DNA of 64,000 nucleotides from Dokdonia sp. (GTDB lineage: Bacteria > Bacteroidota > Bacteroidia > Flavobacteriales > Flavobacteriaceae). Numbering within the stretch: position 1 is the stretch's first letter; each line of letters opens with the position of its first letter. Under the pieces are notes generated by a model. That model saw only the letters and a list, made by a program, of their open reading frames with translations. It did not search any database and had not been told where the DNA came from. Shown here one piece after another: positions 1 through 64,000 of the stretch. The position numbers and the translations under genes were made by a program. The stretch is from contig JAHDIF010000010.1 in NCBI GenBank assembly GCA_020630915.1, positions 30,210 through 94,209 on the forward strand. Reading direction: 5' to 3'.

Positions 1-285
1 GAACGATGGGGAGCACCTTGTGTAGAAGAATATGATACCTATAAAGGCACAGAAGAGTTGATGGAGTACGCCGTTGGTGCCAGTGCAAAGTCTTATAATT
101 TTGATGATAATGGCGATGAGATTCAACTAGATTACCAGCGTCTTATGCAAATTGTAAACGATCATAAAACAGATCGTTTTAAGGGATATGTGGGCACTGA
201 GTATGAAGGACCATTAGAAGATCCTAAAGAAGGCGTGCGGTTAACAAAAACCTTAGTTCAAAAATCAATAGACAACCTTAAATAA
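1..285 (+). CDS. Sugar phosphate isomerase/epimerase (xylose-isomerase-like TIM barrel), C-terminal part; gene starts before the window
   Basis: Frame open from base 1 (ERWGAPC...EYAVGASAKSYNFD...YVGTEYEG); family-typical C-terminus and sugar-cluster context. Confidence 0.7.
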   Translation, partial: ERWGAPCVEEYDTYKGTEELMEYAVGASAKSYNFDDNGDEIQLDYQRLMQIVNDHKTDRFKGYVGTEYEGPLEDPKEGVRLTKTLVQKSIDNLK

Positions 286-291
286 TACTAT

Positions 292-1515
292 ATGAAATCT
301 ACTACAAAGTTTCAGCTATCCTTAATGATGTTCCTTGAATTTTTTATTTGGGGAGGTTGGTTTGTTACTCTAGGAACTTTCCTAGGAAATAATTTGAATG
401 CCGAAGGCGGCGAAATTGCACAAGCGTTCTCTACACAATCTTGGGGTGCTATTATTGCTCCTTTTATTATTGGTCTTATTGCCGACAGATATTTTAATGC
501 AGAACGCATATTGGGTGTGTTACACATAATTGGGGCAGGATTGATGTATCTCATGGCTCAGTCTACAGACTTTGGCACTTTTTACCCATACGTTCTGGGC
601 TATATGATTGCCTATATGCCTACGTTAGCTCTGGTAAACTCTGTTGCTTTTAATCAAATGAATGATCCATCTAAAGATTTTCCATTTATTAGAGTGTGGG
701 GGACTATAGGCTGGATTCTGGCAGGACTCCTAATAAGTTTTGCGTTCAAATGGGATTCTTTGGAAAATATCCAAAATGGTTTATTATCCAATACATTTTT
801 AATGACTGCAATAGCATCAGCTTTCTTAGGGATATTTAGTTTTACCCTTCCTAAAACACCACCTAGTGGTAAGGGCGAAAAGACAAGCGTGTCTGATATT
901 CTAGGCTTAGATGCCTTAAGCTTGTTAAAAGACAAGAATTTTCTTGTATTCTTTTTATCATCAGTGTTAATATGTATTCCTTTGGCATTCTACTATCAAA
1001 ACTTGAGTCCTTTCTTGACAGAATCTGGAGTAGAAAATTCAACAGCATGGGCATCAGCAGGTCAAATTTCTGAAGTAGTTTTTATGTTATTGTTACCATT
1101 TTTCTTTAAGAAATTTGGGTTTAAAAAGACAATACTAGTGGGAATGCTGGCCTGGGCACTACGATATGTGTTGTTTGCATACGGTAATGCAGGAGATGCT
1201 TTCTTTATGATTGTAACAGGAATTGTTCTACACGGTATCTGTTACGATTTCTTCTTTGTATCAGGTCAAATTTATACAGACAGCAAAGCTGGTGAAAAAG
1301 TAAAAAGTGCAGCTCAAGGCCTTATCACCCTTGCAACATACGGAGTAGGCATGCTTGTAGGTTTTTATGTTGCAGGAAAAATTACAGATGCAAACATAGT
1401 AGGAGAAGGTCACGATTGGAATGCAGTATGGGTATTTCCAGCGATTTTTGCCGCTGTAGTATTTGTGATTTTTGCTATTGCCTTTAAAAATGAAAAAATA
1501 GAATATAAAGAATAA
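292..1515 (+). CDS. Nucleoside:H+ symporter family MFS permease (NupG/XapB-like)
   Basis: 407 aa, about 12 hydrophobic segments, N-terminal MMFLEFFIWGGW and GLIADRYF motifs. Confidence 0.88.
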   Translation: MKSTTKFQLSLMMFLEFFIWGGWFVTLGTFLGNNLNAEGGEIAQAFSTQSWGAIIAPFIIGLIADRYFNAERILGVLHIIGAGLMYLMAQSTDFGTFYPYVLGYMIAYMPTLALVNSVAFNQMNDPSKDFPFIRVWGTIGWILAGLLISFAFKWDSLENIQNGLLSNTFLMTAIASAFLGIFSFTLPKTPPSGKGEKTSVSDILGLDALSLLKDKNFLVFFLSSVLICIPLAFYYQNLSPFLTESGVENSTAWASAGQISEVVFMLLLPFFFKKFGFKKTILVGMLAWALRYVLFAYGNAGDAFFMIVTGIVLHGICYDFFFVSGQIYTDSKAGEKVKSAAQGLITLATYGVGMLVGFYVAGKITDANIVGEGHDWNAVWVFPAIFAAVVFVIFAIAFKNEKIEYKE

Positions 1516-1516
1516 T

Positions 1517-2650
1517 ATGAGCAATAAAATTAGATGGGGCGTCCTTGGTGGCGGTGGCGATAGTTTAATAGGCGTGTTGCACCGTGTGGCTGCGAGTATG
1601 TTTGACGCTTACCAGCTTACAGGGGCCGTTTTTAACCCGGATTTTGAGGAGAATATTGCTTTCGCGAAAGCAATAGGAATCCCCACCAATCGTATTTATA
1701 AAGATTTTGATACGATGGTCGCAGAAGAGTTAAAGCTACCAGCAGAAGAGCGTATTCAGGTGTTTTCTGTCTTGACGCCTAACTTCTTACATTTCCCAAT
1801 GGCAAAGAAGTTGTTAGAATCAGGCTTTCACGTGATCTGTGAGAAACCTATGACGATGACGCACGCCGAAGCCTTGGAGCTAGAAGCGATACATCAGCAA
1901 AAAGGAGTGCATTTTGCCCTCACGCATACCTATACAGGTTACCCAATGGTACGTCAGATGAAAGCAATGATTGCAGCCGGAGAACTAGGCGAAATACAAA
2001 AGATAGATGCCCAATATTATCAAGGTTGGATTAACCCCATTATACACGACCCAGCGCAACGCTCTAGTACGTGGCGGTTAGATCCTAGCAAATCTGGAAT
2101 AAGCTGTTGTATGGGAGATATAGGAGTACATGCGTACCAGATGCTCGAGTATGTAACTGGGATGGATATCAAAGCGATTCTTGCAGACTTAAATCATCTG
2201 TATGATGATAACCAGATGGATATAGATGGTACCGTTTTATTACGTCTAGGTGCCAATGCTAAAGGCGTTTTGCGGGCTAGCCAGATAGCCACAGGAGAAG
2301 AAAATAATTTTACTGTAGCTATTTATGGAAAGAAAGCGAGTCTAAAATGGGAACAAGAGAACCCCAACTATTTGTATTTACTAGAAGATGGACATCCCGT
2401 ACGCACACTAAAACCTGGACATCAGTATAATAATGCAATATCACTTGACGGCACAAAACTTCCTCCAGGACATCCAGAAGGAATTTTTGATGCGATGGGT
2501 AATATTTATAAGGGAATGGCAAAGGCCGTGCGCGGTCAAGATCACGACCCTATGGAATTCCCGAGTATGCGAGATGGTGTGCGTGGCATGAGCTTTATCG
2601 AGAAGGCCGTGCAGTCGCATAGGGATGGGAATGTGTGGGTTGAATTATAA
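1517..2650 (+). CDS. Gfo/Idh/MocA family oxidoreductase
   Basis: Rossmann-like GVLGGGG start, HVICEKP motif, GDIGVH. Confidence 0.92.
   Translation: MSNKIRWGVLGGGGDSLIGVLHRVAASMFDAYQLTGAVFNPDFEENIAFAKAIGIPTNRIYKDFDTMVAEELKLPAEERIQVFSVLTPNFLHFPMAKKLLESGFHVICEKPMTMTHAEALELEAIHQQKGVHFALTHTYTGYPMVRQMKAMIAAGELGEIQKIDAQYYQGWINPIIHDPAQRSSTWRLDPSKSGISCCMGDIGVHAYQMLEYVTGMDIKAILADLNHLYDDNQMDIDGTVLLRLGANAKGVLRASQIATGEENNFTVAIYGKKASLKWEQENPNYLYLLEDGHPVRTLKPGHQYNNAISLDGTKLPPGHPEGIFDAMGNIYKGMAKAVRGQDHDPMEFPSMRDGVRGMSFIEKAVQSHRDGNVWVEL
1658..1671. repeat. Iterated palindrome GCTTTCGCGAAAGC, coding copy (AFAKA); extends to a 22-bp perfect palindrome at 1654-1675
   Basis: tattgctttcgcgaaagcaata read directly. 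Confidence 0.95.
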
Positions 2651-2687
2651 CATCTGCAAAGGCAGATGTCTTGTAAAAGCTATATAA

Positions 2688-2701
2688 GCTTTCGCGAAAG
2701 C
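2688..2701. repeat. Iterated palindrome, intergenic; extends to 20 bp (2685-2704)
   Basis: taagctttcgcgaaagctta. Confidence 0.95.
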
Positions 2702-2735
2702 TTAAATGAATAATAATCGTAACGAGTGGGCGGAT

Positions 2736-2761
2736 GAGATTTCCGCTTTCGCGGAAATGAT
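2736..2761 (-). repeat. REP-like hairpin (minus strand ATCATTTCCGCGAAAGCGGAAATCTC)
   Basis: Stem atttccgc/gcggaaat with tttc loop; same architecture as 9218-9243. Confidence 0.7.
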
Positions 2762-2809
2762 AAAGAATTAGAAACTATAAAAAGATCTCCGCCTATGCGG
2801 AGAATTAAT

Positions 2810-3862
2810 ATGAAAACAATAAAAGGACCAGCCGTTTTTCTTGCCCAGTTTATGGATGATAAGGCACCATTTAACTCATTAGACGGATTGTGCAAATGGG
2901 CATCAGATTTAGGGTACAAAGGCATACAAATCCCAACCTGGGAAACACGATTAATAGACTTAACTACTGCAGGTGAGAGCAAGACCTATTGCGACGAGCT
3001 TAAAGGAAAGATCAATAGTTACGGTCTTGAAATTACAGAACTGTCTACACACTTGCAGGGTCAACTGGTTGCTGTGCATCCTGCCTATGACTTGATGTTT
3101 GATAATTTTGCCCCAGATGACTGCAAGAATAATCCTAAAAAAAGAACAGAATGGGCTCGCCAGCAAGTGATAAGTGCGGCTCATGCAAGTAAGCATTTAG
3201 GATTGAGTGCAAGTGCCACTTTTAGTGGCTCCCTATTATGGCATACGATGCATCCTTGGCCGCAACGTCCTGATGGATTGGTAGAAATGGGTTTTGAAGA
3301 GCTGGCAAGCCGTTGGAAACCTTTATTAGATATTTATGATGAGTGTGGAGTAGATGTAGCCTATGAGATTCATCCTGGAGAAGATTTACATGATGGTGTG
3401 ACTTTTGAGCGTTTTCTGGAAGCTACGGGCAATCACAAACGTTGTAATATCTTGTATGACCCCAGTCATTTTGTGTTGCAACAGCTAGACTATCTTACCT
3501 ATATTGATCACTATCATGAGTTTATCAAGGCTTTTCACGTGAAGGATTCTGAGTTTAAGCCAGATGGGAAAAGAGGCGCTTTTGGAGGCTATAGTGATTG
3601 GAAAGACAGAGCAGGAAGATATCGCTCACCAGGAGATGGCCAAGTAGATTTTAAAACGATATTTACAAAGCTTACAGAATATGGTTGCGATGTATGGGCC
3701 GTAATGGAGTGGGAATGTTGTGTAAAAAGTCCAGAGCAAGGCGCTAGAGAAGGATCGCAATTTATTACAAACCATATCATTGAGGCCACTCAAAAACGCT
3801 TTGACGATTTTGCAGGGCAAGAAATAGATAAAGAGAAGTTGAAGAAAATTTTAGGATTATAA
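2810..3862 (+). CDS. Sugar phosphate isomerase/epimerase (AP endonuclease 2 / IolE-like TIM barrel)
   Basis: YEIHPGED, NILYDPSH, FHVKD and VMEWE metal-binding motifs; start moved to MKTIKGP at 2810. Confidence 0.9.
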   Translation: MKTIKGPAVFLAQFMDDKAPFNSLDGLCKWASDLGYKGIQIPTWETRLIDLTTAGESKTYCDELKGKINSYGLEITELSTHLQGQLVAVHPAYDLMFDNFAPDDCKNNPKKRTEWARQQVISAAHASKHLGLSASATFSGSLLWHTMHPWPQRPDGLVEMGFEELASRWKPLLDIYDECGVDVAYEIHPGEDLHDGVTFERFLEATGNHKRCNILYDPSHFVLQQLDYLTYIDHYHEFIKAFHVKDSEFKPDGKRGAFGGYSDWKDRAGRYRSPGDGQVDFKTIFTKLTEYGCDVWAVMEWECCVKSPEQGAREGSQFITNHIIEATQKRFDDFAGQEIDKEKLKKILGL

Positions 3863-3864
3863 TT

Positions 3865-4611
3865 ATGAAAAAACTAGCCACATTAGCACTCGCAGTAATC
3901 ACACTTACTGCGTGCAAAGAAAACACTCAGACCAAAGAAGAATCAATGGTTACAGAAAACACAACAGCGGCACAAAGCCCTCAAGAAAGCGATTGGGAAG
4001 TACTTTTTGACGGTACTAATTTTGATCAATGGAGAGGTTATGGCACAGAAGAGATGTACTCAGAATGGAGCCTAGATGGCGATGCCATGAAATTTACTCC
4101 AGGAAAAGAAGGAGGAAAAAACATCATCTCTAAAGGCACGTATGAGAACTTCGTACTTTCCTTGGAGTGGAAAATATCTGAGGGCGGTAATAGTGGTATT
4201 TTCTGGAGTGTACACGAGTCACCAGAATTTAAAGAGGCGTATGAGACTGGCCCAGAAATACAAGTGCTAGATGATGCAAAACATCCAGACTCTTTTGTAG
4301 GAGATGGATTGCATAAAGCAGGGTCATTGTATGATATGATCGTACGTCCTGATGGGCTAATTAAGCCTGCTGGAGAATGGAACAAGGTAGAACTAGAGGT
4401 AAACCATAAGACCAACTTGGCTAAGCTTAAACTTAATGATAAAGATGCATTTACATTTCCTGTACACGGAGAAAAATGGGATGCGATGGTAGAAAACTCT
4501 AAGTTTAAAGGTTGGGAAGGTTTTGGTAAGTTTAGAAATGGGCATATTGGTCTTCAAGATCATGGGGATATCGTATGGTACCGCAATATTAAGATCAAAA
4601 AGCTAGACTAA
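3865..4611 (+). CDS. DUF1080 (3-keto-disaccharide hydrolase family) lipoprotein
   Basis: Lipobox LTAC; LFDGTNFDQW, GNSGIF, EIQVLD, GEWN and GHIGLQDHG motifs. Confidence 0.9.
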   Translation: MKKLATLALAVITLTACKENTQTKEESMVTENTTAAQSPQESDWEVLFDGTNFDQWRGYGTEEMYSEWSLDGDAMKFTPGKEGGKNIISKGTYENFVLSLEWKISEGGNSGIFWSVHESPEFKEAYETGPEIQVLDDAKHPDSFVGDGLHKAGSLYDMIVRPDGLIKPAGEWNKVELEVNHKTNLAKLKLNDKDAFTFPVHGEKWDAMVENSKFKGWEGFGKFRNGHIGLQDHGDIVWYRNIKIKKLD

Positions 4612-4615
4612 TATC

Positions 4616-4996
4616 GTGTTGCTAGATATCACGAGCCAGTTTCAATTAGATGGAGAGCTTGTTGTTGCAATCTTATTTGATTGTGTTTTGATGCTAGGGC
4701 TGAGTTGGTACTATAAAAAGTACCCACCTAAGGAAATCAATGAAATTTACGGTTTTCGTACGCGACGTACGATGGCTAATCAGGATATTTGGGATGCAGC
4801 AAATAGGCGCAATGCTCAGGATCTCTGGAAGTTTGCTATCTACCTTACTGTTTTTAGTATCGCCCTTATTGTGTTACATGTACCCTATGCATTTTTCCTT
4901 CATATGGGGGCGTTGCTCATAGGGCTGGCTATTGCAATATATGCCTCTATTCAGTATTTGGATAGACATTTTGACAAAAAAGGAAATAGAAAATAA
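4616..4996 (+). CDS. SdpI/YhfL family membrane protein
   Basis: YPPKEINEIYGFRT...W..AN motif between hydrophobic helices; GTG start uncertain. Confidence 0.75.
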   Translation: MLLDITSQFQLDGELVVAILFDCVLMLGLSWYYKKYPPKEINEIYGFRTRRTMANQDIWDAANRRNAQDLWKFAIYLTVFSIALIVLHVPYAFFLHMGALLIGLAIAIYASIQYLDRHFDKKGNRK

Positions 4997-5331
4997 TGGA
5001 AACCACCCATATTATTACGAGCCTCGCACCAGCCATTATGTTATTTTTAATGGCGATGATTGTTAAGTTTTTCCCACCTACGAGAAACAATAATGCACTT
5101 ATCATAAAGGCACCAGAATGGTGGGCTCGTGACCAGAAAACTTGGGATCGTGCACATAGTATGCTAGCAAAACGATACATGGTATTTAGCCTCGTACTGG
5201 CATTATTATGTGCTGTACTACTATTTCTTAAAGTATCTTACGGAGCGACTCTAGGTTACGCACTTCTTGCCGTACTTTTTGTGCTGGCAAATGTTCAAAT
5301 ACGCAAGTATATGAACTCAAATATCAAGTAG
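4996..5331 (+). CDS. SdpI-like membrane protein (divergent tandem paralog)
   Basis: Same topology; FPP..NN...W..AH echoes the upstream gene; 1-nt overlap. Confidence 0.6.
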   Translation: METTHIITSLAPAIMLFLMAMIVKFFPPTRNNNALIIKAPEWWARDQKTWDRAHSMLAKRYMVFSLVLALLCAVLLFLKVSYGATLGYALLAVLFVLANVQIRKYMNSNIK

Positions 5332-5394
5332 AGAAGCCGTTGTTGTAGCTTATTATCTTATAACCTTCCTGCGAGTCGCGAATTTTAGAATTTT

Positions 5395-5408
5395 GCTTTC
5401 GCGAAAGC
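5395..5408. repeat. Iterated palindrome, intergenic
   Basis: Exact GCTTTCGCGAAAGC. Confidence 0.95.
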
Positions 5409-5470
5409 GCATATACCCGTAACAAAACAGGGAGTAGGCTTCTTTTCATTTATATCTCTATTCTCATTCG

Positions 5471-5478
5471 TATCTTTG
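5471..5478 (+). promoter_or_regulatory. Bacteroidota -7 promoter element (TAnnTTTG) 4 nt before the yicC ATG
   Basis: TATCTTTG-TCCT-ATG. Confidence 0.6.
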
Positions 5479-5482
5479 TCCT

Positions 5483-6346
5483 ATGATAAAATCCATGACA
5501 GGTTTTGGGAAAAGTGTGATCCAACTTCCCGGAAAGAAAATTACCATAGAAATCAAGTCGCTTAACAGCAAGAACCTAGATCTTAATGCGCGCATACCTT
5601 CTACATATAGAGAAAAGGAGTTGCATATAAGAAACTTAGTTGCCAAATCACTAGAGCGCGGAAAAGTAGATGTAGGATTGTACGTAGAAAGTACCGGACA
5701 AGCTACTAATACAAAAGTAAACGAAGGTGTAGTAAAAGAATATATGCGACAGCTAGAGGCAATTGCTCCTGGTGCTGTAGGATTTGACGATCAACTTAAA
5801 ATGGCAGTACGTTTGCCAGATGCCCTTAAGGTAGAACGAGAAGAGCTCGATGAAAATGAGTACACTGCGATATTGGACAACTTGAAAACCGCTTTAAGCG
5901 AAATAAATACCTATCGTGCAGATGAGGGAGCTTCATTAAAAGCAGAGTTTGAGTTACGTATAAGTAACCTACAGAGATTACTGGATGAGGTAATTGCTAT
6001 GGATGTAGATAGACTAGATAGTGTAAAGGTTCGTCTAGAAAAGGCAGTAGCAGACCTTAAAGTAGAGCTAGACGAAAACCGTTTTGAACAAGAACTTATT
6101 TATTATTTAGAAAAATACGATATCACAGAAGAGAAGGTGCGTCTCAAAAATCATCTAGATTACTTTACAGAAGCTTTGAATTCTGATGATTCTAACGGAA
6201 AGAAGCTTGGCTTTATAGGTCAAGAAATAGGACGTGAGATTAATACCATAGGCTCTAAATCTAATTATGCGCCGATGCAACAGTTAGTAGTGCAGATGAA
6301 AGATGAGTTAGAGAAGGTTAAAGAACAAGTTTTAAATGTGCTCTAA
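5483..6346 (+). CDS. yicC: YicC/YloC family endoribonuclease
   Basis: MIKSMTGFG start, EIKSLNSK, GKKLGFIGQEIGREINTIGSK; typical yicC-gmk synteny. Confidence 0.93.
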   Translation: MIKSMTGFGKSVIQLPGKKITIEIKSLNSKNLDLNARIPSTYREKELHIRNLVAKSLERGKVDVGLYVESTGQATNTKVNEGVVKEYMRQLEAIAPGAVGFDDQLKMAVRLPDALKVEREELDENEYTAILDNLKTALSEINTYRADEGASLKAEFELRISNLQRLLDEVIAMDVDRLDSVKVRLEKAVADLKVELDENRFEQELIYYLEKYDITEEKVRLKNHLDYFTEALNSDDSNGKKLGFIGQEIGREINTIGSKSNYAPMQQLVVQMKDELEKVKEQVLNVL

Positions 6347-6348
6347 TT

Positions 6349-6966
6349 GTGACTAAGGTAAACGAACACTCTGGGAAACTCATCGTATTTTCTGCACCCT
6401 CTGGAAGCGGAAAAACAACGATCGTAAGGCATTTACTCGCTCAGGAATACCTAAATCTGGAGTTTAGTATAAGTGCCACTAGCAGAGCACCTAGAGGAGA
6501 AGAACAGGATGGAGCAGATTATTATTTTATCTCCTTAAAGAAATTTAAACAGTATATAAAAGACGAAGATTTTCTAGAATGGGAAGAAGTTTACCGTGAT
6601 AATTTTTATGGGACCCTCAAGAAAGAAGTACATCGTATATGGGCCATGGGCAAACACGTGATATTTGATATTGATGTAGTAGGCGGGTTACGTATCAAAA
6701 AGAAATTTCCAGAGCGGACACTTGCTGTTTTTGTAAAACCACCTAGTGTAGATGAGCTTAAAATACGCCTTAAGAAGCGCAGTACTGAAAGTGAAGAGAA
6801 AATCAATATGCGTATTGCAAAAGCTTCTGTAGAGCTAGCGACGGCGCCACAGTTTGACCATATCATTCTTAATGATGATCTTGATAAAGCGCTTAAAGAA
6901 GCCAGAGGTTTGGTAAAAGAATTTATAGCAAAACCTTTACCAAGAGACGAAGAAGAGGAAGAGTGA
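6349..6966 (+). CDS. gmk: Guanylate kinase
   Basis: P-loop SAPSGSGKTT, SATSRAPRGEE, FDIDVVGG; GTG start. Confidence 0.96.
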   Translation: MTKVNEHSGKLIVFSAPSGSGKTTIVRHLLAQEYLNLEFSISATSRAPRGEEQDGADYYFISLKKFKQYIKDEDFLEWEEVYRDNFYGTLKKEVHRIWAMGKHVIFDIDVVGGLRIKKKFPERTLAVFVKPPSVDELKIRLKKRSTESEEKINMRIAKASVELATAPQFDHIILNDDLDKALKEARGLVKEFIAKPLPRDEEEEE

Positions 6967-7081
6967 ATGAGTGGAGAATGTCTATTGGACATTTTTGATT
7001 TTTGATTGAAAAAAGACTAGTTAAAGCATATTAAATAAACTGGATTGGGCTCAACCCTAATCCCTAATCTCTTATCCTTAA

Positions 7082-7660
7082 TTGAAAATAGGACTATACT
7101 TCGGAACATTTAACCCCATTCATGTAGGGCATCTCGCTATTGCAAATCATATGGCAGAGTACAGTGACCTAGACAAAATTTGGATGGTGATTACTCCGCA
7201 TAATCCTTTTAAGAAAAAGAGTAGTTTGCTAGCCAATCACCACCGCTATAGAATGGTAGATATAGCCCTAGAACCTTACGACAAGATTGAGCCTAGTAAG
7301 ATAGAATTTGATTTACCACAACCTAATTACACGGTTAATACTCTGGCTGTGTTAGAAGAGAAATATCCAGATTACGAGTTCTGTTTGATTATGGGAGAGG
7401 ATAATCTCAAAAGCCTCCATAAGTGGAAGAATTATGAAGTGATTTTAGAAAGGCACGATATTTATGTATACCCTCGTATTTCTGAAGGAGCTGTAGAAAA
7501 CCAGTTTAAAGATCATCCTAAAATTCACAAGGTAGCTGCCCCTATTATGGAGCTGTCATCTACAGCGATAAGAAAAGGGATTGTGGCAGGAAAGAATATA
7601 CGACCGTTACTTCCAGAAGGTGTTTGGAAAGAAGTAGATGAAATGAGATTTTATAAATAA
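7082..7660 (+). CDS. nadD: Nicotinate-nucleotide adenylyltransferase
   Basis: YFGTFNPIHVGH (HxGH), IMGEDN, SSTAIR; TTG start. Confidence 0.96.
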   Translation: MKIGLYFGTFNPIHVGHLAIANHMAEYSDLDKIWMVITPHNPFKKKSSLLANHHRYRMVDIALEPYDKIEPSKIEFDLPQPNYTVNTLAVLEEKYPDYEFCLIMGEDNLKSLHKWKNYEVILERHDIYVYPRISEGAVENQFKDHPKIHKVAAPIMELSSTAIRKGIVAGKNIRPLLPEGVWKEVDEMRFYK

Positions 7661-7696
7661 AAAAGTTCTCTGCAGTTACCTACAGAGAACTTTTTT
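7661..7696. terminator. Probable bidirectional intrinsic terminator between convergent genes
   Basis: aaaagttctctg / cagagaactttt 12-bp stem with A/T tails. Confidence 0.75.
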
Positions 7697-7715
7697 AATA
7701 TGCTTGAGTATTTAT

Positions 7716-8306
7716 TTAGAGCTCACCTTCTGTGTTTTCACAATCTGATAGTAAGGCTTCAACATACATAGCCCAGTTATTACCTTCAAAATTAATACCT
7801 TCTGCCCAAGCCGTCTCACCTCCTGTAGGACCAGAAACTTCTGCGTGAGCGGCAAAGCAATAATTGTCGTCTAAAACAGATGCATCAAGGATATAAACAA
7901 CACTTACAGTGCCATTATCATTTTCAGTAGAATGTTCAAAATGACCTACTTTAGGGTTACCACCACCATTAGTTGGAATTGATTGTTCATCACAATTGCC
8001 TATGCTTAAGTGAGTGGCATGGATGGTCCAATCACTATTGGTCGTATATGTAATAACAAGATCGTCTCCGTCTAATTGAACGTTAACGGTGCCAGCAATA
8101 TAATTTTGACCAGCAATGAGATTTGTTTCTGTGCAGAATGTGATAACATTTCTAGCTGAGTTGAGGTTTACATCCTTTTCAGAATATTGAAAGGTTCTAA
8201 AGTTAGCGTCAAGATTAAAAGGATCTTCCTGGTTTACATCTTCAATACTACAACTAAGTGTCGTTAATAGTAACAAATAAATTAAATAAGGTGTAATGAT
8301 TTTCAT
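7716..8306 (-). CDS. Hypothetical lipoprotein
   Basis: 196 aa ORF with signal peptide and lipobox TLSC. Confidence 0.75.
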   Translation of the reverse strand: MKIITPYLIYLLLLTTLSCSIEDVNQEDPFNLDANFRTFQYSEKDVNLNSARNVITFCTETNLIAGQNYIAGTVNVQLDGDDLVITYTTNSDWTIHATHLSIGNCDEQSIPTNGGGNPKVGHFEHSTENDNGTVSVVYILDASVLDDNYCFAAHAEVSGPTGGETAWAEGINFEGNNWAMYVEALLSDCENTEGEL

Positions 8307-8501
8307 AATATAAAATTTGGGGGTTATTTTATAAATGTATCACAAAACACTTTTAAATACATATTTATTCGTTGTAATACACAAAATATTAACAATCAAC
8401 AATACATATGTTAAAAATTTGTGTATTTGATAGATTTTCGCAGAGGAAAAGATGTGGTAAGAGATACTACTCACCCAATAGTTGTGTGGGGAATAAAAAA
8501 T

Positions 8502-8543
8502 AAACGTGTATGAAAAAGTCGCTAAATTTTTTCATACACGTTT
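8502..8543. terminator. Probable intrinsic terminator downstream of the LysM gene
   Basis: 16-bp stem aaacgtgtatgaaaaa / tttttcatacacgttt. Confidence 0.65.
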
Positions 8544-8607
8544 TAGATAAGGAGAATCATAGCTGTTGAATGATTCTATTCCTTTTGTAGGTTTAGGATA
8601 ACTTATC

Positions 8608-9108
8608 TTACCCTTCAATATGCGGTATACGCAATACTTGACCAGGATAAATCTTATCTGGATCTGTGAGCATAGGCTTATTTGCCTCAAAAATAATAGG
8701 GTATTTCATGGCATCTCCATACATTGCTTTTGCAATTTTACTTAGGTAATCTCCTTTTTCTACAGTATAAAAGCGAGCTTCTGGCTCAGTATGTTCAACT
8801 TCCATACGATCGTCTACTGCAGCTATACCGGAGGTATTCCCTACGACTAGGCGTATTTTTTCTCGGTTGGATTGATCATAAGCACGTCCAGAAACAGTTG
8901 CTGTATCTCCTTCTATAGCAATATGTAAATCTTCTACCTTTAAGCCTAGATCGTGTATTGTTTCAGACATACTGGCTGCTGCTTTTGCATTTGCCTCTCT
9001 TACCGCTGCACTTGCTGCCGCTGCTGCTTCTGCCGCTTCTTCTTCTTCTGTCTTTCCGATTCCAAAAACTTTGGCACCTGCGTTTTTAATAAATGAAAAT
9101 AATCCCAT
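8608..9108 (-). CDS. lysM: BON-LysM peptidoglycan-binding protein (YgaU/Kbp-like)
   Basis: MGLFSFIKNAG start, BON-like middle, LysM YTVEKGDYLSKIAK...IYPGQVLRIP. Confidence 0.9.
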   Translation of the reverse strand: MGLFSFIKNAGAKVFGIGKTEEEEAAEAAAAASAAVREANAKAAASMSETIHDLGLKVEDLHIAIEGDTATVSGRAYDQSNREKIRLVVGNTSGIAAVDDRMEVEHTEPEARFYTVEKGDYLSKIAKAMYGDAMKYPIIFEANKPMLTDPDKIYPGQVLRIPHIEG

Positions 9109-9175
9109 AATGTGTATTGATTTAAGTTTGTTTTATTCGTTTATCCAATGTACAAAAATCTTGCCATCTAGAAGT

Positions 9176-9189
9176 GTTTTCGCGAAAGC
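9176..9189. repeat. Iterated palindrome, 1-mismatch variant (GTTTTCGCGAAAGC)
   Basis: 13/14 match, intergenic. Confidence 0.75.
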
Positions 9190-9212
9190 TTAAAAATATA
9201 AATTACAATACA

Positions 9213-9250
9213 ATGTTGAGATACCCGCCTTCGCGGGTATGTTTCAACAT
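9213..9250. repeat. REP-like hairpin ATACCCGC-CTTC-GCGGGTAT with outer ATGTTGA/TCAACAT arms
   Basis: Read directly; related to 2736-2761 and 48466-48482. Confidence 0.7.
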
Positions 9251-9355
9251 AATAGTTTTGATTACTCAAAACTAAAGTGTCAAACAAAAGAAACCGCCCA
9301 CACTAATTATTACTAGGTGAGCGGTTTCCAACTAAATAACCAACCAAAAACTTAT

Positions 9356-10321
9356 TTATATTTTTGCGTGCTTTGCCATTTTCTTGGCCTTGAGCGCTTC
9401 TATTTCTTTTTTAATATCTGCCGTTTTCTTACGGATCTTAGGAGTTGTTTTTCCTTTTGCACCCTCAGCAGTTCTATACTGGATATATCCTTTTCCTCTA
9501 AACTGGTAGGTCGTACCAGAACTTACTTGATATAATTCTATGGTCTCGTCATCTATAACGGTAAGCTCAAAGAACTCATTGTCTGGAAAATTATAATCTA
9601 GTGTTAAAGTTTTTAGGTAGAAATCACCTGGTACGTTATCTACATCATAAATCCCGTCATAATCCCAAAATATATTATCAATAGGCGTGCCATTTGTGTC
9701 TTCTGAACTTCTAAAGTTTCCGCTTATTCCAGCAGGGAGGAATTGTAAGAAATTTTCGTAATCAAAAGGATTAATGTTTCCTGCATCACTAGTATATATT
9801 TTTTCCCAAGCCACGAATTCTTGCAAGAAATAATGAATATTCTCATAGAATACAAGATCATAGTCAAAGGTATTTCTTTGGTATCCTACAAGGATGTAAC
9901 TTGCTCCTGTGTTAGGGTGATATAACTCTATCTCATTACCAGATAATGTACGTACGTCAAAACTATACGTGCCATCGAGATCATGTGATACATCTAGCTC
10001 AAAATTTGGGTACGTATCATAAAAACCTACGTCTATACCAAAACCACCTCCATTGCTTCCTATGCCAGAAAGGTTATTGTTTGCAAAGATGTTTCCGTTT
10101 CTAAAAGAGATGGTAAACGCCTTTTGAAGAAAAGGTACCACGGTATTGCCAGATGAGCGGTCAATATCTACATACCAGATTTCATAATCATTTAATACGT
10201 TGTTAAGTGTAACCACAGGGACTACATCTACTACGTCATCTGCTACAATCACCTCTGTATAACAAGAGGTAAGTAGGGTTGCGGCTAGCGCAAATACCGA
10301 AAGGAGTTTCATCGTCTTCAT
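9356..10321 (-). CDS. Conserved hypothetical lipoprotein
   Basis: Start reassigned to MKTMKLLSVFALAATLLTSC (lipobox); the track's upstream extension crosses the palindrome and the gpsA promoter. Confidence 0.75.
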   Translation of the reverse strand: MKTMKLLSVFALAATLLTSCYTEVIVADDVVDVVPVVTLNNVLNDYEIWYVDIDRSSGNTVVPFLQKAFTISFRNGNIFANNNLSGIGSNGGGFGIDVGFYDTYPNFELDVSHDLDGTYSFDVRTLSGNEIELYHPNTGASYILVGYQRNTFDYDLVFYENIHYFLQEFVAWEKIYTSDAGNINPFDYENFLQFLPAGISGNFRSSEDTNGTPIDNIFWDYDGIYDVDNVPGDFYLKTLTLDYNFPDNEFFELTVIDDETIELYQVSSGTTYQFRGKGYIQYRTAEGAKGKTTPKIRKKTADIKKEIEALKAKKMAKHAKI

Positions 10322-10414
10322 AATCGTTCGTTGTTTGATTCGGTTAGTAAATACCAAACGGCGTGCCAAACTATTTAAGTATTTGAAAATCAATAAGTTA
10401 TTTGTTTTTATTAT

Positions 10415-10428
10415 GCTTTCGCGAAAGC
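10415..10428. repeat. Iterated palindrome, intergenic; extends to 22 bp (10411-10432)
   Basis: ttatgctttcgcgaaagcataa. Confidence 0.95.
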
Positions 10429-10470
10429 ATAAAACCCACGATCTTCCTCTTATTATCCCTAAAATTGTAC

Positions 10471-10478
10471 TATTTTTG
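10471..10478 (+). promoter_or_regulatory. Putative -7 element (TAnnTTTG) for gpsA
   Basis: TATTTTTG 25 nt before the ATG. Confidence 0.4.
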
Positions 10479-10503
10479 AGTACCAACGAATGATACAACA
10501 TAT

Positions 10504-11502
10504 ATGTCCCAACCAACATTTGGAGTAATAGGCGGCGGAAGCTGGGCAACAGCCATAGTAAAAATGCTGTGCGAAAATCAATCTAAAATAGGATGGTATC
10601 ACCGTAGCATTTATGCTATCGAACATATCAAGAAAGAACAGCATAATCCTAACTACCTAAGCTCAGTAGAGTTTAAACCAGAACAACTACTACTGAGTAA
10701 TAATATTAACGAAGTAGTTGCCTTTGCAGATATCGTTATTTTTGCAGTCCCGTCAGCCTTTGTGGGTGGTGAACTTGAGCATCTCACAGAGTCTCTGGAG
10801 GGCAAGATTATTTTTTCGGCAATAAAAGGGATTATGCCTGAAAGCGGGAAGTTAGTAGGAGCTCATTTTCACGATGAGTACAACATTCCTTTTGAGGATA
10901 TTGGGGTAGTTTCGGGACCTTGCCATGCAGAAGAAGTAGCACTAGAAAGACTCTCATATTTAACCATCGCCTGTGCAAATGAAACAACGGCACAACTCGT
11001 GGCAGATAACCTTTCTAGTAATTATATAAAGTGTACAACCAGTGATGATATCATTGGGATTGAGTATGCAGCAACACTTAAAAATATTTATGCTATTGCC
11101 GCTGGGATTGCTCACGGCCTTGGGTATGGAGACAACTTCCAGAGTGTGCTTATGAGTAACGCCATACGTGAGATTAAACGATACGTAAAAAAGGCGCATA
11201 AGATGAAACGGGATATTAACGGCTCTGCATATCTTGGAGATCTTCTTGTAACGGGCTATTCTACCTTTTCTCGTAATCGCATGTTTGGAAATATGATAGG
11301 GAAGGGATACACCGTAAAAAGCGCCCAGATGGAGATGAGTATGGTGGCAGAAGGGTACTATGCGGCAAAAAGCGCTTTAGACCTTAACAATACAAGAGAT
11401 AAAAAAGCTCGCATTCCTATTATTGAAGCAGTGCACAGCATTCTTTATAAAGGCAAAGATGCCAAGAAGGTGTTTAAAAAGCTTACGGAGCGGTTAGATT
11501 AA
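10504..11502 (+). CDS. gpsA: NAD(P)H-dependent glycerol-3-phosphate dehydrogenase
   Basis: GGGSWATA, SAIKG, SGPCHAEEV, LKNIYAIAAG, GDLLVT..S.FSRN. Confidence 0.95.
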   Translation: MSQPTFGVIGGGSWATAIVKMLCENQSKIGWYHRSIYAIEHIKKEQHNPNYLSSVEFKPEQLLLSNNINEVVAFADIVIFAVPSAFVGGELEHLTESLEGKIIFSAIKGIMPESGKLVGAHFHDEYNIPFEDIGVVSGPCHAEEVALERLSYLTIACANETTAQLVADNLSSNYIKCTTSDDIIGIEYAATLKNIYAIAAGIAHGLGYGDNFQSVLMSNAIREIKRYVKKAHKMKRDINGSAYLGDLLVTGYSTFSRNRMFGNMIGKGYTVKSAQMEMSMVAEGYYAAKSALDLNNTRDKKARIPIIEAVHSILYKGKDAKKVFKKLTERLD

Positions 11503-12698
11503 AAAAGGGTATACCCCATCCCTAAAGAAATAGAGTCGTATACGTTGGTTCTTCCGCTATTAAAAAGGGTTCTTCCCGATTGAATATTGAGATACACGTG
11601 TAATTTCGAATAATTATAGCCTATGCCAGCGGCAAAATTAGATAGAGATGCGGCTTCCTCATTTGAGTTATTAAAGTTGAGCCGTATGTTTAATGGATAT
11701 ACCATATAAGCACTAAGATGTATTTTATGTTCATCACTTAAGAATATGTAATGACGTCCACCAAAACTAAATTCGATTGCTTTATAGTCAATTGTAGCCG
11801 TTTGAATGAGGTTGATTCCATTTGATGGAATAAATTCGTCGGAGTATTGGAAATAAGTAGATTTTGCTAATAAACTCCATTTCTTTTTATTAAACCCAAG
11901 AAAATATTCTGCATCTAAAGAGATCTCAAAAGAGTTGTTGTTGTCAGATTTAATGATGGAGGAGCCACTACTATTTTCAAATTGAAAATTATTCCACCGC
12001 AATCCAGATATCAAAGTAAGATGAAACGGATTTTTTGGTAATTCTTCTAGGTCTTCTGCCTCGGTTATATTGCTAGTAAGACCGCTACATCGGTTGTAAT
12101 TAAAAAAAAATTCAATTAAGTGGTCAGATGTGTATTTTGTTTTAGATATTATTTTATCTGTGATTGATTCACAATCAAAATTATCCTTTAGTTGTTGTTT
12201 ATATCGTTCATTCACTCCAACTTTACTTTGAGCAACGTTATAGTATCTCTTATAAATTAATTGTACGGGTTTATTTTGATCAAATTCATAAAAAAACAGT
12301 CTCTTTTGACCACTTACATAGCTAAAGAGTCTAACACCATCTCCCTCAATTAATTGTTTAAGAAATATAGTTTCTTCTCCTAGTTCGGCGTTTCGAGAAT
12401 TTGCGATACCTGAAATATCTAATTTAGATTGATCTATAAAAACCTTTTTTCTTACATAACTAGGGCCATTGGAAATTTCAAATCCAGCTAGGTTAAGTAG
12501 TGAGCCCTCAAGTATCTCAGAATTATCAGTAAATTTATATTTAATACTTTTTGGATTTTCTAGCCAATCATAATTTTTAATTAAACACTCAACCTTCTCC
12601 CCATCATTTCTGATAATGGCACCAGGTTCAAATTTTATTTGAGAAAAACAAAAATCGTGAAGACCAAAAATAAGTAAGAGAAGGAGTATTTTTTTCAT
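11499..12698 (-). CDS. Hypothetical outer-membrane protein (C-terminal beta-barrel-like, terminal Phe)
   Basis: Signal peptide, alternating beta-strand pattern, ends GMGYTLF; visibly AT-rich. Confidence 0.65.
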   Translation of the reverse strand: MKKILLLLLIFGLHDFCFSQIKFEPGAIIRNDGEKVECLIKNYDWLENPKSIKYKFTDNSEILEGSLLNLAGFEISNGPSYVRKKVFIDQSKLDISGIANSRNAELGEETIFLKQLIEGDGVRLFSYVSGQKRLFFYEFDQNKPVQLIYKRYYNVAQSKVGVNERYKQQLKDNFDCESITDKIISKTKYTSDHLIEFFFNYNRCSGLTSNITEAEDLEELPKNPFHLTLISGLRWNNFQFENSSGSSIIKSDNNNSFEISLDAEYFLGFNKKKWSLLAKSTYFQYSDEFIPSNGINLIQTATIDYKAIEFSFGGRHYIFLSDEHKIHLSAYMVYPLNIRLNFNNSNEEAASLSNFAAGIGYNYSKLHVYLNIQSGRTLFNSGRTNVYDSISLGMGYTLF

Positions 12699-12716
12699 TT
12701 TTAATGAATCGATCGT

Positions 12717-13112
12717 TTAACGTGCTAATATGCCCTTTTTTGCCATCACTGCCAAATCTACCGCATTATCACTTACAATACTATTTGCAGGAAACTCCCA
12801 GCGCCTTTCGTACATTTTGTTGTTAAGAAAATAGGTAACAGAAAAGAAGTTATTGAGTTTGAGAACACTGTCTTCCATAAACTCAATTTTTGCATATCCT
12901 TTTGCAGGTAGAACATCTATTTTATGACGCATATGGGTTGTTCTATCCTCGCTATCATAACCCTGCACGATTATAAGTACCATTTCTAAGGGTTCTTTTC
13001 CGTCATTAATGATGTAGGCATTCCAGTCTGTCGTGTTATACTTTTCATTAAACTCATGCACGGCAGCAATATATATATCTTTTACCTCTGGAATATCAAT
13101 GTCTTTGCGCAT
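12717..13112 (-). CDS. Conserved hypothetical protein
   Basis: 131 aa ATG ORF (MRKDIDIPEV...) co-oriented downstream of pheS. Confidence 0.75.
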   Translation of the reverse strand: MRKDIDIPEVKDIYIAAVHEFNEKYNTTDWNAYIINDGKEPLEMVLIIVQGYDSEDRTTHMRHKIDVLPAKGYAKIEFMEDSVLKLNNFFSVTYFLNNKMYERRWEFPANSIVSDNAVDLAVMAKKGILAR

Positions 13113-13118
13113 ATTGTT

Positions 13119-13192
13119 TGTCTGGTCGAGCGCAGTCGAGACCTAAAGATTAGGAATAATTCATAAACCTCTCGACTGCGCTCGAGGGGACA
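13119..13192. repeat. Inverted REP-like doublet (TCGAGCGCAGTCGAGA / TCTCGACTGCGCTCGA, 28-nt spacer)
   Basis: Perfect 16-bp inverted repeat at 13126-13141 and 13170-13185, plus outer tgtc/gaca. Confidence 0.85.
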
Positions 13193-13200
13193 GTTGCTTA

Positions 13201-14217
13201 TTAAAATGCACTTTTAAACTGCTCTAGAAAGCGTAAGTCGTTTTCACTTAGCATTCTAATATCTGGAATTTGGTGTAGTAGTAATGCAATACGGTCGATA
13301 CCCATCCCAAAGGCAAAACCACTGTACTCTTTACTATCAATACCACAGTTTTCAAGCACGTTAGGATCTACCATACCACAACCCATAATTTCTAGCCAGC
13401 CTGTGCCTTTCGTCATACGATAGTCTGTCTCAGTTTCTAAGCCCCAATATACGTCTACCTCTGCACTAGGCTCAGTAAATGGAAAGTAGGACGGGCGCAA
13501 GCGTATCTTACTTTTCCCAAACATTTCTGTTGTGAAGTATTGAAGGGTTTGCTTTAAGTCTGCAAAACTTACGTCTTTGTCTATATACAATCCTTCCACT
13601 TGGTGAAAGAAACAATGTGATCTACCACTTATCGCCTCGTTGCGGTATACCCGCCCTGGTGAAATGGTACGTATGGGCGGTTTGTTATTTTCCATATAAC
13701 GTACCTGCACAGATGAGGTGTGTGTTCTTAAAAGAACATCTGGGTCTGTTTGTATAAAGAAGGTATCCTGCATATCTCGCGCAGGGTGATATTCTGGTAA
13801 GTTAAGTGCCGTAAAGTTGTGCCAGTCGTCTTCTATTTCTGGTCCTTCGGATACGTTGAAACCTATTCTAGAGAAAATATCTATAATCTGATTTTTTACA
13901 ATAGAAATTGGGTGACGAGCACCTATTTCTATAGGGTCTCCAGGTCTGGTAAGATCGCCATACTCTCCTGCATCATCCGTATCTTCTAATGTCTCCTTGA
14001 GTAAAGTTACTTTTTCGAGTGCTGCTGTTTTGAGTTTATTTACAACCTGACCGTATTCCTTTTTAAGCTCGTTAGGCACATTGCGAAACTCTGCCATGAA
14101 ATCATTTACAATCCCTTTTTTACCTGAGTATTGGATTCTAAAAGCTTCTACTTCTTCAAGTGTACTGGCTTTAAAGGCTTCTACTTTTGCAATGTGTTCT
14201 TTGATTTTATCTAGCAT
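13201..14217 (-). CDS. pheS: Phenylalanine--tRNA ligase alpha subunit
   Basis: HPARDMQDTF, LRTHTS, FHQVEG, YFPFTEPSAE, GFAFGMGIDR. Confidence 0.98.
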   Translation of the reverse strand: MLDKIKEHIAKVEAFKASTLEEVEAFRIQYSGKKGIVNDFMAEFRNVPNELKKEYGQVVNKLKTAALEKVTLLKETLEDTDDAGEYGDLTRPGDPIEIGARHPISIVKNQIIDIFSRIGFNVSEGPEIEDDWHNFTALNLPEYHPARDMQDTFFIQTDPDVLLRTHTSSVQVRYMENNKPPIRTISPGRVYRNEAISGRSHCFFHQVEGLYIDKDVSFADLKQTLQYFTTEMFGKSKIRLRPSYFPFTEPSAEVDVYWGLETETDYRMTKGTGWLEIMGCGMVDPNVLENCGIDSKEYSGFAFGMGIDRIALLLHQIPDIRMLSENDLRFLEQFKSAF

Positions 14218-14249
14218 AGTGGTCTTCTTGTAATCCTAAAAATAGGAGG

Positions 14250-14257
14250 CAAATTTA
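14250..14257 (-). promoter_or_regulatory. Putative -7 element (TAAATTTG) for pheS
   Basis: Matches TAnnTTTG about 30 nt upstream of the start. Confidence 0.45.
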
Positions 14258-14298
14258 ATAAAAAACAAGGATTTATAGGTGTATATGCAGAGTATTAC

Positions 14299-14312
14299 GC
14301 TTTCGCGAAAGC
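14299..14312. repeat. Iterated palindrome, intergenic
   Basis: Exact match. Confidence 0.95.
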
Positions 14313-14318
14313 ATACTA

Positions 14319-14675
14319 CTACGCAATCAATTCTTTTTCTATAAAATATTGTACAATAGCATCCTTCATAAGGATTTGTTGTTCTCCTGCCTTTAAAGCA
14401 GGGAGCGGTTCTAGCATTTTATAATGGGGCCAGCCATCAGGGTCTTCAAAATCGAATTGATAATACCCAAAAGGCTCCAATAATCGGCATATTGCAATAT
14501 GCATTAAATTTACTTTATCATCTTTTTTGAAGGGTCTATTGAGCTGTCCTAATTCTTGTAGTCCTATAAGGTAAATAATACTATCAAGATCTAGGGTGTC
14601 GCCCTCCGCAAAGCGTTCTGATAGTTTTGCAACTACTGCTTCCCATCGTTCTTTAAGTTGTTCATCCCTTGCCAT
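14319..14675 (-). CDS. Conserved hypothetical protein
   Basis: Start reassigned to MARDEQLKERW at 14675, preceded by TATCTTTGTCCT. Confidence 0.75.
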   Translation of the reverse strand: MARDEQLKERWEAVVAKLSERFAEGDTLDLDSIIYLIGLQELGQLNRPFKKDDKVNLMHIAICRLLEPFGYYQFDFEDPDGWPHYKMLEPLPALKAGEQQILMKDAIVQYFIEKELIA

Positions 14676-14679
14676 AGGA

Positions 14680-14687
14680 CAAAGATA
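14680..14687 (-). promoter_or_regulatory. -7 element TATCTTTG 4 nt before the ATG at 14675
   Basis: Identical 15-mer to the yicC start region. Confidence 0.6.
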
Positions 14688-14793
14688 CCTCCTTTTTAAG
14701 GGATTAGGGTAGTAAGGGAGTAGTTGAATAGTTGAACCATTGAAAGAAATTAATAAAATAGAGGTAAAGATTTTATTTGTCTTGTCTAGTAAT

Positions 14794-14853
14794 TTCAAGT
14801 TCAAGTAGAAGTTCGATTTTGATTTCTATTTCTATTTCGATTTCGATTTCAAA
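14794..14853. repeat. Degenerate hexamer tandem array (10 units: TTCAAG/TTCGAT/TTCTAT)
   Basis: 6-nt periodicity read directly. Confidence 0.75.
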
Positions 14854-14870
14854 AATGTATATTTAGCGCT

Positions 14871-15398
14871 ATGAATACAATAGATATCGTTTTTGGAATC
14901 ATCCTAGTTTTAGGATTAATACAAGGCTTTAAGAAAGGGCTTTTTGTTGAACTTGCATCATTAGTGGGACTCATAGCTGCTATCTATGGAGCCATTCACT
15001 TTTCACACTTCGCGGCAGATTGGTTGGTAGAGCGTACTTCTTGGACAGAAAGAGTAATTAATCTAGCAGCCTTTGCCATTACATTCGTTCTAATCGTTCT
15101 TATTGTTTCACTTGCGGGGAAACTATTAACGAAGATTGCAGATTTTGCAATGTTAGGGATTATCAATAAAATAGCGGGTGCCGCTTTTGCACTAGTTAAA
15201 TATGCTTTTTTATTGAGTGTGGTAATTATGTTTTTAAATGAGGCAAACGAGCGCATAGGATTTGTAAGCGAGGAGGCTATGGAAGAATCTGTACTCTTTT
15301 CTCCTGTAAAATCTATAGCGCCTGCGTTACTCCCGGCGATATTGGCCAAAGCTGAAAAAGAGAATATCTACAATCCAGATAAAGAGGAGGAGAATTAA
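14871..15398 (+). CDS. cvpA: CvpA (colicin V production) family membrane protein
   Basis: MNTIDIV...GFKKGLFVEL, four TM helices, INKIAGAAF. Confidence 0.88.
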   Translation: MNTIDIVFGIILVLGLIQGFKKGLFVELASLVGLIAAIYGAIHFSHFAADWLVERTSWTERVINLAAFAITFVLIVLIVSLAGKLLTKIADFAMLGIINKIAGAAFALVKYAFLLSVVIMFLNEANERIGFVSEEAMEESVLFSPVKSIAPALLPAILAKAEKENIYNPDKEEEN

Positions 15399-15405
15399 AA
15401 AGAAA

Positions 15406-15437
15406 AAAGGCGTTTCATATTAAAATAAAACGCCTTT
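15406..15437. terminator. Probable terminator between convergent genes
   Basis: aaaggcgttt / aaacgccttt stem. Confidence 0.6.
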
Positions 15438-15456
15438 GTGTAATTATAAATAAGTA

Positions 15457-16083
15457 TTACATAAAAGTAACACTTCCGTCTGCTACATTGTAAACGGCTC
15501 CTACAATTTGAATTTCACCATTATCTTCCATTTCTTTAAGAACTGCAGAGTGTGAGTGAATGTTTCCTATAGTAAGCTCCACATTTTTATGTACTACGTC
15601 ATTTACAAATGTCTTATTTGCACTGGTACGTTGTGAAGGATCAGACGGCTCTGTTACGGCAGCTACAGAAGGACGTATTTTTGCTAGTAAGGGTGTAATG
15701 TTACCTAGCATCACATCATCGCAAGCTCCTTTTACAGCACCGCATCCTGTGTGCCCTAAAACGACTACAAGTTTTGAACCAGCTACTTTACAGCCGTACT
15801 CGATACTCCCGAGCAGGTCTTCATTTACAATATTTCCGGCCACACGAGCAGAAAATATGTCACCTATTCCTTGATCAAAAACTATCTCTGCAGGGACTCT
15901 AGAATCGATACAACTTAACACCACGGCAAATGGATATTGACCAGATTGTGTGTCTTTTACTTGCTCTAGTAAATCTCTATTAACAGGACTCGTATTTAAA
16001 AATCTCTGATTTCCGTCCTTAAGTGCTTGAAGCGCACTTTGTGGAGTCATAGCTCCTTGTGTTTCTTTAGTATGTGCTTTCAT
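15457..16083 (-). CDS. Beta-class carbonic anhydrase
   Basis: LSCIDSRVP, RVAGN and LGHTGCGAV zinc ligands. Confidence 0.95.
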   Translation of the reverse strand: MKAHTKETQGAMTPQSALQALKDGNQRFLNTSPVNRDLLEQVKDTQSGQYPFAVVLSCIDSRVPAEIVFDQGIGDIFSARVAGNIVNEDLLGSIEYGCKVAGSKLVVVLGHTGCGAVKGACDDVMLGNITPLLAKIRPSVAAVTEPSDPSQRTSANKTFVNDVVHKNVELTIGNIHSHSAVLKEMEDNGEIQIVGAVYNVADGSVTFM

Positions 16084-16095
16084 ATTTTTAAAGTA

Positions 16096-17670
16096 TTATG
16101 TAGTAGGTTTTCTAAGCTTGAAGAATTCGATATAACTCGGAGGATTCTCTACAGTACCTCTCTCCGAGACTAGTTTGATGTCTATGTTGCGTTGTTTTGC
16201 TTTAAAGGCGAAGTCCTCTAGAATTTCTATAATATCTGGATCAAGATAGCGTGTTTTACGCACGTCCAATTCTAGATACGAATTTTCTGGCAGGGCATCT
16301 AATTCCTTTAAAATGGCTCCTTTATTGAAAAAAGTTACTTCTTCTGCAAGCGTCATTTTCACCTTTCCATCGGTAGGGTCTTCATTTTCTAAGTGTAAGA
16401 AGTGTGAATTTTTGTAGCTTTTATAAAGAACAATAATTATACCCACGATAAGTCCGAGAGCAAGCCCTTTCAATAAGTCTAATGCTACAATTCCTACTAC
16501 CGTTACTATAAAAGGAACAAACTGTGTCCAACCACCATCATACATAGCTTTAAAAGTAGAAGGCTTTGCTAGTTTAAATCCTACTATAAAAAGAACTGCT
16601 GCTAGAACAGATAAAGGTATTTTTTGTAATAAAAATGGAATAGCAGCTACAGAAGCTATTAGTAAAAATCCGTGTATAATGGCAGAAGATTTTGTCTTAC
16701 CGCCAGACTGAATATTTGCAGAAGATCGCACGATTACTTGTGTGATAGGAAGCCCCCCTATAAAACCAGAAAGAATATTTCCAGCTCCTTGGGCTAATAA
16801 CTCTCTATTGGTAGGAGTTACTCGTTTATCTGGATCTAATTTATCAGTCGCTTCTACACAAAGTAAGGTTTCTAAACTAGCAACAAGTGCTATGGTAAAA
16901 GCTGTAATTAAAACGGGCGTAGTAAATGCCTGACTCCAATCTGGAGTAACAAACTGTGTTAATAAACCATCAGTATTCCTGTCTTCACTTAGAGAAACTA
17001 GGTGCTCTTCTGATATTCCAAAGTCTGTTCCTATGGTAAACATATAGTATAAAATTCCAACAACAACTACCACAAGTGGTCCTTGTACAAGTTGAAAAAT
17101 CTTAGCTTTTTTAGCCAAAACATTACTCCAAAATATTAATATGAATAATGAAATAACACCTATTAATGTTGGCCCTAAACTAGGATCTCCTATGGCATTT
17201 AAAATTTCTGAAAATGTATTTTCTCCATCTACTTGAAAAAACGCAAAGTCTCCTTCTGGGTCGTTATCATCTCCAAGAAAGTGTGGGATCTGTTTTAGGA
17301 TAATAATGATTCCTATACCCGTAAGCATCCCTCGTATTACAGAGCTAGGAAAATAGTAACCTATAATCCCTAAACGGGCGATACCAAAAATTACTTGGAT
17401 AACGCCCCCTAATACAACAGCCGAAAGGAATACCTTAAATCCTAATTGGTCTATGGCTACTAATACAATTGCGGCCAATCCAGCGGCGGGACCACTCACT
17501 CCTATTTGAGACCCACTTAAGGCTCCTACAACAATACCACCTACAATACCGGCAATTAAACCAGAAAATAGCGGCGCACCACTAGCTAATGCAATACCCA
17601 AACAAAGGGGAAGTGCAACAAAAAACACGACGATACTAGCGGGTAAGTCGTTTTTTAAATATTTAAACAT
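16096..17670 (-). CDS. sulP: SulP family inorganic anion (likely bicarbonate) transporter
   Basis: ALPLCLGIALASGAP, GVSGPAAGL, NRELLAQGAGN, short STAS-like tail. Confidence 0.93.
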   Translation of the reverse strand: MFKYLKNDLPASIVVFFVALPLCLGIALASGAPLFSGLIAGIVGGIVVGALSGSQIGVSGPAAGLAAIVLVAIDQLGFKVFLSAVVLGGVIQVIFGIARLGIIGYYFPSSVIRGMLTGIGIIIILKQIPHFLGDDNDPEGDFAFFQVDGENTFSEILNAIGDPSLGPTLIGVISLFILIFWSNVLAKKAKIFQLVQGPLVVVVVGILYYMFTIGTDFGISEEHLVSLSEDRNTDGLLTQFVTPDWSQAFTTPVLITAFTIALVASLETLLCVEATDKLDPDKRVTPTNRELLAQGAGNILSGFIGGLPITQVIVRSSANIQSGGKTKSSAIIHGFLLIASVAAIPFLLQKIPLSVLAAVLFIVGFKLAKPSTFKAMYDGGWTQFVPFIVTVVGIVALDLLKGLALGLIVGIIIVLYKSYKNSHFLHLENEDPTDGKVKMTLAEEVTFFNKGAILKELDALPENSYLELDVRKTRYLDPDIIEILEDFAFKAKQRNIDIKLVSERGTVENPPSYIEFFKLRKPTT

Positions 17671-17761
17671 AATAAGAATATATAATCTCTATTTTCAACA
17701 ATAGAGAGATGATTAAGTAATTTGAGTTTTTATGTGCGCGAGCACCAATATCTAAAGAGAA

Positions 17762-18061
17762 TTAGATGAAATTTTTGGGCGGAGGTAAGTGAATATCTAC
17801 AGTAAAAGAACTCTCACCTAAAGAGTATGAACTATTGTAGCATTTAATATGTTCTATCGCTGCCAGCTGTGGCGTTACAAAGGTTTCAAAGAAAGTGTTT
17901 TTCTCCTCTAACTCTTTTTTGGTTTCTTTTTGAGTATCATCTTCACCTAGGTCGGTAGAAATTTCTATATCATAGTGGTCATTCCATATTGAAATGACGG
18001 ATGGCGTAACTATCGATGTAGATAGTATAAAAACTATTATGATATGTGACCACTTATACAT
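17762..18061 (-). CDS. Small hypothetical protein with N-terminal TM helix and C-terminal HLPPP motif
   Basis: 99 aa ATG ORF directly upstream of sulP. Confidence 0.65.
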   Translation of the reverse strand: MYKWSHIIIVFILSTSIVTPSVISIWNDHYDIEISTDLGEDDTQKETKKELEEKNTFFETFVTPQLAAIEHIKCYNSSYSLGESSFTVDIHLPPPKNFI

Positions 18062-18108
18062 GAACTATAAAAATAACTAATGTATATCATAAATAAGCTA
18101 AATAGCAC

Positions 18109-18882
18109 TTAAAAATCCTGTAATAATTTGATGTCTTCAGAAGGCAACCATCCCGTTTTCCCATCAATCAGTTGGATACGGTTCCAGTTGTTAACCTCTT
18201 CTAAGACCTGCACTTTTGTGCCTTCATGTAGCTTAAACGCAAGTGTGCTAGCAAGTGACGGCTCACTTTTTACTTCTGTTTCGGTAGCAAAAACAATGGC
18301 GGGGTTGTCGTTTTCTGCTTTCGCGAAAGCGCTATACGCAAAACTCAAACTAGCAATCGCTAGCAATAAACTCAAGGACGCAAGAGTAAAGAAGACTCTT
18401 TTCTTACCTGTACCGTAGCCAAAATAATAGCCTAGAAAGGCCAAAACAAACAGGATAACGAACACAATCGCGGTGATAGCCCATCCATCTACCGTGAGAA
18501 AAGTGATGGCCTTATTAATCCATCTCTTTACGGCATTTACAGGCATTGTCTCGATGGCATCTATCTTCATATTCTCTGCAAAGGCAGCATTGTTGCGTAT
18601 CTGACTGTCTGATGGGTCTAGTTGCAACGCCTTCTCGTAGTAAAAAACCGTTGGACCTATATTATTGAGTTTGTAGTTTGCATTTGCTAGGTTATAATAT
18701 AAAGCAGCGCTTTCTTGGTTTAAATCCAACACGCGCTTGTATGCGTCGATCGCTTCTTGATATCTACCTTGTGCATAATGATCGTTGCCTATTTTAAAAA
18801 TGGCCTCTGTATTTTGAGACCAGGCGATACTTGCGGTGAGCAGTATCCATAAAAAACTGTATGTTTTGAGTATTTTAACCAT
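18109..18882 (-). CDS. batE: BatE: TPR plus SH3 domain protein
   Basis: TPRs, TM pair, C-terminal LHEGTKV...GWLP; last gene of the bat operon. Confidence 0.9.
   Translation of the reverse strand: MVKILKTYSFLWILLTASIAWSQNTEAIFKIGNDHYAQGRYQEAIDAYKRVLDLNQESAALYYNLANANYKLNNIGPTVFYYEKALQLDPSDSQIRNNAAFAENMKIDAIETMPVNAVKRWINKAITFLTVDGWAITAIVFVILFVLAFLGYYFGYGTGKKRVFFTLASLSLLLAIASLSFAYSAFAKAENDNPAIVFATETEVKSEPSLASTLAFKLHEGTKVQVLEEVNNWNRIQLIDGKTGWLPSEDIKLLQDF
18317..18330. repeat. Iterated palindrome in batE (AFAKA)
   Basis: Exact match. Confidence 0.95.
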
Positions 18883-18883
18883 C

Positions 18884-20659
18884 TTACAGCTGTTTATCTA
18901 TCGTTGAAATTATACGTACGGCCTTATCATAATCTTGTTGCATGGCTACATCACTTGATGGTGTATAACGTGCAAACTCGCAACTTTCAAGTAGCCCTAT
19001 AAACTCTATAGCCGTTTGTTCTTGCACGTCTTTCTCTTTGAGCAGCCTAGAGATACGATCTTTACTCATATCACTTGTTTGGATATTGAGTTTTGCTTTG
19101 AGGTAATTGTGCAATGCACGTTCCATAGCAATGTAAAACTCTTTTTGATTACCAAGATTTTTCTTTGCGGTACTTAAAAACTTTCTGGCGAGTTTATCTG
19201 CTTTGCGTATTCTATTTCCTTGTACGTCATTTGAGACATTCTCCTTGCGTCTTCTTACAAGCATTGCGATAGGGATGAGTAAAAGAGGACCTCCCAAGAA
19301 TGCCCAGAATTTTGAAGACTGGAAGAAAGGCGTCTTTTTAGTACTTACAAGATTCCCTTCTGATTTGATGTATTGAAATTGCTTGTCTGCAGCAATGACT
19401 TGTTGTTTATTGCCCGCGTTTACCGTATTGTTGTTTGTTGCTGCAGTAGCATCTACAGGTCCGTTTAGAACTTCTACTACAATCTCGTCTGATGTTCCTC
19501 TTTCGTAACGTTCTGTTTTAGGGTTAAAGTAGCTAAACGATATAGCCGGTATGGGATACTTTCCTTTGTATTGAGGAACGACCGTATACTTATTGCGCTT
19601 AAGACCACTCATTCCGGAAAGATTGGTACGTACTTTATCTTGATTTTCTGGTTCGTACACTTCAAGTTTTCCTGGGAACTTAGGTCTAGGCAGATCAAAA
19701 AGTTTGAGGTTTCCATTTCCTTTGGCTTCTACACTTATTTCAAAAGCTTCCGTTGCGTCCAGTTGCTGCTTGTTTGTGTTTACTTCAAAATCAAAATCTC
19801 CCACGGCTCCGGTAAAATCGTCTGGTTTGCCATCTGTAGGTAGAGGTTTTACATTAATGGTTCTGTTTTTTGCAGCTACTGTAATATTTGCATTTCGCGT
19901 TAAGCGTCTCCCAAAAATATCACGTTTATTCGTAGGTACATCTACGGTAACACTTAGACTTAAGGGCTCTATATTAAGTTTTCCCGATTTAAGAGGATAC
20001 AGTACAGTACGTCTTAAGATGACATAACGGTAAGGCTCTCCTTTATACTCCCCATTATACACCTTAAATTGTTTCTCATCTACACTTTGGCTCCAGAAAT
20101 CCTCATACTTGGGGGAGTCTATCTCCCGCCAGTTGCTCACGCTAGTCTGTTCTGCAACGTATAACTTATATACTACAGTAAATGCTTCATTTATGTATGG
20201 ACTTCCCTTAGAAATCTCCGCTACAAGATGGATGTTTTCTGATGCTTGATAAAGGGCATTTGATCCATCTCCTGGTTTATCTACAGCCGCTGTTACTTCT
20301 ACCTCTACGGGAGTGGTTTTATAGGTCTCACCATTTACAGTGATTTCTGCCTGTTCTATGGTGAATTTACCTCTTTTCGTAGGTGCGAGAAAATAACTGT
20401 AGGTTTTAGAAAAACTACTTTTCCCGTTTACCCATTGCCTGCTTACCGATTGATTAGGACCTCCCGTAACAGTAAAACCACTAAAGCTAGGCGGATTGAA
20501 ATTATCGCCATCTTGATTCATTACAAAATCAATACGCAGGCGCTCATTAATGCCTAGTTTTTTACGATTTACTTTGGCATTAAACGACACATCGTCTTGT
20601 CCCCACACTGTGGTGACAGTAAGTAAAAGTATAGCGAGTATGTGTACTACTTGTTTCAT
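18884..20659 (-). CDS. batD: BatD family protein
   Basis: Repeated Ig-like BatD domains, AVGDF motif, C-terminal TM; start at ATG 20659. Confidence 0.9.
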   Translation of the reverse strand: MKQVVHILAILLLTVTTVWGQDDVSFNAKVNRKKLGINERLRIDFVMNQDGDNFNPPSFSGFTVTGGPNQSVSRQWVNGKSSFSKTYSYFLAPTKRGKFTIEQAEITVNGETYKTTPVEVEVTAAVDKPGDGSNALYQASENIHLVAEISKGSPYINEAFTVVYKLYVAEQTSVSNWREIDSPKYEDFWSQSVDEKQFKVYNGEYKGEPYRYVILRRTVLYPLKSGKLNIEPLSLSVTVDVPTNKRDIFGRRLTRNANITVAAKNRTINVKPLPTDGKPDDFTGAVGDFDFEVNTNKQQLDATEAFEISVEAKGNGNLKLFDLPRPKFPGKLEVYEPENQDKVRTNLSGMSGLKRNKYTVVPQYKGKYPIPAISFSYFNPKTERYERGTSDEIVVEVLNGPVDATAATNNNTVNAGNKQQVIAADKQFQYIKSEGNLVSTKKTPFFQSSKFWAFLGGPLLLIPIAMLVRRRKENVSNDVQGNRIRKADKLARKFLSTAKKNLGNQKEFYIAMERALHNYLKAKLNIQTSDMSKDRISRLLKEKDVQEQTAIEFIGLLESCEFARYTPSSDVAMQQDYDKAVRIISTIDKQL

Positions 20660-20673
20660 GCGTTGTTGCGAAT

Positions 20674-21564
20674 TTACCAATCTTTTTCTGTCTTCACTTT
20701 TGCACCCTTTTGCTTACGGGCATTAATTTTTTCTTGTGTTTTTTGTTCTTCATTACGCATGGCCTCTAGCAAGTTCTTTATTTGTTGCGGAGTTAATTGT
20801 CCTTGTTGAGGTTGTGGCTGCTGCGGTTTTTTCTCTTTTTCTTCTCCTTGGTCTCCTGGCTGTTCCTTTTCTTTCTCTTGTTCTTTTCCATCCTCGTCTT
20901 CTTTCTTTTCGCCGTCTTCTTCTTTTTCTTCACCTTTATCATCTGTCTCCTCTTCCTCTCCGTCTTCTCCTTCTTTTTTATCGCCGTCGCCGTCCTTGTT
21001 TTCTTCGTTTTTCTCCTTTTCTTGATTCTGGTCTTGGTCTTCTTTTTCTTGATCATCATCTCCGCCACCGCCACCGCCGCCGTTTTTTTCTTCTTCTTTT
21101 TTGGCTAGAGCAAGATTATATCGTGTTTCTTCGTCCGTAGGGTCGTTGCGCAAGGCATTTTTATAAGCTTCTACCGCTGCGCCAAAGTCTTCTTTTTGAT
21201 AATAGGCGTTGCCTAAGTTATGAAAAGCTTTGTGTCTTTCTTTTTTAGTTGTTGCAACTTGTGCAGCCTTTAAATGTGAAGAGATACTTTCTTCATATTT
21301 CTCTTTAGTATAGTAGTTATTTCCAGCATTATACTTAGCAGGTACACTGGCAGGATCAAGACCTATCGCTTGACGGTAGGAGGATTCTGCTTTCGCGAAA
21401 GCGTCTTCACTCGCATACTCATTTCCATCTATCACCAGATTACGTGCCTCTTCTGCATACGGATTTTCTGGTCCTTTTTTCTTTTTTTGCGCTACTGCCG
21501 AAAATGAAACTAACAGCAGGGCAACTCCTACTATGTAATATGTTCTGTTATTAGTTTTCATCAA
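20674..21564 (-). CDS. batC: BatC: TPR protein with acidic/Gln-rich low-complexity linker
   Basis: YNAGN and HNLGN TPRs, ALRNDPTDEETRYNLA, ends KTEKDW. Confidence 0.9.
   Translation of the reverse strand: MMKTNNRTYYIVGVALLLVSFSAVAQKKKKGPENPYAEEARNLVIDGNEYASEDAFAKAESSYRQAIGLDPASVPAKYNAGNNYYTKEKYEESISSHLKAAQVATTKKERHKAFHNLGNAYYQKEDFGAAVEAYKNALRNDPTDEETRYNLALAKKEEEKNGGGGGGGDDDQEKEDQDQNQEKEKNEENKDGDGDKKEGEDGEEEETDDKGEEKEEDGEKKEDEDGKEQEKEKEQPGDQGEEKEKKPQQPQPQQGQLTPQQIKNLLEAMRNEEQKTQEKINARKQKGAKVKTEKDW
21389..21402. repeat. Iterated palindrome in batC (AFAKA)
   Basis: Exact match. Confidence 0.95.
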
Positions 21565-22585
21565 ACAAATTCATTTTTTTAAGCCATCCCGTCTTACGAT
21601 CCAACAGGAAAATATCTAAAAACAACAGGAAAATTCCCGCTGCAAGAAACCATTGAAACTGGTCTTTAAAGTCAGCAAATTGCTTAGCCTCAAATTCCTT
21701 TTTGTCCATATTATTAAGGAGGTCTTGTACTTTTTCTAGCACCTCTGCGGTGTTTTTACCGTAGATATACTCTCCGTTTGCCTCTGCGGCAATCTCTTTG
21801 AGGGTGTTTTCATCTAGCTTGGTAATTACCGTCTCACCATTTTGATCTTTTTTATAAGACTGGATAATGCCGTTGCGTTTAAGAGGGATAGGACCTCCAT
21901 TTGCGTCTCCTACACCTATGGTAAAAATTTTAATCCCTTCTTCTTTTGCCTGCTCTGCAATACTGACAGCTTCTCCTACGTGGTCTTCACCGTCTGATAT
22001 GATAAAGAGCACTCTATTGGTTTGCTCCTCGTCGTTGTAATAGGTTTTTGCTAATTCTATGGCTTCTCTAATGGCCGTTCCCTGGCTCGAAAGCATATCT
22101 GTATTCATCTGGCTCAAGAATAGCTTAGCACTACTATAGTCTGTTGTGATAGGCAGCTGGGGATAGGCACTTCCCGCGTAGGCAATAATCCCTATACGGT
22201 CGCTCCCAAGATTATTAATAATTTGAGTGACAAGTTGCTTTGATTTCTCAATCCTATTAGGCGCTATGTCTTCTGCAAGCATACTTTTAGAAACGTCTAT
22301 GGCAAAGACAAGGTCAACACCCTCACGTTTTACGGTTTCTAGTTTTGTTCCCATTTTTGGATTTACAAGTGCGATCACTAAAAATAGAATAGCACCACAA
22401 AGCACGATTATTTTGAGTGCTCCTTTAAAAATGGAACTGTCTGGACTAAGTTTGCGCAGTAAAGCGGTATTGGCAAATCGTTTTTGAGCACGTTTTTGCC
22501 AAAACAGCAACAACCCATACATCACCAGTAATGCTGGGATGATGAGGAGTAACCAAAACCATATTTTTTCTTCTAATAGATACAT
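21551..22585 (-). CDS. batB: BatB: VWA domain protein
   Basis: MIDAS DVSKSM, DRIGIIAYAG, ISDGEDH. Confidence 0.92.
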   Translation of the reverse strand: MYLLEEKIWFWLLLIIPALLVMYGLLLFWQKRAQKRFANTALLRKLSPDSSIFKGALKIIVLCGAILFLVIALVNPKMGTKLETVKREGVDLVFAIDVSKSMLAEDIAPNRIEKSKQLVTQIINNLGSDRIGIIAYAGSAYPQLPITTDYSSAKLFLSQMNTDMLSSQGTAIREAIELAKTYYNDEEQTNRVLFIISDGEDHVGEAVSIAEQAKEEGIKIFTIGVGDANGGPIPLKRNGIIQSYKKDQNGETVITKLDENTLKEIAAEANGEYIYGKNTAEVLEKVQDLLNNMDKKEFEAKQFADFKDQFQWFLAAGIFLLFLDIFLLDRKTGWLKKMNLFDEN

Positions 22586-22591
22586 AGGGTT

Positions 22592-22605
22592 GCTTTCGCG
22601 AAAGC
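22592..22605. repeat. Iterated palindrome filling most of the batA-batB spacer
   Basis: Exact match in a 27-nt spacer. Confidence 0.95.
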
Positions 22606-22612
22606 GTATTTT

Positions 22613-23617
22613 TTAAACAAAACTTCTAAAAAGTGTAAACCGAAGAATCAGTTCTAATAGTAAAAGAGCGCCTGCTAATAGGATAAGCGGACGATACTTT
22701 TCTTCATAATTAGTGTATTTAAACTCTTCTACTTCGGTCTTTTCTAGTTTGTCTATTTCGTCATAAATTTCTTTTAATTTCTTATTGTTTGTAGCTCTAA
22801 AATATTTGCCACCTGTTACTTGTGCAATTTCTTTAAGCAGGTCTTCGTCGATAGTCACTTTTACATTATCGTAAACAAAACTTTTATTTGCGTTTACAGC
22901 CACAGGTGATAATGCCATACCATTTGTTCCTACACCAATAGTATAGGTTTTAATGCCAAATTCTAAGGCTAGTTCACTGGCAATTTTAGGATCAATAAAG
23001 CCAGCGTTGTTTTCTCCATCGGTCATTAAAATAATAACTTTACTTTGTGCTTTGCTATCCTTTAATCTGTTTACAGAGGTAGAAAGCCCCATCCCAATAG
23101 CAGTACCTCCTTCTATAATATTATTATAACGTATACTTTTAAGCGAGCTTAACACTATGGTTTTGTCACTGGTGATAGGCGTTTTTGTATAACTCTCACC
23201 GGCATACTCTACAAGACCGATACGATCGTTAGGGCGTCCTTTTATAAAATCTGCGGCTACTTTTTTGAGAGCTTCCAGTCTGTTAGGGCGCAGGTCTTTT
23301 GCCAGCATACTAGCAGAAACATCTATGGCGATTACAATGTCAATACCTCGTGTGCTTTTAGTGCGTGTAGATACATCTACCGTGCGAGGTCTAGCCATTG
23401 CTGTAATGAGTGCTGCTAGTGCCAATAATCGAAGAATAAACAAGAAGGGTTTAAGCTTGGGTAAAAAACTTGATCCAGCTTTAAATCCTTTGATACTCGA
23501 AATCTTTACAGAGGCATTTTGCTTTCGATACTTCCAGAGATACCACGCTAGTGCAACTGGAAGCCCTAGGAACAACCAGAAAAACTGCGGATTTGAAAAT
23601 TCGAAATTATCTAACAT
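22613..23617 (-). CDS. batA: BatA: VWA domain protein
   Basis: DVSASM, DRIGLV, GTAIGMGL, LMTDGENN. Confidence 0.92.
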   Translation of the reverse strand: MLDNFEFSNPQFFWLFLGLPVALAWYLWKYRKQNASVKISSIKGFKAGSSFLPKLKPFLFILRLLALAALITAMARPRTVDVSTRTKSTRGIDIVIAIDVSASMLAKDLRPNRLEALKKVAADFIKGRPNDRIGLVEYAGESYTKTPITSDKTIVLSSLKSIRYNNIIEGGTAIGMGLSTSVNRLKDSKAQSKVIILMTDGENNAGFIDPKIASELALEFGIKTYTIGVGTNGMALSPVAVNANKSFVYDNVKVTIDEDLLKEIAQVTGGKYFRATNNKKLKEIYDEIDKLEKTEVEEFKYTNYEEKYRPLILLAGALLLLELILRFTLFRSFV

Positions 23618-25299
23618 TATTTTTCGTCATTATTTTTTGTAAAATCAATACTGTTAATGACTCGCTCCGCAATTTTTTTGCTGTATGGATCGTCATCTTT
23701 CCAACTTATAAAAAGTTGAAAGTATCTATTGTCTTTTGCTTGAAAAGTGATAAGTGCATATTCCCCACTTGTCTTAGTTCCTTTTTCTTTATCTATAATC
23801 TGGGTGCCTGTTCCAAAAACCTTGAGACCAGCAATACCATTTAAAGTTTTGAATTCTTCTTCCTTAGTTAACCCTGCATTAAAGCCTTGGGCTTCAAACT
23901 GCGCTAGTTGACCTGTAATTAGTTGGGGAGCAGTAATTTCTAAAGATTTGTCTATTTTAAATTCAAAAACAGCAATGGTAACATTGGGTGGTGTTGTGGC
24001 CCAAGCAAATGCAGTGGTTTCTACTTTTCCTTTTATTTCTTCTGGAATAGGCGTATTTTGTCTTTCTAGTGCCTTTGGAGTACTTACTATCATTCCCGGA
24101 GCTCCATACTCACTGGTAATCCATTGTCCTTCGGCTAGTTCTCTGGTCGCGTTTCCTAGCACAAAGTCTTTTACCTCACTAAATCCTTTGATGGCAATAC
24201 CAATTCCTAAAGCCAGCACAAGGATTCCTAAAACTCCACCAGCTCCTGTGAGCCATAATTTGCGTTTACGACGACGTTCTATAGCCATACGATACATTTC
24301 GTCTCGCATGAGTTCTTCTTCGGTTGGAGCAGGTAGTACTTCTTTGGTTTGCTTTACAATTTGCTCAATAGCAATACGATCTGCAAGCGCTTTCCCTTCT
24401 GGCGGATTGATACGTGCAAACTTTACGAGATCTGCTCGTTGGAAAATGTCTTTTAAATTTTTAATAGTCTCAGGACTAAAATCTATATGACCGCTTTCTC
24501 TTTCGGCTTGTAGTCTATTTATAAGTTCTTCTGTAGTACTTTCTAGTGCCCGATCATACACCTTCTCGTCATAATACCTACGTATGGCGTCTGTAAGGGT
24601 GGTGTAATAGGCCTTGTATTGAGAATTTTCGATAAGGCCACTATCATCTAATGATTTTAAGGTAGCAAGTGCTTGCTCGAATGGTGGTATGTAACGTTCT
24701 TCTTCCTTCTTTTTCTTGTGCCTACGTAATAACCAGTATAAAAATAAGCCAATAGCCAGTGCTAGAGGTATCACCCAAGCAAGTATCTGTAACAGTAATT
24801 TTCCATAGTTTTTAGGAATTTCTATAGCAGGTTTAATGTCGTAAAGACCTTGGTTTACGGTATCTAAAACCACGTTTGCTACTTCTACTTTAAAAGAATC
24901 TGTCTCGATGGTTTGCGTCCCTACAATAATGCGTTGTCTGGGTATTTTATAAGACCCACTGTCAAACTGGGTAAGCCCGTATTTTTTAACGAGCGTCATT
25001 TTATAGTTGCCTTTGCTGTTGGGCGCTTTCGCGAAAGCGGTATCCACTTTATAACTCTCAATCACTTCCAGAGGAGAAAACGTCTGCCCTTCTGGAAAAA
25101 CTACAGTCGCGGTTTGATCTACCTCTGCAGTTACGGTGTATTTTATCTCTTCACCAATGCGTATGGAAGTAGTATCCACGGCCGTTGTAACCACAGGATC
25201 TGCTTGTGCTAGCCCTTGTTGTATGCAGCATAACACAAGAAGTGTCACTACCCAAAGGATAGATGTGTGTGCGGCGCTATGTGTATGTCTAGGGGTCAT
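23617..25299 (-). CDS. Bat-operon membrane protein (BatD-like N-terminus, DUF4381-like, extended C-terminus)
   Basis: 560 aa between DUF58 and batA; signal peptide, TM segments, FARINP motif. Confidence 0.7.
   Translation of the reverse strand: MTPRHTHSAAHTSILWVVTLLVLCCIQQGLAQADPVVTTAVDTTSIRIGEEIKYTVTAEVDQTATVVFPEGQTFSPLEVIESYKVDTAFAKAPNSKGNYKMTLVKKYGLTQFDSGSYKIPRQRIIVGTQTIETDSFKVEVANVVLDTVNQGLYDIKPAIEIPKNYGKLLLQILAWVIPLALAIGLFLYWLLRRHKKKKEEERYIPPFEQALATLKSLDDSGLIENSQYKAYYTTLTDAIRRYYDEKVYDRALESTTEELINRLQAERESGHIDFSPETIKNLKDIFQRADLVKFARINPPEGKALADRIAIEQIVKQTKEVLPAPTEEELMRDEMYRMAIERRRKRKLWLTGAGGVLGILVLALGIGIAIKGFSEVKDFVLGNATRELAEGQWITSEYGAPGMIVSTPKALERQNTPIPEEIKGKVETTAFAWATTPPNVTIAVFEFKIDKSLEITAPQLITGQLAQFEAQGFNAGLTKEEEFKTLNGIAGLKVFGTGTQIIDKEKGTKTSGEYALITFQAKDNRYFQLFISWKDDDPYSKKIAERVINSIDFTKNNDEK
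25025..25038. repeat. Iterated palindrome in CDS (AFAKA)
   Basis: Exact match, 16 bp with flanks. Confidence 0.95.
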
Positions 25300-25303
25300 T
25301 GGG

Positions 25304-26170
25304 TTATCCTCTTCGTTTAAAATAGCCTAATAATTTTTTGACATAGCTTTCATCTGTACGAACGTTTATGACTCCAGAACCACTGCGTTTAAAGGTCTCC
25401 TCATAATAATCTACACGCTCTTTGTAATGCGACTCATAATTGCGACGTATCTTTTTTGATGAGGTATTGATAAGTCGTAGCTCGCCGGTTTCTTCATCTT
25501 CCATTTGTACCATTCCTAGACTCGGGATGGATTGTTCACGCTCGTCGTATATGCGTACTCCAGTAATGTCATGTTTATTTGCTGCGATTTTTAAGGTTTG
25601 CTCATAATCTTCGGCAATAAAATCAGATAGGATGAAGGTGATAGCTTTCTTTTTCATCACACTACTTAAAAATTTGATCGCTTGTGCAATGTCTGTTTTC
25701 TTGGATTTGGGTTTAAACTCAAGTAGCTCGCGTATGATGCGTAACACGTGGGATTTTCCTTTTTTAGGAGGAATGTAGAGTTCTACTTCGTCCGTAAATA
25801 AGATGAGTCCTATTTTGTCATTGTTCTGCATCGCACTAAAGGCGAGTGTTGCAGCTACTTCGGTTACAATCTCGTTTTTGAATTGTTTGTCTGTTCCAAA
25901 AAATTCAGATCCGGAAACATCTGCCACAAGCATCATAGTAAGCTCTCGCTCTTCTTCAAAAACTTTAATGTAAGGCTCGTTATAGCGTGCGGTTACATTC
26001 CAGTCTATATTGCGCACATCATCCCCAAACTGATACTGGCGTACTTCAGAAAAAGTCATACCACGCCCTTTAAAGGTAGAGTGGTATTCTCCCCCAAAAA
26101 TGTGATCAGACAACCTACGTGTCTTGATCTCAATCTTGCGTACTTTTTTAAGAAGTTCTTTAGTATCCAT
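25304..26170 (-). CDS. DUF58 domain protein
   Basis: GRGMTFSEVRQYQFGDDVRNIDWNVTAR, VADVSGS. Confidence 0.93.
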   Translation of the reverse strand: MDTKELLKKVRKIEIKTRRLSDHIFGGEYHSTFKGRGMTFSEVRQYQFGDDVRNIDWNVTARYNEPYIKVFEEERELTMMLVADVSGSEFFGTDKQFKNEIVTEVAATLAFSAMQNNDKIGLILFTDEVELYIPPKKGKSHVLRIIRELLEFKPKSKKTDIAQAIKFLSSVMKKKAITFILSDFIAEDYEQTLKIAANKHDITGVRIYDEREQSIPSLGMVQMEDEETGELRLINTSSKKIRRNYESHYKERVDYYEETFKRSGSGVINVRTDESYVKKLLGYFKRRG

Positions 26171-26174
26171 AATT

Positions 26175-26259
26175 CGATTGGAGATTTTTGATTGGGGATT
26201 AACGATTGGAGATCTATAGTTCTTACATCAACAATCTTAATTCTTCAATCTTCAATCCT
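26175..26259. repeat. Inverted pair of degenerate heptamer arrays (nGATTnn x6, then CAATCTT-type x4)
   Basis: 7-nt periodicity in the moxR-DUF58 spacer. Confidence 0.7.
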
Positions 26260-27262
26260 ACGGTACTTCGATTTGATTTACAATCTTATTGATAATGTCT
26301 TCTGAGGTTACATTCTCTGCTTCTGCTTCGTAGGTGATCCCAATGCGGTGACGTAAGATGTCGTGTACTACGGCTCGCACGTCTTCTGGGATTACATATC
26401 CTCTTCGCTTTATAAATGCATAACATTTTGCAGCAGTGGCAAGGTTAATACTACCACGAGGAGAAGCACCAAAATTAATAAGTGGCTTAAGCTCCGCCAG
26501 TTTATAATTTTCTGGATAACGTGTCGCAAAAATGATATCAAGGATGTATTTCTCAATTTTCTCATCCATATAGACTTCTTGTACGGCTGCTTGAGCACGT
26601 AGTATTTGCTCTACGGTTACTACGGGATTAACTTTTTCAAAGCCTCCTTTAAGATTTTGGCGTATAATTAATTGCTCATCTTCAATTTTAGGGTAGTCTA
26701 TTACCGTTTTAAGCATAAAACGGTCTACTTGTGCTTCTGGAAGTGGGTACGTTCCTTCTTGCTCTACTGGATTTTGTGTTGCCATTACTAAGAAAGGCTT
26801 ATCCAAAATAAAGGTTTCATCACCTATGGTTACTTGCTTTTCTTGCATCGCTTCTAGGAGTGCACTCTGCACTTTTGCCGGAGCACGGTTAATCTCATCG
26901 GCGAGCACAAAATTTGCAAAAATGGGGCCTTTCTTGATACTAAAATCATTTTCCTTCATATTGTAGATGAGTGTACCCACAACATCTGCTGGAAGCAAAT
27001 CTGGTGTAAACTGTATACGACTAAAAGATCCTTTTACAGCTTGAGAAAGTGTGTTAATTGCAAGTGTTTTTGCCAGTCCAGGAACTCCTTCTAGTAAAAT
27101 ATGACCCCTTCCCAAAAGTCCAATAAGCAATCGCTCTACCATATGCTTCTGGCCTACAATCACTTTATTCATCTCCATAGTGAGAATATCTATAAATGCA
27201 CTCTCACGCTCGATCTTTTCATTAATCGCACCTATATCTATTGCTGTCGTATTTTCTTCCAT
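26258..27262 (-). CDS. moxR: MoxR family AAA+ ATPase
   Basis: GVPGLAKT, RIQFTPDLLPAD, LADEINRAPAKVQSALLEAM; start at MEENTT. Confidence 0.95.
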   Translation of the reverse strand: MEENTTAIDIGAINEKIERESAFIDILTMEMNKVIVGQKHMVERLLIGLLGRGHILLEGVPGLAKTLAINTLSQAVKGSFSRIQFTPDLLPADVVGTLIYNMKENDFSIKKGPIFANFVLADEINRAPAKVQSALLEAMQEKQVTIGDETFILDKPFLVMATQNPVEQEGTYPLPEAQVDRFMLKTVIDYPKIEDEQLIIRQNLKGGFEKVNPVVTVEQILRAQAAVQEVYMDEKIEKYILDIIFATRYPENYKLAELKPLINFGASPRGSINLATAAKCYAFIKRRGYVIPEDVRAVVHDILRHRIGITYEAEAENVTSEDIINKIVNQIEVP

Positions 27263-27423
27263 AAATTCTATTTTAGATTTTGGGATTTTAAAACGTTGCA
27301 AAGTGGGGTTTTATTACCAAAATCCTTGTTAACAATTGGTTAAAAATTCTTTTAAATAAAGGGCTTCCCGAGCGAAATCCTATCTTGGGATCACCTATTT
27401 TTAATAAGAACGCAAAATAAAAA

Positions 27424-28296
27424 ATGGAGATAAAATATTCAAGAATTATTCAAGGGTGCATGACCTGGGGTAAATGGGGTAAGCAACTCAGTACAAATCA
27501 GATGATTGATTTAATGAATCACTGTCTGGATCAGGGAATTACCACCTTTGATCATGCTGATATTTATGGAGATTATAGTACGGAAGAAGATTTTGGGTAC
27601 GCTTTCGCGAAAGCAAACATAGCTCGAGAATCTATACAACTCATCTCAAAATGTGGCATCCAGTATATGGGTGAAGCGAGGCCAGAACTCAAAGTAAAAC
27701 ATTATCAATACGACGCAGATTACATTGTCTGGAGCGCTGAAAGATCCCTTAGATTATTGCAAACCGAATATCTAGATCTGTTTCTACTCCATAGGCCCAG
27801 CCCATTAATGGAAGCGGCAGAAGTAGCTAAGGCGTTTGAACAATTACGATTGCAAGGAAAGGTGCGCACCTTTGGTGTATCTAACTTTACATCTTCTCAG
27901 ATAGATCTTATTAAAAGCGCGGCAGAGGTAAGCGCAAATCAAGTTGAGTTTAGTCTAACCCAGCACAGTGCGATGCACGACGGAAGTTTAGATCATATGA
28001 AAATTAATAACGTACGAGCGATGAGTTGGAGTCCTCTAGGAAGTGTGTTTCGTGAAGATACAGAGCAAACGCAACGCATTAAAAAAGCGCTAGTACCGCT
28101 TTGTGAAAAATACAATGCTACACAAGATCAACTGTTGCTTGCTTGGATTTTAACCCACCCTTCTGCAGTACATCCTGTTATTGGGACAACCAGTCCAGCT
28201 AGAATAACAAATGCAGCAAAAGCAGTAGCTATTGAGCTGGATAAAGAAGATTGGTTCCTCTTGCTGGTGGCGAGTCAAGGGCATAAAGTGCCTTAA
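27424..28296 (+). CDS. Aldo/keto reductase (YdhF-like)
   Basis: TTFDHADIYG, LISKCG, LLHRPSP, FGVSNF, WSPLG. Confidence 0.92.
   Translation: MEIKYSRIIQGCMTWGKWGKQLSTNQMIDLMNHCLDQGITTFDHADIYGDYSTEEDFGYAFAKANIARESIQLISKCGIQYMGEARPELKVKHYQYDADYIVWSAERSLRLLQTEYLDLFLLHRPSPLMEAAEVAKAFEQLRLQGKVRTFGVSNFTSSQIDLIKSAAEVSANQVEFSLTQHSAMHDGSLDHMKINNVRAMSWSPLGSVFREDTEQTQRIKKALVPLCEKYNATQDQLLLAWILTHPSAVHPVIGTTSPARITNAAKAVAIELDKEDWFLLLVASQGHKVP
27601..27614. repeat. Iterated palindrome in the AKR gene (AFAKA)
   Basis: Exact match. Confidence 0.95.
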
Positions 28297-28328
28297 TACA
28301 GGCACCTTATGTACTAATAGTCTTTAGT

Positions 28329-29159
28329 TTACTCTAGGTTAATGGTGCCTAGATCTGTAGTTTCTTCGTTTGTAACAGAGACATCTTCTATTACAGCGTT
28401 TTCTAAATTTGCATCAGGATCTGCTTCTATAAGCACCGTATACGTCCCAGTAGGGAGACCAGATAATAAAAATTCTCCAGCGTCATTTGTGTAAGTAGAT
28501 ATCTCTACTGTAGCATTATTAGCTGTCACTACTACTTGAGGTCCAAGAGGAGTAACAGTTCCAATAATTTGTCCACTATCTGTTGATAAAGAAGCTCGTA
28601 TTGTAGGCTTCAGTAAATAATTGCCATTTCCTTGTGCAACGATAGATCGCTCTACATCAAAATCCAGAAGGAATTCATATAGAACATCATTTTCTAATGT
28701 CTGGTTAAGCTGTATTTTTAAACCACTTTGTTGCGCACTGGGGGTGGCTAGTGGAAGAGAGACACCATCTACAACAACGGTGTTTTCTTCTCCTAGTATT
28801 AGTCTTATTTGGCTTATATCGCCAGCAGGAATTTCATCGTCGGATAATAGTACAGAGACACCTCCTGTAAGTTCTAAAAGATTATAGATCCCGGCATTAA
28901 AGTTGTCAAGTACAACGGTATTGTTATCATCATTGTCATTGTCATTGTCATCATTGTCGTCGTTGTCATCGTCATTGTTATTATATTTGAGCTCAATACT
29001 TTGGACATCTATATTAACCTCGTCATAATCTCCTGGAGCATCCGTTAGTCTAACGGCAATTCGAGATTCACCATTCACTTCATTGTTTTCATCGTTATCA
29101 CAGGATAGTACGGTAATCGTACAAAAAAGCAACACAACTATTTTTAATATGTTTTTCAT
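28329..29159 (-). CDS. DUF4382 domain lipoprotein with carboxypeptidase-regulatory-like C-terminal domain
   Basis: Lipobox VLSC, VRLTDAPG, SAQQSGLKI, LDFDVERS. Confidence 0.85.
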   Translation of the reverse strand: MKNILKIVVLLFCTITVLSCDNDENNEVNGESRIAVRLTDAPGDYDEVNIDVQSIELKYNNNDDDNDDNDDNDNDNDDNNTVVLDNFNAGIYNLLELTGGVSVLLSDDEIPAGDISQIRLILGEENTVVVDGVSLPLATPSAQQSGLKIQLNQTLENDVLYEFLLDFDVERSIVAQGNGNYLLKPTIRASLSTDSGQIIGTVTPLGPQVVVTANNATVEISTYTNDAGEFLLSGLPTGTYTVLIEADPDANLENAVIEDVSVTNEETTDLGTINLE

Positions 29160-29292
29160 AAATAAATATTTCTAATTAAAGTATTCATATAAAAGTTCTT
29201 GATATTTATACGTTCAATAGTAAATAACAGATCTTTTACTCCAAATATAAACGGTTTTTTATTGAACATAGTATTGACTTTAAAATGTACAA

Positions 29293-30051
29293 ATGGATAC
29301 GCATACAATAGCACTAATAACGGGAGCCACTAGCGGTATAGGGAAAGCCACTGCCATACGATTTGCAAATGAAGGAATTAACCTTGTTTTATGCGGTCGC
29401 AGGCAGGATAGACTGGATGCACTTAAAGACAGCCTAGGAGAAAGAGTGACTATTTATACACTCAACTTTGACATAAGAGATAAGGACAACGTTCAAACTG
29501 CTATCGCTAGTTTGCCAGAGGCCTTCTCACAAATAGACATTCTTATCAATAATGCAGGCAATGCACATGGATTAGATCCTATACAAACTGGAAGTACAGA
29601 CGATTGGGACGCCATGTTAGATATTAATGTAAAGGGATTGTTATATGTAAGTAAAGCAATAATTCCTCAAATGACAGCCCGTAAAAGTGGGCACATCATA
29701 AACATAGGCTCTACTGCTGGTAAAGAAGTATACCCTAATGGCAATGTGTATTGCGCCAGCAAGCACGCAGTAGACGCTATCAACCAAGGAATGCGCATTG
29801 ATTTAAACAAGCATAACATACGTGTAGGAGCTGTTAATCCGGGGATGGTGCATACAGAGTTTAGCGAAGTGCGATTTAAAGGTGATACAGAGAGAGCAGA
29901 TAAAGTCTACCAAGGTTTTGATGTTCTTAAACCAGAAGACATTGCAGACATTATTCACTTTGTAGTTTCCAGACCGTATCACGTAAACATCGCAGATCTT
30001 GTGGTGATGAGTACCGCGCAAGCTTCTTCTACCATTATTAACAAGAGTTAA
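29293..30051 (+). CDS. SDR family NAD(P)-dependent oxidoreductase (YdfG-like)
   Basis: TGATSGIG, NNAG, YCASK catalytic motif. Confidence 0.93.
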   Translation: MDTHTIALITGATSGIGKATAIRFANEGINLVLCGRRQDRLDALKDSLGERVTIYTLNFDIRDKDNVQTAIASLPEAFSQIDILINNAGNAHGLDPIQTGSTDDWDAMLDINVKGLLYVSKAIIPQMTARKSGHIINIGSTAGKEVYPNGNVYCASKHAVDAINQGMRIDLNKHNIRVGAVNPGMVHTEFSEVRFKGDTERADKVYQGFDVLKPEDIADIIHFVVSRPYHVNIADLVVMSTAQASSTIINKS

Positions 30052-30058
30052 GCTGCTA

Positions 30059-31195
30059 ATGATCAACAAACGCCTTTTAATTAAAAATCTACTCGCGCAT
30101 AACGACGAGAACAGTTTTTATGACAAAAAGCGTAAAATTGATATAGGAAGCAAAGAAGGAAAGGCCAAATTTTTAAAACACATTTGCGCACTTTCTAATT
30201 CTAACCCTAAGAATAATTCGTACATCGTTATTGGAGTAGATGATAGTGACAACGCGATTGTAGGCGTGCCTTTTTTTGACGATAGTAAATTGCAAAATCT
30301 GGTGAATGCCTATCTAGAGAATCCCCCTATTATCTCTTATGAAAATATCCCGTTTCCTAGCCTTCCAGAGGATAAGGTAGTGGGTCTTGTGACCATACGC
30401 GCTCAAGACAAACTTACGGCTCTAAAGCGCAATATCTGGAAATACTGGGGAGGCACCGTATTCTTTAGAGATGGCAGTATCTCGATGCCCAAGGTCTTTA
30501 AAAGTGATGTAGAAGACGTAAACAGTGAGATCGTAGCTGCTATAGAAACCCACGCTCGCAATAGCATAGAACTTACGTTGGACGGAGTGATGGATTTTGT
30601 AAACGAGCGTCATAAAGATATGGAGAGTCAGTACAAGGTCTTTAAAGAGCAGTTTGTATTATGCTGGGCAGGGCATAAAAAAGTGATTAAGGGCAGCACC
30701 TATTACTCACGAGTAGATATAGAATTGATTAATGAGCAAGTGCGTCTTTTTTACAGTGCGCTTGATGAGGTGAGTATCGAGTACGATGATGATTGCTTTT
30801 CTATCCTTGAGTATGTACATCTTGGAGTACAAGAACAGTTCAAATATTACCCTTTAGAGGAGGTGGTGATACGCTTTCGCGAAAGCGGAACCTATACTAT
30901 TGACACCACGCTAGTGTTTGATCCACCGCGGTTTGATAAAAAGGTCCTGCATCATATTTTTAATAATAACAATGTGATTTTTTACAAGTTAAAGAGAGGC
31001 ATTCCTCTTAACCAAGGCGAGCATAAAGACTTGCACCAGCTTCCTAACACGTATTTGATTTGTTATCTTAACGGTTTTGATACCGCCATCCAGAAACTGG
31101 AGGAAGTAAAACCACTATTAAAGAAATACAAAGGCGGCATTTATAATCGTTACAAAGAGACCATGCGTATCTTGCGTAAAGTAAAATATGAATAG
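30059..31195 (+). CDS. AlbA_2/Schlafen-like domain protein (often labelled ATP-binding protein)
   Basis: N-terminal ENSFYDKK...FLKHICALSNS...YIVIGVDD pattern. Confidence 0.7.
   Translation: MINKRLLIKNLLAHNDENSFYDKKRKIDIGSKEGKAKFLKHICALSNSNPKNNSYIVIGVDDSDNAIVGVPFFDDSKLQNLVNAYLENPPIISYENIPFPSLPEDKVVGLVTIRAQDKLTALKRNIWKYWGGTVFFRDGSISMPKVFKSDVEDVNSEIVAAIETHARNSIELTLDGVMDFVNERHKDMESQYKVFKEQFVLCWAGHKKVIKGSTYYSRVDIELINEQVRLFYSALDEVSIEYDDDCFSILEYVHLGVQEQFKYYPLEEVVIRFRESGTYTIDTTLVFDPPRFDKKVLHHIFNNNNVIFYKLKRGIPLNQGEHKDLHQLPNTYLICYLNGFDTAIQKLEEVKPLLKKYKGGIYNRYKETMRILRKVKYE
30873..30886. repeat. Iterated palindrome in CDS (RFRES frame)
   Basis: Exact match. Confidence 0.95.
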
Positions 31196-31244
31196 AGGGG
31201 TTGTTTTTATATAGTCGAAATGCTTGTCGTCACGATGTAATTAA

Positions 31245-31285
31245 GGCGATCGAGTATTTTTAAAAAGTAAAAATGTATCGAGACC
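31245..31285 (+). repeat. About 41-nt repeat element (GGYGATYGAGT...AAATGTATCGARAYC), copy 1
   Basis: Shares both ends with the reverse complement of 32183-32225. Confidence 0.55.
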
Positions 31286-31308
31286 CCGATATGATGAAAT
31301 ATGAATAA

Positions 31309-32058
31309 ATGAGTAGAACATTAGTTATAGGCGATTTACACGGAGGTTTAAAAGGATTAGAACAGGTAATGGAGCGTGCTCAGATTGCGGCGAATGATCA
31401 TCTGATATTTTTAGGAGATTATGTAGATGGATGGAGTGATAGTGCGGCAACGGTAAGTTTTTTAATCGCGCTTTCGCGAAAGCAAAAGTGTACCTTTATA
31501 AGAGGTAATCACGACGATCTTGTTCATCAATTTCTCTTGGGTAAAGAGATGAGTGAGAATTGGATAATTCATGGTGGTCAGAGTTCTAAAGAGGGCTATG
31601 CTTTGCTTTGTGCCGAAGAAAAGAAGCAACACATCCGTTTTTATGAAAAGCTTCATGATTACCACATAGACAGTGATAACCGAATCTTCTGTCACGCGGG
31701 CTTCCAGAATCAAAATGGCCCAGAAGCAGAGTGGTATAGCACAGCTTTTTATTGGGATCGCACCTTATGGGAGATGGTATGTGCCATGGATACTAATCTC
31801 AAGCCTGGAGACTTACATTATCCTAAACGACTCTCACTATTTTCTGAAATATACATAGGCCACACACCCGTAACAAAAATAGGTGCGACGACTCCCGTAC
31901 AAAGAGCAAACGTTTGGAATATAGATACGGGTGCAGCGTTTATGGGTCCAGTTACTATTTTAGATGTGGAGACTAAGAAGTACTGGCAAAGTACACCAGT
32001 TTGGCAATTGTATCCAGATGAGGTAGGAAGGAATCAGAGGTCTTATCAAGATTCTTAA
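31309..32058 (+). CDS. Calcineurin-like metallophosphoesterase (PrpA/ApaH-like)
   Basis: GDLHG, GDYVD, RGNHD, HAG and GHTP motifs. Confidence 0.92.
   Translation: MSRTLVIGDLHGGLKGLEQVMERAQIAANDHLIFLGDYVDGWSDSAATVSFLIALSRKQKCTFIRGNHDDLVHQFLLGKEMSENWIIHGGQSSKEGYALLCAEEKKQHIRFYEKLHDYHIDSDNRIFCHAGFQNQNGPEAEWYSTAFYWDRTLWEMVCAMDTNLKPGDLHYPKRLSLFSEIYIGHTPVTKIGATTPVQRANVWNIDTGAAFMGPVTILDVETKKYWQSTPVWQLYPDEVGRNQRSYQDS
31470..31483. repeat. Iterated palindrome in CDS (LSRK frame)
   Basis: Exact match. Confidence 0.95.
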
Positions 32059-32097
32059 AAGAAAGAAGCCTAGTACCCTACACCTCATATTTCAGTA

Positions 32098-32280
32098 ATC
32101 TCGATACACTGCGCCCTGTGGTTGCAATACGAGATCACTTTCTTTTTTACTTCCAACTTCTATCTTCCACCATCAGGCTTCTGTGATTTCGATACATTTC
32201 TCGTACCTCGAAACACTCAATCACCGATCATCCGGCATCCATCTTCTAGCATCCACCTTCGTACCTCGTACCTCGAACCT
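32098..32280. repeat. Composite repeat tract: two copies of the TGTATCGAGAT-type element plus CnTCnnn heptamer arrays
   Basis: Elements at 32098-32139 and 32183-32225; heptamers at 32150-32184 and 32229-32277. Confidence 0.65.
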
Positions 32281-32372
32281 AGAAAGGGGTAAACACCCTT
32301 AGTCTTTTGCGTTATTTAGACTGCTCTTTCCTTGTGAAGTTCTCACATATTTGTAGAGTAATTAATCACTTA

Positions 32373-32400
32373 CGTCATTCTGAACTAGTTTCAGAATCGC
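32373..32400 (+). repeat. CGTC-tagged REP-like hairpin CGTCATTCTGAACTAGTTTCAGAATC
   Basis: ATTCTGAA/TTCAGAAT stem; near-identical copy at 32630. Confidence 0.8.
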
Positions 32401-32433
32401 ACAACAAGCTTAGTTATGAAGCGAGCAACTCGT

Positions 32434-32461
32434 GAGACGCTCAAATAAATTTAGCGTAACG
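32434..32461 (-). repeat. Degenerate inverted REP partner
   Basis: Minus strand CGTTACGCTAAATTTATTTGAGCGTCTC, ACGCT/AGCGT stem. Confidence 0.5.
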
Positions 32462-32505
32462 AGAGCTTAACTTGAATAAAGGGAATAACCATAAATAGTC
32501 TAACG

Positions 32506-32625
32506 ATGAAACTACAAGAAAACGACTTACAAATGCTGGAAGCACTCGTGTATGATGAAGAGTTTGATATTAACTTTTTCTCTATTGAGTTTTCTAATGG
32601 AGAGAAATTAGAAATAAGTCGCTAG
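32506..32625 (+). CDS. Possible 39-aa acidic small ORF or gene fragment
   Basis: ATG...TAG (MKLQENDLQMLEALVYDEEFDINFFSIEFSNGEKLEISR), below the track cutoff, between two REPs. Confidence 0.3.
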   Translation: MKLQENDLQMLEALVYDEEFDINFFSIEFSNGEKLEISR

Positions 32626-32629
32626 CATA

Positions 32630-32657
32630 CGTCATTCTGAACTTGTTTCAGAATCAC
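32630..32657 (+). repeat. CGTC-tagged REP-like hairpin, second copy
   Basis: 32/34 identity to 32371-32404 including flanks. Confidence 0.8.
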
Positions 32658-32832
32658 ACAAGAAACTAAGGCAAGAAACCCACAAGAGCGTCGAAGGCAT
32701 TAAGGCGTTAGAATGAATTCATTGTGATGATTAAATGATTTAGATCAATATTAGTATTAAGCACTTTAGGAATAAACAAAGTAAAAAAACTTTAAAAGCT
32801 ATACTTTTTGAATTAGCCAGCTTTTGAATTAG

Positions 32833-32868
32833 AAACGTCCAATACTTGGGGGAGTATTGGACGTTTTT
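32833..32868. terminator. Intrinsic terminator-like hairpin
   Basis: 14-bp stem aaacgtccaatact / agtattggacgttt abutting the stop of the minus-strand gene. Confidence 0.7.
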
Positions 32869-34228
32869 AATCTATAATTATCTTCTTTACAATATGTCGG
32901 TTCTCACTCTCTAACCTTATAAAATACATACCTTTTGAAATATGGTTTATATTAATCTGTCCCAAATCTCTTTGCGATGTATACACTTCCTTACCAGCGA
33001 CATCTAAGATAGTAATATCACTTATTGCTGTAGTAGACTCTATAAATAAGGTGTCTCGTGCAGGATTAGGGTAAATTTTTGTTTGTGATAGGCGAACGTT
33101 TTCTACACTCAAAACTGTAAAATTCTCATACCAAGCGACCTTATTGTCATTACGAGAGGCAGATAGCGCATCCATATCGCCATCATTATCTAGATCTGCT
33201 GCTTGTACTGAAAATAGTGCTTGTGCGTTGGTACTGATGATTTGTTGTGGCCCAAAAGACCCTTGCCCGTCCATATTTTCATACCAAGCCACTTTTGCAT
33301 CTTGACCAGAACCAGAAAGTACGTCCATATCTCCATCATTATCGAGATCGGTCACAAAAACACTTATGGCTCCTTGAGCTTCTGTTGTGATGACTTGCGG
33401 GCTTGCAAAATTGCCAGCACCTCCTAAATTTTCACGCCATTCTACTTTATTCTCGGCATTGGTTGTGGTCACCAGATCTTTATCCCCGTCTCCATCAATA
33501 TCTTCTGTAAAGATAGCAGACTTTGTAAGTGCGTTACCTGCTAGTATTTGAATGGGGCTAAAAGTACCAAGTCCATCTAAATTCTCATACCAGGATAATG
33601 TAAAACTTCCAGAACTGACAGCAACTACATCTAAATCTCCATCTTGGTCAATATCTACAATACTCACCGCTCTAGCATTTGAGATATTATCGTTAATCAC
33701 TTGCTTAGGTCCAAAATTTCCAAGTCCATCTAGATTTTCATGCCACGCAACCCCAGAGGTGCTAGAACCCGTTACAAGATCGATATCTCCATCATTATCG
33801 ATATCTCCGGCTTGTACATCATTAATATTAATGGTTTCATCTGAAATAATTTTCTGAGAACTAAAGGTTCCTAAACCATCTAGATTTTCATACCAGACCA
33901 CGAGATCAATAAAAACGGCAGTAGCAAGAATATCGATATCTCCATCGCCATCTAGGTCTGCACCATTTACATCTAGCGGTTGGTCTAAATCTGCAATAAG
34001 TTGCAAGGAGCCAAACTGGCCATTTCCTAGATTCTTAAACCAAGTAATAGATTCTCCCCAGTGATTTGCCGAGGCCACGTCCATCAGTCCATCTCCATCT
34101 ATATCTCCTGCATAAACCGTCCAAGCGCCAGAAGTTTCGGTAGATATAATCTTTTCACTACTGAATTGTGCTGTCACTTCTAATCTCCAGCATAGAGCAA
34201 TTAGAACTATTAATAGACCTTTAGTCAT
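32867..34228 (-). CDS. FG-GAP/VCBS repeat protein with T9SS type A C-terminal domain
   Basis: Seven DLDGDGDxD-type repeats; IYPNPARD...GMYFIRL...KKIII CTD. Confidence 0.9.
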   Translation of the reverse strand: MTKGLLIVLIALCWRLEVTAQFSSEKIISTETSGAWTVYAGDIDGDGLMDVASANHWGESITWFKNLGNGQFGSLQLIADLDQPLDVNGADLDGDGDIDILATAVFIDLVVWYENLDGLGTFSSQKIISDETININDVQAGDIDNDGDIDLVTGSSTSGVAWHENLDGLGNFGPKQVINDNISNARAVSIVDIDQDGDLDVVAVSSGSFTLSWYENLDGLGTFSPIQILAGNALTKSAIFTEDIDGDGDKDLVTTTNAENKVEWRENLGGAGNFASPQVITTEAQGAISVFVTDLDNDGDMDVLSGSGQDAKVAWYENMDGQGSFGPQQIISTNAQALFSVQAADLDNDGDMDALSASRNDNKVAWYENFTVLSVENVRLSQTKIYPNPARDTLFIESTTAISDITILDVAGKEVYTSQRDLGQININHISKGMYFIRLESENRHIVKKIIID

Positions 34229-35753
34229 TACTTTTTTGTATTACTGTTTGTTCTACATCGCCATTGTCAAAGTCTTTTTCTATTTTGTAAAGACCAGGAT
34301 TAAGTGTGTTTATAAGGTTTTCTTGATTAATTCCAATAGAATCTTGAGGGGTGACGGTTACGTTATAATTAATAACACCATCTTCAAATCGTACTACTCT
34401 TCCTCCTACAGGTGTTCTATTGGTATTACTATAACACCTTCTTGGTTGGCTATCTATGGCAGGGTGTAAAATGGCTATAGATGTATGATTTTGATGTATG
34501 ATACTAAAATAATCTGTTGTGTACTTACTTATAGTATTGGCCAGTGGGATATAGTCAAATGCGGTATCTTCATAATCAGAAGGTTGATTATAGGGTCCAG
34601 AGCAAGGATGAAAGGCATAATCAAATCCAGGTTGTAAGAAGGGTATTTCTAACAAATTTCCACTAGGTCCCACATCATAATATTCACCACGATAGGGTTC
34701 ATAAAGAGATGCGATAGTTGTTTGAGCAGGGATAAGATCATTATCACTAACTATTTTCTCCTGCATTCGTATAGCTTGTCCTGGGCTAAAGGTGGTAACA
34801 CACGAACGGTAGGAATAAGACATGTAGTTTCTAACATCCTCTGGCGGAATTTGATAGGATGTGCCCTCACAATCAACATTTTGTCCAGTATAGGTACAGT
34901 CTTCTTGATTTACATAATACTTATTAAATTCTGATCCAAAAGAACAACTAGCATCTGGATCGTTAAAATAACAATATTCATTGGTGAAATCGGGCACTGC
35001 TGCCGTATCTGTGACTCGGTCGCCTCGTACATCTGCATTGTAATTAACATCTCCAGGATTTCTAGTTACGTGTTCACAAAAAGTACTCGTGTAGGAACTA
35101 TGTGTATGACGTAAGCCAAGGGCGTGACCCATTTCATGGTGGAGAATGCTGCCTTCAATATTCACGGTGGGCATAACGATCATATTCGTTCCTATACTTC
35201 TAGCAGCTCCTGCAAAGCTTTCTGTAGCATAAGGAACATATATATTGATAGCGTCTTCTTTTTCAAAACCATTATTTGAGGCGAAGTTGAAGAACTGTCC
35301 TATTTGACATCTATTTAAAGCCCCATAACCGTCGGGATCGAGAATTTCATTTCCGTTCTCATCTGTTTGAAACTCGCAACCACCGTCATAAATTACTTGT
35401 TGTAAGCCATTAGGACTATCAATTTCATCATACCCACGATATTTAAAAAATATGTTATACTCATTGAAAATTATATTAAGTTGTGCTACAGAAGCTAGTA
35501 CTTTTTGAAGTGTTAAAGGGTCTTCATTTTCAAAATGATACCCATTTACTTGCCAATAATAGACATTAAGCACAATAGGTTCGAAATTTTGTGCAGTTGC
35601 CATATCTTCTGAATAAGAAAACACCCCTGCCGGATCTGGAGTATCATCATCTGGTGTTGAGCACCAGTTATTAATATTCTGTGACAAAATTGGGGGGGCA
35701 AGTAGTATGGCTATTGCGATGGCGGTAAATTTGAGTAATACTTTTGTGGTCAT
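34221..35753 (-). CDS. Secreted metzincin metalloprotease (M43/pappalysin-ulilysin-like)
   Basis: HEMGHALGLRH zinc motif, NYMSY Met-turn, FSPGQ..RM; CTD-like tail. Confidence 0.85.
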   Translation of the reverse strand: MTTKVLLKFTAIAIAILLAPPILSQNINNWCSTPDDDTPDPAGVFSYSEDMATAQNFEPIVLNVYYWQVNGYHFENEDPLTLQKVLASVAQLNIIFNEYNIFFKYRGYDEIDSPNGLQQVIYDGGCEFQTDENGNEILDPDGYGALNRCQIGQFFNFASNNGFEKEDAINIYVPYATESFAGAARSIGTNMIVMPTVNIEGSILHHEMGHALGLRHTHSSYTSTFCEHVTRNPGDVNYNADVRGDRVTDTAAVPDFTNEYCYFNDPDASCSFGSEFNKYYVNQEDCTYTGQNVDCEGTSYQIPPEDVRNYMSYSYRSCVTTFSPGQAIRMQEKIVSDNDLIPAQTTIASLYEPYRGEYYDVGPSGNLLEIPFLQPGFDYAFHPCSGPYNQPSDYEDTAFDYIPLANTISKYTTDYFSIIHQNHTSIAILHPAIDSQPRRCYSNTNRTPVGGRVVRFEDGVINYNVTVTPQDSIGINQENLINTLNPGLYKIEKDFDNGDVEQTVIQKSND

Positions 35754-35888
35754 AAGATGTTGGTTATAAATGTTGTAGATTTATTTTGATAGTTAAATAA
35801 AGATAAAAATAATTTACAAACTAGCTAATGTGTTTAAAATTTGTAACATTTTGTATATTCAAGCCACCAACAGTTAAAACAACATATT

Positions 35889-37019
35889 ATGGGAATTTTT
35901 GATAAAATAAAAGAAAAACTCTCTCACGAGTTTATAGATATCGTAGAGTGGCTAGACTATACAGATGATACTATTGCGCATCGTTTTGAACGCTACCAGA
36001 ATGAAATTAAAAACGGGGCAAAGCTTATCGTTAGAGAAGGGCAAACAGCAGTATTCGTAAATGAAGGACAGCTGGCAGATGTTTTTACGCCAGGAACGTA
36101 TGATTTAACAACTCAAAATCTACCGATACTTTCTACACTTAAAGGATGGAAGTATGGGTTTAATAGTCCGTTTAAGGCTGAGGTGTATTTTGTAAATACA
36201 CACCTTTTTACAGATGAAAAATGGGGTACTAAGAATCCGATTACTTTAAGTGATGAACGTTTTGGGTTGGTAGAGATACGGGCTTTTGGAACCTATGCTT
36301 TTAAAATTGCAGATGCAGGGAAGTTTATTGTAGACATTGTAGGAACCGATAATAACTTTACCAATTTTGAGATCAATGAGCATCTTAAAAGTTTGATCGC
36401 CACCCGTTTTACAGATACCGTAGGAGAAGCAAACCTGCCGATAGAATTGTACGCGGCAAACACCTCTGAGCTTTCGGAAACATGTCAAGAGGTGATGCAA
36501 CCAGAATTTATGTCTGTAGGGATCTCGCTAGAGAAATTTTATATAGAGAATGTATCTATGCCAGAAGATCTCAAGAAAGAAATCTTTGAGTACAGTCGTA
36601 TTGATAAACTCGATTTAGATAAGCTTACCAAATTCAAAACTGCTAAGGCAATTGAAGCTGCCGCTGCAAATGAAGGCGGTACCGCTGGAGCGGGAATGGG
36701 AATGGGAATGGGCTTTGTGCTCGCACAACAAATGGGAGGTTTAATGAATCCGCAAATGGGTGGGCAGCAATCATTCCCTAATCAAGCAGCAGCTCTACCG
36801 CCACCTATGCCTGCTGCTGCTCAATATTTTTATGCAGTCAACGGTGCGCAGCAAGGTCCAGTAAGTTTTGATCAACTTAAGGCATTGTTTGCAAATAGAA
36901 CTGTAAACAGGGAGAGCTTAATCTGGAAACAAGGAATGGCTGGATGGACAGCGCTCCAAGAAGTGGCAGAGCTACAGTCATTTTTAGGAGGCAGTACGCC
37001 ACCACCGCTTCCAGCGTAG
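35889..37019 (+). CDS. SPFH-domain protein (YdjI-like) with C-terminal GYF_2-like domain
   Basis: LIVREGQ.AVF, WGTKNPI, RAFGTY, GMGMGMG; QQGPVSF...LIWKQGM..W. Confidence 0.85.
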   Translation: MGIFDKIKEKLSHEFIDIVEWLDYTDDTIAHRFERYQNEIKNGAKLIVREGQTAVFVNEGQLADVFTPGTYDLTTQNLPILSTLKGWKYGFNSPFKAEVYFVNTHLFTDEKWGTKNPITLSDERFGLVEIRAFGTYAFKIADAGKFIVDIVGTDNNFTNFEINEHLKSLIATRFTDTVGEANLPIELYAANTSELSETCQEVMQPEFMSVGISLEKFYIENVSMPEDLKKEIFEYSRIDKLDLDKLTKFKTAKAIEAAAANEGGTAGAGMGMGMGFVLAQQMGGLMNPQMGGQQSFPNQAAALPPPMPAAAQYFYAVNGAQQGPVSFDQLKALFANRTVNRESLIWKQGMAGWTALQEVAELQSFLGGSTPPPLPA

Positions 37020-37076
37020 TCTGTTCTATTTTTAGTTTATCTGTTGTAAAATCAATCTTACAGTTACCAGGGTTAC

Positions 37077-37090
37077 GCTTTCGCGAAAGC
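37077..37090. repeat. Iterated palindrome, intergenic, with extended imperfect arms (ggtta...taacc)
   Basis: Exact core. Confidence 0.95.
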
Positions 37091-37128
37091 GCTAACCTTG
37101 ATATTTATATTTTTTAGAAGTACTATAA

Positions 37129-38241
37129 ATGTCTGAAACTCCAGTACAAAAAACCGAGCTTAAGAAAGCATGCATCAATTGTGGTGCAGAGCTCAAATAT
37201 AAGCCTGGCACAACTTCTATTACTTGCGAGTATTGTGGGCATCAAGAAAAGATTTCACTTGAGACAAGCAGGTTTGAAGAGTTAGAGCTATACCCATATC
37301 TGGAGCAGATGGGAGATCAAAAGAATAGTGAGCAAATCTCAATGCTTCATTGTAAAAACTGCGGAGCAAACCAGCACGTAGAGGAGAATTATAAATCGCT
37401 GCATTGTGTGTATTGCAGTATGCCATTAATTCTAGAAGATGCACGCAAAGAAGACTGGATACTGCCCGGTGCAGTACTTCCTTTTCAGATAGATCAAAAA
37501 AAGTCGTTTCAGATATTTCAGAAATGGGTAGCTAGCTTATGGTGGGCACCTAATAAACTTAAGAAAGCTTCATTAGATCCTCAATTTACAAAAGGGCTCT
37601 ACTTGCCATATTGGACTTTTGATGCAAAACTATCTGCAGATTATACAGGACAGCGAGGAGAGTATTATTATGTGTCTGAAACCTATCGTGACAGTAAAGG
37701 AAATACCCGTACCCGTCAAGTTAGAAAGACCCGCTGGTATCCGGCTTCTGGTAGCGTTTCTGGTTTTGTAGACGACACCTTAATAAAGGCTTCTAAACAG
37801 CGAGCAGGACGCGTGCCTTCTAAAATTGCACGGTGGAACCTTAAAAGACTACAACCCTTTAATAGCGGGTTTCTTTCTGGTTTTGTTACAGAAAAATATA
37901 CTGTACCGCTTAAAGAAGGTCACACCAGTTCTAAAGAAGTGGCAAGACAACACGCTACTACTTGGGCAGCCCGAGATATAGGAGGTGACACACAACGTGT
38001 GAGTAGTATTGATATGAGACTTTCAGAGGAAACCTTCAAGCATATTTTACTGCCTGTGTATGTAAGTGCATATCGTTATAATGGCAAGGAGTATAACTTT
38101 TTTGTGAATGGCGAGACCGGTGCACTCTCTGGAAAACGCCCTTACTCCTTTTGGAAGATCTTTTTTGCTGTACTTGCAGCCATCATCGTTATAGCAATTA
38201 TAGGAGTATTAGCCAGTTATGGTGAAAGTGCTAGAGGCTAA
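37129..38241 (+). CDS. Double zinc-ribbon membrane protein (uncharacterised family)
   Basis: CINCG...CEYCG and CKNCG...CVYC, C-terminal TM helix; no helicase motifs. Confidence 0.75.
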   Translation: MSETPVQKTELKKACINCGAELKYKPGTTSITCEYCGHQEKISLETSRFEELELYPYLEQMGDQKNSEQISMLHCKNCGANQHVEENYKSLHCVYCSMPLILEDARKEDWILPGAVLPFQIDQKKSFQIFQKWVASLWWAPNKLKKASLDPQFTKGLYLPYWTFDAKLSADYTGQRGEYYYVSETYRDSKGNTRTRQVRKTRWYPASGSVSGFVDDTLIKASKQRAGRVPSKIARWNLKRLQPFNSGFLSGFVTEKYTVPLKEGHTSSKEVARQHATTWAARDIGGDTQRVSSIDMRLSEETFKHILLPVYVSAYRYNGKEYNFFVNGETGALSGKRPYSFWKIFFAVLAAIIVIAIIGVLASYGESARG

Positions 38242-38270
38242 ATTTATTTTTGCTTAAAGCGAAAAAATAA

Positions 38271-38310
38271 AAAAGCCCACATATTCTAAAGTAGAGATAT
38301 GTGGGCTTTC
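38271..38310. terminator. Probable bidirectional terminator
   Basis: aaagcccacatat / atatgtgggcttt 13-bp stem between convergent genes. Confidence 0.78.
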
Positions 38311-38331
38311 TTTATGAAATGGTTATAGTGT

Positions 38332-38904
38332 TTACGCTTTACCGTAATCGTGTTCGTCCTGCCATTTTTTTAATTCAGACCATTTGCCTTGTGCAGCCAT
38401 CTCAGCCTGCATAGGCCAAGTATCAGGACGGTGAATTTCAAAACGTTTTCCACCACTATTTAATACTTCCTGGCATTTATCTACTGAGGTAGCTCCAAGT
38501 TTTGCCCAAGTATTAATATCAAAATTGTGAAATAGTTCTTTAATCTTTGGTCCAATTCCTTCAACAACCGTAAGATCATCTTCTTTAATTTTTTTACCGA
38601 AGGCTGCCTTTGCAGCATCTGCATTAAATACAATCCCTGTAGGTGCTGTAGCGACTGCTCCAGCAGCAAAACTACTCGCCATACTAGCGGTGCTACTTGC
38701 AGCAGTTGGGGCAGCTTTAAGCTTTCCTTGGCAAGCGTCAAGATCTGATTGTAACTGTGCTGTTCTGCGCTTGCACGCATCAAGCTCAGCACTGTAGTCA
38801 TCTCCACTGCCTCCAGTGAGACGTCCTAAGAGATATCCTAGTATTGCAGAGATTAGACCTACTAATAAAGGTATTAACCAGCAAGGTATATTTGAAAAAT
38901 CCAT
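38332..38904 (-). CDS. Membrane-anchored protein with helix-hairpin-helix (DUF4332-like) domain
   Basis: N-terminal TM, short coiled coil, DDLTVVEGIGPKI motif. Confidence 0.7.
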   Translation of the reverse strand: MDFSNIPCWLIPLLVGLISAILGYLLGRLTGGSGDDYSAELDACKRRTAQLQSDLDACQGKLKAAPTAASSTASMASSFAAGAVATAPTGIVFNADAAKAAFGKKIKEDDLTVVEGIGPKIKELFHNFDINTWAKLGATSVDKCQEVLNSGGKRFEIHRPDTWPMQAEMAAQGKWSELKKWQDEHDYGKA

Positions 38905-38927
38905 ATTAATTATTTTAAAGTTTAGTA

Positions 38928-39863
38928 TTAGTTTAAGGTGACGACACTGCGTCTGTTTTGTGCTCTTCCTTCTTCGGTTGCGTTGTCTGCAACAGGCTCT
39001 GTATCTCCTTTTGAAGAAGTTTGTAATTGAGTCTCAGAGATTCCATTTCGTTTAAAATAGCCTTTGGCAAATTCTGCTCTTTTTAACCCTAGAGATACAT
39101 GAGCCTCGGGATTTCCAGTATTATCTGTATGTCCCACAATAGAGGCACTAGAACCACTTACGTGATCTAAATATCTGCTAATGTCTGCTACCTTTTGACG
39201 TTGTTCTGCCGTTAACGAGATACTTGCTTGCGCTGTGTTAAAGTTTAGAACGAGCGGGTTTGCATTGATACGAGCTTTGAGCGCGGCCATTTCTTCGGCA
39301 TCACCATTTTCATTTTCATAAGCTCCTATTTTAAATGCTACCGGCCCTTTATAGATGGTATCGTCTGCAACTAGAGAATCCAATAATTCTCCATAAGTAT
39401 TAATTTTGGCAGAAGGCATCCCTTTAGAAACAAAGTAGTTTTTAACTGCATTTGCACGTGCTAGTCCAAGATTAGGAAATGCAGAGGTGTTATCTTCATC
39501 TGTATCATAGTATCCCGTGATGTCCAGATACTTGGCCTTGTTTTCATTGTCATTAAAATAGGCCTGTAATTTTCCAATACCTTCATCTATTGATCCAGCA
39601 ATAGGGGTAATCGGATTAAAACCAGAAATTTTGAAGTCAAAATTTTCCGGAATGGAAAAATTTAATTTTCCATTTGGATCTGCAATAGCTAGTGCCATAG
39701 AGGTCGGTCTAGGTGCTACTACTTCTTGTGATTGATTATCTTGATCACTCATAACGTTATTATCTGATGTGACTCCAGAGCCGCAACAGAAAAACCACAT
39801 TAAAAGCATGCCAATAATAATCGTAAGGAAAATACCTAATAGGTATCCAGTTTTCTTACTCAT
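38928..39863 (-). CDS. OmpA family protein with two OmpA-like domains
   Basis: NLGLARANAVK and GHTDNTG...GLKRA...SKGDTEP...NRR motifs; N-terminal anchor. Confidence 0.88.
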   Translation of the reverse strand: MSKKTGYLLGIFLTIIIGMLLMWFFCCGSGVTSDNNVMSDQDNQSQEVVAPRPTSMALAIADPNGKLNFSIPENFDFKISGFNPITPIAGSIDEGIGKLQAYFNDNENKAKYLDITGYYDTDEDNTSAFPNLGLARANAVKNYFVSKGMPSAKINTYGELLDSLVADDTIYKGPVAFKIGAYENENGDAEEMAALKARINANPLVLNFNTAQASISLTAEQRQKVADISRYLDHVSGSSASIVGHTDNTGNPEAHVSLGLKRAEFAKGYFKRNGISETQLQTSSKGDTEPVADNATEEGRAQNRRSVVTLN

Positions 39864-40006
39864 GTTGGTTAGTTTTATGTTAAAAATCTATTAAATTTAA
39901 GCAAAAAGAATAAGAAGTCCTTTTTTTGATCAAAATTGCCTCCATTTGTGTAGTTGATCGGTAAAATGAAGGGATTTAGGTATTTTTACAAAAGATTCAG
40001 ACAATA

Positions 40007-40039
40007 AAAAGACCCTATCGACAAGAGATAGGGTCTTTT
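40007..40039. terminator. Intrinsic terminator downstream of the ALDH gene
   Basis: aaaagaccctatc / gatagggtctttt stem. Confidence 0.78.
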
Positions 40040-40064
40040 ATATAATCTATTTATTCCGTTAGGT

Positions 40065-41618
40065 TTATAAATCAAATTTGATTCCTTGGGCTAATGGTAA
40101 TTCCGTAGTGTAGTTTATTGTGTTAGTTTGACGGCGCATGTACACTTTCCAAGCATCAGATCCAGATTCGCGACCTCCTCCAGTATCTTTTTCTCCTCCA
40201 AAGGCACCACCTATCTCTGCTCCAGAAGTTCCAATATTTACATTTGCAATACCACAATCAGATCCTGCGTGGCTTAAGAATCTCTCAGCCTCACGAAGGT
40301 TGTTAGTCATAATAGCAGATGATAATCCTTGTGCAACGCCGTTCTGAAGTTCTAATGCATTTTCTACATCGCCGTTGTATTTTAGTAAGTATAACACTGG
40401 CGCAAATGTCTCGTGCTGTACAATTTCAAAATCATTACTCGCTTCTGCAATGGCGGGTTTTACATAGCAACCACTTTCATAACCTTCTCCCGAAAGAACA
40501 CCGCCTTCTACAACAATATTTCCACCTTCGGCAACTACTCTTTCTAGTGCTTTCTGGTATCCTGCAACCGCATTTGTATCTATTAATGGCCCCACGTGAT
40601 TGTTTTCATCAAGAGGATTCCCAATACGTAGTTGCTTGTAAGCATCTACGATAGCATTTTTTACTTTGTCATACATAGATTCGTGTATGATGAGACGACG
40701 TGTTGAAGTACATCTTTGTCCAGCTGTTCCTACAGCTCCAAAAACAGCACCTATTACCGTCATCTTAATATCTGCATCTGGAGTTACAATAATGGCATTG
40801 TTTCCTCCTAGTTCAAGCAGTGATTTCCCAAGACGCTCTCCTACAGTTGCGGCTACTATTTTACCCATACGAGTAGATCCTGTGGCAGAGATAAGAGGCA
40901 CGCGTTTATCCGTAGTCATCATTTCACCTACTTTATAACCCCCATTAATTAAACAAGAGATACCTTCTGGCATATCATTGTTTTTAAGAACTTCTGCAAT
41001 AATATTCTGGCAAGCTACTCCACAAAGAGGTGTTTTTTCTGATGGTTTCCAAACACATACATCTCCACAGATCCAGGCCAAAGCTGTATTCCAGGCCCAA
41101 ACAGCTACTGGAAAGTTAAAAGCAGAAATGATGCCTACTACTCCTAGTGGGTGGTATTGCTCATACATACGATGTCCTGGACGCTCAGAATGCATAGTAA
41201 GACCGTGTAACTGGCGAGAAAGTCCTACAGCAAAGTCACAAATATCTATCATCTCTTGCACCTCACCCAAACCTTCTTGATAGGATTTGCCCATCTCGTA
41301 AGAAACGAGTTTTCCTAAGGGTTCTTTTACTTCACGAAGTTTTTCTCCAAACTGACGCACAATTTCTCCACGAAGTGGTGCAGGCATTGTTCTAAAGTCT
41401 TTAAAAGCACTCGTTGCTGCACTCATTACTTTTTCATAATCTGCCTGAGTGGTCGTTTTTACTTTTCCTATTAATTTTCCGTCTACTGGAGAGTATGATT
41501 CTATAACATCTCCACTTCCAAAGTTATTTTGACCCGTAGAAGTACCGTCATTTACATCTTTAAGACCAAGAATTCTCATTGCTTCGTCCATTCCAAAATC
41601 TGTTGCTACTGCACTCAT
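40065..41618 (-). CDS. Aldehyde dehydrogenase, ALDH7 type (piperideine-6-carboxylate / aminoadipate-semialdehyde dehydrogenase-like)
   Basis: SAFNFP, ATGST, LELGGNN, AGQRCT, ETFAP, GEKDTGGGRESGSDAW. Confidence 0.92.
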   Translation of the reverse strand: MSAVATDFGMDEAMRILGLKDVNDGTSTGQNNFGSGDVIESYSPVDGKLIGKVKTTTQADYEKVMSAATSAFKDFRTMPAPLRGEIVRQFGEKLREVKEPLGKLVSYEMGKSYQEGLGEVQEMIDICDFAVGLSRQLHGLTMHSERPGHRMYEQYHPLGVVGIISAFNFPVAVWAWNTALAWICGDVCVWKPSEKTPLCGVACQNIIAEVLKNNDMPEGISCLINGGYKVGEMMTTDKRVPLISATGSTRMGKIVAATVGERLGKSLLELGGNNAIIVTPDADIKMTVIGAVFGAVGTAGQRCTSTRRLIIHESMYDKVKNAIVDAYKQLRIGNPLDENNHVGPLIDTNAVAGYQKALERVVAEGGNIVVEGGVLSGEGYESGCYVKPAIAEASNDFEIVQHETFAPVLYLLKYNGDVENALELQNGVAQGLSSAIMTNNLREAERFLSHAGSDCGIANVNIGTSGAEIGGAFGGEKDTGGGRESGSDAWKVYMRRQTNTINYTTELPLAQGIKFDL

Positions 41619-41730
41619 TTTGCGTTGTTTTTTGTTTAAAGAAATCGTTTGCGAAGATACAGATTCTTAAAGGGTACAAAAAGAAAAGGACCTCGTTTTT
41701 ACAGAGCCCCTTTTTATAGTGTAGTGGTTC

Positions 41731-41744
41731 GCTTTCGCGAAAGC
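41731..41744. repeat. Iterated palindrome, intergenic
   Basis: Exact match 10 nt past the nbaC stop. Confidence 0.95.
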
Positions 41745-41753
41745 TTATATACA

Positions 41754-42293
41754 CTATTCCTCCGTCGTAAAACGTTCATCTACGGGCATTACGGTACCGC
41801 AGTTAGAACAGGTGAGCTTTTCTGGATCTCCATAAAAGTCTTTAAAGTGACCAAGAAAGTCTTTCTCTACATCATGAAGTTTAAAATATACCTCGTGTAA
41901 CCTGTTATTACAAGTATCACAAAACCACAACAATCCGTCTGTTCCTTCCAGATCTATTCTTTTACGTTCTATCACAAGGCCTATGGAGTTTTCAAAACGT
42001 ACCGGAGAATGTGGTATACCAGCAGGATGTAGGTACATGTCGCCTGGGCCCAACTTCATTGTACGTTTTTTACCGTTTTCTTGTATGTGAACCTCTATCT
42101 GACCTTCTAGTTGATAAAAAAGTTCTTCGGTCTCATTATAATGATAATCTTTGCGAGCGTTGGGACCTCCTACAATCATAACAATATAATCGCCGGCGTC
42201 TTTATACAAATTCTTATTGCCCACTGGAGGTTTAAGAAGTTCTCGATTTTCTTCTACCCATTGTGTTAAGTTAAAGGGAGGTGCTATTGCCAT
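41754..42293 (-). CDS. nbaC: 3-hydroxyanthranilate 3,4-dioxygenase
   Basis: LKPPVGNK, GGPNARKDYH, HSP, WFC..C and C..CG rubredoxin-like site. Confidence 0.93.
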   Translation of the reverse strand: MAIAPPFNLTQWVEENRELLKPPVGNKNLYKDAGDYIVMIVGGPNARKDYHYNETEELFYQLEGQIEVHIQENGKKRTMKLGPGDMYLHPAGIPHSPVRFENSIGLVIERKRIDLEGTDGLLWFCDTCNNRLHEVYFKLHDVEKDFLGHFKDFYGDPEKLTCSNCGTVMPVDERFTTEE

Positions 42294-42330
42294 AACTAAA
42301 GTATTTGTTTAAAAATACGATAATAAAAAT

Positions 42331-42358
42331 ACCCTGCCAAGGAGACCTTGAGCAGGGT
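42331..42358. terminator. Terminator-like hairpin downstream of the CAP gene
   Basis: accctgc-caagg / ccttg-a-gcagggt. Confidence 0.55.
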
Positions 42359-42381
42359 TTAAACCAATTATGGTTTGGGGC

Positions 42382-42882
42382 TTATTGTTCTACAAATAAT
42401 TGTGTGTAGTATTTTATTCCTACTTCATTAGATACTACAGCGATTCCTGTATGTGTAAAGTTTTCTGCTTCTAATGCTTCTTTATGAGAAGGGCTAGCTA
42501 GCCATCCGTTCAAAACACTTTGTGCGCTTATGTAGCCATATGCTACGTTTTCACTTACGTCTTCTGCACCTCGGTTGATCAAGTAGTCAGATCTGAAAAG
42601 GAAATTGTCATGACTTGCTTCGTTCTGTTCTGCCATGTAGGCAGAATGACTTAAAGCAAGCGTTTCTGAAGTTTGGTGATCATTTAAAGGAGAAAGACCA
42701 AGACTGGACCTGTGCTCATTTACGGCTTCAAGAATTTCTTGAACCATCGCGTGATCATTTTGTACGCCTACTGGAGCAGTTAAATTTGCAGTAGGCTCCT
42801 TGTTTTCCTCAACTTCTGGGCTACAGCCCACAAGGAGTACTAATGCCACTAAGGCACTTAAACTTAAGTTAATCAATTTCAT
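42382..42882 (-). CDS. CAP/SCP domain lipoprotein
   Basis: Lipobox LVGC; VNEHRSSLGL, HSAYM, ENVAYG, WLASPSH; start at MKLINL. Confidence 0.88.
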   Translation of the reverse strand: MKLINLSLSALVALVLLVGCSPEVEENKEPTANLTAPVGVQNDHAMVQEILEAVNEHRSSLGLSPLNDHQTSETLALSHSAYMAEQNEASHDNFLFRSDYLINRGAEDVSENVAYGYISAQSVLNGWLASPSHKEALEAENFTHTGIAVVSNEVGIKYYTQLFVEQ

Positions 42883-42918
42883 AATTTGGGGTTTATGAGT
42901 GTCCAATATAAAAACTTT

Positions 42919-43020
42919 ATGTATTTAAACGATGAAAAAATGTATTTAATCGATGAAATACACAAATTCTTACAACAAAATTACAAGAATGATTATTTTG
43001 ATGAGATTTTTATCGACGAA
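42919..43020. promoter_or_regulatory. Phased direct repeats (21-bp period), candidate LytTR-type operator
   Basis: ATGTATTTAAACGATGAAA / ATGTATTTAATCGATGAAA plus an in-phase partial copy 63 bp further. Confidence 0.55.
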
Positions 43021-43072
43021 GTGCAGGTTTGAATCTTTAAAATTCTGTTTATCTTCGTTCAAAAGAAAAAGA

Positions 43073-44140
43073 ATGAAGAGTTTTGGGTCTATTTGGGTAA
43101 TTGTACTATCGTGTGTCTTTTATTCTTGTGTCGAGAAGGAGCCAGAAGTTGAAACGTCAAGATCTGTTGACACAGAAAATTTTGGCTTGGTCATACACGG
43201 AGGAGCAGGAACAATTCTTAAGGAGAACATGAATGATTCTCTAGAAACTGCATATAAAGAGAAACTGGAAGAGGCCATACGTGCGGGACATAACATTCTA
43301 GAAAAAGGAGGAACAAGTATGGAGGCTGTAACGGCAGCAATCAATATTATGGAGGATAGTCCTTTGTTTAATGCAGGGAAAGGAGCGGTGTTTACAAATC
43401 AAGAGACTAATGAACTTGATGCCTCTGTTATGGACGGGAAAACGCTCAATGCCGGCGCGGTATCTGGCGTAACCACGATAAAAAATCCAATCGATCTTGC
43501 CGTTGCGGTCATGGATAAGTCAGAACACGTGATGCTTTCTGGTGGTGGAGCAGAGCAGTTTGCCCAAGAGCAAGGAATACAACAAGTAGACCCCTCTTAT
43601 TTTTATACGCAGAGAAGGTTTAATTCCTTACAGCGAGCAAAGAAAAGAGAAACGATAGAACTCGATCACGATGGGGATATAAAAAAGACCACTTTTATAA
43701 ATGATCCTTTTATAAAAGATACAATATTTGGAACCGTAGGTTGTGCTGCCTTGGATAAATATGGTAATCTGGCTGCAGGGACTTCTACTGGCGGTATGAC
43801 AAACAAAAAGTATAATAGAATAGGTGATGCACCTATTATAGGTGCAGGAACCTACGCAAATAATGCAACATGTGCTGTAAGTAGTACAGGTTGGGGCGAG
43901 TACTTTATACGAGCCATGGTTGCCCACGATATTTCAGCACTTATGGAATATAAAGGTATGAGCCTTCAAGAAGCGGCAACAGAGGTTATCCAGAAAAAAC
44001 TTAAAAACTTAGGAGGAACTGGTGGAATTATAGCAATAGATCACGATGGTGAGGTTGCTTTAGAATTCAATACGGCGGGTATGTATCGCGCTCATATGAA
44101 CAAAGATGGAGAAATAACTATTAAGATTTACAAAGAATAA
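43073..44140 (+). CDS. iaaA: Isoaspartyl peptidase/L-asparaginase (Ntn hydrolase), lipoprotein
   Basis: HGGAG, FNAGKG, GTVG nucleophile, TSTGG, RIGDAP; start reassigned to MKSFGS. Confidence 0.92.
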   Translation: MKSFGSIWVIVLSCVFYSCVEKEPEVETSRSVDTENFGLVIHGGAGTILKENMNDSLETAYKEKLEEAIRAGHNILEKGGTSMEAVTAAINIMEDSPLFNAGKGAVFTNQETNELDASVMDGKTLNAGAVSGVTTIKNPIDLAVAVMDKSEHVMLSGGGAEQFAQEQGIQQVDPSYFYTQRRFNSLQRAKKRETIELDHDGDIKKTTFINDPFIKDTIFGTVGCAALDKYGNLAAGTSTGGMTNKKYNRIGDAPIIGAGTYANNATCAVSSTGWGEYFIRAMVAHDISALMEYKGMSLQEAATEVIQKKLKNLGGTGGIIAIDHDGEVALEFNTAGMYRAHMNKDGEITIKIYKE

Positions 44141-44141
44141 G

Positions 44142-44495
44142 ATGGATAAAAGTTGTCCAGAATGCGGAGATAAGATTATAGGTCGCGCAGATAAAAAATT
44201 CTGTAGTGACGGTTGTCGTAATAGTTATAACAATAAGTTTAATAAAGACAGCAAGAACCTTGTAAGAACTATTAATAATAGATTGCGTAGGAACTATAGG
44301 ATTTTAAACGCCTTAAATCCGCAGGAAAAGACAAAGACCACTAAACAAAAATTGTCTACTGCAGGTTTTGACTTTAATTACTTCACAAGTATTTACACCA
44401 CAAAAGCTGGGACGGTTTATTATTTTGTGTACGATCAAGGATACTTGCCGCTGGAAGGTGACTTCTATGCGCTGGTTAAAAGAAAAACTGACTAA
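44142..44495 (+). CDS. Zinc-ribbon hypothetical protein (DUF2116-like)
   Basis: CPECG...GRADKKFCSDGCR. Confidence 0.75.
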   Translation: MDKSCPECGDKIIGRADKKFCSDGCRNSYNNKFNKDSKNLVRTINNRLRRNYRILNALNPQEKTKTTKQKLSTAGFDFNYFTSIYTTKAGTVYYFVYDQGYLPLEGDFYALVKRKTD

Positions 44496-44541
44496 TACTG
44501 TTTTCCTTCCTTTGCTGGTAGGCAGGCACCAAAGCTTACAC

Positions 44542-45069
44542 ATGAAAACATTTGCAGAAACAGAGCATCTCATTTTAAGAGAGATTGTGATTGAAGATAC
44601 AGGAGATCTTTTTCGCCTAGATAGTGATCCTTTGGTACATAAATATTTAGGTAACAAACCTATAAAGTGTTTAGGAAAGGCACGAACTTATATAGATTAT
44701 ATAAGGATGCAGTATGAAAAATATGGCATAGGTCGCTGGGCCGCCATCGAAAAATCTTCCGGAGATTGGATAGGATGGACAGGGCTTAAAATGAATTTTG
44801 AAGAAGAAATGAATGGACATATCAACTACTATGATATTGGATATCGCTTTATACCAAAATATTGGGGTAAAGGATATGCTACGGAATCTTCTATTGCTGC
44901 TAGGGATTATTTCTTTGAAAACTTCAAGGGCGAAAAACTTTGCGGACTAGCAGAGGTTGATAATAAGGCGTCATGCCGTGTTTTGGAAAAAATAGGACTC
45001 AAACAAAAGGAAGATTTTCTTTACGAAAAAGAAAACGTGATGATCCGATGGTTTGATTTAGAGCAATAA
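44542..45069 (+). CDS. GNAT family N-acetyltransferase (RimJ/RimL-like)
   Basis: ETEHLILRE, IGWTGL, DIGYRF...WGKGYATE, N.AS..VLEKIG; start at ATG 44542. Confidence 0.88.
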   Translation: MKTFAETEHLILREIVIEDTGDLFRLDSDPLVHKYLGNKPIKCLGKARTYIDYIRMQYEKYGIGRWAAIEKSSGDWIGWTGLKMNFEEEMNGHINYYDIGYRFIPKYWGKGYATESSIAARDYFFENFKGEKLCGLAEVDNKASCRVLEKIGLKQKEDFLYEKENVMIRWFDLEQ

Positions 45070-45074
45070 ATTGC

Positions 45075-45539
45075 TTATTTCCAAGTGTGACCATTGAGTT
45101 TAAGAGCCGCTTTTAAGACGTCTTTCTGACTAATTTGGCCTACTAATTTTCCGTTTTCTATAATGGGAAAACGTCTTCTTTTTGAGTTTACAAATTTATT
45201 GGCGGCATCAAACACGTTCATATTACCGTCTATAGTTTCTACTTCTTGTGCCATATGTTTTTCAACAATCATATCTTCCATGGGCATGTTATAATACCGA
45301 CTCTCAGAAATCTGTTTCATACAGTCGCCTTCTGAAATAATACCTAACAACTCGTTTTTTTCATTTATAACAGGACCTCCAGAAATTTTGTTTTTTATGA
45401 GGGTATTCATCACTTCGAGTACAGATTGTTCTGGTCTAAAAGTAACGAGCTTTGTCGTCATATAATCACTTACTTTAATATCTGTAGATTGTCCTTTAGT
45501 GGGCTTTGCGCGACGTCCTGTAAAACTCTTGATAGCCAT
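45075..45539 (-). CDS. CBS domain protein
   Basis: VSDYMT, ISGGPV, GIISEGD, RRFPI. Confidence 0.9.
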   Translation of the reverse strand: MAIKSFTGRRAKPTKGQSTDIKVSDYMTTKLVTFRPEQSVLEVMNTLIKNKISGGPVINEKNELLGIISEGDCMKQISESRYYNMPMEDMIVEKHMAQEVETIDGNMNVFDAANKFVNSKRRRFPIIENGKLVGQISQKDVLKAALKLNGHTWK

Positions 45540-45607
45540 AATGTATTGTTTTTAAGTGATTAAGTTCTTTTAAAGTTACTAAATAATATGGAGAAGTTGC
45601 TGGTTTT

Positions 45608-45621
45608 GCTTTCGCGAAAGC
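45608..45621. repeat. Iterated palindrome in a divergent promoter region
   Basis: Exact match. Confidence 0.95.
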
Positions 45622-45670
45622 GTAAACCACACCAAAAATTGTATTTTAGGAGAAATAAACCAACCGCTTT

Positions 45671-48022
45671 ATGAAACGTCTTTCCCATATTTTTTCATTT
45701 GTAATAATCCTATTACTGGTATATGTTAGTTTTAAATCGCTTATGCCTTCTGAGATTAGTGATCTCAATACTCCAAAAACTCAATTTTCTACCGAAAGAG
45801 CATTACTACATCTTAAAGAAATTTCTAAAGAAGCACATTATGTAGGCACACCTGCACACACTCAAGTAAGACAATATATTGTGACCGAACTTCAAAAAAT
45901 GGGCTTGGAGGTAGAGGTGCAAGAGGGGTTTACAATGAGTACGTGGAGGGGATATAGCAACCTGGTAAAGCCTCAGAATATTCTGGCTAGGATAAAAGGC
46001 ACGGGAGAAGGAAAAGCGGTAATGCTTATGTCGCATTATGATAGCGCTCCTCATAGTGCATCAAAAGGAGCTAGTGATGCGGGGTCTGGTGTAGTGACCA
46101 TATTGGAAAGCCTTAGGGCATATCTCGCGAGCGGGACAACTCCTAAAAATGATATTATTGTATGCATTACAGATGCCGAAGAGGTGGGCTTAGATGGTGC
46201 AGAGTTGTTTGTAAACGAACATCCTTGGGCAAAAGATGTAGGTGTAGCGCTCAATTTTGAAGCACGTGGCAGTGGTGGTCCTTCTAATATGATTGTGGAG
46301 ACTAATGGAGGAAATGCAAATCTCATTAAGGGGTTTAAAGAAGCAGGAGTAGAATATCCTGTAGCTACCTCATTGATGTATAGTATTTACAAACTTTTAC
46401 CTAATGATACAGATTCTACAGTGCTGAGAGAAGATGGCGATATAGATGGGTTTTTCTTTGCCTTTATAGATGATCATTTTCATTATCATACTGTAAATGA
46501 CAATTATGAAAATCTGGATAGAAATACTCTAGAGCATCAAGGAACGTACTTGATGCCACTATTAAAATACTATTCTCAGGCAGATTTAAATCAAATCAAG
46601 TCTGATGAGGACTATGTATATTTTGACACTGCTGTAGCCAAATTTGTGGCATATCCATTCTCCTGGATTTGGCCTATGGTGGGAATAGCAATTATCTTAT
46701 TCGTGTTACTTTTAGTATACGGATTTAAAAAGCAACGTCTTTCTGGAAAAGCTATAGCAGGAGGATTTGGAACATTTTTATTAACCCTTATTCTAGGCGG
46801 AGGTTTATTTTACCTTTTATGGGAACTTATAAAAGTTGTGTATCCTTCGTATAGTGATATGTTACCTGTGTTTATATATAATGGGCATTGGTATATAGGA
46901 GGTTTTGTGTTGCTTGGGTTTAGTTTATGTATGGGAGTGTATCATAAATTTTCTAAAACACATAACACTCCTAGTATGTTTGTAGCTCCATTAACCTTGT
47001 GGATTATTATTAATATCCTATTAGGAGTATATCTAAAAGGAGCAGCGTTTTTTATCATTCCAGTGTTCTTTGGTCTAGCCGGACTATTCTTATTAATAAG
47101 ACAGCATTCACCTAGTAAGATACTTCTGGTATTCCTTGGCGCCCCTGCTATCTTTTTGTTTGCCCCTTTAGTTCAGTTCTTTCCAGTAGGTCTGGGGCCG
47201 GATATGTTATTTGCTTCAGTACTATTTTTAGTTTTGCTTTTTGGACTCTTACTTCCGGTATTTGGATTTTTTAGGAATAAAAAAATAGTAGGTATACTTA
47301 GCTTGTTTCTAGGTCTGGTATTTTTAGGTATTGCCCATTCTAAATCTAACGCTACTGAGGACAGGCAAGCTCCTAATAGCTTGATTTATTATCACAATGT
47401 AGATGCTAATAAAGCGTATTGGGCAACTTATAATAAAGAGTTAGATGATTGGACCATGGGGTATCTAGGAGACACTCCAGAAGATGCTACTAAGTATATC
47501 GGAAATGCCGCGGGTAGTAAGTACAATACGCCTTATACGTATGCAAAAGAAACTTCTGTCATAGATCTTCTCGAGAGTGAGATTACCGTGAGAAATGATA
47601 CTGTAGTAGACGGTTTACGATACACGACACTTCTTATTAAACCTCAAAGACCTGTAAACCAAATAAGAATGTATACAGATCAAGATACTCCGTTGCAGTA
47701 TATCTCTTTTAATGGAAAAGTATTTACTCCAGACAGTACAGAAACCTTGTATAAAAGACGCGGTAGCAGGGGTATTTTGAGCTATTATGTGAGTGCTGGA
47801 GATTCTCTGGAGTTTAAATATGCAGTACCAGCAGGTGTGGCTCCTGTATTTAGCCTAAAAGAATTTTCATATAATCTTCTAGACAACCCTAATTTTAACG
47901 TTTCTGCAAGACCTAAGAATATGATGCCTAAGCAGTTTATTCCTAATGACGCGGTGGTTGTAGAACATACGATACGAACTTCGGAATATATTGAGGTTAA
48001 AAAGGATAGTTTAAATGAATAG
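45671..48022 (+). CDS. M28 family membrane-bound metallopeptidase
   Basis: SHYDS, GASDAGSGV, DAEEVGL, FEARG, NDTD, YHT, then multiple TM helices. Confidence 0.9.
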   Translation: MKRLSHIFSFVIILLLVYVSFKSLMPSEISDLNTPKTQFSTERALLHLKEISKEAHYVGTPAHTQVRQYIVTELQKMGLEVEVQEGFTMSTWRGYSNLVKPQNILARIKGTGEGKAVMLMSHYDSAPHSASKGASDAGSGVVTILESLRAYLASGTTPKNDIIVCITDAEEVGLDGAELFVNEHPWAKDVGVALNFEARGSGGPSNMIVETNGGNANLIKGFKEAGVEYPVATSLMYSIYKLLPNDTDSTVLREDGDIDGFFFAFIDDHFHYHTVNDNYENLDRNTLEHQGTYLMPLLKYYSQADLNQIKSDEDYVYFDTAVAKFVAYPFSWIWPMVGIAIILFVLLLVYGFKKQRLSGKAIAGGFGTFLLTLILGGGLFYLLWELIKVVYPSYSDMLPVFIYNGHWYIGGFVLLGFSLCMGVYHKFSKTHNTPSMFVAPLTLWIIINILLGVYLKGAAFFIIPVFFGLAGLFLLIRQHSPSKILLVFLGAPAIFLFAPLVQFFPVGLGPDMLFASVLFLVLLFGLLLPVFGFFRNKKIVGILSLFLGLVFLGIAHSKSNATEDRQAPNSLIYYHNVDANKAYWATYNKELDDWTMGYLGDTPEDATKYIGNAAGSKYNTPYTYAKETSVIDLLESEITVRNDTVVDGLRYTTLLIKPQRPVNQIRMYTDQDTPLQYISFNGKVFTPDSTETLYKRRGSRGILSYYVSAGDSLEFKYAVPAGVAPVFSLKEFSYNLLDNPNFNVSARPKNMMPKQFIPNDAVVVEHTIRTSEYIEVKKDSLNE

Positions 48023-48461
48023 ATCTTTTTTTAAGATGGGTTTATTATTGTTTGTGAGCCTAAGTGCTATTCAAACTATAACCTATTATTCAGTATCCGA
48101 AACAAGATTATTACACGCTGTAGGTGAGAATTACGAAAGCTATGTTTTAGAAAACAATAGTTTTGAAGGAGTTACGGTAGTAACAGATTTAAAAGTAAAT
48201 ACTTCAGCAATCTTAGAAAATTTTGAATTATTTAATAATTATGAGGTTCAATTAAGCAATGATTTTGAAAATCCTTTTGCGACTATAGGCGAGCAACGCT
48301 ACGAATACTTAATTAAGTACGAATCAAGGCATCCATTTGGAATAAATTATATTCTGGAGACCGAACACGCTCCGCAATACGGAGCTAGATGGAACTCTTG
48401 TTATATTTGGGTTCTATTTGATTGGGTGTTAATTAAAAAAGAGAATAAAGGAATCTCATAA
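48015..48461 (+). CDS. Hypothetical protein
   Basis: 148 aa ATG ORF overlapping the upstream stop. Confidence 0.6.
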   Translation: MNRSFFKMGLLLFVSLSAIQTITYYSVSETRLLHAVGENYESYVLENNSFEGVTVVTDLKVNTSAILENFELFNNYEVQLSNDFENPFATIGEQRYEYLIKYESRHPFGINYILETEHAPQYGARWNSCYIWVLFDWVLIKKENKGIS

Positions 48462-48465
48462 AAAA

Positions 48466-48482
48466 TCCCGCCTTCGCGAGGA
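48466..48482. repeat. Degenerate REP-like hairpin TCCCGCCTTCGCGAGGA
   Basis: CCCGC-CTTC-GCG core shared with 9221-9240. Confidence 0.5.
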
Positions 48483-48488
48483 ACATAT

Positions 48489-49298
48489 ATGAATAAGCAT
48501 ATCACAATTGCAGGCCTAGGCTGGCTTGGACAACCATTTGCGGCATCTCTTATAAAAAAGGGATACATTGTAAAGGGAAGTGTTACAGATCAAACAAAAG
48601 TAAAAACACTCAAAGCAAATGGTCTCAATACGTATAGAGTAGTTCTCACAGAAACGGGTACAGTAGGAACGACGCAACTTTTTTTAGAAAATACAGATGT
48701 CCTGGCTATTATGATTCCGCCTGGATTGCGGGGTAATACAGGAGCAAATTATGCTCTTAAAATGGCGCATTTTCTTCACGAAATAGAAGCGTCTCAAATA
48801 AAAAAAGTGATTCTCGTAAGCAGCACTTCTGTTTATGATGATAGTCAAGGAAAGGTAACTGAAAAGGATAGGCCATTACCGCAATTAAACGCCGCAAAAC
48901 AGCTCTATGAAGTAGAGCAATTGTTTTTTAACACATCTTCTTTTAAAACAAGTATTGTGCGCTTTGGGGGATTATACGGCGGGAGTAGAAATCCAGTGCG
49001 TTTTCTTGCAGGAAGAAAAGGATTAAATAATGGAGACGCTCCTGTAAATATGATTCATCGTGAGGATTGTATTGGGATTCTTACTAGAATAATTAAGCAA
49101 GATGCTTTTGGTCACATTTTTAATGCTGTTACTCCACAACATCCTAGTAAAGAGACTTATTATACAAAACAAGCTATCAATCTTGGACTTGAGGCGCCTC
49201 AGTACAATAAACCTGCAGAGGAAGAAATTTTTAAGCAGGTAGATAGTGAACATCTTAGTAAAGTGCTTCAATATAAGTTTAAGCATAGTTTGATGTAG
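48489..49298 (+). CDS. NAD-dependent epimerase/dehydratase (YeeZ-like)
   Basis: GLGWLG, SSTSVY, RFGGLYG, VNMIHREDC. Confidence 0.85.
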   Translation: MNKHITIAGLGWLGQPFAASLIKKGYIVKGSVTDQTKVKTLKANGLNTYRVVLTETGTVGTTQLFLENTDVLAIMIPPGLRGNTGANYALKMAHFLHEIEASQIKKVILVSSTSVYDDSQGKVTEKDRPLPQLNAAKQLYEVEQLFFNTSSFKTSIVRFGGLYGGSRNPVRFLAGRKGLNNGDAPVNMIHREDCIGILTRIIKQDAFGHIFNAVTPQHPSKETYYTKQAINLGLEAPQYNKPAEEEIFKQVDSEHLSKVLQYKFKHSLM

Positions 49299-49301
49299 TA
49301 T

Positions 49302-49315
49302 GCTTTCGCGAAAGC
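49302..49315. repeat. Iterated palindrome 3 nt after a stop codon
   Basis: Exact match. Confidence 0.95.
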
Positions 49316-49359
49316 GTATTAGTAAAATTAACAACTATCGCTAGCCTAGAATAAAACAC

Positions 49360-49390
49360 AAAAAAACCGCTCATCTCTGAACGGTTTTTG
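49360..49390. terminator. Probable terminator between convergent genes
   Basis: aaaaaccg / cggttttt stem. Confidence 0.6.
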
Positions 49391-49414
49391 TGCTATGTAT
49401 CAACTTTGGGTTTA

Positions 49415-51472
49415 CTACCAGATACGAACTCTTTTTTCTGGCGCAAGCCACATGGCGTCTCCTTCTTTAATATCAAATGCTTCGTAAAAAGCATCTACAT
49501 TGAGTAATGGTTGTACAGCACGTACTTTTCCAGGAGAGTGTGGGTCTGTTTTAATTTGTGTTCTTAATGCTTCATCACGACTAAGGGTTCTCCATACCGT
49601 TGCCCAGCTCATAAAGAAGCGTTGTTCTGGCGTAAAACCATCGATATTTTCTGGACGACCATTTGTTGCATAGAACTTTTGAAGTCCGTCATACGCTCCA
49701 AGCACCCCGCCAAGGTCTCCAATATTCTCGCCTAAGGTAAATTTGCCGTTTACATTTACACCTTCCAGTACCTCTACAGAATCATATTGTGCAGCAAGGG
49801 CATCACCACGTTCTGTAAATGCTGCTAGGTCTTCTGGAGTCCACCAGTTTTTAAGGTTTCCGTCACCATCAAAACGAGCACCACTATCATCAAAAGCGTG
49901 TGAAATCTCATGACCTATAACAGCTCCTATACCTCCGTAGTTTACCGCTTCATCTGCTGTGTAGTTGTAAAATGGCGGTTGTAATATGGCTGCTGGAAAA
50001 ACAATCTCATTGTTAAGAGGGTTAAAGTAGGCATTTACAGTTTGAGGAGACATTCCCCATTTAGACTTGTCTACAGGTTCACCTATATCTGCAAAATTCT
50101 TGTCTTGTGCCCATTTACTTACGGCAGTCATATTCTCAAAATAGGTCTTATCTGCAGACACCTCCATATCAGAGTAATCTTCCCACTTGTCTGGGTATGC
50201 AATTTTTACAGTGAATTTATCAAGCTTTTCTACGGCTTTCTTTTTTGTTTCTTCACCCATCCAGTCGAGATTCATGATGCGAGCTTTATAAGCTTCGATT
50301 ACGTTTGCAATCATAGTCTCTGCCTTTTCCTTTGCTTCTGGCGGAAATTTTGCGTCTACATATAATTGACCCAGTGCTTCTCCTACTGTACCATTTACGG
50401 TAGCTAGAGCTCTTTCATCTGCTGGGCGTTGTTGTTTGGAACCTCTTAGGTACTTGCTATAAAATTCCCAGTTTGCTTTTTCTATATCCGTACTTAATCT
50501 GCCAGTCGCACTATTAAAAGTATCCCAGCGCACTAAGGTCTTAAGATCTTCTATTGAGGTTTCTTTTAAGAATGTGTCTAGTGCACCAGTGTACCGTAAT
50601 TGTGTTACTATAAGAGTGTCAAATTTTTTTGTAACGCCTAAATCTGTGATCATTTTACCTAGATCTATGGTTGAGAGCATTTGATCAGCTTCGGCAATAG
50701 TTCTTGGATTGTTGTAGTTTCTAGCATCTCTAGATTCTACTTTGTCTAGTCGAGGCTCTGCAAGTGCAGTTTCCATGGCAAGAATCTTCTCTGCGGCAGC
50801 TGCGGCAGTAGCTTCATCATCTCCTAGCATTTGAAGCATACGAGCGATGTGTTTTTTGTATTCTTCACGAATCTCTATAGATTTTTCATCTGTTTCTAAG
50901 TAGTAGTCTCTATCAGGAAGGCCTAAACCGTTTGCTCCCAAATATACAGCATTCATTGCGCTGTTGTTTAAGTCTCCCTGTACACCTATACTAATAAAAG
51001 GCGATGAGACCGCAGGGTTTTTAGCCAGTACTGTCTGTAGATCAGATAGATTGTTGATTCCAGCAATGGCGTCTAATGCAGGTTGTAAGGGCTTAAGACC
51101 AGCTTTATTTCGCGCAAGCGTGTCCAATTTAGTGTCAAATATCGCAAGGGCTTTTGCCTGATCAGTATCTGCTCCATAATTTCCGCTTTCTTTTGCCTTA
51201 GCCAGGATCTCTAAAACATCGGCGTCAGTAGATTTACGTAATACTGAGAATCCTCCCCAGCTTGATCTATCTGCTGGAATCTCTGTGTTTTTCATCCAAG
51301 ATCCATTTACATAGTTGTAAAAATCTTGTTTTGGATCTACGGTTGTGTCCATATTCTCTAAGACAATCCCGGGAATTTTTTCTACCTGTGCGGTATCTTC
51401 GGCCTTTTCTTTACAGCTGTGCAATAATAATAGGCAAGAGGCTACAATGACTCCTGATTTTATAAGTTTCAT
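49415..51472 (-). CDS. M13 family metallopeptidase (PepO/neprilysin-like), lipoprotein
   Basis: VNAYF, HEISH, GENIGD, DPHSP motifs; lipobox LHSC. Confidence 0.94.
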   Translation of the reverse strand: MKLIKSGVIVASCLLLLHSCKEKAEDTAQVEKIPGIVLENMDTTVDPKQDFYNYVNGSWMKNTEIPADRSSWGGFSVLRKSTDADVLEILAKAKESGNYGADTDQAKALAIFDTKLDTLARNKAGLKPLQPALDAIAGINNLSDLQTVLAKNPAVSSPFISIGVQGDLNNSAMNAVYLGANGLGLPDRDYYLETDEKSIEIREEYKKHIARMLQMLGDDEATAAAAAEKILAMETALAEPRLDKVESRDARNYNNPRTIAEADQMLSTIDLGKMITDLGVTKKFDTLIVTQLRYTGALDTFLKETSIEDLKTLVRWDTFNSATGRLSTDIEKANWEFYSKYLRGSKQQRPADERALATVNGTVGEALGQLYVDAKFPPEAKEKAETMIANVIEAYKARIMNLDWMGEETKKKAVEKLDKFTVKIAYPDKWEDYSDMEVSADKTYFENMTAVSKWAQDKNFADIGEPVDKSKWGMSPQTVNAYFNPLNNEIVFPAAILQPPFYNYTADEAVNYGGIGAVIGHEISHAFDDSGARFDGDGNLKNWWTPEDLAAFTERGDALAAQYDSVEVLEGVNVNGKFTLGENIGDLGGVLGAYDGLQKFYATNGRPENIDGFTPEQRFFMSWATVWRTLSRDEALRTQIKTDPHSPGKVRAVQPLLNVDAFYEAFDIKEGDAMWLAPEKRVRIW

Positions 51473-51539
51473 AGGTTTAATATTACTTAGTTATGCGCCA
51501 TAGGACGCTTTGATGTCCATAAAGTTACAGATATATAAA

Positions 51540-51567
51540 ATAAAAGCCCTCATATGAGGGCTTTTAT
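51540..51567. terminator. 28-bp perfect palindrome, terminator-like
   Basis: ataaaagccctcatatgagggcttttat, 8 nt after the stop of the large minus-strand gene. Confidence 0.75.
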
Positions 51568-51575
51568 AGTTTTTA

Positions 51576-54500
51576 TTACTGTAAAATTAATTTTTTTATA
51601 ATTTGTTTTGATGTAGAATTAGCTTGGAGAATATAGACTCCTGAAGCGTATGAAGACATATCAAGGTTATATTCTCTTTGAGCATTTTGTAACTGATTAA
51701 TTTTAATAATTTCCTTTCCTGTAATGTCATAAACTGAGATGCTTAGGTCTTCTAATGAGGCCCAGTTTATGTTGAATATATCTTTAGATGGATTGGGGAA
51801 AATCGTAAAATCTGAACTTACGAAGTCTTCTGTCGATAGGACGCCGTCACCTACCCTCAAGTCGTCAATAACAACTCCTTCTTCATTAGTATTTTGATCT
51901 GAATGAAATACAAATCTAAAAACAACATTGGTTTCTGAAGCGAGATCACTAAGGCTTAGACTATATTGTTGATAGTCTGATACAGTCCCTGTCCACTGCG
52001 CTCCTGGACAGTTAAAGCAATTTGCTCCAGGCACCGTATCACTATTATACCAGTTTTCATCATTCGTAGATCCTAGAATGTTCCAAGATGCGCTATCATC
52101 TTTAGAATACTCCATATAGAGGATGTCCCAATCTAATTCTAATTCAAAAGCCATATTAAAAGAAATAGTTGGATCTGCAATCGTTGATAAGTCGTAGCAC
52201 TCTGTTGTGAGGTACTCTAACACATTGTCTGGGTGATTACCACCAAGATTTGTTCCATACACGTTTTCTCCAGATGCGGCATCACTTAAGACAGATCCAG
52301 TAGGTATCCCTCTTTGCCATACAGATTCACTCACTGCACATTGTACACTAGCATCTCCACTACCTTTCAAAACAAGTAATTCGTCTTCCATAGTTTCGAA
52401 GTCATTTTGAACTTCTGGTATTCCACTTTTATTAATACTTAATTGTATTGTTCTGTCATTGTTTGACACTATTTGATCTGAAGCCTCAATGAGCTGTACA
52501 TCTAAATCATACGTACCAAATTCTAAGGAAAGCGCTTCTAAGTCTACATCTATTGATGCTCCTGGAGCAAGATTTCCTGTCCAGTTAATGGTATTGCTGG
52601 TCGCTCCAGCACTATACGCTAAGTCAAATGTTGTGATGGCTGAAGAACCATTATTCACCACAGTTGCTATGGCGGCAATCTCATTACAGCTTAGGTTCTG
52701 ACCTGTTGTGGTTGATAGATTAGTAATTTCCAAGTCATTCGTGATAGGCTCAGTAGGAATATCTGTTTGCCAAACGCCTCTACCAAAAGTAGCTGCCGTT
52801 AACTTACCATCTTCCAAACCTATTTCAAGATCTCTTACAGGAACATTTGGGAGTCCATTTTCAAATGGCTCCCAATCACCTAGAATATCATCATATCTCC
52901 ATACTCCTATGCCAGTTCCTACATACAATGGGTTATCTGAGTGTCTAGCTTGATGTTTAATAACCAGTTTTGGGATATTAGGCAAACTGCCAGTAATTTC
53001 ATTAAGAACTAGAGAGCCACTGGATAAATCACCTTCAAAGACTTGGCCGTTTGTACCTGAAGTTGTGATATAAATGAGATTGTTATTTCCATTGTTTACA
53101 TCAATTCCTGAAATAGTACTTCCAAAAGACTCAAGTAAATCGAAAGAAGATCCTTTATCTTCACTTCTATATAGTTGATTATTTACAGCCACATACATAA
53201 TATCGGCGTCATTTGGATCTGTAATAAGTCTGTCTATAAACTGACCAAAAGAGGATGATTTTACTTGCCAAGAACTAGAACAGAAGTCAAATTCATACAC
53301 CCTGGCATAGGCTGCGTATAGTCTATTGTCTTTTGAAAATTGTAATGGGGTAATCCAGTTTCCACTTTCTGGACCATTTACATTTTGATCTAAAGAAGCT
53401 CCCGAAGAATTGGAAATGTAAAGACCACCGCCATTTTGTATAAAACCATAAACGCGATCAGAATTATTTGGATCTGTAGCGGTTTCCATTCCATCAGCAC
53501 CATAATAGTTTTGCCACAAGCCGTTATTTCTAGAATAACCTCCATTATCTTGTAAACCACCGGATATTTTCTCCGAATTGTCTTTTGCTAAGGAAATTCT
53601 ATAAAATTGTCCTATAGCAAGACCAGAAGTATGATCTGTAAAATTTGTACCCCCATCAGTAGATGAGTACAAACCTCCATCGCTACCACAAAACAATCTT
53701 CCATCTATAAAATTGAGTCTGTGTATATCTGCATGGGTGTAACTGGCTCCTGCAGGATTACTCCAACTATTTACCTGTGTAAAATTTGTTCCACTGTTTG
53801 TAGACTTCCACATATTTAATATTCCGGTGTAAATTTCATTTTCATCAGTATCAGAAACTGCAAATGCCATATCAAACCAAGCTTGTGGAGATTCGAAAAT
53901 ATCTTGTGCTCCATTAAAAGTTTCTTGGAAAGAAATACCTCCATCAGTTGATTTAAATATCTTTCCAGAGCCGAAGCCTGGATCTGAGGCAAATATGTAC
54001 ACTACCTCTGGATTTGCAGGTGTGACATCCAAAACTAAACGAACAAATCCTCCAGGAAAACCATTTGTTACTGTTTGCCAATTGTTTCCTCCATCTGTAG
54101 TGACATGAAATTGTGAACTAGTCGCGCCATAGATAGTTTGACTGTCTCCAGGTTTAAATTTGATATCTTGAAAGTCTCCAGAACGTATATTGGTCCATAA
54201 GTCACCACCATTAGTTGTTTTAAAAATACCATCACTAGTCGCTACCCAAACAGTTTGAGAATCTGTCGGATCTATATATATCTCACTAAGTCTATTAGGG
54301 GTGTTATTTAAATTCATACCTGTAAAATTCCAAGTTTGTCCCCCATCTACTGTTTTTAAAACTCCTACGGCTTCAGAATCGTTGTTGTCATCATCTCCAG
54401 TAGCAATATATATCGTATTAGAGTCATTGGGATCTATCGCTATTCCAGAAACACCTATTTGTGGTAATTCATCAGATAATGGGGACCAGGTTAAACCAGC

Positions 54501-54974
54501 ATCTTTAGAAGCCCAGATACCGCCAGCAGGAGCACCTGCGTACCAAGCTGTTGGGTCACTAGGATCTACAGCAAAAGCATTTACTCGTCCTTGTCCTGAA
54601 GACCAAGAGCCGGTATTTGTATGCGTTAGAGGACCAACAGAAACCCAATTACTATCATCAGATTCTGTAGATCGGGATTGATGTATAGTACTCCAAGCCT
54701 CCCATAATTGCTCTTTGGACATTATAGTGCCATCATCATTAAGGTAATCTTGATAAAGTGACTCCCACCTTTTAAAAGGCTTGTAACCGCTACCTTTAAC
54801 AGTTGGATCTTTATCCACCCAATATGCTTCAAAGGCATTAACAATTTCTTGAAATGTTGGTTCGGTACTTCGGTTAGGGTTGTGTAGAGATTGCATCCAA
54901 GGAGCATCAGTACCCACTTGAGCGTAAGAAGTTCCTAAAAGTGCAAAAAATGCAAGTAATAAATTTTTTTTCAT
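51576..54974 (-). CDS. Large T9SS cargo protein with BNR/Asp-box (VPS10-like) beta-propeller and Ig-like domains
   Basis: Repeated S.DGG..W/F Asp-boxes, IFPNPSKD...GVYIL...KKLILQ CTD; start at MKKNLLL. Confidence 0.88.
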   Translation of the reverse strand: MKKNLLLAFFALLGTSYAQVGTDAPWMQSLHNPNRSTEPTFQEIVNAFEAYWVDKDPTVKGSGYKPFKRWESLYQDYLNDDGTIMSKEQLWEAWSTIHQSRSTESDDSNWVSVGPLTHTNTGSWSSGQGRVNAFAVDPSDPTAWYAGAPAGGIWASKDAGLTWSPLSDELPQIGVSGIAIDPNDSNTIYIATGDDDNNDSEAVGVLKTVDGGQTWNFTGMNLNNTPNRLSEIYIDPTDSQTVWVATSDGIFKTTNGGDLWTNIRSGDFQDIKFKPGDSQTIYGATSSQFHVTTDGGNNWQTVTNGFPGGFVRLVLDVTPANPEVVYIFASDPGFGSGKIFKSTDGGISFQETFNGAQDIFESPQAWFDMAFAVSDTDENEIYTGILNMWKSTNSGTNFTQVNSWSNPAGASYTHADIHRLNFIDGRLFCGSDGGLYSSTDGGTNFTDHTSGLAIGQFYRISLAKDNSEKISGGLQDNGGYSRNNGLWQNYYGADGMETATDPNNSDRVYGFIQNGGGLYISNSSGASLDQNVNGPESGNWITPLQFSKDNRLYAAYARVYEFDFCSSSWQVKSSSFGQFIDRLITDPNDADIMYVAVNNQLYRSEDKGSSFDLLESFGSTISGIDVNNGNNNLIYITTSGTNGQVFEGDLSSGSLVLNEITGSLPNIPKLVIKHQARHSDNPLYVGTGIGVWRYDDILGDWEPFENGLPNVPVRDLEIGLEDGKLTAATFGRGVWQTDIPTEPITNDLEITNLSTTTGQNLSCNEIAAIATVVNNGSSAITTFDLAYSAGATSNTINWTGNLAPGASIDVDLEALSLEFGTYDLDVQLIEASDQIVSNNDRTIQLSINKSGIPEVQNDFETMEDELLVLKGSGDASVQCAVSESVWQRGIPTGSVLSDAASGENVYGTNLGGNHPDNVLEYLTTECYDLSTIADPTISFNMAFELELDWDILYMEYSKDDSASWNILGSTNDENWYNSDTVPGANCFNCPGAQWTGTVSDYQQYSLSLSDLASETNVVFRFVFHSDQNTNEEGVVIDDLRVGDGVLSTEDFVSSDFTIFPNPSKDIFNINWASLEDLSISVYDITGKEIIKINQLQNAQREYNLDMSSYASGVYILQANSTSKQIIKKLILQ

Positions 54975-55105
54975 GGTAGGATTTATTAAATAAATAGTGT
55001 ACGAATATAAGCTCGAGAAGTCTAAAAAATAAACATTTAACAAAAAAGCGATTTTTTGTTTAAATATTCTGTGGAAAAAGAGGTAAAAAAGACAGAATTT
55101 AATAA

Positions 55106-55618
55106 TCAATAACGATTACTTAACAACATCTTTTTCATTTGTGTGCTATCCCATTCTTTTTTCATCGCAGTTAAGGCACTTACGTTTTCATTAGGAACTG
55201 CAATGGAAAGGACATAATGTTTTATTTTCCAGCCATCATCTGTTAATATTAGAACACCTGAACCTCTACAAATCCCCATTTGGGTTTTTAAATGTTCGTC
55301 AAACCAAGCAATAGAGGCATTGGGCTCTACAAAAATATTTCGCTCCAGAGTGCTAAAAGACCAAGCTTTTCCTTTATCAAAATATGGTTTTGAAAAAGCT
55401 TTAAAATCTTTGTAGTTCCAATTTTCCGTGGCATCTGTGCCCAGAAAATAACTGTCTGTGGTCATCTTATTAAAATAAGCATCAAAATCTGCATCGGCTG
55501 CGGCTTTGTGCCAAGCTTCAAGAATGTCATTGATATTTGTTGCTAAAGATTTACTGTCATTTTGAGCCGTTACAGATATGCTTATGGCGCACGTTAATAG
55601 AAGGATAAATAGTCTCAT
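55106..55618 (-). CDS. NTF2/SnoaL-like family protein
   Basis: WHKAAA, FLGTDATE.W, AWFDE, CRGSGV, HYVLS. Confidence 0.85.
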   Translation of the reverse strand: MRLFILLLTCAISISVTAQNDSKSLATNINDILEAWHKAAADADFDAYFNKMTTDSYFLGTDATENWNYKDFKAFSKPYFDKGKAWSFSTLERNIFVEPNASIAWFDEHLKTQMGICRGSGVLILTDDGWKIKHYVLSIAVPNENVSALTAMKKEWDSTQMKKMLLSNRY

Positions 55619-55624
55619 AATTAA

Positions 55625-56233
55625 TTAATTAGAATTAGGAAGGGATGACTCGAACGGAATTTTTACCAAAAGGCTATCTGGAATCTCATTAGCTGCTTCT
55701 AGCATTTCTTCTATACTTAAGGCAAAACGTTCATTGAGCTGTAGATTTAAATCTTGCAACGCATTCTTGCTTTTTGTAATGCCTAAGGCAATAGCCTTTG
55801 GAATAGGTTCATTTTTAGAAACCTCATTTTTGAGAGCCATTATTTGTGTTTCAAGTGCTGTGAGTCGAGCTTTGATAGCGTTCGTTTTTAATTCTGACGG
55901 CATAGGATCTACCGCCGCTTCTTCGGCCTCTTGGAGATCTAAAAACGCTTTTTCTAATGAAGCTACATTTTTTCTCACATCGCCTATGGTTCCTTCTTGC
56001 AAGCTATCTAGTGATGAAGATAAATTTTTATACAAGACCCATTTTTCAGAGGCCTCTTGAGCATCTTTTACTAGCGATAAAGACGGTTTTAAACCTGTAA
56101 GGGTAGGTAATTGTATAGTATCTGAGGGATCTGTGCCTAGTACATCTTTTTCTGTCGTCGCCTTTTGCTCTTCACAATTAGTAAAGCTTAGAATAATTAA
56201 AAACCAAAAAAAAATAAACCTCCTATTTCTCAT
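55625..56233 (-). CDS. Hypothetical lipoprotein
   Basis: Signal peptide with FTNC, helical body. Confidence 0.65.
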   Translation of the reverse strand: MRNRRFIFFWFLIILSFTNCEEQKATTEKDVLGTDPSDTIQLPTLTGLKPSLSLVKDAQEASEKWVLYKNLSSSLDSLQEGTIGDVRKNVASLEKAFLDLQEAEEAAVDPMPSELKTNAIKARLTALETQIMALKNEVSKNEPIPKAIALGITKSKNALQDLNLQLNERFALSIEEMLEAANEIPDSLLVKIPFESSLPNSN

Positions 56234-56296
56234 AAAAACTCAACCGTATAATCACAAAAGTAATTGAATTACAAATAGACAAGAAAATTTTATGAT

Positions 56297-56304
56297 TAAG
56301 TTTG
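56297..56304 (+). promoter_or_regulatory. Putative -7 element TAAGTTTG
   Basis: Matches TAnnTTTG, 41 nt before the ATG at 56346. Confidence 0.5.
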
Positions 56305-56311
56305 CTTTATC

Positions 56312-56325
56312 GCTTTCGCGAAAGC
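56312..56325. repeat. Iterated palindrome in the probable 5' UTR
   Basis: Exact match, 16 bp with flanks. Confidence 0.95.
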
Positions 56326-56345
56326 GTAATCTTAATAATATACAT

Positions 56346-57296
56346 ATGAAGTCAAGAATATTAATTATAGGGGCTTGTGGTCAAATAGGAACAGAATTAA
56401 CTACAGCATTACGATCGCGTTTTGGGGCAGATAAAGTTGTAGCCAGTGATATACGAGAAGGAGATGAAGGGATGATGAATGCAGGACATTTTGAAATACT
56501 AGACGCTACTGATTATGCGGCTGTAGAAGATGTGATTTTTAGGTATAAGGTGGATACAGTATACTTGATGGCGGCTATGTTGAGTGCTATTGCAGAGCGT
56601 TTTCCAGCCAAGGCTTGGGATCTCAATATGAATTCATTGTTTCACGTGCTTAACCTGGCAAAAGATGGGAAGATAAAGAAGGTTTTCTGGCCCTCGAGTA
56701 TTGCGGTTTTTGGAAAAACAACACCCAATGAGAACACGCCACAGATGACGGTTATGGAACCTTCTACAGTATATGGTATTTCTAAACAAACTGGGGAGCG
56801 CTGGTGTGAGTACTATTATAACAAGTACGGCGTAGATGTGCGCAGCATACGCTATCCTGGGCTCATAAGTTATACCACAGAACCTGGCGGCGGAACTACC
56901 GATTATGCCGTAGATATTTATCATAGAGCACTTAAACATGGCCATTATAGATGTTTCTTAAAAGAAGGGACTACATTACCTATGATGTATATGGATGACG
57001 CCATAAGAGCAACTATAGGAATTATGGATGTAGATCTGGAGGATATTAAAATACGCTCTAGTTACAACCTGGCAGGAGTAAGTTATGCTCCAGAAGAAGT
57101 AACCATGAGTATCCAAAAGCATTTACCTGATTTTTCTATTACCTATGAACCTGACTTTAGACAAGAGATTGCAGACACTTGGCCTAAAAGTATAGACGAT
57201 TCGCAAGCGCGTAAAGACTGGGGATGGGCACATAAATTTGACTTAGATGCGATTACCAAGATTATGATAGAAAATCTTAGACCTCGATATACATAA
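56346..57296 (+). CDS. SDR-type L-threonine 3-dehydrogenase / NAD-dependent epimerase family
   Basis: GACGQIG, PSSIAVFG, YGISK, PGGGTTDYAV; start reassigned to MKSRIL. Confidence 0.85.
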   Translation: MKSRILIIGACGQIGTELTTALRSRFGADKVVASDIREGDEGMMNAGHFEILDATDYAAVEDVIFRYKVDTVYLMAAMLSAIAERFPAKAWDLNMNSLFHVLNLAKDGKIKKVFWPSSIAVFGKTTPNENTPQMTVMEPSTVYGISKQTGERWCEYYYNKYGVDVRSIRYPGLISYTTEPGGGTTDYAVDIYHRALKHGHYRCFLKEGTTLPMMYMDDAIRATIGIMDVDLEDIKIRSSYNLAGVSYAPEEVTMSIQKHLPDFSITYEPDFRQEIADTWPKSIDDSQARKDWGWAHKFDLDAITKIMIENLRPRYT

Positions 57297-57420
57297 TTTG
57301 TAAGGGAACTTCCAAAAATGGGATAATGTATCGACTTAAAAACGTATTTAACATACTTTAAGACTCCTTAAAAGAGCGTTAAACAGGCGTTAATCTTCTT
57401 TTTGTTTAATAATTTTTAAA

Positions 57421-57428
57421 TAAATTTG
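57421..57428 (+). promoter_or_regulatory. Putative -7 element TAAATTTG heading the photolyase cluster
   Basis: Matches TAnnTTTG, 16 nt before the ATG at 57445. Confidence 0.5.
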
Positions 57429-57444
57429 AACAAAAAAAGTAGTT

Positions 57445-57606
57445 ATGTTTGGAGTGCGTTCAAGAATGAAAAAGGAGCAGTTGCTAAGAAACTATAAGCG
57501 ACTTATGAGAGAATCTACTGTGTTTTCAACATATGATATGCATGAGAGTAAGAGACTTTCTCGGCAGGCAGAGCTTGTGTTAGATCAGATAGAGCAGCTT
57601 GAGTAG
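57445..57606 (+). CDS. Small helical protein, Lacal_2735-like (53 aa; not in the track)
   Basis: MFGVRSRMKKEQLLRNYKRLMRES...AELVLDQIEQLE; abuts the next gene. Confidence 0.65.
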   Translation: MFGVRSRMKKEQLLRNYKRLMRESTVFSTYDMHESKRLSRQAELVLDQIEQLE

Positions 57607-57750
57607 GTGGCTCATAAAAAACCCAACTTACCGCAAAAAAGCTGCCTTGTTTGCAGCAGACCTTTCTTTTGGCGAAAAAAATGGGAGAAAAACTGGGATA
57701 AGGTAAAGTACTGTAGCGAGCGTTGTAGAAGATCAAAAAACCAAAATTAA
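57607..57750 (+). CDS. DUF2256 domain protein (47 aa; not in the track)
   Basis: GTG start; [19 protein letters not shown]...[10 protein letters not shown]; stop abuts the cry-DASH ATG. Confidence 0.85.
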
Positions 57751-59046
57751 ATGAAAACAGGACTCGTATGGTTTCGTAATGATTTACGTAGCGAGGATAA
57801 CGTGTCGTTATCACGAGCAATCCAAGATTGTGACCGTGTGATAGGTATTTATTGTTTTGACCCAAGGCAGTTTGTTGTAGGAGATTTTGGCTTTAAAAAA
57901 ACGGAGAAATATAGAGCACAATTTTTAATTGAAACTGTCGTAAACCTTAGATACAAATTAGGTAAGCTCAATATCAGCCTAGTCGTAGTTCACGACCTTC
58001 CAGAAAATGCGGTTCCTCAGCTTATTGAGGAGCAAGATATAACAGCACTCTACTCGCAAAAAGAATGGACGGAAGAAGAAAACAAAGTAACGAAGGCAGT
58101 AGAAACCGTAATCAATATTCCTCATCACGCGCAATTCGATCAGTTTTTATTTCATCCAGATGATATTCCTTTTGAGAGTGTTCGGGACATTCCACAAGTA
58201 TTTACGCAGTTTAGAAAAAAATGTGAGAAAGAAAGTAGCGTTCGGGATGAGCAGCTAGACAATAAAAAATTACCAGAGAGCAACCTCATTGAAAAGGCTT
58301 CTCAAATACCAACTTTGGAGGATTTAGGATTGGATCGTTTTGAAAAAGATAGTCGCACAGCCTTCCCTTGGAAGGGTGGACAGGATGCTGCTTGGGAGCG
58401 TCTCAACGATTATTTCTGGAACACCGAAAAATTGGCCTATTATAAAAAAACACGTAACGGTCTTGTAGGTAAAGATTACAGTTCGAAGTTTTCTGCGTGG
58501 CTAGCAAACGGTTCTATATCAGCCCGTCAGATATATTGGGAGGTGAAACGGTTTGAAAGCCAAATCAAAAAAAATCAAGACACCTATTGGCTCATTTTTG
58601 AACTCATCTGGCGAGATTATTTTAAATATGTCTCGCTCAAGCACGGAAATGATCTCTTTAAAATAGGAGGTATTTTACATAAAGAATACGACTGGAAACA
58701 TAATGATAAAGCCCAGAGAGATTGGATCAACGGCAATACCAAATATGATTTTGTAAACGCAAATATGGTCGAGCTTAAGGAAACGGGCTGGATGAGTAAT
58801 CGTGGTAGGCAGAACGTGGCTAGCTTTTGGGCAAAAGAGCTAGAGCAAGACTGGCGAGTGGGAGCAGCCTATTTTGAAAGTATGCTTATAGACTACGACG
58901 TGCACAGCAACTGGGGCAACTGGATGTATAATGCAGGTGTAGGTAATGACCCTCGTGACCGTAAATTTAATATAGAAAGACAGGCACAAATGTATGATGG
59001 TAATGGCACGTTTGTGCGGTTGTGGTTGCAGGAGAAGCTGTTTTAA
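57751..59046 (+). CDS. DASH family cryptochrome
   Basis: VWFRNDLR, YKKTRNGLVG.DYSSKFSAWLANG, GWMSNRGRQN, GVGNDPR. Confidence 0.93.
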   Translation: MKTGLVWFRNDLRSEDNVSLSRAIQDCDRVIGIYCFDPRQFVVGDFGFKKTEKYRAQFLIETVVNLRYKLGKLNISLVVVHDLPENAVPQLIEEQDITALYSQKEWTEEENKVTKAVETVINIPHHAQFDQFLFHPDDIPFESVRDIPQVFTQFRKKCEKESSVRDEQLDNKKLPESNLIEKASQIPTLEDLGLDRFEKDSRTAFPWKGGQDAAWERLNDYFWNTEKLAYYKKTRNGLVGKDYSSKFSAWLANGSISARQIYWEVKRFESQIKKNQDTYWLIFELIWRDYFKYVSLKHGNDLFKIGGILHKEYDWKHNDKAQRDWINGNTKYDFVNANMVELKETGWMSNRGRQNVASFWAKELEQDWRVGAAYFESMLIDYDVHSNWGNWMYNAGVGNDPRDRKFNIERQAQMYDGNGTFVRLWLQEKLF

Positions 59047-59146
59047 AATCAGGTAGGACGTAAGACTACTAACCAGTAAGTACAGCTTGTTTAGCCTTAC
59101 ATCATAACCAAAAAGAATTTAAATTCTAATACTAAAAAATTAATCT

Positions 59147-60706
59147 ATCAAAACCCTTAGACTACTACTCGGCGATCAACTTAATCATCAGCATTCTTGG
59201 TATGAAGATACTAATGACGAGGTGATTTATTTTATGGCAGAGATGCGCCAAGAGACCAATTATGTAAAACATCATATTCAAAAAGTAGTGGCCTTTTTTC
59301 AAGCAATGCGGGAGTTTGCAAGTTGGCTTAAAGAGCGTGGGCATACGGTAATTTATTACAGGTTAGACGATAAAAAAAATACAGGAGATTTAGTCAAAAA
59401 TCTTGAAGCTCTAATCAAAAATCACGGTATACAGCGGTTTGAATATCAAATGCCTGATGAGTACCGACTGGATGAAATGTTAGAACGCTTTCGCGAAACT
59501 TGTGCTGAGCGCAGTCGAAGTGGCGTCTCCATTCCCACCGAAGTATGCGACACCGAACACTTTATGACCACCCGTACCGAGCTTGCCGAATTTTACGAAG
59601 GCAAAAAGCAGTACACCATGGAATATTTCTACCGTATGATGCGTAAGAAATACGACCTGATGATGATAAACGATAAAGACCCCGAAGGTGGCAAGTGGAA
59701 TTTTGACCATAGCAATCGCAATAAGTGGAAGGGCGATGTAGAGATACCTCATGAGCGTAGTTTTAGGAAAGATGTGACCGAGATTGTGGAGCTGCTAGAA
59801 AAGGAAGATGTCGAGACAATGGGAAATATAGATGCGAAGCAGTTTAGCTGGCCTACAAGTCGGGAAGATGGGCTTTCTGTTTTGAACTACTTCTGCAAAA
59901 ACTTGTTAGTACATTTTGGCGATTATCAAGATGCGATGGATCCGGAAGAGGCCTATTTGTTTCACTCGAGACTGAGCTTTGCGATGAATAGCAAGTTGCT
60001 CTCTCCGCAGGAAGTGGTAGAAACTGTGATAGGATACTGGCGTGAGCATCAAGATGAGATAGACATCAGCCAAGTAGAAGGATTTGTAAGGCAAATTATA
60101 GGCTGGCGAGAATATATGCGCGGGATGTACTGGATGCAGATGCCCGCTTTCGCGAAAGCAAACCACCTAGAAAACCACAACAAACTCCCTGATTTTTACT
60201 GGACAGGTGAGACAAAAATGAATTGCCTTAAATGCAGTATAAACAATAGCCTAGATAATGCCTATGCTCATCACATACAGCGATTAATGGTGACAGGCAA
60301 CTATGCTTTACTTACGATGACAGAACCTAGTGAGGTAGATGCGTGGTACTTGGGAGTGTACATAGATGCGATTGAGTGGGTAGAAATCACAAACACACGT
60401 GGGATGTCACAGTGGGCAGATGGTGGTAAAATCGCGACCAAGCCTTACGTAAGTAGCGGTAGTTACATTAATAAAATGAGTAATTATTGCAAGGCTTGTC
60501 ACTATAAAGTGAGTAAGAAAACAGGCGAAGATGCCTGCCCTTTTAATAGTTTATACTGGAATTTTATAGACGAAAAGCAAGAGTATTTTAGAAATAACAG
60601 GCGTATGAGTATGATGCTCAGTTTGCTCAATAAAATGGAGAAAGAAACTCTTGCCACCCACAAAGAACGTGCAGACGACATCATAAAACACCCAGAAAAC
60701 TATTAA
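59147..60706 (+). CDS. phrB: PhrB/CryB-type FeS cryptochrome/(6-4) photolyase; conserved N-terminus begins at an ATC codon
   Basis: LLGDQL upstream of the track start, [20 protein letters not shown], four cluster cysteines (NCL, YCKAC, ACP). Confidence 0.88.
59487..59526. repeat. Palindrome copy interrupted by a 24-bp REP-like unit (ACTTGTGCTGAGCGCAGTCGAAGT) inside phrB
   Basis: GCTTTCGCGAAA...GCGT; GAGCGCAGTCGA shared with 13126-13141. Confidence 0.75.
60146..60159. repeat. Iterated palindrome in phrB (AFAKA)
   Basis: Exact match, preceded by CCC as in the REP arm. Confidence 0.95.
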
Positions 60707-62219
60707 ACCCGAGGTAAACATAGTATGGTTAAAACGTGACTTGCGATTGCAAGATCACTTGCCCTTGTACAATGCGCTTCAAGAGGATAGACCCCTATTG
60801 TTGCTGTATGTTTTTGAGCCTTCGTTGCTAGAAGATGATCACTACAGTGAGCGACATTTTAATTTTATAAGGGAGTCCCTACGTGATGTGCAGCGTCAAC
60901 TTTTGGAGCACAATTCACAGGTACTTATTGTTCAAGGTGAGGCGGTTGACGTATTTAAAACCTTGATTGAACGTGTAAAAATTCACACTGTTTTCTCGCA
61001 TCAAGAGACTGGATTAAAAATCACGTATGATCGCGATCTGGGATTGGAAGCTTTCGCGAAAGCGTTAAAAACCCAATCTCCAGAAAAAAAGTTTGGTTGG
61101 GTAGAGTTTATGAATAACGGCGTGCAACGCGGCCTCAAAAACCGAAAAGGTTGGGTAGGCGACTGGGAGTGGTTTATGAAACAGCCACAACTGTCTTTTG
61201 AGCCTAAGCTAGGACAACTTTTAAAGGTTGAAAAAGTACAAGCGCTAGCACAGCACTTTGAAATCCCTTCGTTAGAAACACCTGAGAATACTCCTTTTCA
61301 AAAAGGAGGGACACACACTGGCTTGAGATATTTACACTCCTTTTTAGAGGGTGAACGGTATAGAAACTATAGCAATCATATTTCAAAACCGTTGCTAGCA
61401 AGAAAGAGTTGTTCTAGGGTTTCACCGTATATCGCTTGGGGTAATTTGAGTGTTCGGCAGGTGTGGCAAGCGGCTAAATCCTTTAGGGCACAGTCTAAAA
61501 ACAAACGCGCCATTGACGGATTTACTTCACGATTACGCTGGCAAGCACATTTTATTCAGAAGTTTGAGATGGAAGATACGATGGAATTTGTGAGTGTAAA
61601 TAAAGGATATCATCACCTAAAGAAACCTAGAAATGAAAGCTATCAAAAAGCTTGGAGAGAAGGAAAGACGGGTTACCCTCTGGTAGATGCATGTATGCGA
61701 TGTCTCAATGAGACAGGATACCTAAACTTTAGGATGCGCGCGATGACCCTATCTTTTTTTACACATAATTTATGGCAACCTTGGCAAGATGCATCACATC
61801 ACCTTGCGCAGCAGTTTCTAGATTTTGAGCCGGGAATACACTATCCTCAAATCCAGATGCAAGCGGGAGAAACGGGTATCAATATGTTGCGTATTTATAA
61901 TCCTGTAAAAAATAGTGAAGAGCACGATCCAGAAGGCGTTTTTATTAAAAAATGGGTGCCAGAACTAGCCGAAGTACCACTGGCATATATACATAAGCCA
62001 TGGACTATGAGTGTCTTGGAACAGCAATTTTGTAACGTTAGTATAGGTGCAGATTACCCAGACCCTCTTATTAATATTAAAGAAACAGCAAAGCATGCTG
62101 GAGATATACTCTGGGAACTTAAAGAGAATACACTAGTAAAGCAAGACGCCTATCGTATCTTAAAACGCCACACGCTGGCTGATAGAAAAGTATGGGATGA
62201 GCCAGAAGAGACGAGATAA
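60702..62219 (+). CDS. DNA photolyase/cryptochrome family FAD-binding protein; conserved N-terminus begins at an ATT codon
   Basis: [12 protein letters not shown] lies upstream of the track's TTG; [41 protein letters not shown]. Confidence 0.88.
61050..61063. repeat. Iterated palindrome in the photolyase gene (AFAKA)
   Basis: Exact match. Confidence 0.95.
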
Positions 62220-62283
62220 AAAAATTACAGAATAATTAAAAGTGCGAGTAAAATTACATTTTTTTTTAAATAATACTTATACC

Positions 62284-62583
62284 ATGGGAAAAACAGTATT
62301 GCCAGAATTTACAGAACGTGAGATAGACCGCATTATAGAGATGGCGTGGGAAGATCGCACCACTTTTGATGGGATTGAATTACAGTTTGGCATTAAAGAA
62401 CAGCAGGTAATAGAACTGATGCGTCGTGAGATGAAGTCTAGCAGTTTTAAAATGTGGCGAGCTCGGGTACAAGGGCGTAAGACAAAGCACGAAGCAAAGA
62501 GAGCTTATGGGCTGGATGATGCTCGTTTTAAATGCAGCAGGCAGAAGCAGATTACACATAACAAGATTGCGAAGCGCAGATAG
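62284..62583 (+). CDS. TIGR03643 family protein
   Basis: IDRIIEMAWEDRT.F..I..QFG, FKMWRARV.GRKTKH; start at ATG 62284. Confidence 0.88.
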   Translation: MGKTVLPEFTEREIDRIIEMAWEDRTTFDGIELQFGIKEQQVIELMRREMKSSSFKMWRARVQGRKTKHEAKRAYGLDDARFKCSRQKQITHNKIAKRR

Positions 62584-62669
62584 GATCAATGTTTTTTGTA
62601 AGTTAGAAGGAACAGACAGATACTCTTGTTAACAATTCATAATTTTCATTTTGTTTAAACTTTGAGCTG

Positions 62670-62677
62670 TATCTTTG
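62670..62677 (+). promoter_or_regulatory. Putative -7 element TATCTTTG
   Basis: 39 nt before the ATG at 62717. Confidence 0.55.
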
Positions 62678-62716
62678 CACAAGAAGCTATTTTGCGATGA
62701 ATAGTGAGTATTATTT

Positions 62717-63151
62717 ATGACAAAGAAAAAACCAGATCAAGTCGTTTATAACGAAGAAAAAGGAAAGTACGATGCTGCGCTAACTCCTTACGCAACAAAT
62801 CTCGGGGCGCCAGCTATTGTGACAGATGACGTTACCACTTGGAAAAATGCCAATATTAGTAAGGTAAACCATCAATTTGGGACCGAGTATCAAGAGCTTA
62901 AGGCTAAGTATGAGAAAATGATGGAAAAATTTGAGTATAACAACCTCATATACTCTGCAAAATTTTCTTTCGAGCCTATTGTAGGTGCCGTTTATCACCT
63001 TTATAAAAGTAAAGATGGCGAGCCATTTTTATCTCTTATTTCTCCAGAAGAATGTACGTGGGATTTTGCTGGCACTTTTGAGTTAAAAGCAGATAAGATA
63101 TGGAACCGACTAGATACTCCAGAAATAGAAGAAGAAGCAAAGAATGAGTAA
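62717..63151 (+). CDS. DUF2452 domain protein
   Basis: PYATNLGAPAI, AKFSFEPIVG..YHLY, LSLISP.E. Confidence 0.8.
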   Translation: MTKKKPDQVVYNEEKGKYDAALTPYATNLGAPAIVTDDVTTWKNANISKVNHQFGTEYQELKAKYEKMMEKFEYNNLIYSAKFSFEPIVGAVYHLYKSKDGEPFLSLISPEECTWDFAGTFELKADKIWNRLDTPEIEEEAKNE

Positions 63152-63680
63152 AAACTTACAACAAGCAACCTTGGGAGGTGGCTGTTTCTGGTGTGTTGAA
63201 GCAGTTGTGCAAAGACTTAAAGGAGTGTCTAATGTAATTTCTGGTTATGCTGGAGGAACGGTTCCCGGACATCCTACCTATCGAGAAATATGTTCTGGAC
63301 TTACAGGGCACGCAGAGGTCATACAATTTGATTTTGATCCAAGTATAATTTCCTATGTAGAGATACTAGCAGTTTTCCTTACTACCCACGACCCTACTAC
63401 GCTCAATAGACAGGGTGCAGATAGAGGAACACAATATAGGTCTGTAATCTTTTATCATAACGACGAGCAAAAAAATCAGGCATTGGAGGTTATTAAAGAG
63501 GTTCAAGAATATTATGAAGATCCTATTGTAACAGAAATATCTCCAGTTCCCATTTTTTATGAAGCTACAGAGGAACATCAAGATTATTATAACGAGAATA
63601 GACAACAAGGATATTGTCGCATTGTGATAGATCCTAAAGTGTCTAAACTTAAGAGTTTATATAGTCATTTATTGGCCTAA
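63144..63680 (+). CDS. msrA: Peptide-methionine (S)-S-oxide reductase
   Basis: GGGCFWCVE, SGYAGG, GHAEV, TQYRS, AEEEHQDYY-like, GYC. Confidence 0.96.
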   Translation: MSKNLQQATLGGGCFWCVEAVVQRLKGVSNVISGYAGGTVPGHPTYREICSGLTGHAEVIQFDFDPSIISYVEILAVFLTTHDPTTLNRQGADRGTQYRSVIFYHNDEQKNQALEVIKEVQEYYEDPIVTEISPVPIFYEATEEHQDYYNENRQQGYCRIVIDPKVSKLKSLYSHLLA

Positions 63681-64000
63681 CGCGGCTTGTTTATGAGTCT
63701 GTAAATTAACAGCGCGGTTCGTTTTGTGAGCATTTCTATGGTATTAAGATTTACCGTTTCTTTAGGAGTATGTGCACCAGTTCCCATTGTTCCTAGACCA
63801 TCAAGACAAGCAACATATTCTGCAACAAAAGAGACATCTGCAGCACCGCGCTTGCCAGGATCATATGGCAACACTTCTGGACCGCCCATATCCTGACTTA
63901 CTTGGCTCAAAACTTCTAGTAGTTCATAATTTTGTTTCGTAGGTTTCATTGCTGGGTAGCTGTCTTGAAACTCAACTACAGCACTTGTTTGTGGTAAATT
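63677..64000 (-). CDS. M20/M25/M40 family metallo-hydrolase, C-terminal part; gene starts beyond the window
   Basis: Frame open to base 64000; RGAADVSF, DGLG..G.GAHT..E motifs. Confidence 0.8.
   Translation of the reverse strand, partial: NLPQTSAVVEFQDSYPAMKPTKQNYELLEVLSQVSQDMGGPEVLPYDPGKRGAADVSFVAEYVACLDGLGTMGTGAHTPKETVNLNTIEMLTKRTALLIYRLINKPR

Follow-up and report, generated by a model that had tools for sequence, protein, structure and literature searches.

A conserved 14-bp palindrome dispersed through Dokdonia genomes and its possible use as a tag of self DNA

The DNA analysed here, referred to below as the window, is a 64 kb stretch from a Dokdonia-like flavobacterium, as the flavobacterial host named in a preliminary description had led us to expect, and its BatA protein is 90% identical to the BatA proteins of uncultured Dokdonia. 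The palindromic 14-mer GCTTTCGCGAAAGC is present in 19 exact copies, or approximately one per 3.2-3.4 kb, all of them at the positions previously listed, and the two near-copies reported at 9176 and 59487 are also real, with one and two mismatches, respectively. The mixed placement claimed for the copies was borne out once the start codons had been checked, with ten copies being intergenic and nine lying within real coding sequences. The sites are as follows (window coordinates; exact copies unless stated; the palindrome is given without a strand, and signs in brackets are the strands of genes):

1658-1671: within the GFO/IDH/MocA oxidoreductase gene 1517-2650 (+), frame 0, AFAKA.
2688-2701: intergenic; gene 1517-2650 stops 37 nt before the copy, and 2795-3862 begins 93 nt after it.
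5395-5408: intergenic, flanked by the SdpI-like 4996-5331 and YicC-family 5483-6346 genes.
9176-9189: variant GTTTTCGCGAAAGC, intergenic, flanked by the LysM gene 8608-9108 (-) and an ORF start near 10321 (-).
10415-10428: divergent spacer, upstream of the likely true start (M 10321/10312) of ORF 9356-10549 (-) and of gpsA (10504, +).
14299-14312: intergenic; gene 14319-14804 (-) stops 6 nt before the copy, and pheS starts 81 nt downstream of it (14217).
18317-18330: within the TPR/SH3 (BatE-like) gene 18109-18882 (-), frame 0, AFAKA; exact in 7/7 other Dokdonia loci, FHKYNLDKK-like in other genera.
21389-21402: within the TPR gene 20674-21564 (-), frame 0, AFAKA; GCTTTTTCCAAAGC in relatives L001 and L329, TCTTTTGCAACAGC in L007.
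22592-22605: fills the 27 nt that separate batA 22613-23617 (-) from the next vWA gene 21551-22585 (-).
25025-25038: within gene 23617-25299 (-), frame 0, AFAKA.
27601-27614: within the aldo/keto reductase gene 27424-28296 (+), frame 0, AFAKA; exact in 7/7 other Dokdonia loci, AFTES/AFLES-like with other codons in other genera.
30873-30886: within the AlbA_2/DUF5929 gene 30059-31195 (+), frame 1, RFRES; exact in every covering Dokdonia locus, HFEDN-like in other genera.
31470-31483: within the metallophosphoesterase gene 31309-32058 (+), frame 2, LSRK; common to D. sinensis (L005), with GTTTTTGCGAAAGC (2 mismatches) in L327.
37077-37090: intergenic, between the SPFH/GYF gene 35889-37019 and 37129-38241.
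41731-41744: intergenic; the 3-HAO gene 41754-42293 (-) stops 9 nt before the copy, and the aldehyde dehydrogenase gene starts 112 nt downstream of it (41618).
45608-45621: spacer shared by the divergent CBS 45075-45539 (-) and M28 peptidase 45671-48022 (+) genes.
49302-49315: convergent spacer, 3 nt past the stop of 48489-49298 (+) and 99 nt past that of the M13 peptidase gene 49415-51472 (-).
56312-56325: just upstream of the likely true start of the epimerase gene (ATG near 56346), inside the over-extended ORF 56292-57296.
59487-59500: variant GCTTTCGCGAAACT, within the DPRP (cryptochrome-related) gene 59222-60706.
60146-60159: within the DPRP gene 59222-60706 (+), frame 0, AFAKA.
61050-61063: within the photolyase gene 60741-62219 (+), frame 0, AFAKA.

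The enrichment of GCTTTCGCGAAAGC in the window is real. Base composition predicts approximately 1.0e-4 copies per window, in agreement with the earlier estimate, and no copy was found in any of 100 dinucleotide-preserving shuffles. The 18-28 kb stretch of the window is present in 20 public runs from at least 10 studies, the motif sites are preserved on the contigs of three related strains, and they are also seen in the isolate genome of D. sinensis SH27 and in several MAGs. The motif is not an artefact, a possibility raised in the preliminary description, because independent assemblies from at least 10 studies have the same sites. Chance, an assembly or adapter artefact, and contamination were rejected as having a negligible probability, given that no evidence in their favour was found and that copies lie in frame within conserved genes.

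The motif is not limited to the window either, being found at many unrelated places in Dokdonia-type DNA. It is present in every Dokdonia locus examined, with 4-7 copies per approximately 20 kb in the loci of four Dokdonia species, and in 0/76 syntenic loci (1.46 Mb) of other Flavobacteriaceae genera. Among the metagenomic loci of at least 8 kb from unrelated places, 35 of 48 have at least two copies, at a density of about one per 4 kb. One genome labelled Nonlabens also has the motif, which is otherwise confined to Dokdonia, where the number of sites per genome is put at approximately 1000. These data support a motif that is lineage-specific and genome-wide in Dokdonia, which preserves that part of the HIP1-like genome-wide system originally proposed, but not its extension to a trait of the flavobacterial family. 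The literature searched contained neither the motif string nor an earlier description, and the tag appears to be previously undescribed, and of the HIP1 or uptake-sequence type.

The 14-mer forms the unvarying centre of a 20-bp palindrome, TAY-GCTTTCGCGAAAGC-RTA. The symmetrised flanks in the window are T(-3) A(-2) Y(-1), and G does not occur at -1; the pyrimidine at -1 and the purine at +1 reported previously are each found in 17/19 copies; in 113 further metagenomic sites, -1 is C in 81%, -2 is A in 52%, and -3 is T in 69%. These preferences are symmetric and base-specific, and do not reflect base pairing: the -1/+1 pair is complementary in 7/19 window copies, against approximately 8 expected, and flank complementarity beyond positions +-3 barely exceeds the control. 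The unit is the whole 14-mer. All 21 occurrences of TTCGCGAA belong to motif copies or to the variants, lone half-sites are not in excess, and CGCG and TCGCGA are neither enriched nor avoided outside the motif (TCGCGA occurs 8 times, against approximately 8.3 expected from composition), so that the role suggested earlier for the CGCG/TCGCGA core alone is not supported, the specificity covering the full 14-mer. The distribution is all-or-none, with degenerate copies being scarce: there are 293 exact, 14 one-off (mostly transitions), and 21 two-off copies per Mb, while copies with three mismatches are no more frequent than the background seen in other genera.

The copies are evenly spaced, with a coefficient of variation of the gaps of 0.52 in the window, against 0.95 for random placement (P = 0.0015), and 0.47 in 37 pooled gaps, together with a deficit of close pairs. 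They are approximately 10-fold enriched between genes and also enriched toward the 5' ends of genes, and nearly half are genic, with every reading frame and both coding strands represented. The core carries at least 28 bits of information, against the approximately 11.7 bits sufficient for one site per 3.3 kb, an excess which would be typical of uptake sequences rather than ordinary operator sites.

Between species, 14/18 alignable sites (78%) are exact, against 2.4-4.0% of the control 14-mers, in a comparison in which overall and flank identity is 66-76%. The coding copies write the peptides AFAKA (frame 0), RFRES (frame 1), and LSRK (frame 2), at positions where the orthologues of other genera have different amino acids in proteins of equal length. 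All seven AFAKA peptides in the window are coded GCT TTC GCG AAA, with the rare codons TTC and GCG, which account for 16% of Phe and 13% of Ala codons, respectively. As neither indels nor target duplications separate the coding copies from their orthologues, these copies arose by substitution rather than insertion, and the footprint of a TA-targeting element and the RAYT/REP origin previously suggested both fail for the coding copies, in a motif of which half the copies are genic. Site 25025, for example, is exact in the window and in L330 and L327, and appears to have been gained by substitutions, given that other relatives hold GCTTTTGCTAAATC or TCTTTCGCAGAAGC there, and some gains need approximately seven substitutions in 14 bp (LERK to LSRK). 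The motif is maintained at the level of the DNA, and not as an RNA, peptide, or mobile-element motif. As had been argued, no single gene-regulatory role explains it, given that its conservation goes far beyond that of the flanks and is imposed on coding sequence; conservation by itself is compatible with either purifying selection or continual biased conversion. A family of temperate phages also has the motif at conserved places and in the same reading frames, including genes of the capsid module, while a related Cellulophaga phage is without it.

A close parallel for many of these features is found in HIP1 (GCGATCGC) and the alternate cyanobacterial HIPs, which are likewise hyper-abundant, exact palindromes of genes and spacers, lineage-specific and propagated by substitution. 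The orthologous sites of HIP1 are also conserved beyond their flanks (Xu et al. 2018, PMC5861425). Their spacing is likewise non-random, and uptake, recombination, the nucleoid, and methylation are all debated as the function of HIP1. The Dokdonia motif differs in its length (14 bp, or 20 bp with flanks, against 8-10 bp), density (approximately one per 3.3 kb, against one per 0.3-1 kb), and range (roughly a genus of the Bacteroidota, against a whole phylum), as well as in the lack of enrichment of its inner TCGCGA/CGCG words and the near absence of degenerate copies. The USS of the Pasteurellaceae and the DUS of the Neisseriaceae resemble it as taxon-specific, over-represented words found about once per 1-4 kb in genes and spacers, with spacer enrichment, even spacing, an information excess, copies in resident prophages, a preferred reading frame, and peptides reshaped at tolerant positions; these sequences are, however, asymmetric words of 9-12 bp with receptors in the competence pilus machinery, whereas the motif is a perfect palindrome. 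Chi (RecBCD/AddAB) is also a broadly distributed, over-represented word that identifies self DNA, at about one per 3-5 kb, but it is an asymmetric sequence of 5-8 nt, read on one strand and replication-skewed, in contrast with the 14-20 bp palindrome and its dimer-like symmetric flanks.

The mechanisms proposed in the preliminary description, methylation-directed conversion and a nucleoid or uptake protein among them, are ranked tentatively by these data. We consider it somewhat more probable than otherwise that the motif is a genome-wide sequence tag of Dokdonia, the double-stranded site of a symmetric reader. Copies are made in place by substitution, where the DNA or protein tolerates them, are then kept exact across species-level divergence, and are distributed evenly across genes, spacers, and resident temperate phages. 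Each copy may be read as double-stranded DNA by a highly specific homodimeric protein encoded elsewhere in the genome, with the putative half-site T-A-Y-G-C-T-T-T-C-G, and imperfect copies may be removed by selection or by reader-linked biased conversion. The most likely use, put forward tentatively and at less than even probability, would be as a signal of self DNA in a whole-genome DNA transaction, for which the lead candidate is the preferential uptake and/or recombination of conspecific DNA, in the manner of USS/DUS and of a recent proposal for HIP1. Biased uptake or recombination would by itself push a tag to high density and even spacing. Natural competence with a preference for own DNA occurs in the Flavobacteriales, in Riemerella columbina (PMC7965970), and HIP1 has recently been linked to transformation (bioRxiv 10.1101/2024.09.10.611283; 10.64898/2026.06.24.733823). 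A perfect palindrome of 14-20 bp is, on the other hand, more typical of dimeric DNA-binding proteins (Noc, ParB, SlmA) than of uptake sequences, and the gains that need approximately seven substitutions in 14 bp are awkward for stepwise selection. The conserved phage structural-gene copies fit the idea that whatever DNA resides in the cell gains from the tag or is driven to carry it, but a role in uptake does not specifically predict them. To our knowledge, natural transformation has not been reported in Dokdonia. As the preliminary description had stated, the window encodes no candidate enzyme; the scan, which covered all ORFs of at least 99 aa of a crude gene set, except two truncated by the window ends, recovered no reader, competence gene, methyltransferase, or nuclease.

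The dimeric proteins just mentioned are the basis of another reading, unlikely but the strongest of the rivals, in which the evenly placed sites structure or anchor the chromosome through an abundant nucleoid-organising or membrane-tethering protein. The sites of comparable systems (parS, Noc/NBS, SlmA/SBS, and MatP/matS) are perfect or near-perfect palindromes of 12-16 bp read by dimers, and the perfect palindrome, its symmetric, base-specific flanks, the even spacing, the positional conservation, and the enrichment between genes and toward gene 5' ends are all in keeping with such a protein. The NBS and parS palindromes, of 14-16 bp, recall the motif in both their size and their TTTC...GAAA half-sites, although their half-sites are separated by four central bases rather than two. 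Those systems have approximately 10-100 sites in regions of the chromosome, however, and the approximately 1000 evenly spread sites per Dokdonia genome, in coding sequences and phages as well, are 10-40 times as many, with an information content that far exceeds the need of a binding site; the conserved copies in capsid-module genes are not predicted, and the window yielded no candidate protein. Xu et al. (2018, PMC5861425) used conservation and periodicity to argue that HIP1, too, has a nucleoid role. Elhai (2015, PMC4390886) ties HIPs to orphan methyltransferases. A bias of repair, in which a methyltransferase of long specificity or a mismatch endonuclease corrects near-cognate sites (Elhai's methyl-dependent model, or a VSP-like one), would account for the all-or-none distribution, the maintenance at synonymous positions at a cost to protein and codon usage, and the same pressure on prophage DNA, and the core does hold CGCG/TCGCGA, typical methyltransferase targets. 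The unbiased CGCG and TCGCGA outside the motif nevertheless mean that any such enzyme needs a specificity of at least 12-14 bp. We know of no methyltransferase or Vsr with this specificity, nor of a cognate methyltransferase for the motif. Pure mutational drive predicts neither the even spacing nor the deficit of close pairs, and leaves the reaching of sites several substitutions away unexplained, and with no methyltransferase or Vsr gene in the window, repair bias is rather improbable.

A signal read as RNA or single-stranded hairpin (serving in termination, in RNA stability or processing, or in priming) is very improbable. The intergenic enrichment and the copies directly past stop codons are suggestive of one, and the 20-mer folds at -6.3 kcal/mol, with the 3' half of each motif strand, GCGAAAGC, being what we take to be the "extraordinarily stable mini-hairpin" of Hirao et al. 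The 14-mer hairpin, at -2.1 kcal/mol, is no more stable than shuffles, however, the flanks are not compensatory, no T-run follows the copies, some copies lie in divergent promoter spacers, nearly half are genic in all frames and on either coding strand, and no Rfam family matches the motif. Only a little less improbable is a reading in which the motif is cut or targeted by a selfish or domesticated enzyme, a site-specific nuclease or recombinase, and is also used by a tiny hairpin element, with copies persisting because the enzyme or element propagates or protects them. The short palindromic repeats known as REP/BIME (with RAYT), MITEs, and Elhai's SDR also reach hundreds of copies, but REPs and MITEs lie outside genes, are longer and imperfect, and insert as whole units, whereas the motif lies in frame in genes, with no indels, target duplications, or hairpin covariation. 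Such a nuclease would not account for the creation of approximately 1000 exact sites by substitution, and the neighbourhood of the sites showed no transposase or nuclease gene. What points to an element is a set of CTGCC-N-GGCAG mini-hairpins, 5-6 of the approximately 10 of which, in about 1 Mb of Dokdonia-type DNA, lie inside motif copies, which make up only approximately 0.4% of that DNA, although the interrupted copies are rare (approximately 2% of the sites). The nested hairpin, of 16-22 nt (CTGCC...GGCAG), behaves like an SDR or mini-MITE, and it enters the motif at symmetric points, following position 3 (or 11) or position 5/6. A GC-rich hairpin of 20-22 nt, for example, splits site 22592-22605 in run X4 and in L330, which is the closest relative, and this represents a polymorphism between strains.

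The 14-bp palindrome GCTTTCGCGAAAGC, referred to here as the motif, is present in 19 exact copies, and a pattern search of the whole window recovers exactly the set listed in the preliminary description. The flank bias reported there is also right, with a pyrimidine at -1 in 17/19 copies and a purine at +1 in 17/19, and the base frequencies of the window return the same expectation, of approximately 1e-4 copies per window. The motif did not appear in any of 100 dinucleotide-preserving shuffles of the window, where the degenerate copies comprise one with a single mismatch at 9176, one with two mismatches at 59487, and two with three mismatches. The check for an assembly artefact called for in that description shows that the motif is not one, given that the stretch between 18 and 28 kb of the window is present in 20 public runs on algal, plant, marine, and biofilm metagenomes (at least 10 studies), with one of the runs matching the window exactly, while the motif sites are kept in three runs with related strains, at 90–99% identity.

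The pooled half-sites of the window have a preference for T at -3, A at -2, and a pyrimidine at -1, where G is never found. This preference is strongest in the spacers, with T at -3 in 17/20 half-sites, and 113 further metagenomic sites have C at -1 in 81%, A at -2 in 52%, and T at -3 in 69% of the cases. Because the flank preference extends to -3, the full signal is a 20-bp palindrome, TAY-GCTTTCGCGAAAGC-RTA (TACGCTTTCGCGAAAGCGTA). The motif core, of which CTTTCGCGAAAG is the central 12-mer, holds at least 28 bits of information, compared with the approximately 11.7 bits needed to specify one site per 3.3 kb. The word TTCGCGAA occurs 21 times in the window, in every case within the motif or its two variants, and the word counts of the window revealed no excess of lone half-sites.

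The hairpin formed by the 14-mer is weak (-2.1 kcal/mol as DNA) and is equalled by shuffled sequences, while the bases at -1 and +1 are complementary in 7/19 copies, no better than chance, and flank complementarity past position 3 is barely higher than in the shuffled control (3.49 vs. 3.28 pairs of 10). This weak hairpin, together with flanks that do not pair, suggests that each half-site is recognized by the identity of its bases in the duplex, rather than as a folded strand. A hairpin or RNA role is rejected as the main explanation, given that the 14-mer folds no better than its shuffles and the window has no match in Rfam at the gathering thresholds. Positions 7–14 of the motif, on either strand, read GCGAAAGC, which we take to be the “extraordinarily stable DNA mini-hairpin” of Hirao and co-workers, a match that may be a coincidence. 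Nearest-neighbour folding, which does not capture this octamer, assigns it 0 kcal/mol.

The crude gene set, in which the start codons were checked, covers approximately 92% of the window, and places 10 motif copies between genes and nine within well-supported genes, which represents an approximately ten-fold enrichment per base in the spacers. The spacers involved are of all kinds, co-directional, divergent, and convergent. The pooled Dokdonia-type DNA provides 238–239 unique sites, with 136/239 in ORFs and 103 in intergenic positions, of which 46 are co-directional, 17 divergent, and 10 convergent, the rest having no called gene on one side. The pooled coding copies use all three frames (67, 30, and 39 sites), with frame 0 being favoured. 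The genes called in the window include the following.

Genes of the window
Ordinary housekeeping and metabolic genes: nucleoside permease, oxidoreductases, gmk, nadD, gpsA, pheS
Further genes: carbonic anhydrase with a SulP transporter, the Bat aerotolerance operon, peptidases, T9SS cargo proteins
Further genes: three photolyase/cryptochrome genes, msrA

The preliminary description held that no candidate enzyme is encoded here, and the gene scan of the window bears this out, with no methyltransferase, nuclease, transposase, or obvious DNA-binding regulator being found, nor any RAYT (Y1 transposase) gene or candidate gene for a reader of the motif.

The motif copies are also evenly spaced. The coefficient of variation of the gaps in the window is 0.52, compared with 0.95 under random placement (P = 0.0015), and the longest motif-free stretch is 7.0 kb (P = 0.016). 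The 37 gaps available from the window and four other loci have a mean of 3.19 kb and a coefficient of variation of 0.47, with both very short and very long gaps being scarce. Spacing of this kind would be expected from a need for “coverage”, but not from a purely mutational drive.

The distribution of the motif was examined in 80 species-representative genomes, at the BatA locus and as much as 10 kb of sequence to either side of it. The BatA of the window is 90% identical to proteins of “uncultured Dokdonia sp.”, and the four Dokdonia loci, which include that of the isolate D. sinensis SH27, carry 4, 5, 7, and 7 copies. None was found in the 76 other loci, which span Aquimarina, Winogradskyella, Algibacter, Leeuwenhoekiella, Cellulophaga, Olleya, and other genera, and in which the inner 10-mer TTTCGCGAAA occurs only once in 1.47 Mb. 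These 76 loci also lack any other iterated palindrome of at least 12 bp, so that a family-wide habit with differing “dialects” is ruled out at the BatA locus. A metagenome scan with TACGCTTTCGCGAAAGC recovered 120 unrelated places, 819 kb in total, containing 209 exact 14-mers, and 35 of the 48 metagenomic loci of at least 8 kb hold between two and six copies, approximately one per 4 kb. Given these many unrelated places, the motif is genome-wide in this lineage, as had been proposed from the window, and its enrichment is not peculiar to the window itself. Two short contigs from the BatA survey, CAZKTR010001009.1, binned as “Pirellulaceae”, and JAADHG010000104.1, binned as “Chlorobiota”, encode BatA proteins 90% and 77% identical, respectively, to the Dokdonia-like protein, and are probably mis-binned flavobacterial DNA.

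The window is collinear with seven other Dokdonia genomes, at 72–92% nucleotide identity. In a five-genome alignment, the motif copies are identical between species in 14/18 cases (78%), compared with 2.4–4.0% of the control 14-mers, and the 14-mer is exact in every genome at 27601, 18317, and 30873, where the adjoining synonymous positions have diverged. The coding copies align with their orthologues without gaps, and a genome that lacks a given coding copy has a substituted sequence of the same length, such as GCTTTTGCTAAATC or TCTTTCGCAGAAGC at 25025, and GCTTTTTCCAAAGC at 21389. This pattern indicates that the coding copies were built in place by substitutions, a result that refers to the coding sites, given that the spacer alignments are too gapped to exclude insertion.

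The proteins carry the mark of this process. The BatE-like protein, for example, has Y-x-AFAKA in Dokdonia vs. FHKYNLDKK in other genera, the AlbA_2/DUF5929 protein has IIRFRESGT vs. IIHFEDNAN, and the aldo/keto reductase has AFAKA vs. AFTES, while one gain of the motif, from LERK to LSRK, needed approximately seven substitutions. All seven AFAKA segments in the window (7/7) are encoded by the motif and spelled GCT TTC GCG AAA, which includes two rare codons, TTC (16% of the Phe codons) and GCG (13% of the Ala codons).

Motif copies encoding AFAKA in the window
1658
18317
21389
25025
27601
60146
61050

The peptide is dictated by the DNA word, and not vice versa. Selection for AFAKA at the level of the peptide is rejected, given that half of the copies lie outside coding sequence, that those within it occupy three frames, and that their codons are both fixed and rare. 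As every AFAKA of the window is encoded by the motif in rare codons, the proteome of the lineage should contain hundreds of motif-imposed AFAKA, RFRES, and LSRK segments.

The population of sites is essentially all-or-none. Each Mb of Dokdonia DNA contains 293 exact copies, 14 with one mismatch, and 21 with two, while copies with three mismatches are at the background level (49 vs. 44 in other genera). The single-mismatch variants are for the most part transitions. This distribution indicates that the decay of the motif is efficiently removed or reversed.

A scan of viral contigs with the bare 14-mer returned 120 matches, mostly single chance ones in unrelated GC-rich phages, and only a few contigs, with 36–39% GC, contain multiple copies. 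One of these is an HK97-type siphophage with portal, prohead protease, capsid, tape-measure, terminase, and DnaB genes, which carries three exact copies and one with a single mismatch in 21 kb. It belongs to a family of temperate siphophages that keeps three to four motif copies at matching places and in matching frames.

Members of the motif-bearing phage family
Metagenomic members: loci L321–L323, L171, L196
Prophage member: loci L324 and L331, in CP065365.1, a genome labelled Nonlabens sp. SCSIO 43208; 61% capsid identity

Motif copies at matching places in phage and prophage
Prohead protease gene, frame 0, encoding DTAFAKA
HNH gene, frame 2, encoding LSRK; the offset differs between the two HNH genes
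Directly ahead of the tape-measure gene

The related Cellulophaga phage phi39:1 (45% capsid identity) contains no copies, and has TEFRTS at the place of TAFAKA. The occurrence of the motif at matching places in phage and prophage indicates that DNA residing in these cells acquires and keeps the tag. The host DNA beside the SCSIO 43208 prophage has one more copy in approximately 7 kb (L331:19511), so that the motif reaches past the genomes named Dokdonia. The Nonlabens phage P12024S has no copies, and is uninformative on the range of the motif. One metagenomic phage contig, L322, has an extra N6/N4 DNA methyltransferase gene (5423–6370) between the YopX-like and portal genes, which is absent from the otherwise near-identical L321 and L323.

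Some copies of the motif are interrupted. A 22-nt GC-rich hairpin splits the copy between batA and the following gene in L330, the closest relative (92% identity), giving GCTTT-CCTGCCTTTGCCGGCAGGCAGG-CGCGAAAGC, and a strain in the metagenome run X4 has the same interruption at window position 22600. Hairpins of the form CTGCC-loop-GGCAG also split motif copies in L236, L283, L318, and L327/L328.

Interrupted motif copies
L330:7005–7050, orthologue of window 22592–22605
L236:5160–5200
L283:1049–1090
L318:5220–5265
L327:18160–18200

These hairpins, 16–22 nt in length, interrupt the motif after its position 3, or symmetrically 11, or after position 5/6. Five to six of the approximately 10 such hairpins in around 1 Mb lie inside motif copies, which cover only approximately 0.4% of the DNA. 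The split copies suggest that the motif is cut in vivo, or is a preferred target, and show that single copies are dispensable. The hairpin itself resembles a tiny mobile element, or a filler sequence, with the palindrome as its target.

The motif is a lineage-specific, genome-wide, evenly spaced, and exactly maintained duplex palindrome, made by substitution, imposed on coding sequence, and common to the resident phages, and it would be recognized by a symmetric, highly specific reader protein. Its excess of bits, taxon-specificity, even spacing, and reshaping of peptides at tolerant positions are matched best by the uptake sequences and HIP1. Like the USS/DUS, the Dokdonia word is taxon-specific, recurs on a kb scale, is evenly spread over genes and spacers, biased in frame, and alters peptides, but the USS/DUS are asymmetric and found in both orientations, whereas the motif and its flanks are perfectly palindromic. 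HIP1 is likewise a short exact palindrome that exceeds its expected frequency by orders of magnitude, in genes as in spacers, and the orthologous Dokdonia sites are, like those of HIP1, conserved beyond control sequence (78% vs. 2.4–4.0%), although HIP1 is GCGATCGC (or an 8-mer GC-rich alternate) in cyanobacteria, rather than a 14-mer in a flavobacterium. HIP1 is reported to enhance transformation in a manner that depends on methylation and homology, and its abundance correlates with secretion-system proteins, which the authors linked to DNA uptake (bioRxiv 10.1101/2024.09.10.611283 / 10.64898/2026.06.24.733823), while Riemerella columbina, also of the Flavobacteriales, has natural competence with a preference for self DNA (PMC7965970). 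Given these properties and parallels, a self-DNA tag for uptake and/or recombination is the reading favoured here, tentatively and at well under even probability, the main points against it being the palindromy and the absence of evidence of competence in Dokdonia.

Among the alternatives, a site of nucleoid architecture appears rather unlikely. The parS, NBS, SBS, and matS sites are 12–16 bp palindromes bound by dimers, and the motif, a palindrome with symmetric flanks, may likewise be a dimer site, but those systems consist of tens of sites in particular regions, whereas the motif occurs approximately once per 3.3 kb everywhere sampled. A repair drive of long specificity is decidedly unlikely, as a pure mutational drive does not predict the even spacing of the copies. 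The target of a nuclease or mini-element, for which the hairpins within motif copies speak by suggesting cutting or targeting in vivo, is highly improbable. The preliminary description also proposed the footprint of a TA-targeting element. Unlike MITEs or transposon footprints, the Dokdonia coding sites have no insertion or target-site duplication, and a mobile-element origin is rejected for the coding copies, which show neither indels nor duplications. The copies share no common flanks, with the loose ends agreeing by only approximately 50–60%. The REP sequences of the REP/RAYT systems are exclusively extragenic imperfect palindromes of 20–40 nt in which the stem pairing is kept, whereas the motif lies in ORFs at 9/19 window and 136/239 pooled sites, its flanks barely pair, and its hairpin is weak. 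Chi sites are asymmetric, 5–8 nt long, and skewed by strand, while a palindrome of 14–20 bp makes orientation impossible.

In the HIP1 family, an inner word of the palindrome is linked to recognition by a cognate orphan methyltransferase. In Dokdonia, TCGCGA occurs outside the motif eight times in the window, compared with the approximately 8.3 expected from composition. The word counts thus give no support to restriction or methylation on the TCGCGA/CGCG core alone, and the methylation on the CGCG core suggested earlier is not supported in that form. Restriction-modification targets are avoided in the host, whereas the motif is massively enriched and its inner TCGCGA is as frequent as expected.

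A fuller version of the self-DNA tag reading, possible but doubtful, is that a long (20-bp, approximately 30-bit) palindromic “self” tag with a putative dedicated dimeric reader, which would govern the uptake, recombination, or protection of DNA within the cell, evolved in Dokdonia and its close allies, where it rewrites hundreds of protein segments (AFAKA, RFRES, LSRK), is copied by temperate phages, and is parasitised by a hairpin of approximately 20 nt. If true, this would be the first uptake-sequence or Chi-like self-recognition system in the Bacteroidota.

The class of over-represented genomic words is known (Chi, USS/DUS, HIP1), and what is new in this member is its length of 14–20 bp, its essentially all-or-none character, its occurrence in approximately one genus of the Bacteroidota, its mirroring in temperate phages, and its parasitism by a mini-hairpin. 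A search of 8.3 million full texts returned no occurrence of the 14-mer or its 12-mer core as strings, and the literature searches gave nothing relevant on HIP in the Bacteroidetes, on palindromes or the methylome of Dokdonia, or on uptake sequences in the Bacteroidota, the HIP papers found being on cyanobacteria only. To our knowledge, few classes of genome-wide “word” systems exist, namely Chi, USS/DUS, and HIP1. After 30 years, what HIP1 does is still a matter of dispute, and an independent example in another phylum offers a second opportunity to ask what purpose such tags serve. The motif is much longer, is essentially all-or-none, and is restricted to a culturable marine genus with sequenced isolates, and the sharp contrast between Dokdonia and the neighbouring genera eases gene-to-motif profiling and the pull-down of a reader. 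It also illustrates the strong influence that a signal in the DNA can exert on the sequences of proteins. As a marker, the motif could be of use in binning and in the assignment of phages to hosts, and, provided that it favours uptake or recombination in the manner of HIP1, it may also help in manipulating Dokdonia genetically.

A further observation concerns the assemblies themselves. Between window positions 18000 and 32000, the contig depth in four runs (X1, X4, X6, and X7) rises 5–20-fold exactly at the motif copies, with which many joints and loose ends also coincide, and short assembly-graph pieces from other places in the genome carry the extended motif too. In short-read assemblies of these genomes, breaks or false joins at the repeat are likely.

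The window also contains a complete operon of the Bat/MoxR aerotolerance type (18109–27301, minus strand), with four motif copies in this genome, which comprises a MoxR ATPase, a DUF58 protein, a 560-aa protein with no Pfam hit, BatA, a second vWA protein, a TPR protein, BatD, and a TPR-SH3 protein, and is collinear in approximately 80 Flavobacteriaceae genomes. Elsewhere, three photolyase/cryptochrome-family genes lie in a row.

Photolyase/cryptochrome-family genes of the window
57751–59046, photolyase, first of the three
59222–60706, DPRP cryptochrome-related gene, second of the three
60741–62219, photolyase, third of the three

Next in order are DUF2805 and DUF2452 genes and msrA, the whole making up a cluster of light and oxidative-damage genes.

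Follow-up and report, generated by a model that had tools for sequence, protein, structure and literature searches.

A genus-specific 14-base palindrome in coding and non-coding DNA of Dokdonia, formed within genes by substitution and a likely counterpart of HIP1 and uptake sequences

The 64-kb stretch of Dokdonia DNA analysed here (the window) contains 19 exact occurrences of a perfect 14-base palindrome, GCTTTCGCGAAAGC, which lies both between genes and within them, and in the latter case has replaced codons in place, so that AFAKA, FRES or LSRK is stamped into unrelated proteins. The most likely reading, in our opinion, is that a protein recognises this hyper-abundant, genus-specific DNA word, that selection or drive maintains it, and that the peptides are by-products; in this sense the palindrome is probably a counterpart, in Bacteroidota, of the HIP1 of cyanobacteria and of uptake sequences.

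The over-representation of GCTTTCGCGAAAGC is ~1.9e5-fold, the iid expectation for the window being 1e-4 copies, and the word was not found in any of 100 shuffles of the window. As read directly from the sequence, it has no stop codon in any of its three frames and is identical on both strands, as the first-pass annotation had stated. In 46/48 copies a Y at −1 and an R at +1 extend the dyad, and a 16-bp dyad, YGCTTTCGCGAAAGCR, surrounds the 14-mer core, its flanks TTAC...GTAA being weaker; beyond this weak extension no conservation of the flanks was found, and half-sites on their own are about as frequent as expected by chance. The embedded 6-bp TCGCGA is neither enriched nor depleted outside the motif (8 observed, 8.3 expected), and a restriction-modification footprint or restriction-avoidance signal was rejected because of this chance level.

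The motif is a genus trait, present in every Dokdonia genome sampled, at a density of ~1 per 3,500 bases, and in no neighbouring genus sampled. The 13 Dokdonia loci compared (278,748 nt; among them MED134, D. donghaensis, D. sinensis, Hel_I_53 and Asnod3-C12) contain 76 exact copies, and the 21 outgroup loci (387,211 nt) contain none, the nearest outgroup (49% identity in the 560-aa bat-operon protein) being one of them; the Dokdonia sample amounts to ~280 kb only and comes from two syntenic regions. Near-variants are scarce, as the same 279 kb contain only two one-mismatch and 12 two-mismatch words, and three-mismatch words have the same density as in the outgroups. In most deviant copies the TTTCGCGAAA core is intact and the changes are at the outer GC. 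Three further copies were found in 11.3 kb of a flavobacterial-phage-type contig with Dokdonia-like GC, where one encodes VRFRESE in the head protease; from a related Cellulophaga phage (42.6 kb) the motif is absent.

Within the window (Table 1) nine of the 19 copies are coding and ten non-coding, an enrichment in non-coding DNA (P = 1.5e-6), which makes up only 9% of the window. The copies are spaced more evenly than at random (CV 0.52 vs 0.95 for random placement, P = 0.0014), on the basis of 18 intervals only. Where a copy lies downstream of a gene, the stop codon is at most 9 nt away in 4/7 cases (P = 0.009), and three copies lie in divergent promoter regions. Across unique coding sites the reading frames are biased 11:2:4 (P = 0.02), the AFAKA frame being the commonest. 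Two of the non-coding copies, at 10415 and 56312, are covered by mechanically listed ORFs, but lie upstream of the true starts, which orthologue alignment and a signal-peptide-like N-terminus place at ~10321 and 56346; the 56312 copy is kept at the same position in D. sinensis (L149; L numbers denote the loci compared). A terminator-like hairpin distinct from the 49302 copy is present in the same convergent spacer, at 49362-49389. The first-pass annotation had listed nine exact coding copies (seven AFAKA, one RFRES, one LSRK), and genes and frames were all confirmed; its six copies in the 13 kb between 18317 and 31483 hold for the coding ones, the seventh, intergenic one at 22592 having been left uncounted.

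Table 1. Copies of the palindrome and associated features in the window ("exact" denotes an exact copy of the 14-mer).
Position	Strand	Feature	Context
1658..1671		exact, AFAKA (residues 48-52)	GFO/IDH/MocA oxidoreductase gene 1517..2650 (+)
2688..2701		exact, intergenic	stop of 1517..2650 lies 37 nt before
5395..5408		exact, intergenic	between 4996..5331 and 5483..6346
9176..9189		sole one-mismatch copy in window, GtTTTCGCGAAAGC	between listed ORFs 8608..9108 and 9356..
10415..10428		exact, divergent intergenic	~94 nt upstream of likely start 10321, MKTMKLLSVFALAA, of gene ending 9356
14299..14312		exact, intergenic	6 nt past stop of 14319..14804 (-)
18317..18330		exact, AFAKA (residues 185-189)	batE-like TPR+SH3 gene 18109..18882 (-)
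21389..21402		exact, AFAKA (residues 55-59)	batC-like TPR gene 20674..21564 (-)
22592..22605		exact, 27-nt spacer	BatA-like gene 22613..23617 / BatB-like gene 21551..22585
25003..25023	-	21-nt insertion, 7 codons PNSKGNY	starts one base past palindrome at 25025
25025..25038		exact, AFAKA (residues 88-92)	560-aa bat-operon gene 23617..25299 (-)
27601..27614		exact, AFAKA (residues 60-64)	aldo/keto reductase gene 27424..28296 (+)
30873..30886		exact, RFRES (residues 272-276)	AlbA_2/DUF5929 gene 30059..31195 (+)
31470..31483		exact, LSRK (residues 55-58)	metallophosphoesterase gene 31309..32058 (+)
37077..37090		exact, intergenic	between 35889..37019 and 37129..38241; not terminator-like
41731..41744		exact, intergenic	9 nt past stop of 41754..42293 (-)
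45608..45621		exact, divergent intergenic	45075..45539 (-) / 45671..48022 (+)
49302..49315		exact, convergent spacer	3 nt past stop of 48489..49298
56312..56325		exact	20 nt upstream of true start (56346) of epimerase gene
59487..59524		split copy in PhrB-type photolyase gene	GCTTTCGCGAAA (59487-59498), 24-nt insertion (59499-59522), GC (59523-59524)
60146..60159		exact, AFAKA	PhrB-type (DPRP) photolyase gene 59222..60706 (+)
61050..61063		exact, AFAKA (residues 104-108)	third photolyase gene 60741..62219 (+)

The coding copies arose by codon substitution in place and not by insertion, since in alignments to orthologues or solved homologues no gap was found at the motif in any of the nine, and motif-free orthologues carry different peptides there. 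The GFO/IDH/MocA site at 1658 aligns without gaps to ASGRE in 3v5n and EFGVQ in 7d5m, and the PhrB-type photolyase site at 60146 to HYQTR in 7ykn and EYAQR in 9hnk; the latter is exact in D. sinensis and reads ALAQA in L148 and EFATV in L150. The batE-like copy (18317) is exact in L024, L001, L025 and L026, and the corresponding position is occupied in L151; the site reads GCTTTCGCGAAAat in MED134 (L027), with the identical two-mismatch word in L153, and TFHKA, TYTDF or NFGKQ, with no gap, in motif-free orthologues. At the batC-like site (21389) these read NFVDA, NFPDA or KFVKG, again with no gap, and L001 has GCTTTttCcAAAGC (AFSKA). The 560-aa protein (25025) shows SFAEA, SFAQA or ASSTSA in other Dokdonia and SFADA or TYEQA in outgroups, and the third photolyase (61050) AFAKG, AFAEA, AFANN or AYANN within the genus and RFCKN in outgroups, both with no gap. 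The aldo/keto reductase copy (27601) is exact in L024, L001, L002, L025 and L027, is matched by copies at the same place in L151 and L153, and reads GCTTTtGCaAAAGC in L026; motif-free orthologues have AFAES, AFSES or ALAAS. The AlbA_2/DUF5929 copy (30873), exact in L002, L025, L026 and L027, aligns with no gap to TFHEN, NFKEN and TFREN in outgroups. Finally, the LSRK copy of the metallophosphoesterase (31470) is a lineage-specific gain, as other Dokdonia read ELKQKQ, TLSEVQ or ELQKSN (5-9 mismatches) and outgroups, with no gap, FSKK, FSKE or FSEK.

At the coding sites, outgroup sequences have 4-13 mismatches to the 14-base motif (mean 7.2, background 10.3-10.8), and in 5/6 genes they rank among the best 0.3-5% of frame-matched positions. 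The genomes sampled could not distinguish a stepwise gain from gain in a single patch. The proposal of the first-pass annotation that the motif substitutes rather than inserts was thus upheld by codon alignment (gapless in 9/9), and its suggestion that near-matching codons were the source held in part, the starting sequences being still 4-10 changes away and yet among the best matches in 5/6 genes. Both outcomes by which it would have been refuted, namely the same peptides in motif-free orthologues and clean insertions throughout, were tested and neither was found.

Changes of length were observed at or near some copies. The 21-nt insertion at 25003..25023 is shared by the window and L024 and lacking in L025, L002, L001 and L003, and L026 has a different 21-nt sequence at this position. 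In other strains, the 22592 copy is split by a GC-rich palindrome of 20-22 nt. Where the photolyase copy is split in the window (59487..59524), the orthologous site of L148 and L150 carries an exact RFRES copy.

The constraint behind the peptides acts on DNA. All seven AFAKA peptides of the window are encoded by GCT-TTC-GCG-AAA, although TTC accounts for 16% of Phe codons and GCG for 13% of Ala codons; the probability is 0.004 per peptide and, therefore, ~2e-17 that all seven share this rare codon set. Moreover, AFAKA occurs 42 times in Dokdonia ORFs versus never in the larger sample of outgroup ORFs. Orthologous copies were exactly conserved in 20/30 comparisons, whereas frame-matched control 14-mers of the same genes, in which third-position identity is ~50%, predict 2.9; these cross-genome comparisons are not phylogenetically independent. 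In L026 (35% GC) three sites read GCTTTtGC[t/a]AAAGC, and in the two coding ones AFAKA is kept as a fossil peptide; as it is the DNA word that decays and the peptide that is retained, the constraint relaxed in this genome was on DNA. The shared minor codons, the persistence of the 14-mer and the AFAKA counts also support the claim of the first-pass annotation that a DNA-level process reshapes the proteome. On the other hand, the orthologous copies could also be conserved because they are continually repaired back to the motif, and not because selection acts on a function.

In the mechanism that we propose, the word would be recognised in double-stranded form by a sequence-specific protein, probably a dimer; this recognition, like the cellular role, is inferred only, and no binding protein was identified. 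Copies arise in place through nucleotide substitution, gains favour gene positions already among the closest matches to the motif, and copies, once formed, are frozen, synonymous positions included. Each coding copy overwrites 2-4 residues and, because the motif is stop-free in any frame, results in AFAKA (in the preferred frame), xFRES or LSRK, which on this view are by-products and not what selection targets.

The role can be discussed by analogy only, with HIP1 and with the uptake sequences USS and DUS, because neither a binding protein nor a methyltransferase nor a competence phenotype has been identified. Granted a maintained DNA word, a self-DNA tag for DNA uptake or recombination is the first possibility to be considered, although it is less likely than not; the ratio of 76 exact to two one-mismatch copies is far sharper than that of USS/DUS and weakens the uptake-drive version. 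Binding by a chromosome-organising or nucleoid protein is possible and only slightly less likely, a by-product of methylation-linked biased repair seems improbable, and we give somewhat less credit still to a function outside these three.

A bolder reading, which we consider doubtful, is that an enzyme system specific to Dokdonia actively puts the word into the DNA patch by patch and restores it, in a manner similar to gene conversion; a sequence-specific nuclease or recombinase or an uptake/recombination apparatus would be candidates, each no less doubtful. It would explain why gains occur 5-10 changes away from the motif without visible intermediates, why one-mismatch copies are almost lacking, why phage-type DNA bears the motif and why the 20-24-nt insertions lie exactly at or inside copies. 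If true, such patch-writing would be a natural targeted DNA-rewriting drive, with protein edits as a side effect.

The rival that best survives, although unlikely, is that the motif is a functionless, neutral by-product of sequence-biased repair or methylation, as in Elhai's HIP1 model, in which an enzyme correcting near-matches towards the motif keeps making and restoring copies. In its favour, deviants mostly differ at the outer GC, resembling the outer-position bias reported for HIP1 (PMC4390886), one-mismatch copies are nearly absent, as expected under quick correction, and phage-type DNA with Dokdonia-like GC bears the motif too; moreover, the L026 changes sit on the two central CpGs and at one site form a symmetric TG/CA pattern, as would follow from cytosine deamination. 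Against it, repair bias predicts neither even spacing nor adjacency to stop codons, gains at sites 5-10 changes off are far beyond a very-short-patch type of correction, TCGCGA is at chance outside the motif, and no methyltransferase was identified, nor any paper on one found in the literature searched.

Much less tenable is an RNA hairpin acting as terminator, processing site or mRNA stabiliser. It is supported by the proximity of stop codons to gene-downstream copies (4/7, see above) and by the folding of the 22-mer with consensus flanks at −7.3 kcal/mol (as DNA). However, the 14-mer alone reaches −2.1 kcal/mol, not better than shuffles, no T-run follows the copies, the 49302 copy has a separate terminator beside it, a terminator scan flagged none of the four copies in 36-50 kb, and no Rfam family matched. 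About half of the copies are intragenic and three lie in divergent promoter regions, and a structure would permit compensatory changes, yet the sequence is invariant. An intrinsic terminator, in particular, was rejected for the lack of a T-run, the weak hairpin and the copies inside genes and divergent spacers.

A small mobile palindromic element inserting in frame, such as Rickettsia palindromic elements (RPEs) or MITE/REP sequences, would fit the high copy number, the palindromic form, the intergenic enrichment and the 20-24-nt indels at or inside some copies, but is practically ruled out by the absence of length change at the motif in all nine coding copies, by flanks unconserved past the weak dyad extension, by lone half-sites at about chance and by a motif of merely 14 bp. 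Selection on AFAKA, FRES or LSRK as a functional protein motif, for which it can be said that AFAKA is helix-friendly and in the commonest frame, is virtually excluded as well, since one DNA word gives three unrelated peptides in unrelated host proteins, half of the copies are non-coding, every AFAKA has identical minor codons (P = 2e-17) and L026 keeps the peptide while the word decays.

Compared with known systems, the Dokdonia palindrome shares with RPEs the translation of a repeated palindrome within unrelated proteins. RPEs are ~100-150 bp long and are inserted in frame, adding residues; the Dokdonia copies, by contrast, replace residues with no change of length (0/9 gaps). With REP/BIME elements and REPINs, which RAYT transposases mobilise, it has in common that short, abundant palindromic repeats are enriched between genes. 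REPs are imperfect, longer and strictly extragenic, whereas 9/19 copies here are coding, all are exact and their flanks are unconserved, so that the extragenic-only criterion is not met.

The likeness to USS of Pasteurellaceae and DUS of Neisseriaceae is closer: the word is clade-specific, has kilobase-scale density, stems from point substitution, is evenly spaced, is enriched just downstream of genes and is tolerated in certain frames and where proteins are less constrained. These properties are shared by USS/DUS (Smith 1995; Karlin 1996; Redfield 2006; Findlay and Redfield 2009; Frye 2013), which are asymmetric words with many one-mismatch relatives. The Dokdonia motif differs in being a perfect palindrome and in lacking a one-mismatch population (2 vs 76 exact). 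Natural competence exists in some Flavobacteriales, with a preference for self-DNA in Riemerella columbina (PMC7965970), but there are no competence or uptake-bias data for Dokdonia.

HIP1 (GCGATCGC) of cyanobacteria is a perfect palindrome, hyper-abundant genome-wide in non-coding DNA and in all coding frames, born by substitution and conserved at orthologous positions beyond codon-level expectation; it is non-random along the chromosome and its deviants differ mainly at outer positions (PMC5861425, PMC4390886). The Dokdonia palindrome meets the criteria of abundance, coding and non-coding occurrence, absence of length change and conservation, and its copies are also non-randomly spaced, with deviants biased to outer positions. 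HIP1-type periodicity spans 10-90 kb along the chromosome; our window is 64 kb and only local even spacing was measured. A further HIP1-type criterion is a cognate orphan methyltransferase recognising the internal core, and none is known for the Dokdonia motif. The host belongs to Bacteroidota (Flavobacteriaceae) and is not a cyanobacterium, and the sequence is neither GCGATCGC nor a described alternate HIP. With 14-16 bp instead of 8 the motif fixes 4-5 residues per coding copy; its over-representation is ~1e5-fold versus 15-300-fold for HIP1, its density is lower (~1 per 3.5 kb), near-variants are far rarer, and one identical word is used throughout the genus, with a sharp boundary. No earlier description of the Dokdonia palindrome was found in the papers searched, and known features of the HIP1 type recur here in a different phylum and with a different word.

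The window carries 19 exact copies of the palindrome GCTTTCGCGAAAGC in 64 kb, against an iid expectation of 1e-4 copies (an over-representation of about 1.9e5-fold), and none of 100 dinucleotide-preserving shuffles of the window contained even one copy. Although the window is 91% coding, 10 of the 19 copies are non-coding (P = 1.5e-6); the copies at 10415 and 56312, which fall within mechanically listed ORFs, proved non-coding when the true starts were assigned from orthologues and a signal-peptide-like N-terminus. The spacing of the copies is more even than random (CV 0.52 vs 0.95, P = 0.0014), with no gap above 7 kb, and 4 of the 7 copies located downstream of genes sit 3–9 nt past the stop codon (14299, 22592, 41731 and 49302; P ~0.009 under uniform placement), none of the four being terminator-like. 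The first-pass annotation had listed nine coding copies with their genes and peptides, six of them between 18317 and 31483; both statements held when reproduced by ORF mapping, translation and Pfam, and the same stretch was found to include one further, intergenic copy, at 22592.

Genes carrying exact copies of the palindrome in the window, and two-mismatch copies shared between comparison loci from other genomes (L-numbers; L027 is MED134)
Gene product	Copy	Peptide	Basis
GFO/IDH/MocA	1658	AFAKA	ORF mapping, translation, Pfam
batE-like TPR+SH3 protein	18317	AFAKA	ORF mapping, translation, Pfam
batC-like TPR protein	21389	AFAKA	ORF mapping, translation, Pfam
560-aa bat-operon protein	25025	AFAKA	ORF mapping, translation, Pfam
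Aldo/keto reductase	27601	AFAKA	ORF mapping, translation, Pfam
PhrB-type photolyase	60146	AFAKA	ORF mapping, translation, Pfam
Third photolyase	61050	AFAKA	ORF mapping, translation, Pfam
AlbA_2/DUF5929 protein	30873	RFRES	ORF mapping, translation, Pfam
Metallophosphoesterase	31470	LSRK	ORF mapping, translation, Pfam
M20 peptidase, two-mismatch copy	L148 13370, L150 13603	IFRES	
batE-like protein, two-mismatch copy	L027 16946, L153 17038	AFAKIS	

The photolyase genes belong to a tandem row of three photolyase/cryptochrome-family genes (57751–62219), whose order is kept in other Dokdonia loci: a DNA_photolyase/FAD_binding_7 gene, assigned by synteny with L148–L150, the PhrB-type DPRP gene, about 50% identical to the FeS-BCP (6-4) photolyase 7ykn, and a second FAD_binding_7 gene.

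Judged by homologues of the 560-aa protein, the window lineage is Dokdonia-like (nearest relative 81% identical, named Dokdonia species 55–63%); metagenomes of algal, plant-associated and marine origin contain the organism and its close strains. The window and twelve further Dokdonia loci (MED134, D. donghaensis, D. sinensis, Hel_I_53, Asnod3-C12 and several metagenome-assembled genomes) together span 278,748 nt, in which we counted 76 exact copies, or roughly one in every 3.7 kb. Zero exact copies were present in the 387,211 nt of 21 outgroup loci, among them Aureisphaera, Patiriisocius, Aquimarina, Halomarinibacterium and, at 49% identity, the nearest outgroup; nor did these 21 loci show any other over-represented palindrome. 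Thus, in the loci sampled, a single word is common to the whole genus and its boundary is sharp.

The first-pass annotation had also inferred, from several of the coding copies, that they arose by substitution of codons, as with HIP1 or DUS, and not by insertion, a reading that would have been refuted if orthologues lacking the motif carried the same peptides or if every coding copy were a clean insertion. Alignments of all nine coding copies showed neither, and the inference held. One scan of genome contigs, with the 560-aa protein as query, gave 23 syntenic loci, and the six genes between 18317 and 31483 were compared with their orthologues by protein-guided alignment. No gap was found at the motif in any orthologue, and motif-free genomes carry related but different peptides at the six sites (TFHKA, NFVDA, SFAQA, AFAES, TFHEN, FSKK). 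In the PhrB-type photolyase, AFAKA is opposed without gaps by HYQTR (7ykn) and EYAQR (9hnk), and in GFO/IDH/MocA by ASGRE (3v5n) and EFGVQ (7d5m). In the third photolyase, members of the genus show the series AFAKA, AFAKG, AFAEA, AFANN and AYANN, and outgroups have RFCKN. Since 9 of 9 coding copies align gap-free at the motif, they are in-place replacements of 2–4 residues.

Several lines of evidence show that the constraint acts on DNA. All seven AFAKA peptides in the window genes are written with one codon set, in a genome region where just 16% of Phe codons are TTC and 13% of Ala codons are GCG; the chance of sharing these codons is P = 0.004 per peptide and 2e-17 for the seven. When coding copies were compared between the window and genomes with about 50% third-codon-position identity, 20 of 30 pairs were exactly conserved, and 2.9 would be expected from frame-matched 14-mers taken as controls in the same genes; the 30 comparisons are not phylogenetically independent, and each distant genome taken alone gives 33–100% conservation vs 3–6% expected. 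Orthologues without the motif differ from it at two or more positions, synonymous ones included, as in GCTTTttCcAAAGC and GCTTTtGCtAAAtC of the comparison locus L001. A count of the peptides against other genomes, which had been proposed as a check on the first-pass reading, was run on ORFs of at least 100 residues from the sampled loci: the 108,357 Dokdonia residues contain 42 AFAKA, 24 FRES and 13 LSRK, and the 165,659 residues from outgroups contain 0, 0 and 3. Counted over unique coding sites, use of the three frames is uneven, with AFAKA, xFRES and LSRK at 11:2:4 (P = 0.02); the latter two require the rare codons CGC, CGA and TCG.

The gains of copies are lineage-specific and leave the length of the gene unchanged. 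MED134 reads ALSRKR where other Dokdonia have AIERRR or AIERKR (7–10 of 14 positions differ), and at the phosphoesterase site of the window ALSRKQ stands in place of the ELKQKQ, TLSEVQ or ELQKSN of other Dokdonia (5–9 differ). With the outgroup sequence standing in for the ancestor, the sites now carrying the motif were on average 7.2 differences away from it, compared to a background of 10.3–10.8, and in 5 of 6 genes they ranked in the best 0.3–5% of frame-matched positions. The motif therefore settles where the gene already resembled it most, several changes being still required, and the description of these sites as near-matching codons held only in part. No one-mismatch intermediate was seen at orthologous sites, in genomes saturated at synonymous sites; owing to this divergence, stepwise gain cannot be distinguished from gain as a single patch, and the close strains, with only about 3 SNPs per 300 nt, offer too few differences for a population-level SNP test.

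Loss could be followed in the 35%-GC genome GCA_947503305.1 (L026), in which three sites (1846, 7684, 10262) read GCTTTtGC[t/a]AAAGC, with the changes at the two central CpGs. At the two coding sites among the three, in the aldo/keto reductase and the 560-aa protein, AFAKA is retained and both central CpGs are lost; the peptide is there a fossil of the motif, which it outlives where the motif decays. One of the changed sites is a perfect variant palindrome, GCTTTTGCAAAAGC. In L148 (5700–5760, facing window 56290–56346) the orthologue of the 56312 copy, upstream of an epimerase gene, is rearranged to GCGTTCGCGAAAC...ATCGCGAAGCGTAA, which might be a damaged or duplicated copy.

Insertions and deletions were also found at copies. 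The intergenic copy 22592–22605 is intact in the window strain, L001, L025 and L026, and in two runs (X4 and X5) of strains about 99% identical to the window, with 1 SNP in 300 nt, it reads GCTTTCGCG^CCTGCCTGCCGGCAGGCAGG^AAAGC; the locus L024 (91% identical; 7014–7049) has the same insert with two extra T. The insert, a perfect GC-rich palindrome of 20–22 nt, CCTGCC(TT)TGCCGGCAGGCAGG, interrupts the copy after base nine. That the copy is split in close strains and intact in the window and in distant Dokdonia implies recurrent insertion or precise loss. The 20-mer CCTGCCTGCCGGCAGGCAGG occurs in at least 120 metagenome contigs (L154–L273) of 29%–71% GC, mostly between genes (10 of 94 sites in ORFs vs 52% of random positions), also inside tRNA-like D-arm sequences (L226, L232), and with asymmetric flanks. 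These matches may be convergent terminator-like GC-rich stems or a tiny widespread element. The idea that the insert targets the centres of existing hairpins was unsupported (flank complementarity 3.17 vs 3.09 in controls).

Within genes, an apparent two-mismatch copy in the PhrB-type photolyase (window 59487–59524) consists of GCTTTCGCGAAA, 24 nt and GC, namely an in-frame insertion of 8 codons between the 12th and 13th bases of a RFRES copy that is uninterrupted in L148 and L150. In the 560-aa gene a 21-nt in-frame insertion (25003–25023; PNSKGNY), shared with L024, starts one base past the AFAKA copy; L026 has a different, unrelated-looking 21-nt insertion (SNESQNR) at the same position (near 10276), and L025, L002, L001 and L003 have none. 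In a census of indels of at least three codons, 6 of 20 events lay within two codons of a motif edge, where 1.1% of codons would be expected. Two of the six were dropped as ambiguous after nucleotide alignment (the batC-like gene in L151 and the third photolyase against L150); with ambiguous indels removed, two solid coding events of ~16 remain (P ~0.015, our binomial estimate), the intergenic event at 22592 being additional. This excess suggests, without proving it, that 20–24-nt indels cluster at the copies and that the latter are perhaps prone to breakage or slippage.

As for the anatomy of the motif, over-representation begins with a core of 8–10 bases (TTCGCGAA, 21 observed vs 0.8 expected). 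In 46 of 48 copies a Y precedes the motif at −1 and an R follows it at +1, with a weaker TTAC...GTAA beyond them, so that the dyad extends over 16–22 bp, with the 22-mer form TTACGCTTTCGCGAAAGCGTAA. Its extent matches the footprint of a dimeric protein and goes beyond that of the usual methyltransferase or restriction site. Copies that deviate slightly are very rare, 2 carrying one mismatch and 12 carrying two, and words with three mismatches are as dense as in outgroups. Half-sites as independent units were rejected, orphan half-sites being at about chance level. Most two-mismatch variants retain TTTCGCGAAA and lack one outer GC; copies having GCTTTCGCGAAA without the last GC are shared between divergent genomes, so it is possible that the 12-mer remains constrained.

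Viral contigs, when searched for the motif, yielded mostly isolated matches no more frequent than chance, and only one multi-copy contig, L081, was informative. Its GC is Dokdonia-like (35.8%), it resembles flavobacterial siphophages, with PHROG matches to a head maturation protease and an endolysin and a protein 44% identical to one of Cellulophaga phage Ingeline, and it carries three copies in 11.3 kb (4210, 7851, 10955), one within the protease as VRFRESE. By contrast, the 42.6 kb of Ingeline_1, whose host genus lacks the motif, contain zero copies. It is therefore likely that the imprint tracks the host clade even in phage-type DNA, with the reservation that the host of L081 is inferred.

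Our preferred reading is that the 14-mer is a DNA word kept by selection or drive and, by inference, recognised by a protein, the peptides being by-products. The rival that remains possible is biased repair, which would spread the motif without any function for it. Other explanations were tested and rejected: selection on the peptide, by the evidence for constraint on DNA; insertion of a mobile element at the coding copies, by the gap-free alignments; and a hairpin or terminator role, by the weak folding of the 14-mer (−2.1 kcal/mol, no better than shuffles) and by a terminator scan that flagged 0 of 4 copies tested, the copy at 49302 being adjoined by a separate canonical terminator and an Rfam scan of the window giving no family match. 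Restriction-site avoidance fails, since the 8 occurrences of TCGCGA beyond those in the motif agree with the 8.3 expected by chance.

The motif offers a very clear instance of a DNA constraint visibly rewriting proteins; in Dokdonia genomes, alignments, motif searches and statistics of codon usage could be skewed by it. The literature searched, which misses most subscription journals, held no description of the motif by sequence or topic, and nothing relevant on Dokdonia palindromes, a Bacteroidetes HIP or the Dokdonia methylome; to our knowledge, no highly iterated genomic word has been reported before in Bacteroidota. Natural competence with preference for self-DNA has been described in the Flavobacteriales, in Riemerella columbina (PMC7965970); neither is known in Dokdonia.

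For about thirty years HIP1, the Highly Iterated Palindrome 1, has been a puzzle, and it is not known outside cyanobacteria. An independent system in a second phylum would allow general explanations to be told apart from those specific to cyanobacteria; the explanations in question are selection on a DNA word, a tag for uptake or recombination, the architecture of the chromosome, and repair linked to methylation. The hosts are culturable (Dokdonia sp. MED134, D. donghaensis), and with so clean an on/off boundary at the genus, the protein responsible is straightforward to look for by phylogenetic profiling. It has been reported that HIP1 is conserved beyond expectation and non-randomly distributed, with deviants at outer positions (PMC5861425, PMC4390886), and it was recently linked to transformation and recombination (bioRxiv 10.1101/2024.09.10.611283). 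The Dokdonia motif shares the conservation, the non-random placement and the outer-position deviants, and behaves similarly to uptake sequences, but belongs to neither by sequence, phylum or symmetry. HIP1 and uptake sequences are less exact, and beside HIP1 the Dokdonia motif is also the longer word and by far the sharper. It joins the highly iterated genomic words with a length of 14–16 bp, enough to dictate 4–5 residues per coding copy.

Follow-up and report, generated by a model that had tools for sequence, protein, structure and literature searches.

A 24-nucleotide dispersed repeat inserted in frame into a palindrome of a Dokdonia photolyase gene

The DNA analysed here, hereafter the window, is a continuous stretch of 64 kb. 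Towards its right end lies a gene for a photolyase-type protein whose reading frame contains a palindrome split by a 24-nt unit:

59147..60706, + strand: PhrB/FeS-BCP-type cryptochrome/photolyase gene, host of the insertion (PF04244; 519 codons from ATC)
59485..59498, + strand: part of the 18-bp palindrome left of the insert, ACGCTTTCGCGAAA (nt 1-12 of a 14-mer plus AC)
59499..59522, + strand: inserted 24-nt unit CTTGTGCTGAGCGCAGTCGAAGTG (T-CAERSRS-G, with a split Ser codon)
59523..59526, + strand: part of the palindrome right of the insert, GCGT (14-mer nt 13-14, plus GT)

Matches to PF04244 place the host reading frame in the PhrB/FeS-BCP (6-4) photolyase family, and the best solved relative of its product is 7ykn, a (6-4) photolyase (E = 2.5e-162). 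The ATC start aligns with the ATG of the orthologs and is kept in three lineages. When the window was re-read, positions 59485-59526 gave ACGCTTTCGCGAAA/CTTGTGCTGAGCGCAGTCGAAGTG/GCGT, letter for letter as in the preliminary description, and deletion of 59499-59522 left the perfect 18-bp palindrome ACGCTTTCGCGAAAGCGT. The unit separates A12 from G13 in a copy of GCTTTCGCGAAAGC, the 14-mer that forms the core of this palindrome, and CTTGTGCTGAGCGCAGTCGAAGTG has a single occurrence in the 64-kb window. Both ends of the insert differ from the neighbouring target bases, so its boundaries are unambiguous. The other placement put forward earlier (59498-59521, with 4-bp inverted ends) is disfavoured because the empty sites of relatives carry the perfect palindrome. 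In phrB the palindrome codes for RFRES, and the insert splits a Ser codon of RFRE-S-V. With a length of 24 nt and no stop codon in five of its six reading frames, the unit leaves phrB in frame, and PhrB gains a net eight residues.

This gain, also claimed in the preliminary description, is borne out by the orthologs. The protein has 519 aa here versus 511 aa in the orthologs, 25 of the 28 aligned PhrB sequences are without the eight residues, and the gap falls exactly at the insert (ERFRES--------VSIPT). In the closest insert-free lineage (L002/L003, 86-88% amino acid identity), the empty site presents the intact palindrome ACGCTTTCGCGAAAGCGT, as had been expected for close strains; compared with the empty sites, target bases were neither duplicated nor lost at phrB. 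The same insert is found in L004, an independent assembly of a 97% identical strain, and in contigs of four sequencing runs. In the tree, the window and P0002 are sister to the empty P0003/P0005. No presence/absence polymorphism was seen at phrB, as every site-spanning contig of about 97% identity or more carries the insert.

The alignment with 7ykn also has a gap where the PhrB insert falls. When the insert was mapped on a structure model, its residues 118-125 fell where helix 106-121 ends and in loop 123-127 (pLDDT < 50), ahead of strand 131-134. The extra residues are thus predicted to occupy a poorly ordered surface connection between helix and strand in the N-terminal alpha/beta domain. 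Separately, P0015 has a 6-aa insert near this insertion point.

At the same phrB palindrome, L001 (P0006) carries a different-looking 24-bp extra, likewise of 8 aa, that matches the unit at 10 of 24 positions and shares its ...AGTG/GC end. A common insertion event for P0006 and the window was rejected, the other members of the distant clade of P0006 being empty. With 10 of 24 matches, the L001 extra could be a decayed unit, for which L246 offers an intermediate case at 18/24.

The 14-mer that received the unit is itself a highly repeated sequence, with the following exact copies in the window:

60146..60159, unstranded: intact 14-mer in the same phrB gene (codes for AFAKA)
61050..61063, unstranded: intact 14-mer in the next photolyase gene (AFAKA)
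56312..56325, unstranded: intact 14-mer
1658, 2688, 5395, 10415, 14299, 18317, 21389 and 22592: starts of the first eight of the other 16 exact 14-mers
25025, 27601, 30873, 31470, 37077, 41731, 45608 and 49302: starts of the last eight of these

To these 19 exact copies of GCTTTCGCGAAAGC in 64 kb correspond 21 at two mismatches or fewer, versus 0.21 expected from shuffles, and twelve of the 19 exact copies fall within long open frames, where each of the three phases is represented. The density of the 14-mer reaches 2.7-3.0 per 10 kb in Dokdonia-like DNA versus 2 copies in 1.66 Mb elsewhere and, judged from the DNA compared, the 14-mer is confined to Dokdonia-like Flavobacteriaceae. Ortholog alignments are free of gaps at the RFRES and AFAKA palindrome sites, indicating that the palindrome arises by substitution. 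The 14-mer shares the properties of HIP-type palindromes: over-representation, occurrence in coding sequence in all phases as well as in non-coding sequence, and restriction to a lineage. Neither GCTTTCGCGAAAGC nor GAGCGCAGTCGAAG had a match in the literature searched, and a literature search pairing 'highly iterated palindrome' with Flavobacteri* found nothing.

The preliminary description had proposed that the 14-mer serves as a target for a second mobile repeat, and other palindromes split by the same unit were indeed found, in L057, L247, L245 and L246 as well as in four source-sample contigs. Four distinct sequenced sites are occupied at GAAA^GC of GCTTTCGCGAAAGC, with empty counterparts for three of them. 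Beside phrB, these comprise, in relatives of Dokdonia, one site in a gene for an aromatic amino acid hydroxylase and two between genes. The uncultured Dokdonia genome L057 has GCTTTCGCGAAA/CCTG..GTA/GC at two places. At the hydroxylase site the unit is pristine in L057 and decayed in L247 and L245 (19/24), and the site is empty in L246 and L248 (CCGCTTTCGCGAAAGCGG). In L246, one intergenic site is occupied whose counterparts in L245 and L248 are empty. P0124 has a precisely empty hydroxylase site inside an otherwise occupied clade, and the hydroxylase tree calls for at least two gains, or for one gain and a precise loss. The four further contigs of the source sample (depth 6-9) match the window only over 59485/7-59525/6.

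The position and orientation of the unit are identical at every occupied palindrome, and in Dokdonia-like genomes it always stands directly 3' of GAAA. With respect to the host genes, it is carried in sense by phrB and in antisense by the hydroxylase gene. The bases adjacent to the junctions are specific to each site and have been kept (CCGC..GCGG versus ACGC..GCGT, and a GTTTTC variant in L057b). At the level of sequence, insertion is demonstrably site- and orientation-specific and recurrent, and the proposed role of the 14-mer as a target is supported both by the empty sites and by the repeated occupation of one step in one orientation. That the unit decays after insertion by substitution, like ordinary sequence, is shown in part; in two old copies, an altered 5' tag recreates a complete palindrome beside the unit. 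L057 additionally has an insert of about 35 nt close to the centre of another palindrome.

The unit belongs to a wider family of repeats with a short stem, which is also represented elsewhere in the window by an inverted doublet:

59499..59502, + strand: 5' tag CTTG (CCTG in other copies), 4 unpaired nt 5' of the stem
59503..59506, + strand: 5' arm of the stem, TGCT (pairing in 53 family copies)
59507..59518, + strand: conserved 12-nt loop or core GAGCGCAGTCGA, common to 13128-13139 (+) and 13172-13183 (-)
59519..59522, + strand: 3' arm of the stem, AGTG (pairing in 53 family copies)
13119..13192, unstranded: inverted REP-like doublet belonging to this core family, with arms TCGAGCGCAGTCGAGA and a spacer of 28 nt

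In this family, a conserved loop GAGCGNAGTCGA is flanked by a variable stem of 4-5 bp. Among 53 unselected copies, the pairs from -1/+1 to -4/+4 are 87-98% Watson-Crick, with CG, GC, AT and TA types all represented; the stem of the phrB copy consists of T-A, C-G, G.T and T.G. The tag is CYTG in this subfamily, GTCA or GTTC in others, and CGTCA in the Hymenobacter subfamily. Folded alone, the 24-mer gave no significant structure (z = -0.15). An Rfam scan of eight unit and doublet loci (E <= 1) returned no family, only hairpin look-alikes below threshold, for example AaHKsRNA41 at 54 bits versus a gathering score of 97.

Within the window, GAGCGCAGTCGA has four matches at one mismatch or fewer, versus 0.04 expected. 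The link drawn earlier between the insert and the doublet is confirmed, the 12-mer GAGCGCAGTCGA shared with both arms being the conserved loop of one repeat family. The doublet lies directly 3' of pheS (13201-14217, - strand), has 23-nt arms that are 87% complementary, and folds as DNA with -24.4 kcal/mol (z = -6.6); its architecture is that of the Hymenobacter doublets. Doublets of the core family thus exist in the window and in Hymenobacter, while the copies inside palindromes are singlets.

The exact 24-mer is not restricted to relatives of Dokdonia: it is found in Bacteroidota, Fibrobacterota and Nostocales. Exact copies of CYTGTGCTGAGCGCAGTCGAAGTR were recovered from more than 120 metagenome stretches, representing at least 99 distinct contexts. 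Perfect inverted repeats of 5 bp or more flank the unit in 39% of contexts versus 6% in a control where flanks were re-paired between contexts. This figure of 39% does not bear out a position nearly always at the apex of a hairpin; in the other contexts the unit is nested in other repeat units or in coding sequence, or its setting is unclear. Copies nested in themselves are present in L222, L226, L149, L189 and L193, and tandem copies in L180 and L221. The genomes of Nostocales with the unit are L050, L064 and L094, the last of which (Komarekiella) has it embedded in ATTACGA repeats. Many copies lie in transcribed terminator-like hairpins (e.g. L153). Across taxa, the unit is preceded by no conserved tetranucleotide. 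Many contexts in other taxa, the rumen type GTCATGCCCGCCGGAG/unit/AGCGGGCATC among them, may represent composites propagated in one piece, so that there are fewer independent insertion events than contexts. The proposal of the 14-mer as target therefore stands for recurrent insertion in Dokdonia-like genomes and needs refinement beyond them, as other taxa have the unit in other hairpins, in REP-type units and in itself.

By description, the closest precedent appears to be the cyanobacterial SDRs, and SDR5 in HIP1 in particular. SDR copies were reportedly found by Elhai and colleagues in 2008 to nest in themselves and to be embedded in heptamer repeats, which is what we observe for the nested L222 and for the ATTACGA context of L094. 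SDR units measure 21-27 nt and occur in many contexts; the present unit measures 24 nt and occurs in 99 distinct ones. Two reports describe SDR5, of 21 nt, as sitting in Nostocaceae precisely between nt 3 and 4 of HIP1 GCGATCGC, and SDR-like repeats as absent outside this family (PMC4390886; PMC5861425). Our search of the SDR literature found nothing newer. Both cases involve precise off-centre insertion in an iterated palindrome, the present one being a 14-mer entered after its twelfth nucleotide. In contrast to the SDRs of Nostocaceae, the system described here belongs to Flavobacteriaceae (Bacteroidota), involves a longer palindrome and a 24-mer present in several phyla, and includes documented 24-nt insertions in frame in proteins, with empty sites. 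The two palindromes are also alike: HIP1 and the 14-mer are hugely over-represented, occur in coding and non-coding sequence, show no indels and serve as landing sites for a mini-repeat, although HIP1 has 8 nt and the 14-mer, found only in Dokdonia-like Flavobacteriaceae, has 14.

Resemblances to other small repeats are more partial. RPEs are about 100-150 bp long and known only from Rickettsia. Like them, the present unit adds a peptide in frame at a tolerated surface position in PhrB, and is in frame in the hydroxylase as well, but it has 24 nt, is aimed at a second repeat family and extends across phyla. RPE-4 and RPE-6 correspond to REP families of the CGTC type. Such REPs are found in Bacteroidetes without a known transposase and have stems of 8-9 bp with loops of 4-5 nt (PMC3733652), and some REP families are inserted in other palindromes and in genes (PMC3733652; PMC3116915). 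A stem-loop with compensatory variation and an unpaired 5' tetranucleotide tag are common to REPs/REPINs and to the family of the 24-nt unit, as are inverted doublets, represented here by 13119-13192 and by the Hymenobacter CGTCATGCTGAGCGCAGTCGAAGCATC pairs. Nevertheless, a conserved 12-nt loop is here enclosed by a stem of 4-5 bp instead of 8-9 bp, and the tag of this subfamily is CYTG where REPs have GTAG or CGTC. Elements of the IS200/IS605 type (TnpA Y1/HUH) share with the present system the lack of target duplication, the fixed orientation and the dependence on hairpins. However, such elements require two unlike hairpin ends and land 3' of a conserved target of four or five nucleotides, where here there is a single 24-nt unit, preceded by GAAA in Dokdonia-like genomes and by no common tetranucleotide across taxa.

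In our view, it is highly probable that 59499-59522 belongs to the smallest dispersed repeats, those of the SDR/REP type, and was inserted in a site- and orientation-specific manner into a pre-existing palindrome by a putative enzyme acting in trans, and the inference of the preliminary description that the 14-mer is a target for such a repeat holds. The enzyme would recognise the unit together with a palindromic or hairpin target, and would cut at GAAA^GC before the unit is joined in. Among known chemistries, a single-strand reaction of the HUH/Y1 type (RAYT, IS200/IS605-like) would fit best, given the lack of target duplication, the fixed orientation and the dependence on hairpins. No transposase was found beside the doublet of the window, where three ORFs were scanned (pheS and two without Pfam matches). 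Within the palindrome, the unit is placed in the 3' arm, 2 nt short of its end, and not in a loop, so a single structural rule for all contexts is not obvious.

The most serious competitor, which we hold to be improbable without being negligible, dispenses with a dedicated transposase: the unit would have entered a palindrome once as a passenger, and then been spread or lost through template switching or gene conversion. This would involve roughly a thousand palindrome copies, with their halves acting as microhomology. Copying of the composite would predict the identical junction and orientation at every occupied palindrome, reverse conversion would account for the precisely empty P0124 within an occupied clade, and the loci of the source sample do share only the composite 59485-59526. 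However, the junction-adjacent bases are site-specific and retained, so that usable homology would amount to about 9-12 nt left of the unit and, to its right, no more than the 2 nt GC. Moreover, copy-choice leaves unexplained the exact 24-mer found in other phyla within unrelated hairpins, REP units and itself.

Somewhat less plausible still is spread through RNA, the route that Elhai and colleagues are said to have favoured for SDRs, whereby an RNA intermediate would enter transcripts or DNA at hairpins and be fixed by reverse transcription. The G.T at one or two stem positions (TGCT/AGTR), which can be G.U in + strand RNA only, and the many copies in transcribed terminator-like hairpins (L153) are in line with it. 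Yet the opposite orientations in phrB (sense) and in the hydroxylase gene (antisense), although two genes only, give no consistent relation to transcription, and neither a link to a reverse transcriptase nor a matching Rfam family was found.

Palindromes are fragile sites, and the one in phrB, with its centre TCGCGA, might have been cut or broken as a cruciform or hairpin and patched with filler from an ectopic template. The different-looking 24-bp extra at the L001 palindrome and the insert of about 35 nt in a further L057 palindrome, close to its centre, could be read in this way. We consider this very improbable, as filler would vary in its end points, whereas the unit has identical boundaries and a length of exactly 24 nt wherever it occurs, other phyla included, and the L001 extra, by its 10/24 matches, its ...AGTG/GC end and the L246 intermediate (18/24), is compatible with a decayed unit. 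Finally, that there was no insertion at all can practically be dismissed: an assembly artefact is excluded by L004 and the contigs of four runs, and an 8-residue loop arisen in place under selection on PhrB, in a region that does tolerate indels (P0015), is contradicted by the exact 24-mer at hundreds of unrelated loci and by the intact palindrome at the empty site.

Taking the insertion of a dispersed repeat as the preferred reading, we tentatively suggest a broader picture, for which the odds are rather against than in favour: the unit and its stem/GAGCGNAGTCGA family could constitute a pan-bacterial, self-nesting mini mobile element, kept identical across phyla through its recognition by a widely conserved enzyme, directed to hairpin loops and palindromes, captured in Dokdonia-like flavobacteria by the 14-mer and, together with it, generating 8-residue insertions in proteins. 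The exact copies in several phyla point to a conserved recognition machinery. Repeats of 20-30 nt were described from cyanobacteria in 2008 and believed to be confined to one family, and the way they move has been a question ever since; a mini-repeat at a fixed step of a highly iterated palindrome is now seen in a distant phylum and in a different palindrome. If the broader picture is true, it would provide a culturable system in which to dissect the mobility of 'very small mobile elements'. Dokdonia and its relatives can be cultivated, making an insertion trap assay feasible, and the empty and occupied alleles, together with the decay series at several sites, make rates and direction measurable. 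Its length of 24 nt and its five open frames out of six make the unit a ready source of 8-residue protein insertions. Among the proteins so altered are a photolyase that serves DNA repair and the aromatic amino acid hydroxylase, the orthologs of which have 582+8n residues.

The preliminary description had read positions 59485-59526 of the window as a repeat nested in a palindrome inside phrB, and this observation was confirmed: the stretch is ACGCTTTCGCGAAA-CTTGTGCTGAGCGCAGTCGAAGTG-GCGT, and deletion of 59499-59522 restores a perfect 18-bp palindrome, ACGCTTTCGCGAAAGCGT. The 24-nt unit occurs once in the 64-kb window. As had been noted, it shares a core with the doublet, a REP-like inverted pair of arms: the 12-mer GAGCGCAGTCGA is common to both arms (13128, plus strand; 13172, minus strand), and with up to one mismatch has four matches in the window, against 0.04 expected. 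The features concerned are the following.

19 sites, starts 1658 to 61050: exact copies of the 14-mer, the core of the palindrome
13119-13192: REP-like doublet, directly 3' of pheS, same family as the unit
13201-14217, minus strand: pheS
57751-59046: DASH-type cryptochrome/photolyase family gene
59147-60706: PhrB-type cryptochrome/photolyase family gene, host ORF of the unit (PhrB/FeS-BCP photolyase family, PF04244)
60741-62219: class I-like cryptochrome/photolyase family gene

The 24 nt at 59499-59522 are an insertion. PhrB orthologues are typically 511 aa long and the window protein 519 aa, and in an alignment of 28 sequences the orthologues read ERFRES--------VSIPT where the window protein and the 97% identical P0002 carry extra residues. 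The intact palindrome that had been expected alongside this gap is present in L002/L003, the closest lineage without extra residues (86-88% amino acid identity), where ACGCTTTCGCGAAAGCGT lies at the exact position. The identical 24 nt are carried by L004, an independent assembly of a 97% identical strain, and the insert is present in all contigs of about 97% identity or more that span the site; in a neighbour-joining tree, the window protein and P0002 are sister to the empty P0003/P0005. The boundaries are unambiguous, the target is neither duplicated nor deleted, and a split Ser codon turns S into TCAERSRSG. A different-looking extra of 24 bp and eight residues (VTNPKNSG) occupies the same palindrome in the orthologue P0006 (L001:9940-10060), the other members of whose distant clade are empty there; it is an independent event, and its sequence (10/24 matches, same ...AGTG/GC end) is possibly a strongly decayed unit.

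The 14-nt core of the palindrome, GCTTTCGCGAAAGC, has 19 exact copies in 64 kb; with a tolerance of two mismatches the count is 21, compared with an expectation of 0.21 from shuffles. The window contains 3.0 copies per 10 kb, and 98 kb of sequence from Dokdonia-like loci has 2.7 per 10 kb, as opposed to two copies among other loci totalling 1.66 Mb. The 14-mer is specific to Dokdonia-like Flavobacteriaceae. It lies between genes and, in all three phases (AFAKA, RFRES, LSRK), within ORFs, and its sites give no indels in protein alignments. The 14-mer behaves like a highly iterated palindrome, a flavobacterial analogue of the cyanobacterial HIP1, and its sequence was not found in the literature searched.

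Further palindromes split by the unit had been predicted, and several were found. A scan of species genomes with an 18-mer core returned at least 120 stretches; among the matches listed, GCTTTCGCGAAA/CCTGTGCTGAGCGCAGTCGAAGTA/GC occurs twice inside 8 kb of L057, an uncultured Dokdonia genome. One copy falls within a gene for an aromatic amino acid hydroxylase, in antisense orientation and without breaking its frame (...DNSA[TSTALSTG]FAKAV...). Orthologues of this protein measure 582, 590, 598, 606 and 614 aa (582+8n), and the site is either empty or holds TSTALSTG, TSTTLGIG, TSTMLGIG, TSATLNTG or a 16-residue double insert. The empty alleles L246 and L248 have CCGCTTTCGCGAAAGCGG intact in their DNA; the unit is pristine in L057 and decayed (19/24) in L247 and L245, the latter with a second 24 nt in tandem. 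The hydroxylase tree needs at least two gains, or one gain and a precise loss. At a third, intergenic site 5' of the hydroxylase gene, L246 is occupied (18/24) and L245 and L248 are empty. In the two runs containing the complete window sequence, four other contigs (depth 6.2-9.0; phrB contig 8.4) match the window solely from 59485/7 to 59525/6, which is exactly the palindrome halves plus the unit, with unrelated flanks. At every split site the plus-oriented unit is preceded by GAAA and followed by GC.

The palindrome is also split in other ways (L057, about 130 nt 5' of the hydroxylase start and at 2817-2860; L015:340-400), by an insert of about 35 nt near its centre ending ...GTCCAAGTA/CGAAAGC and by a subfamily GGAG+TTTATGCTGAG...GTCGAAGTR followed by CGAAAG(C/T). 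A further in-frame insert in the hydroxylase gene (L057:3684-5534, minus strand; L245, L246), also derived from a repeat, adds 16 residues (SPPPSPLPKGE...); it is encoded by a hairpin-type repeat, CCCCTCCC-AAAA-GGAGAGG, and present in some orthologues only. In two old, decayed units (L246:7097-7138 and the possible unit at L001:9971-10012) the 5' tag CYTG has become GCGG or GCGT, and since this rebuilds a complete 14-mer directly beside the insert, it hints at a mutational or selective force regenerating the palindrome.

A metagenome scan for CYTGTGCTGAGCGCAGTCGAAGTR yielded at least 125 copies with full flanks, in at least 99 distinct contexts; some of these are probably composite repeats spreading whole, and contexts are therefore not to be counted as events. 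Among the matches listed, GC content of the loci ranges from 0.29 to 0.59, and a perfect inverted repeat of at least 5 bp flanks the unit within 6 nt in 39% of contexts, against 6% when flanks were re-paired between contexts; examples are the terminator-like L153 and L231, with a 16-bp stem. The loop of CGTC-type REPs houses further copies (rumen type GTCATGCCCGCCGGAG/unit/AGCGGGCATCTCC), and others are nested within copies of the unit itself, in as many as three layers (L222, L226), or arrayed in tandem (L180, L221). In such nests (also L149, L189) the inner copy usually sits between outer loop positions 6 and 7, and the head-to-tail arrays, of period 24 (also L211, L213), are on metagenome contigs of unrelated organisms. 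The exact 24-mer is present, among the matches listed, in named genomes that belong for instance to Flavobacteriaceae, Bacteroidales and Fibrobacter, and in the Nostocales cyanobacterium Komarekiella, whose copy lies within ATTACGA heptamers. A set of 53 additional copies of GAGCGNAGTCGA, not selected by the search patterns, shows Watson-Crick pairing of the four positions on each side in 87-98% of copies, with several pair types. The family can thus be described as a conserved 12-nt loop closed by a short stem of variable sequence, to which a 5' tag of 4-5 nt is usually attached. The exact unit also recurs at the same position in apparently diverged orthologous coding sequences (L138, L210 versus L228; L154, L174 versus L205, L240), whose flanks differ mostly at apparent third-codon positions; the 24/24 identity reflects either recurrent insertion or constraint, and is subject to ascertainment bias, as the search pattern demanded exact copies. 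The 24-mer folded alone gave no significant structure and an Rfam search no family matching the unit or doublets; the doublet is predicted to form a strong hairpin of 74 nt (-24.4 kcal/mol, z = -6.6), probably with a role in termination or stabilisation.

The empty sites and recurrent splits support the proposal that the 14-mer is a target of a second mobile repeat, refined in that the palindrome is one of several target kinds. Insertion is precise and recurrent; it always takes place between nt 12 and 13 of the 14-mer and in one orientation, it duplicates nothing, and the unit afterwards decays by substitution. These properties suggest a trans-acting enzyme that would recognise the unit as well as a target in palindrome or hairpin form, and HUH/Y1-type single-strand cut-and-join would be the nearest known chemistry; against it, the ORFs beside the window's doublet yielded no mobilising enzyme, and no target tetranucleotide is common across taxa. 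A less likely alternative, copy-choice or gene conversion from one palindrome to another, would account for the identical junctions and for a precise loss; since each site keeps flanking bases of its own, the homology available would be about 9-12 nt to one side of the unit and 2 nt to the other. Spread through an RNA intermediate is slightly supported by the stem's G.T pairs and slightly opposed by the contrast between a sense unit in phrB and an antisense one in the hydroxylase gene. Filler-DNA repair of the palindrome is at odds with 24-nt boundaries that do not vary.

The closest precedent for the unit is the small dispersed repeats (SDRs) of Nostocaceae, compared here by their descriptions rather than their sequences: SDR5, 21 nt long, lies precisely between nt 3 and 4 of the HIP1 palindrome, and SDR-like repeats are reported absent outside Nostocaceae (PMC4390886, PMC5861425). 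According to Di Nocera et al. (2013, PMC3733652), some REP families lie within other palindromes and some REPs within genes, Bacteroidetes have CGTC-tagged REPs for which no transposase is known, and certain CGTC REPs are identical to Rickettsia palindromic elements. The principle is common to the unit and these precedents; the phylum and the palindrome differ, and the unit stands apart in its architecture (CYTG tag, 4-5 bp stem, 12-nt conserved loop), its exact conservation across phyla and its in-frame protein insertions documented with empty sites.

Being 24 nt long, the unit never shifts the frame, and a stop codon is confined to frame +1 (TGA), the other five frames being open. Mapping the insert on a structure model, as had been proposed, places residues 118-125 where they are predicted to prolong helix 106-121 and then form a loop of pLDDT <50 ahead of strand 131-134 (AlphaFold; mean pLDDT 68.9, N-terminal domain about 90); the (6-4) photolyase 7ykn, the closest solved homologue, has a gap there. 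This helix-to-strand connection evidently tolerates indels, since the orthologue P0015, from another lineage, has its own 6-residue insert, AEGTHW, a few residues past the palindrome site (alignment A1, columns 134-139).

The relatives of the host ORF are Dokdonia-like Flavobacteriaceae, and the three photolyase family genes in a row (57751-62219) keep the same order in L001 and L002. In phrB, the codon at the orthologues' ATG position is ATC (window 59147-59221; also L004 and L002), and the first ATG/GTG/TTG lies 25 codons 3' of it; gene callers shorten such proteins to 486-490 aa. As three lineages (86-100% identity) keep these 25 codons open and conserve them, with synonymous substitutions, the sequences suggest a conserved non-canonical ATC start.
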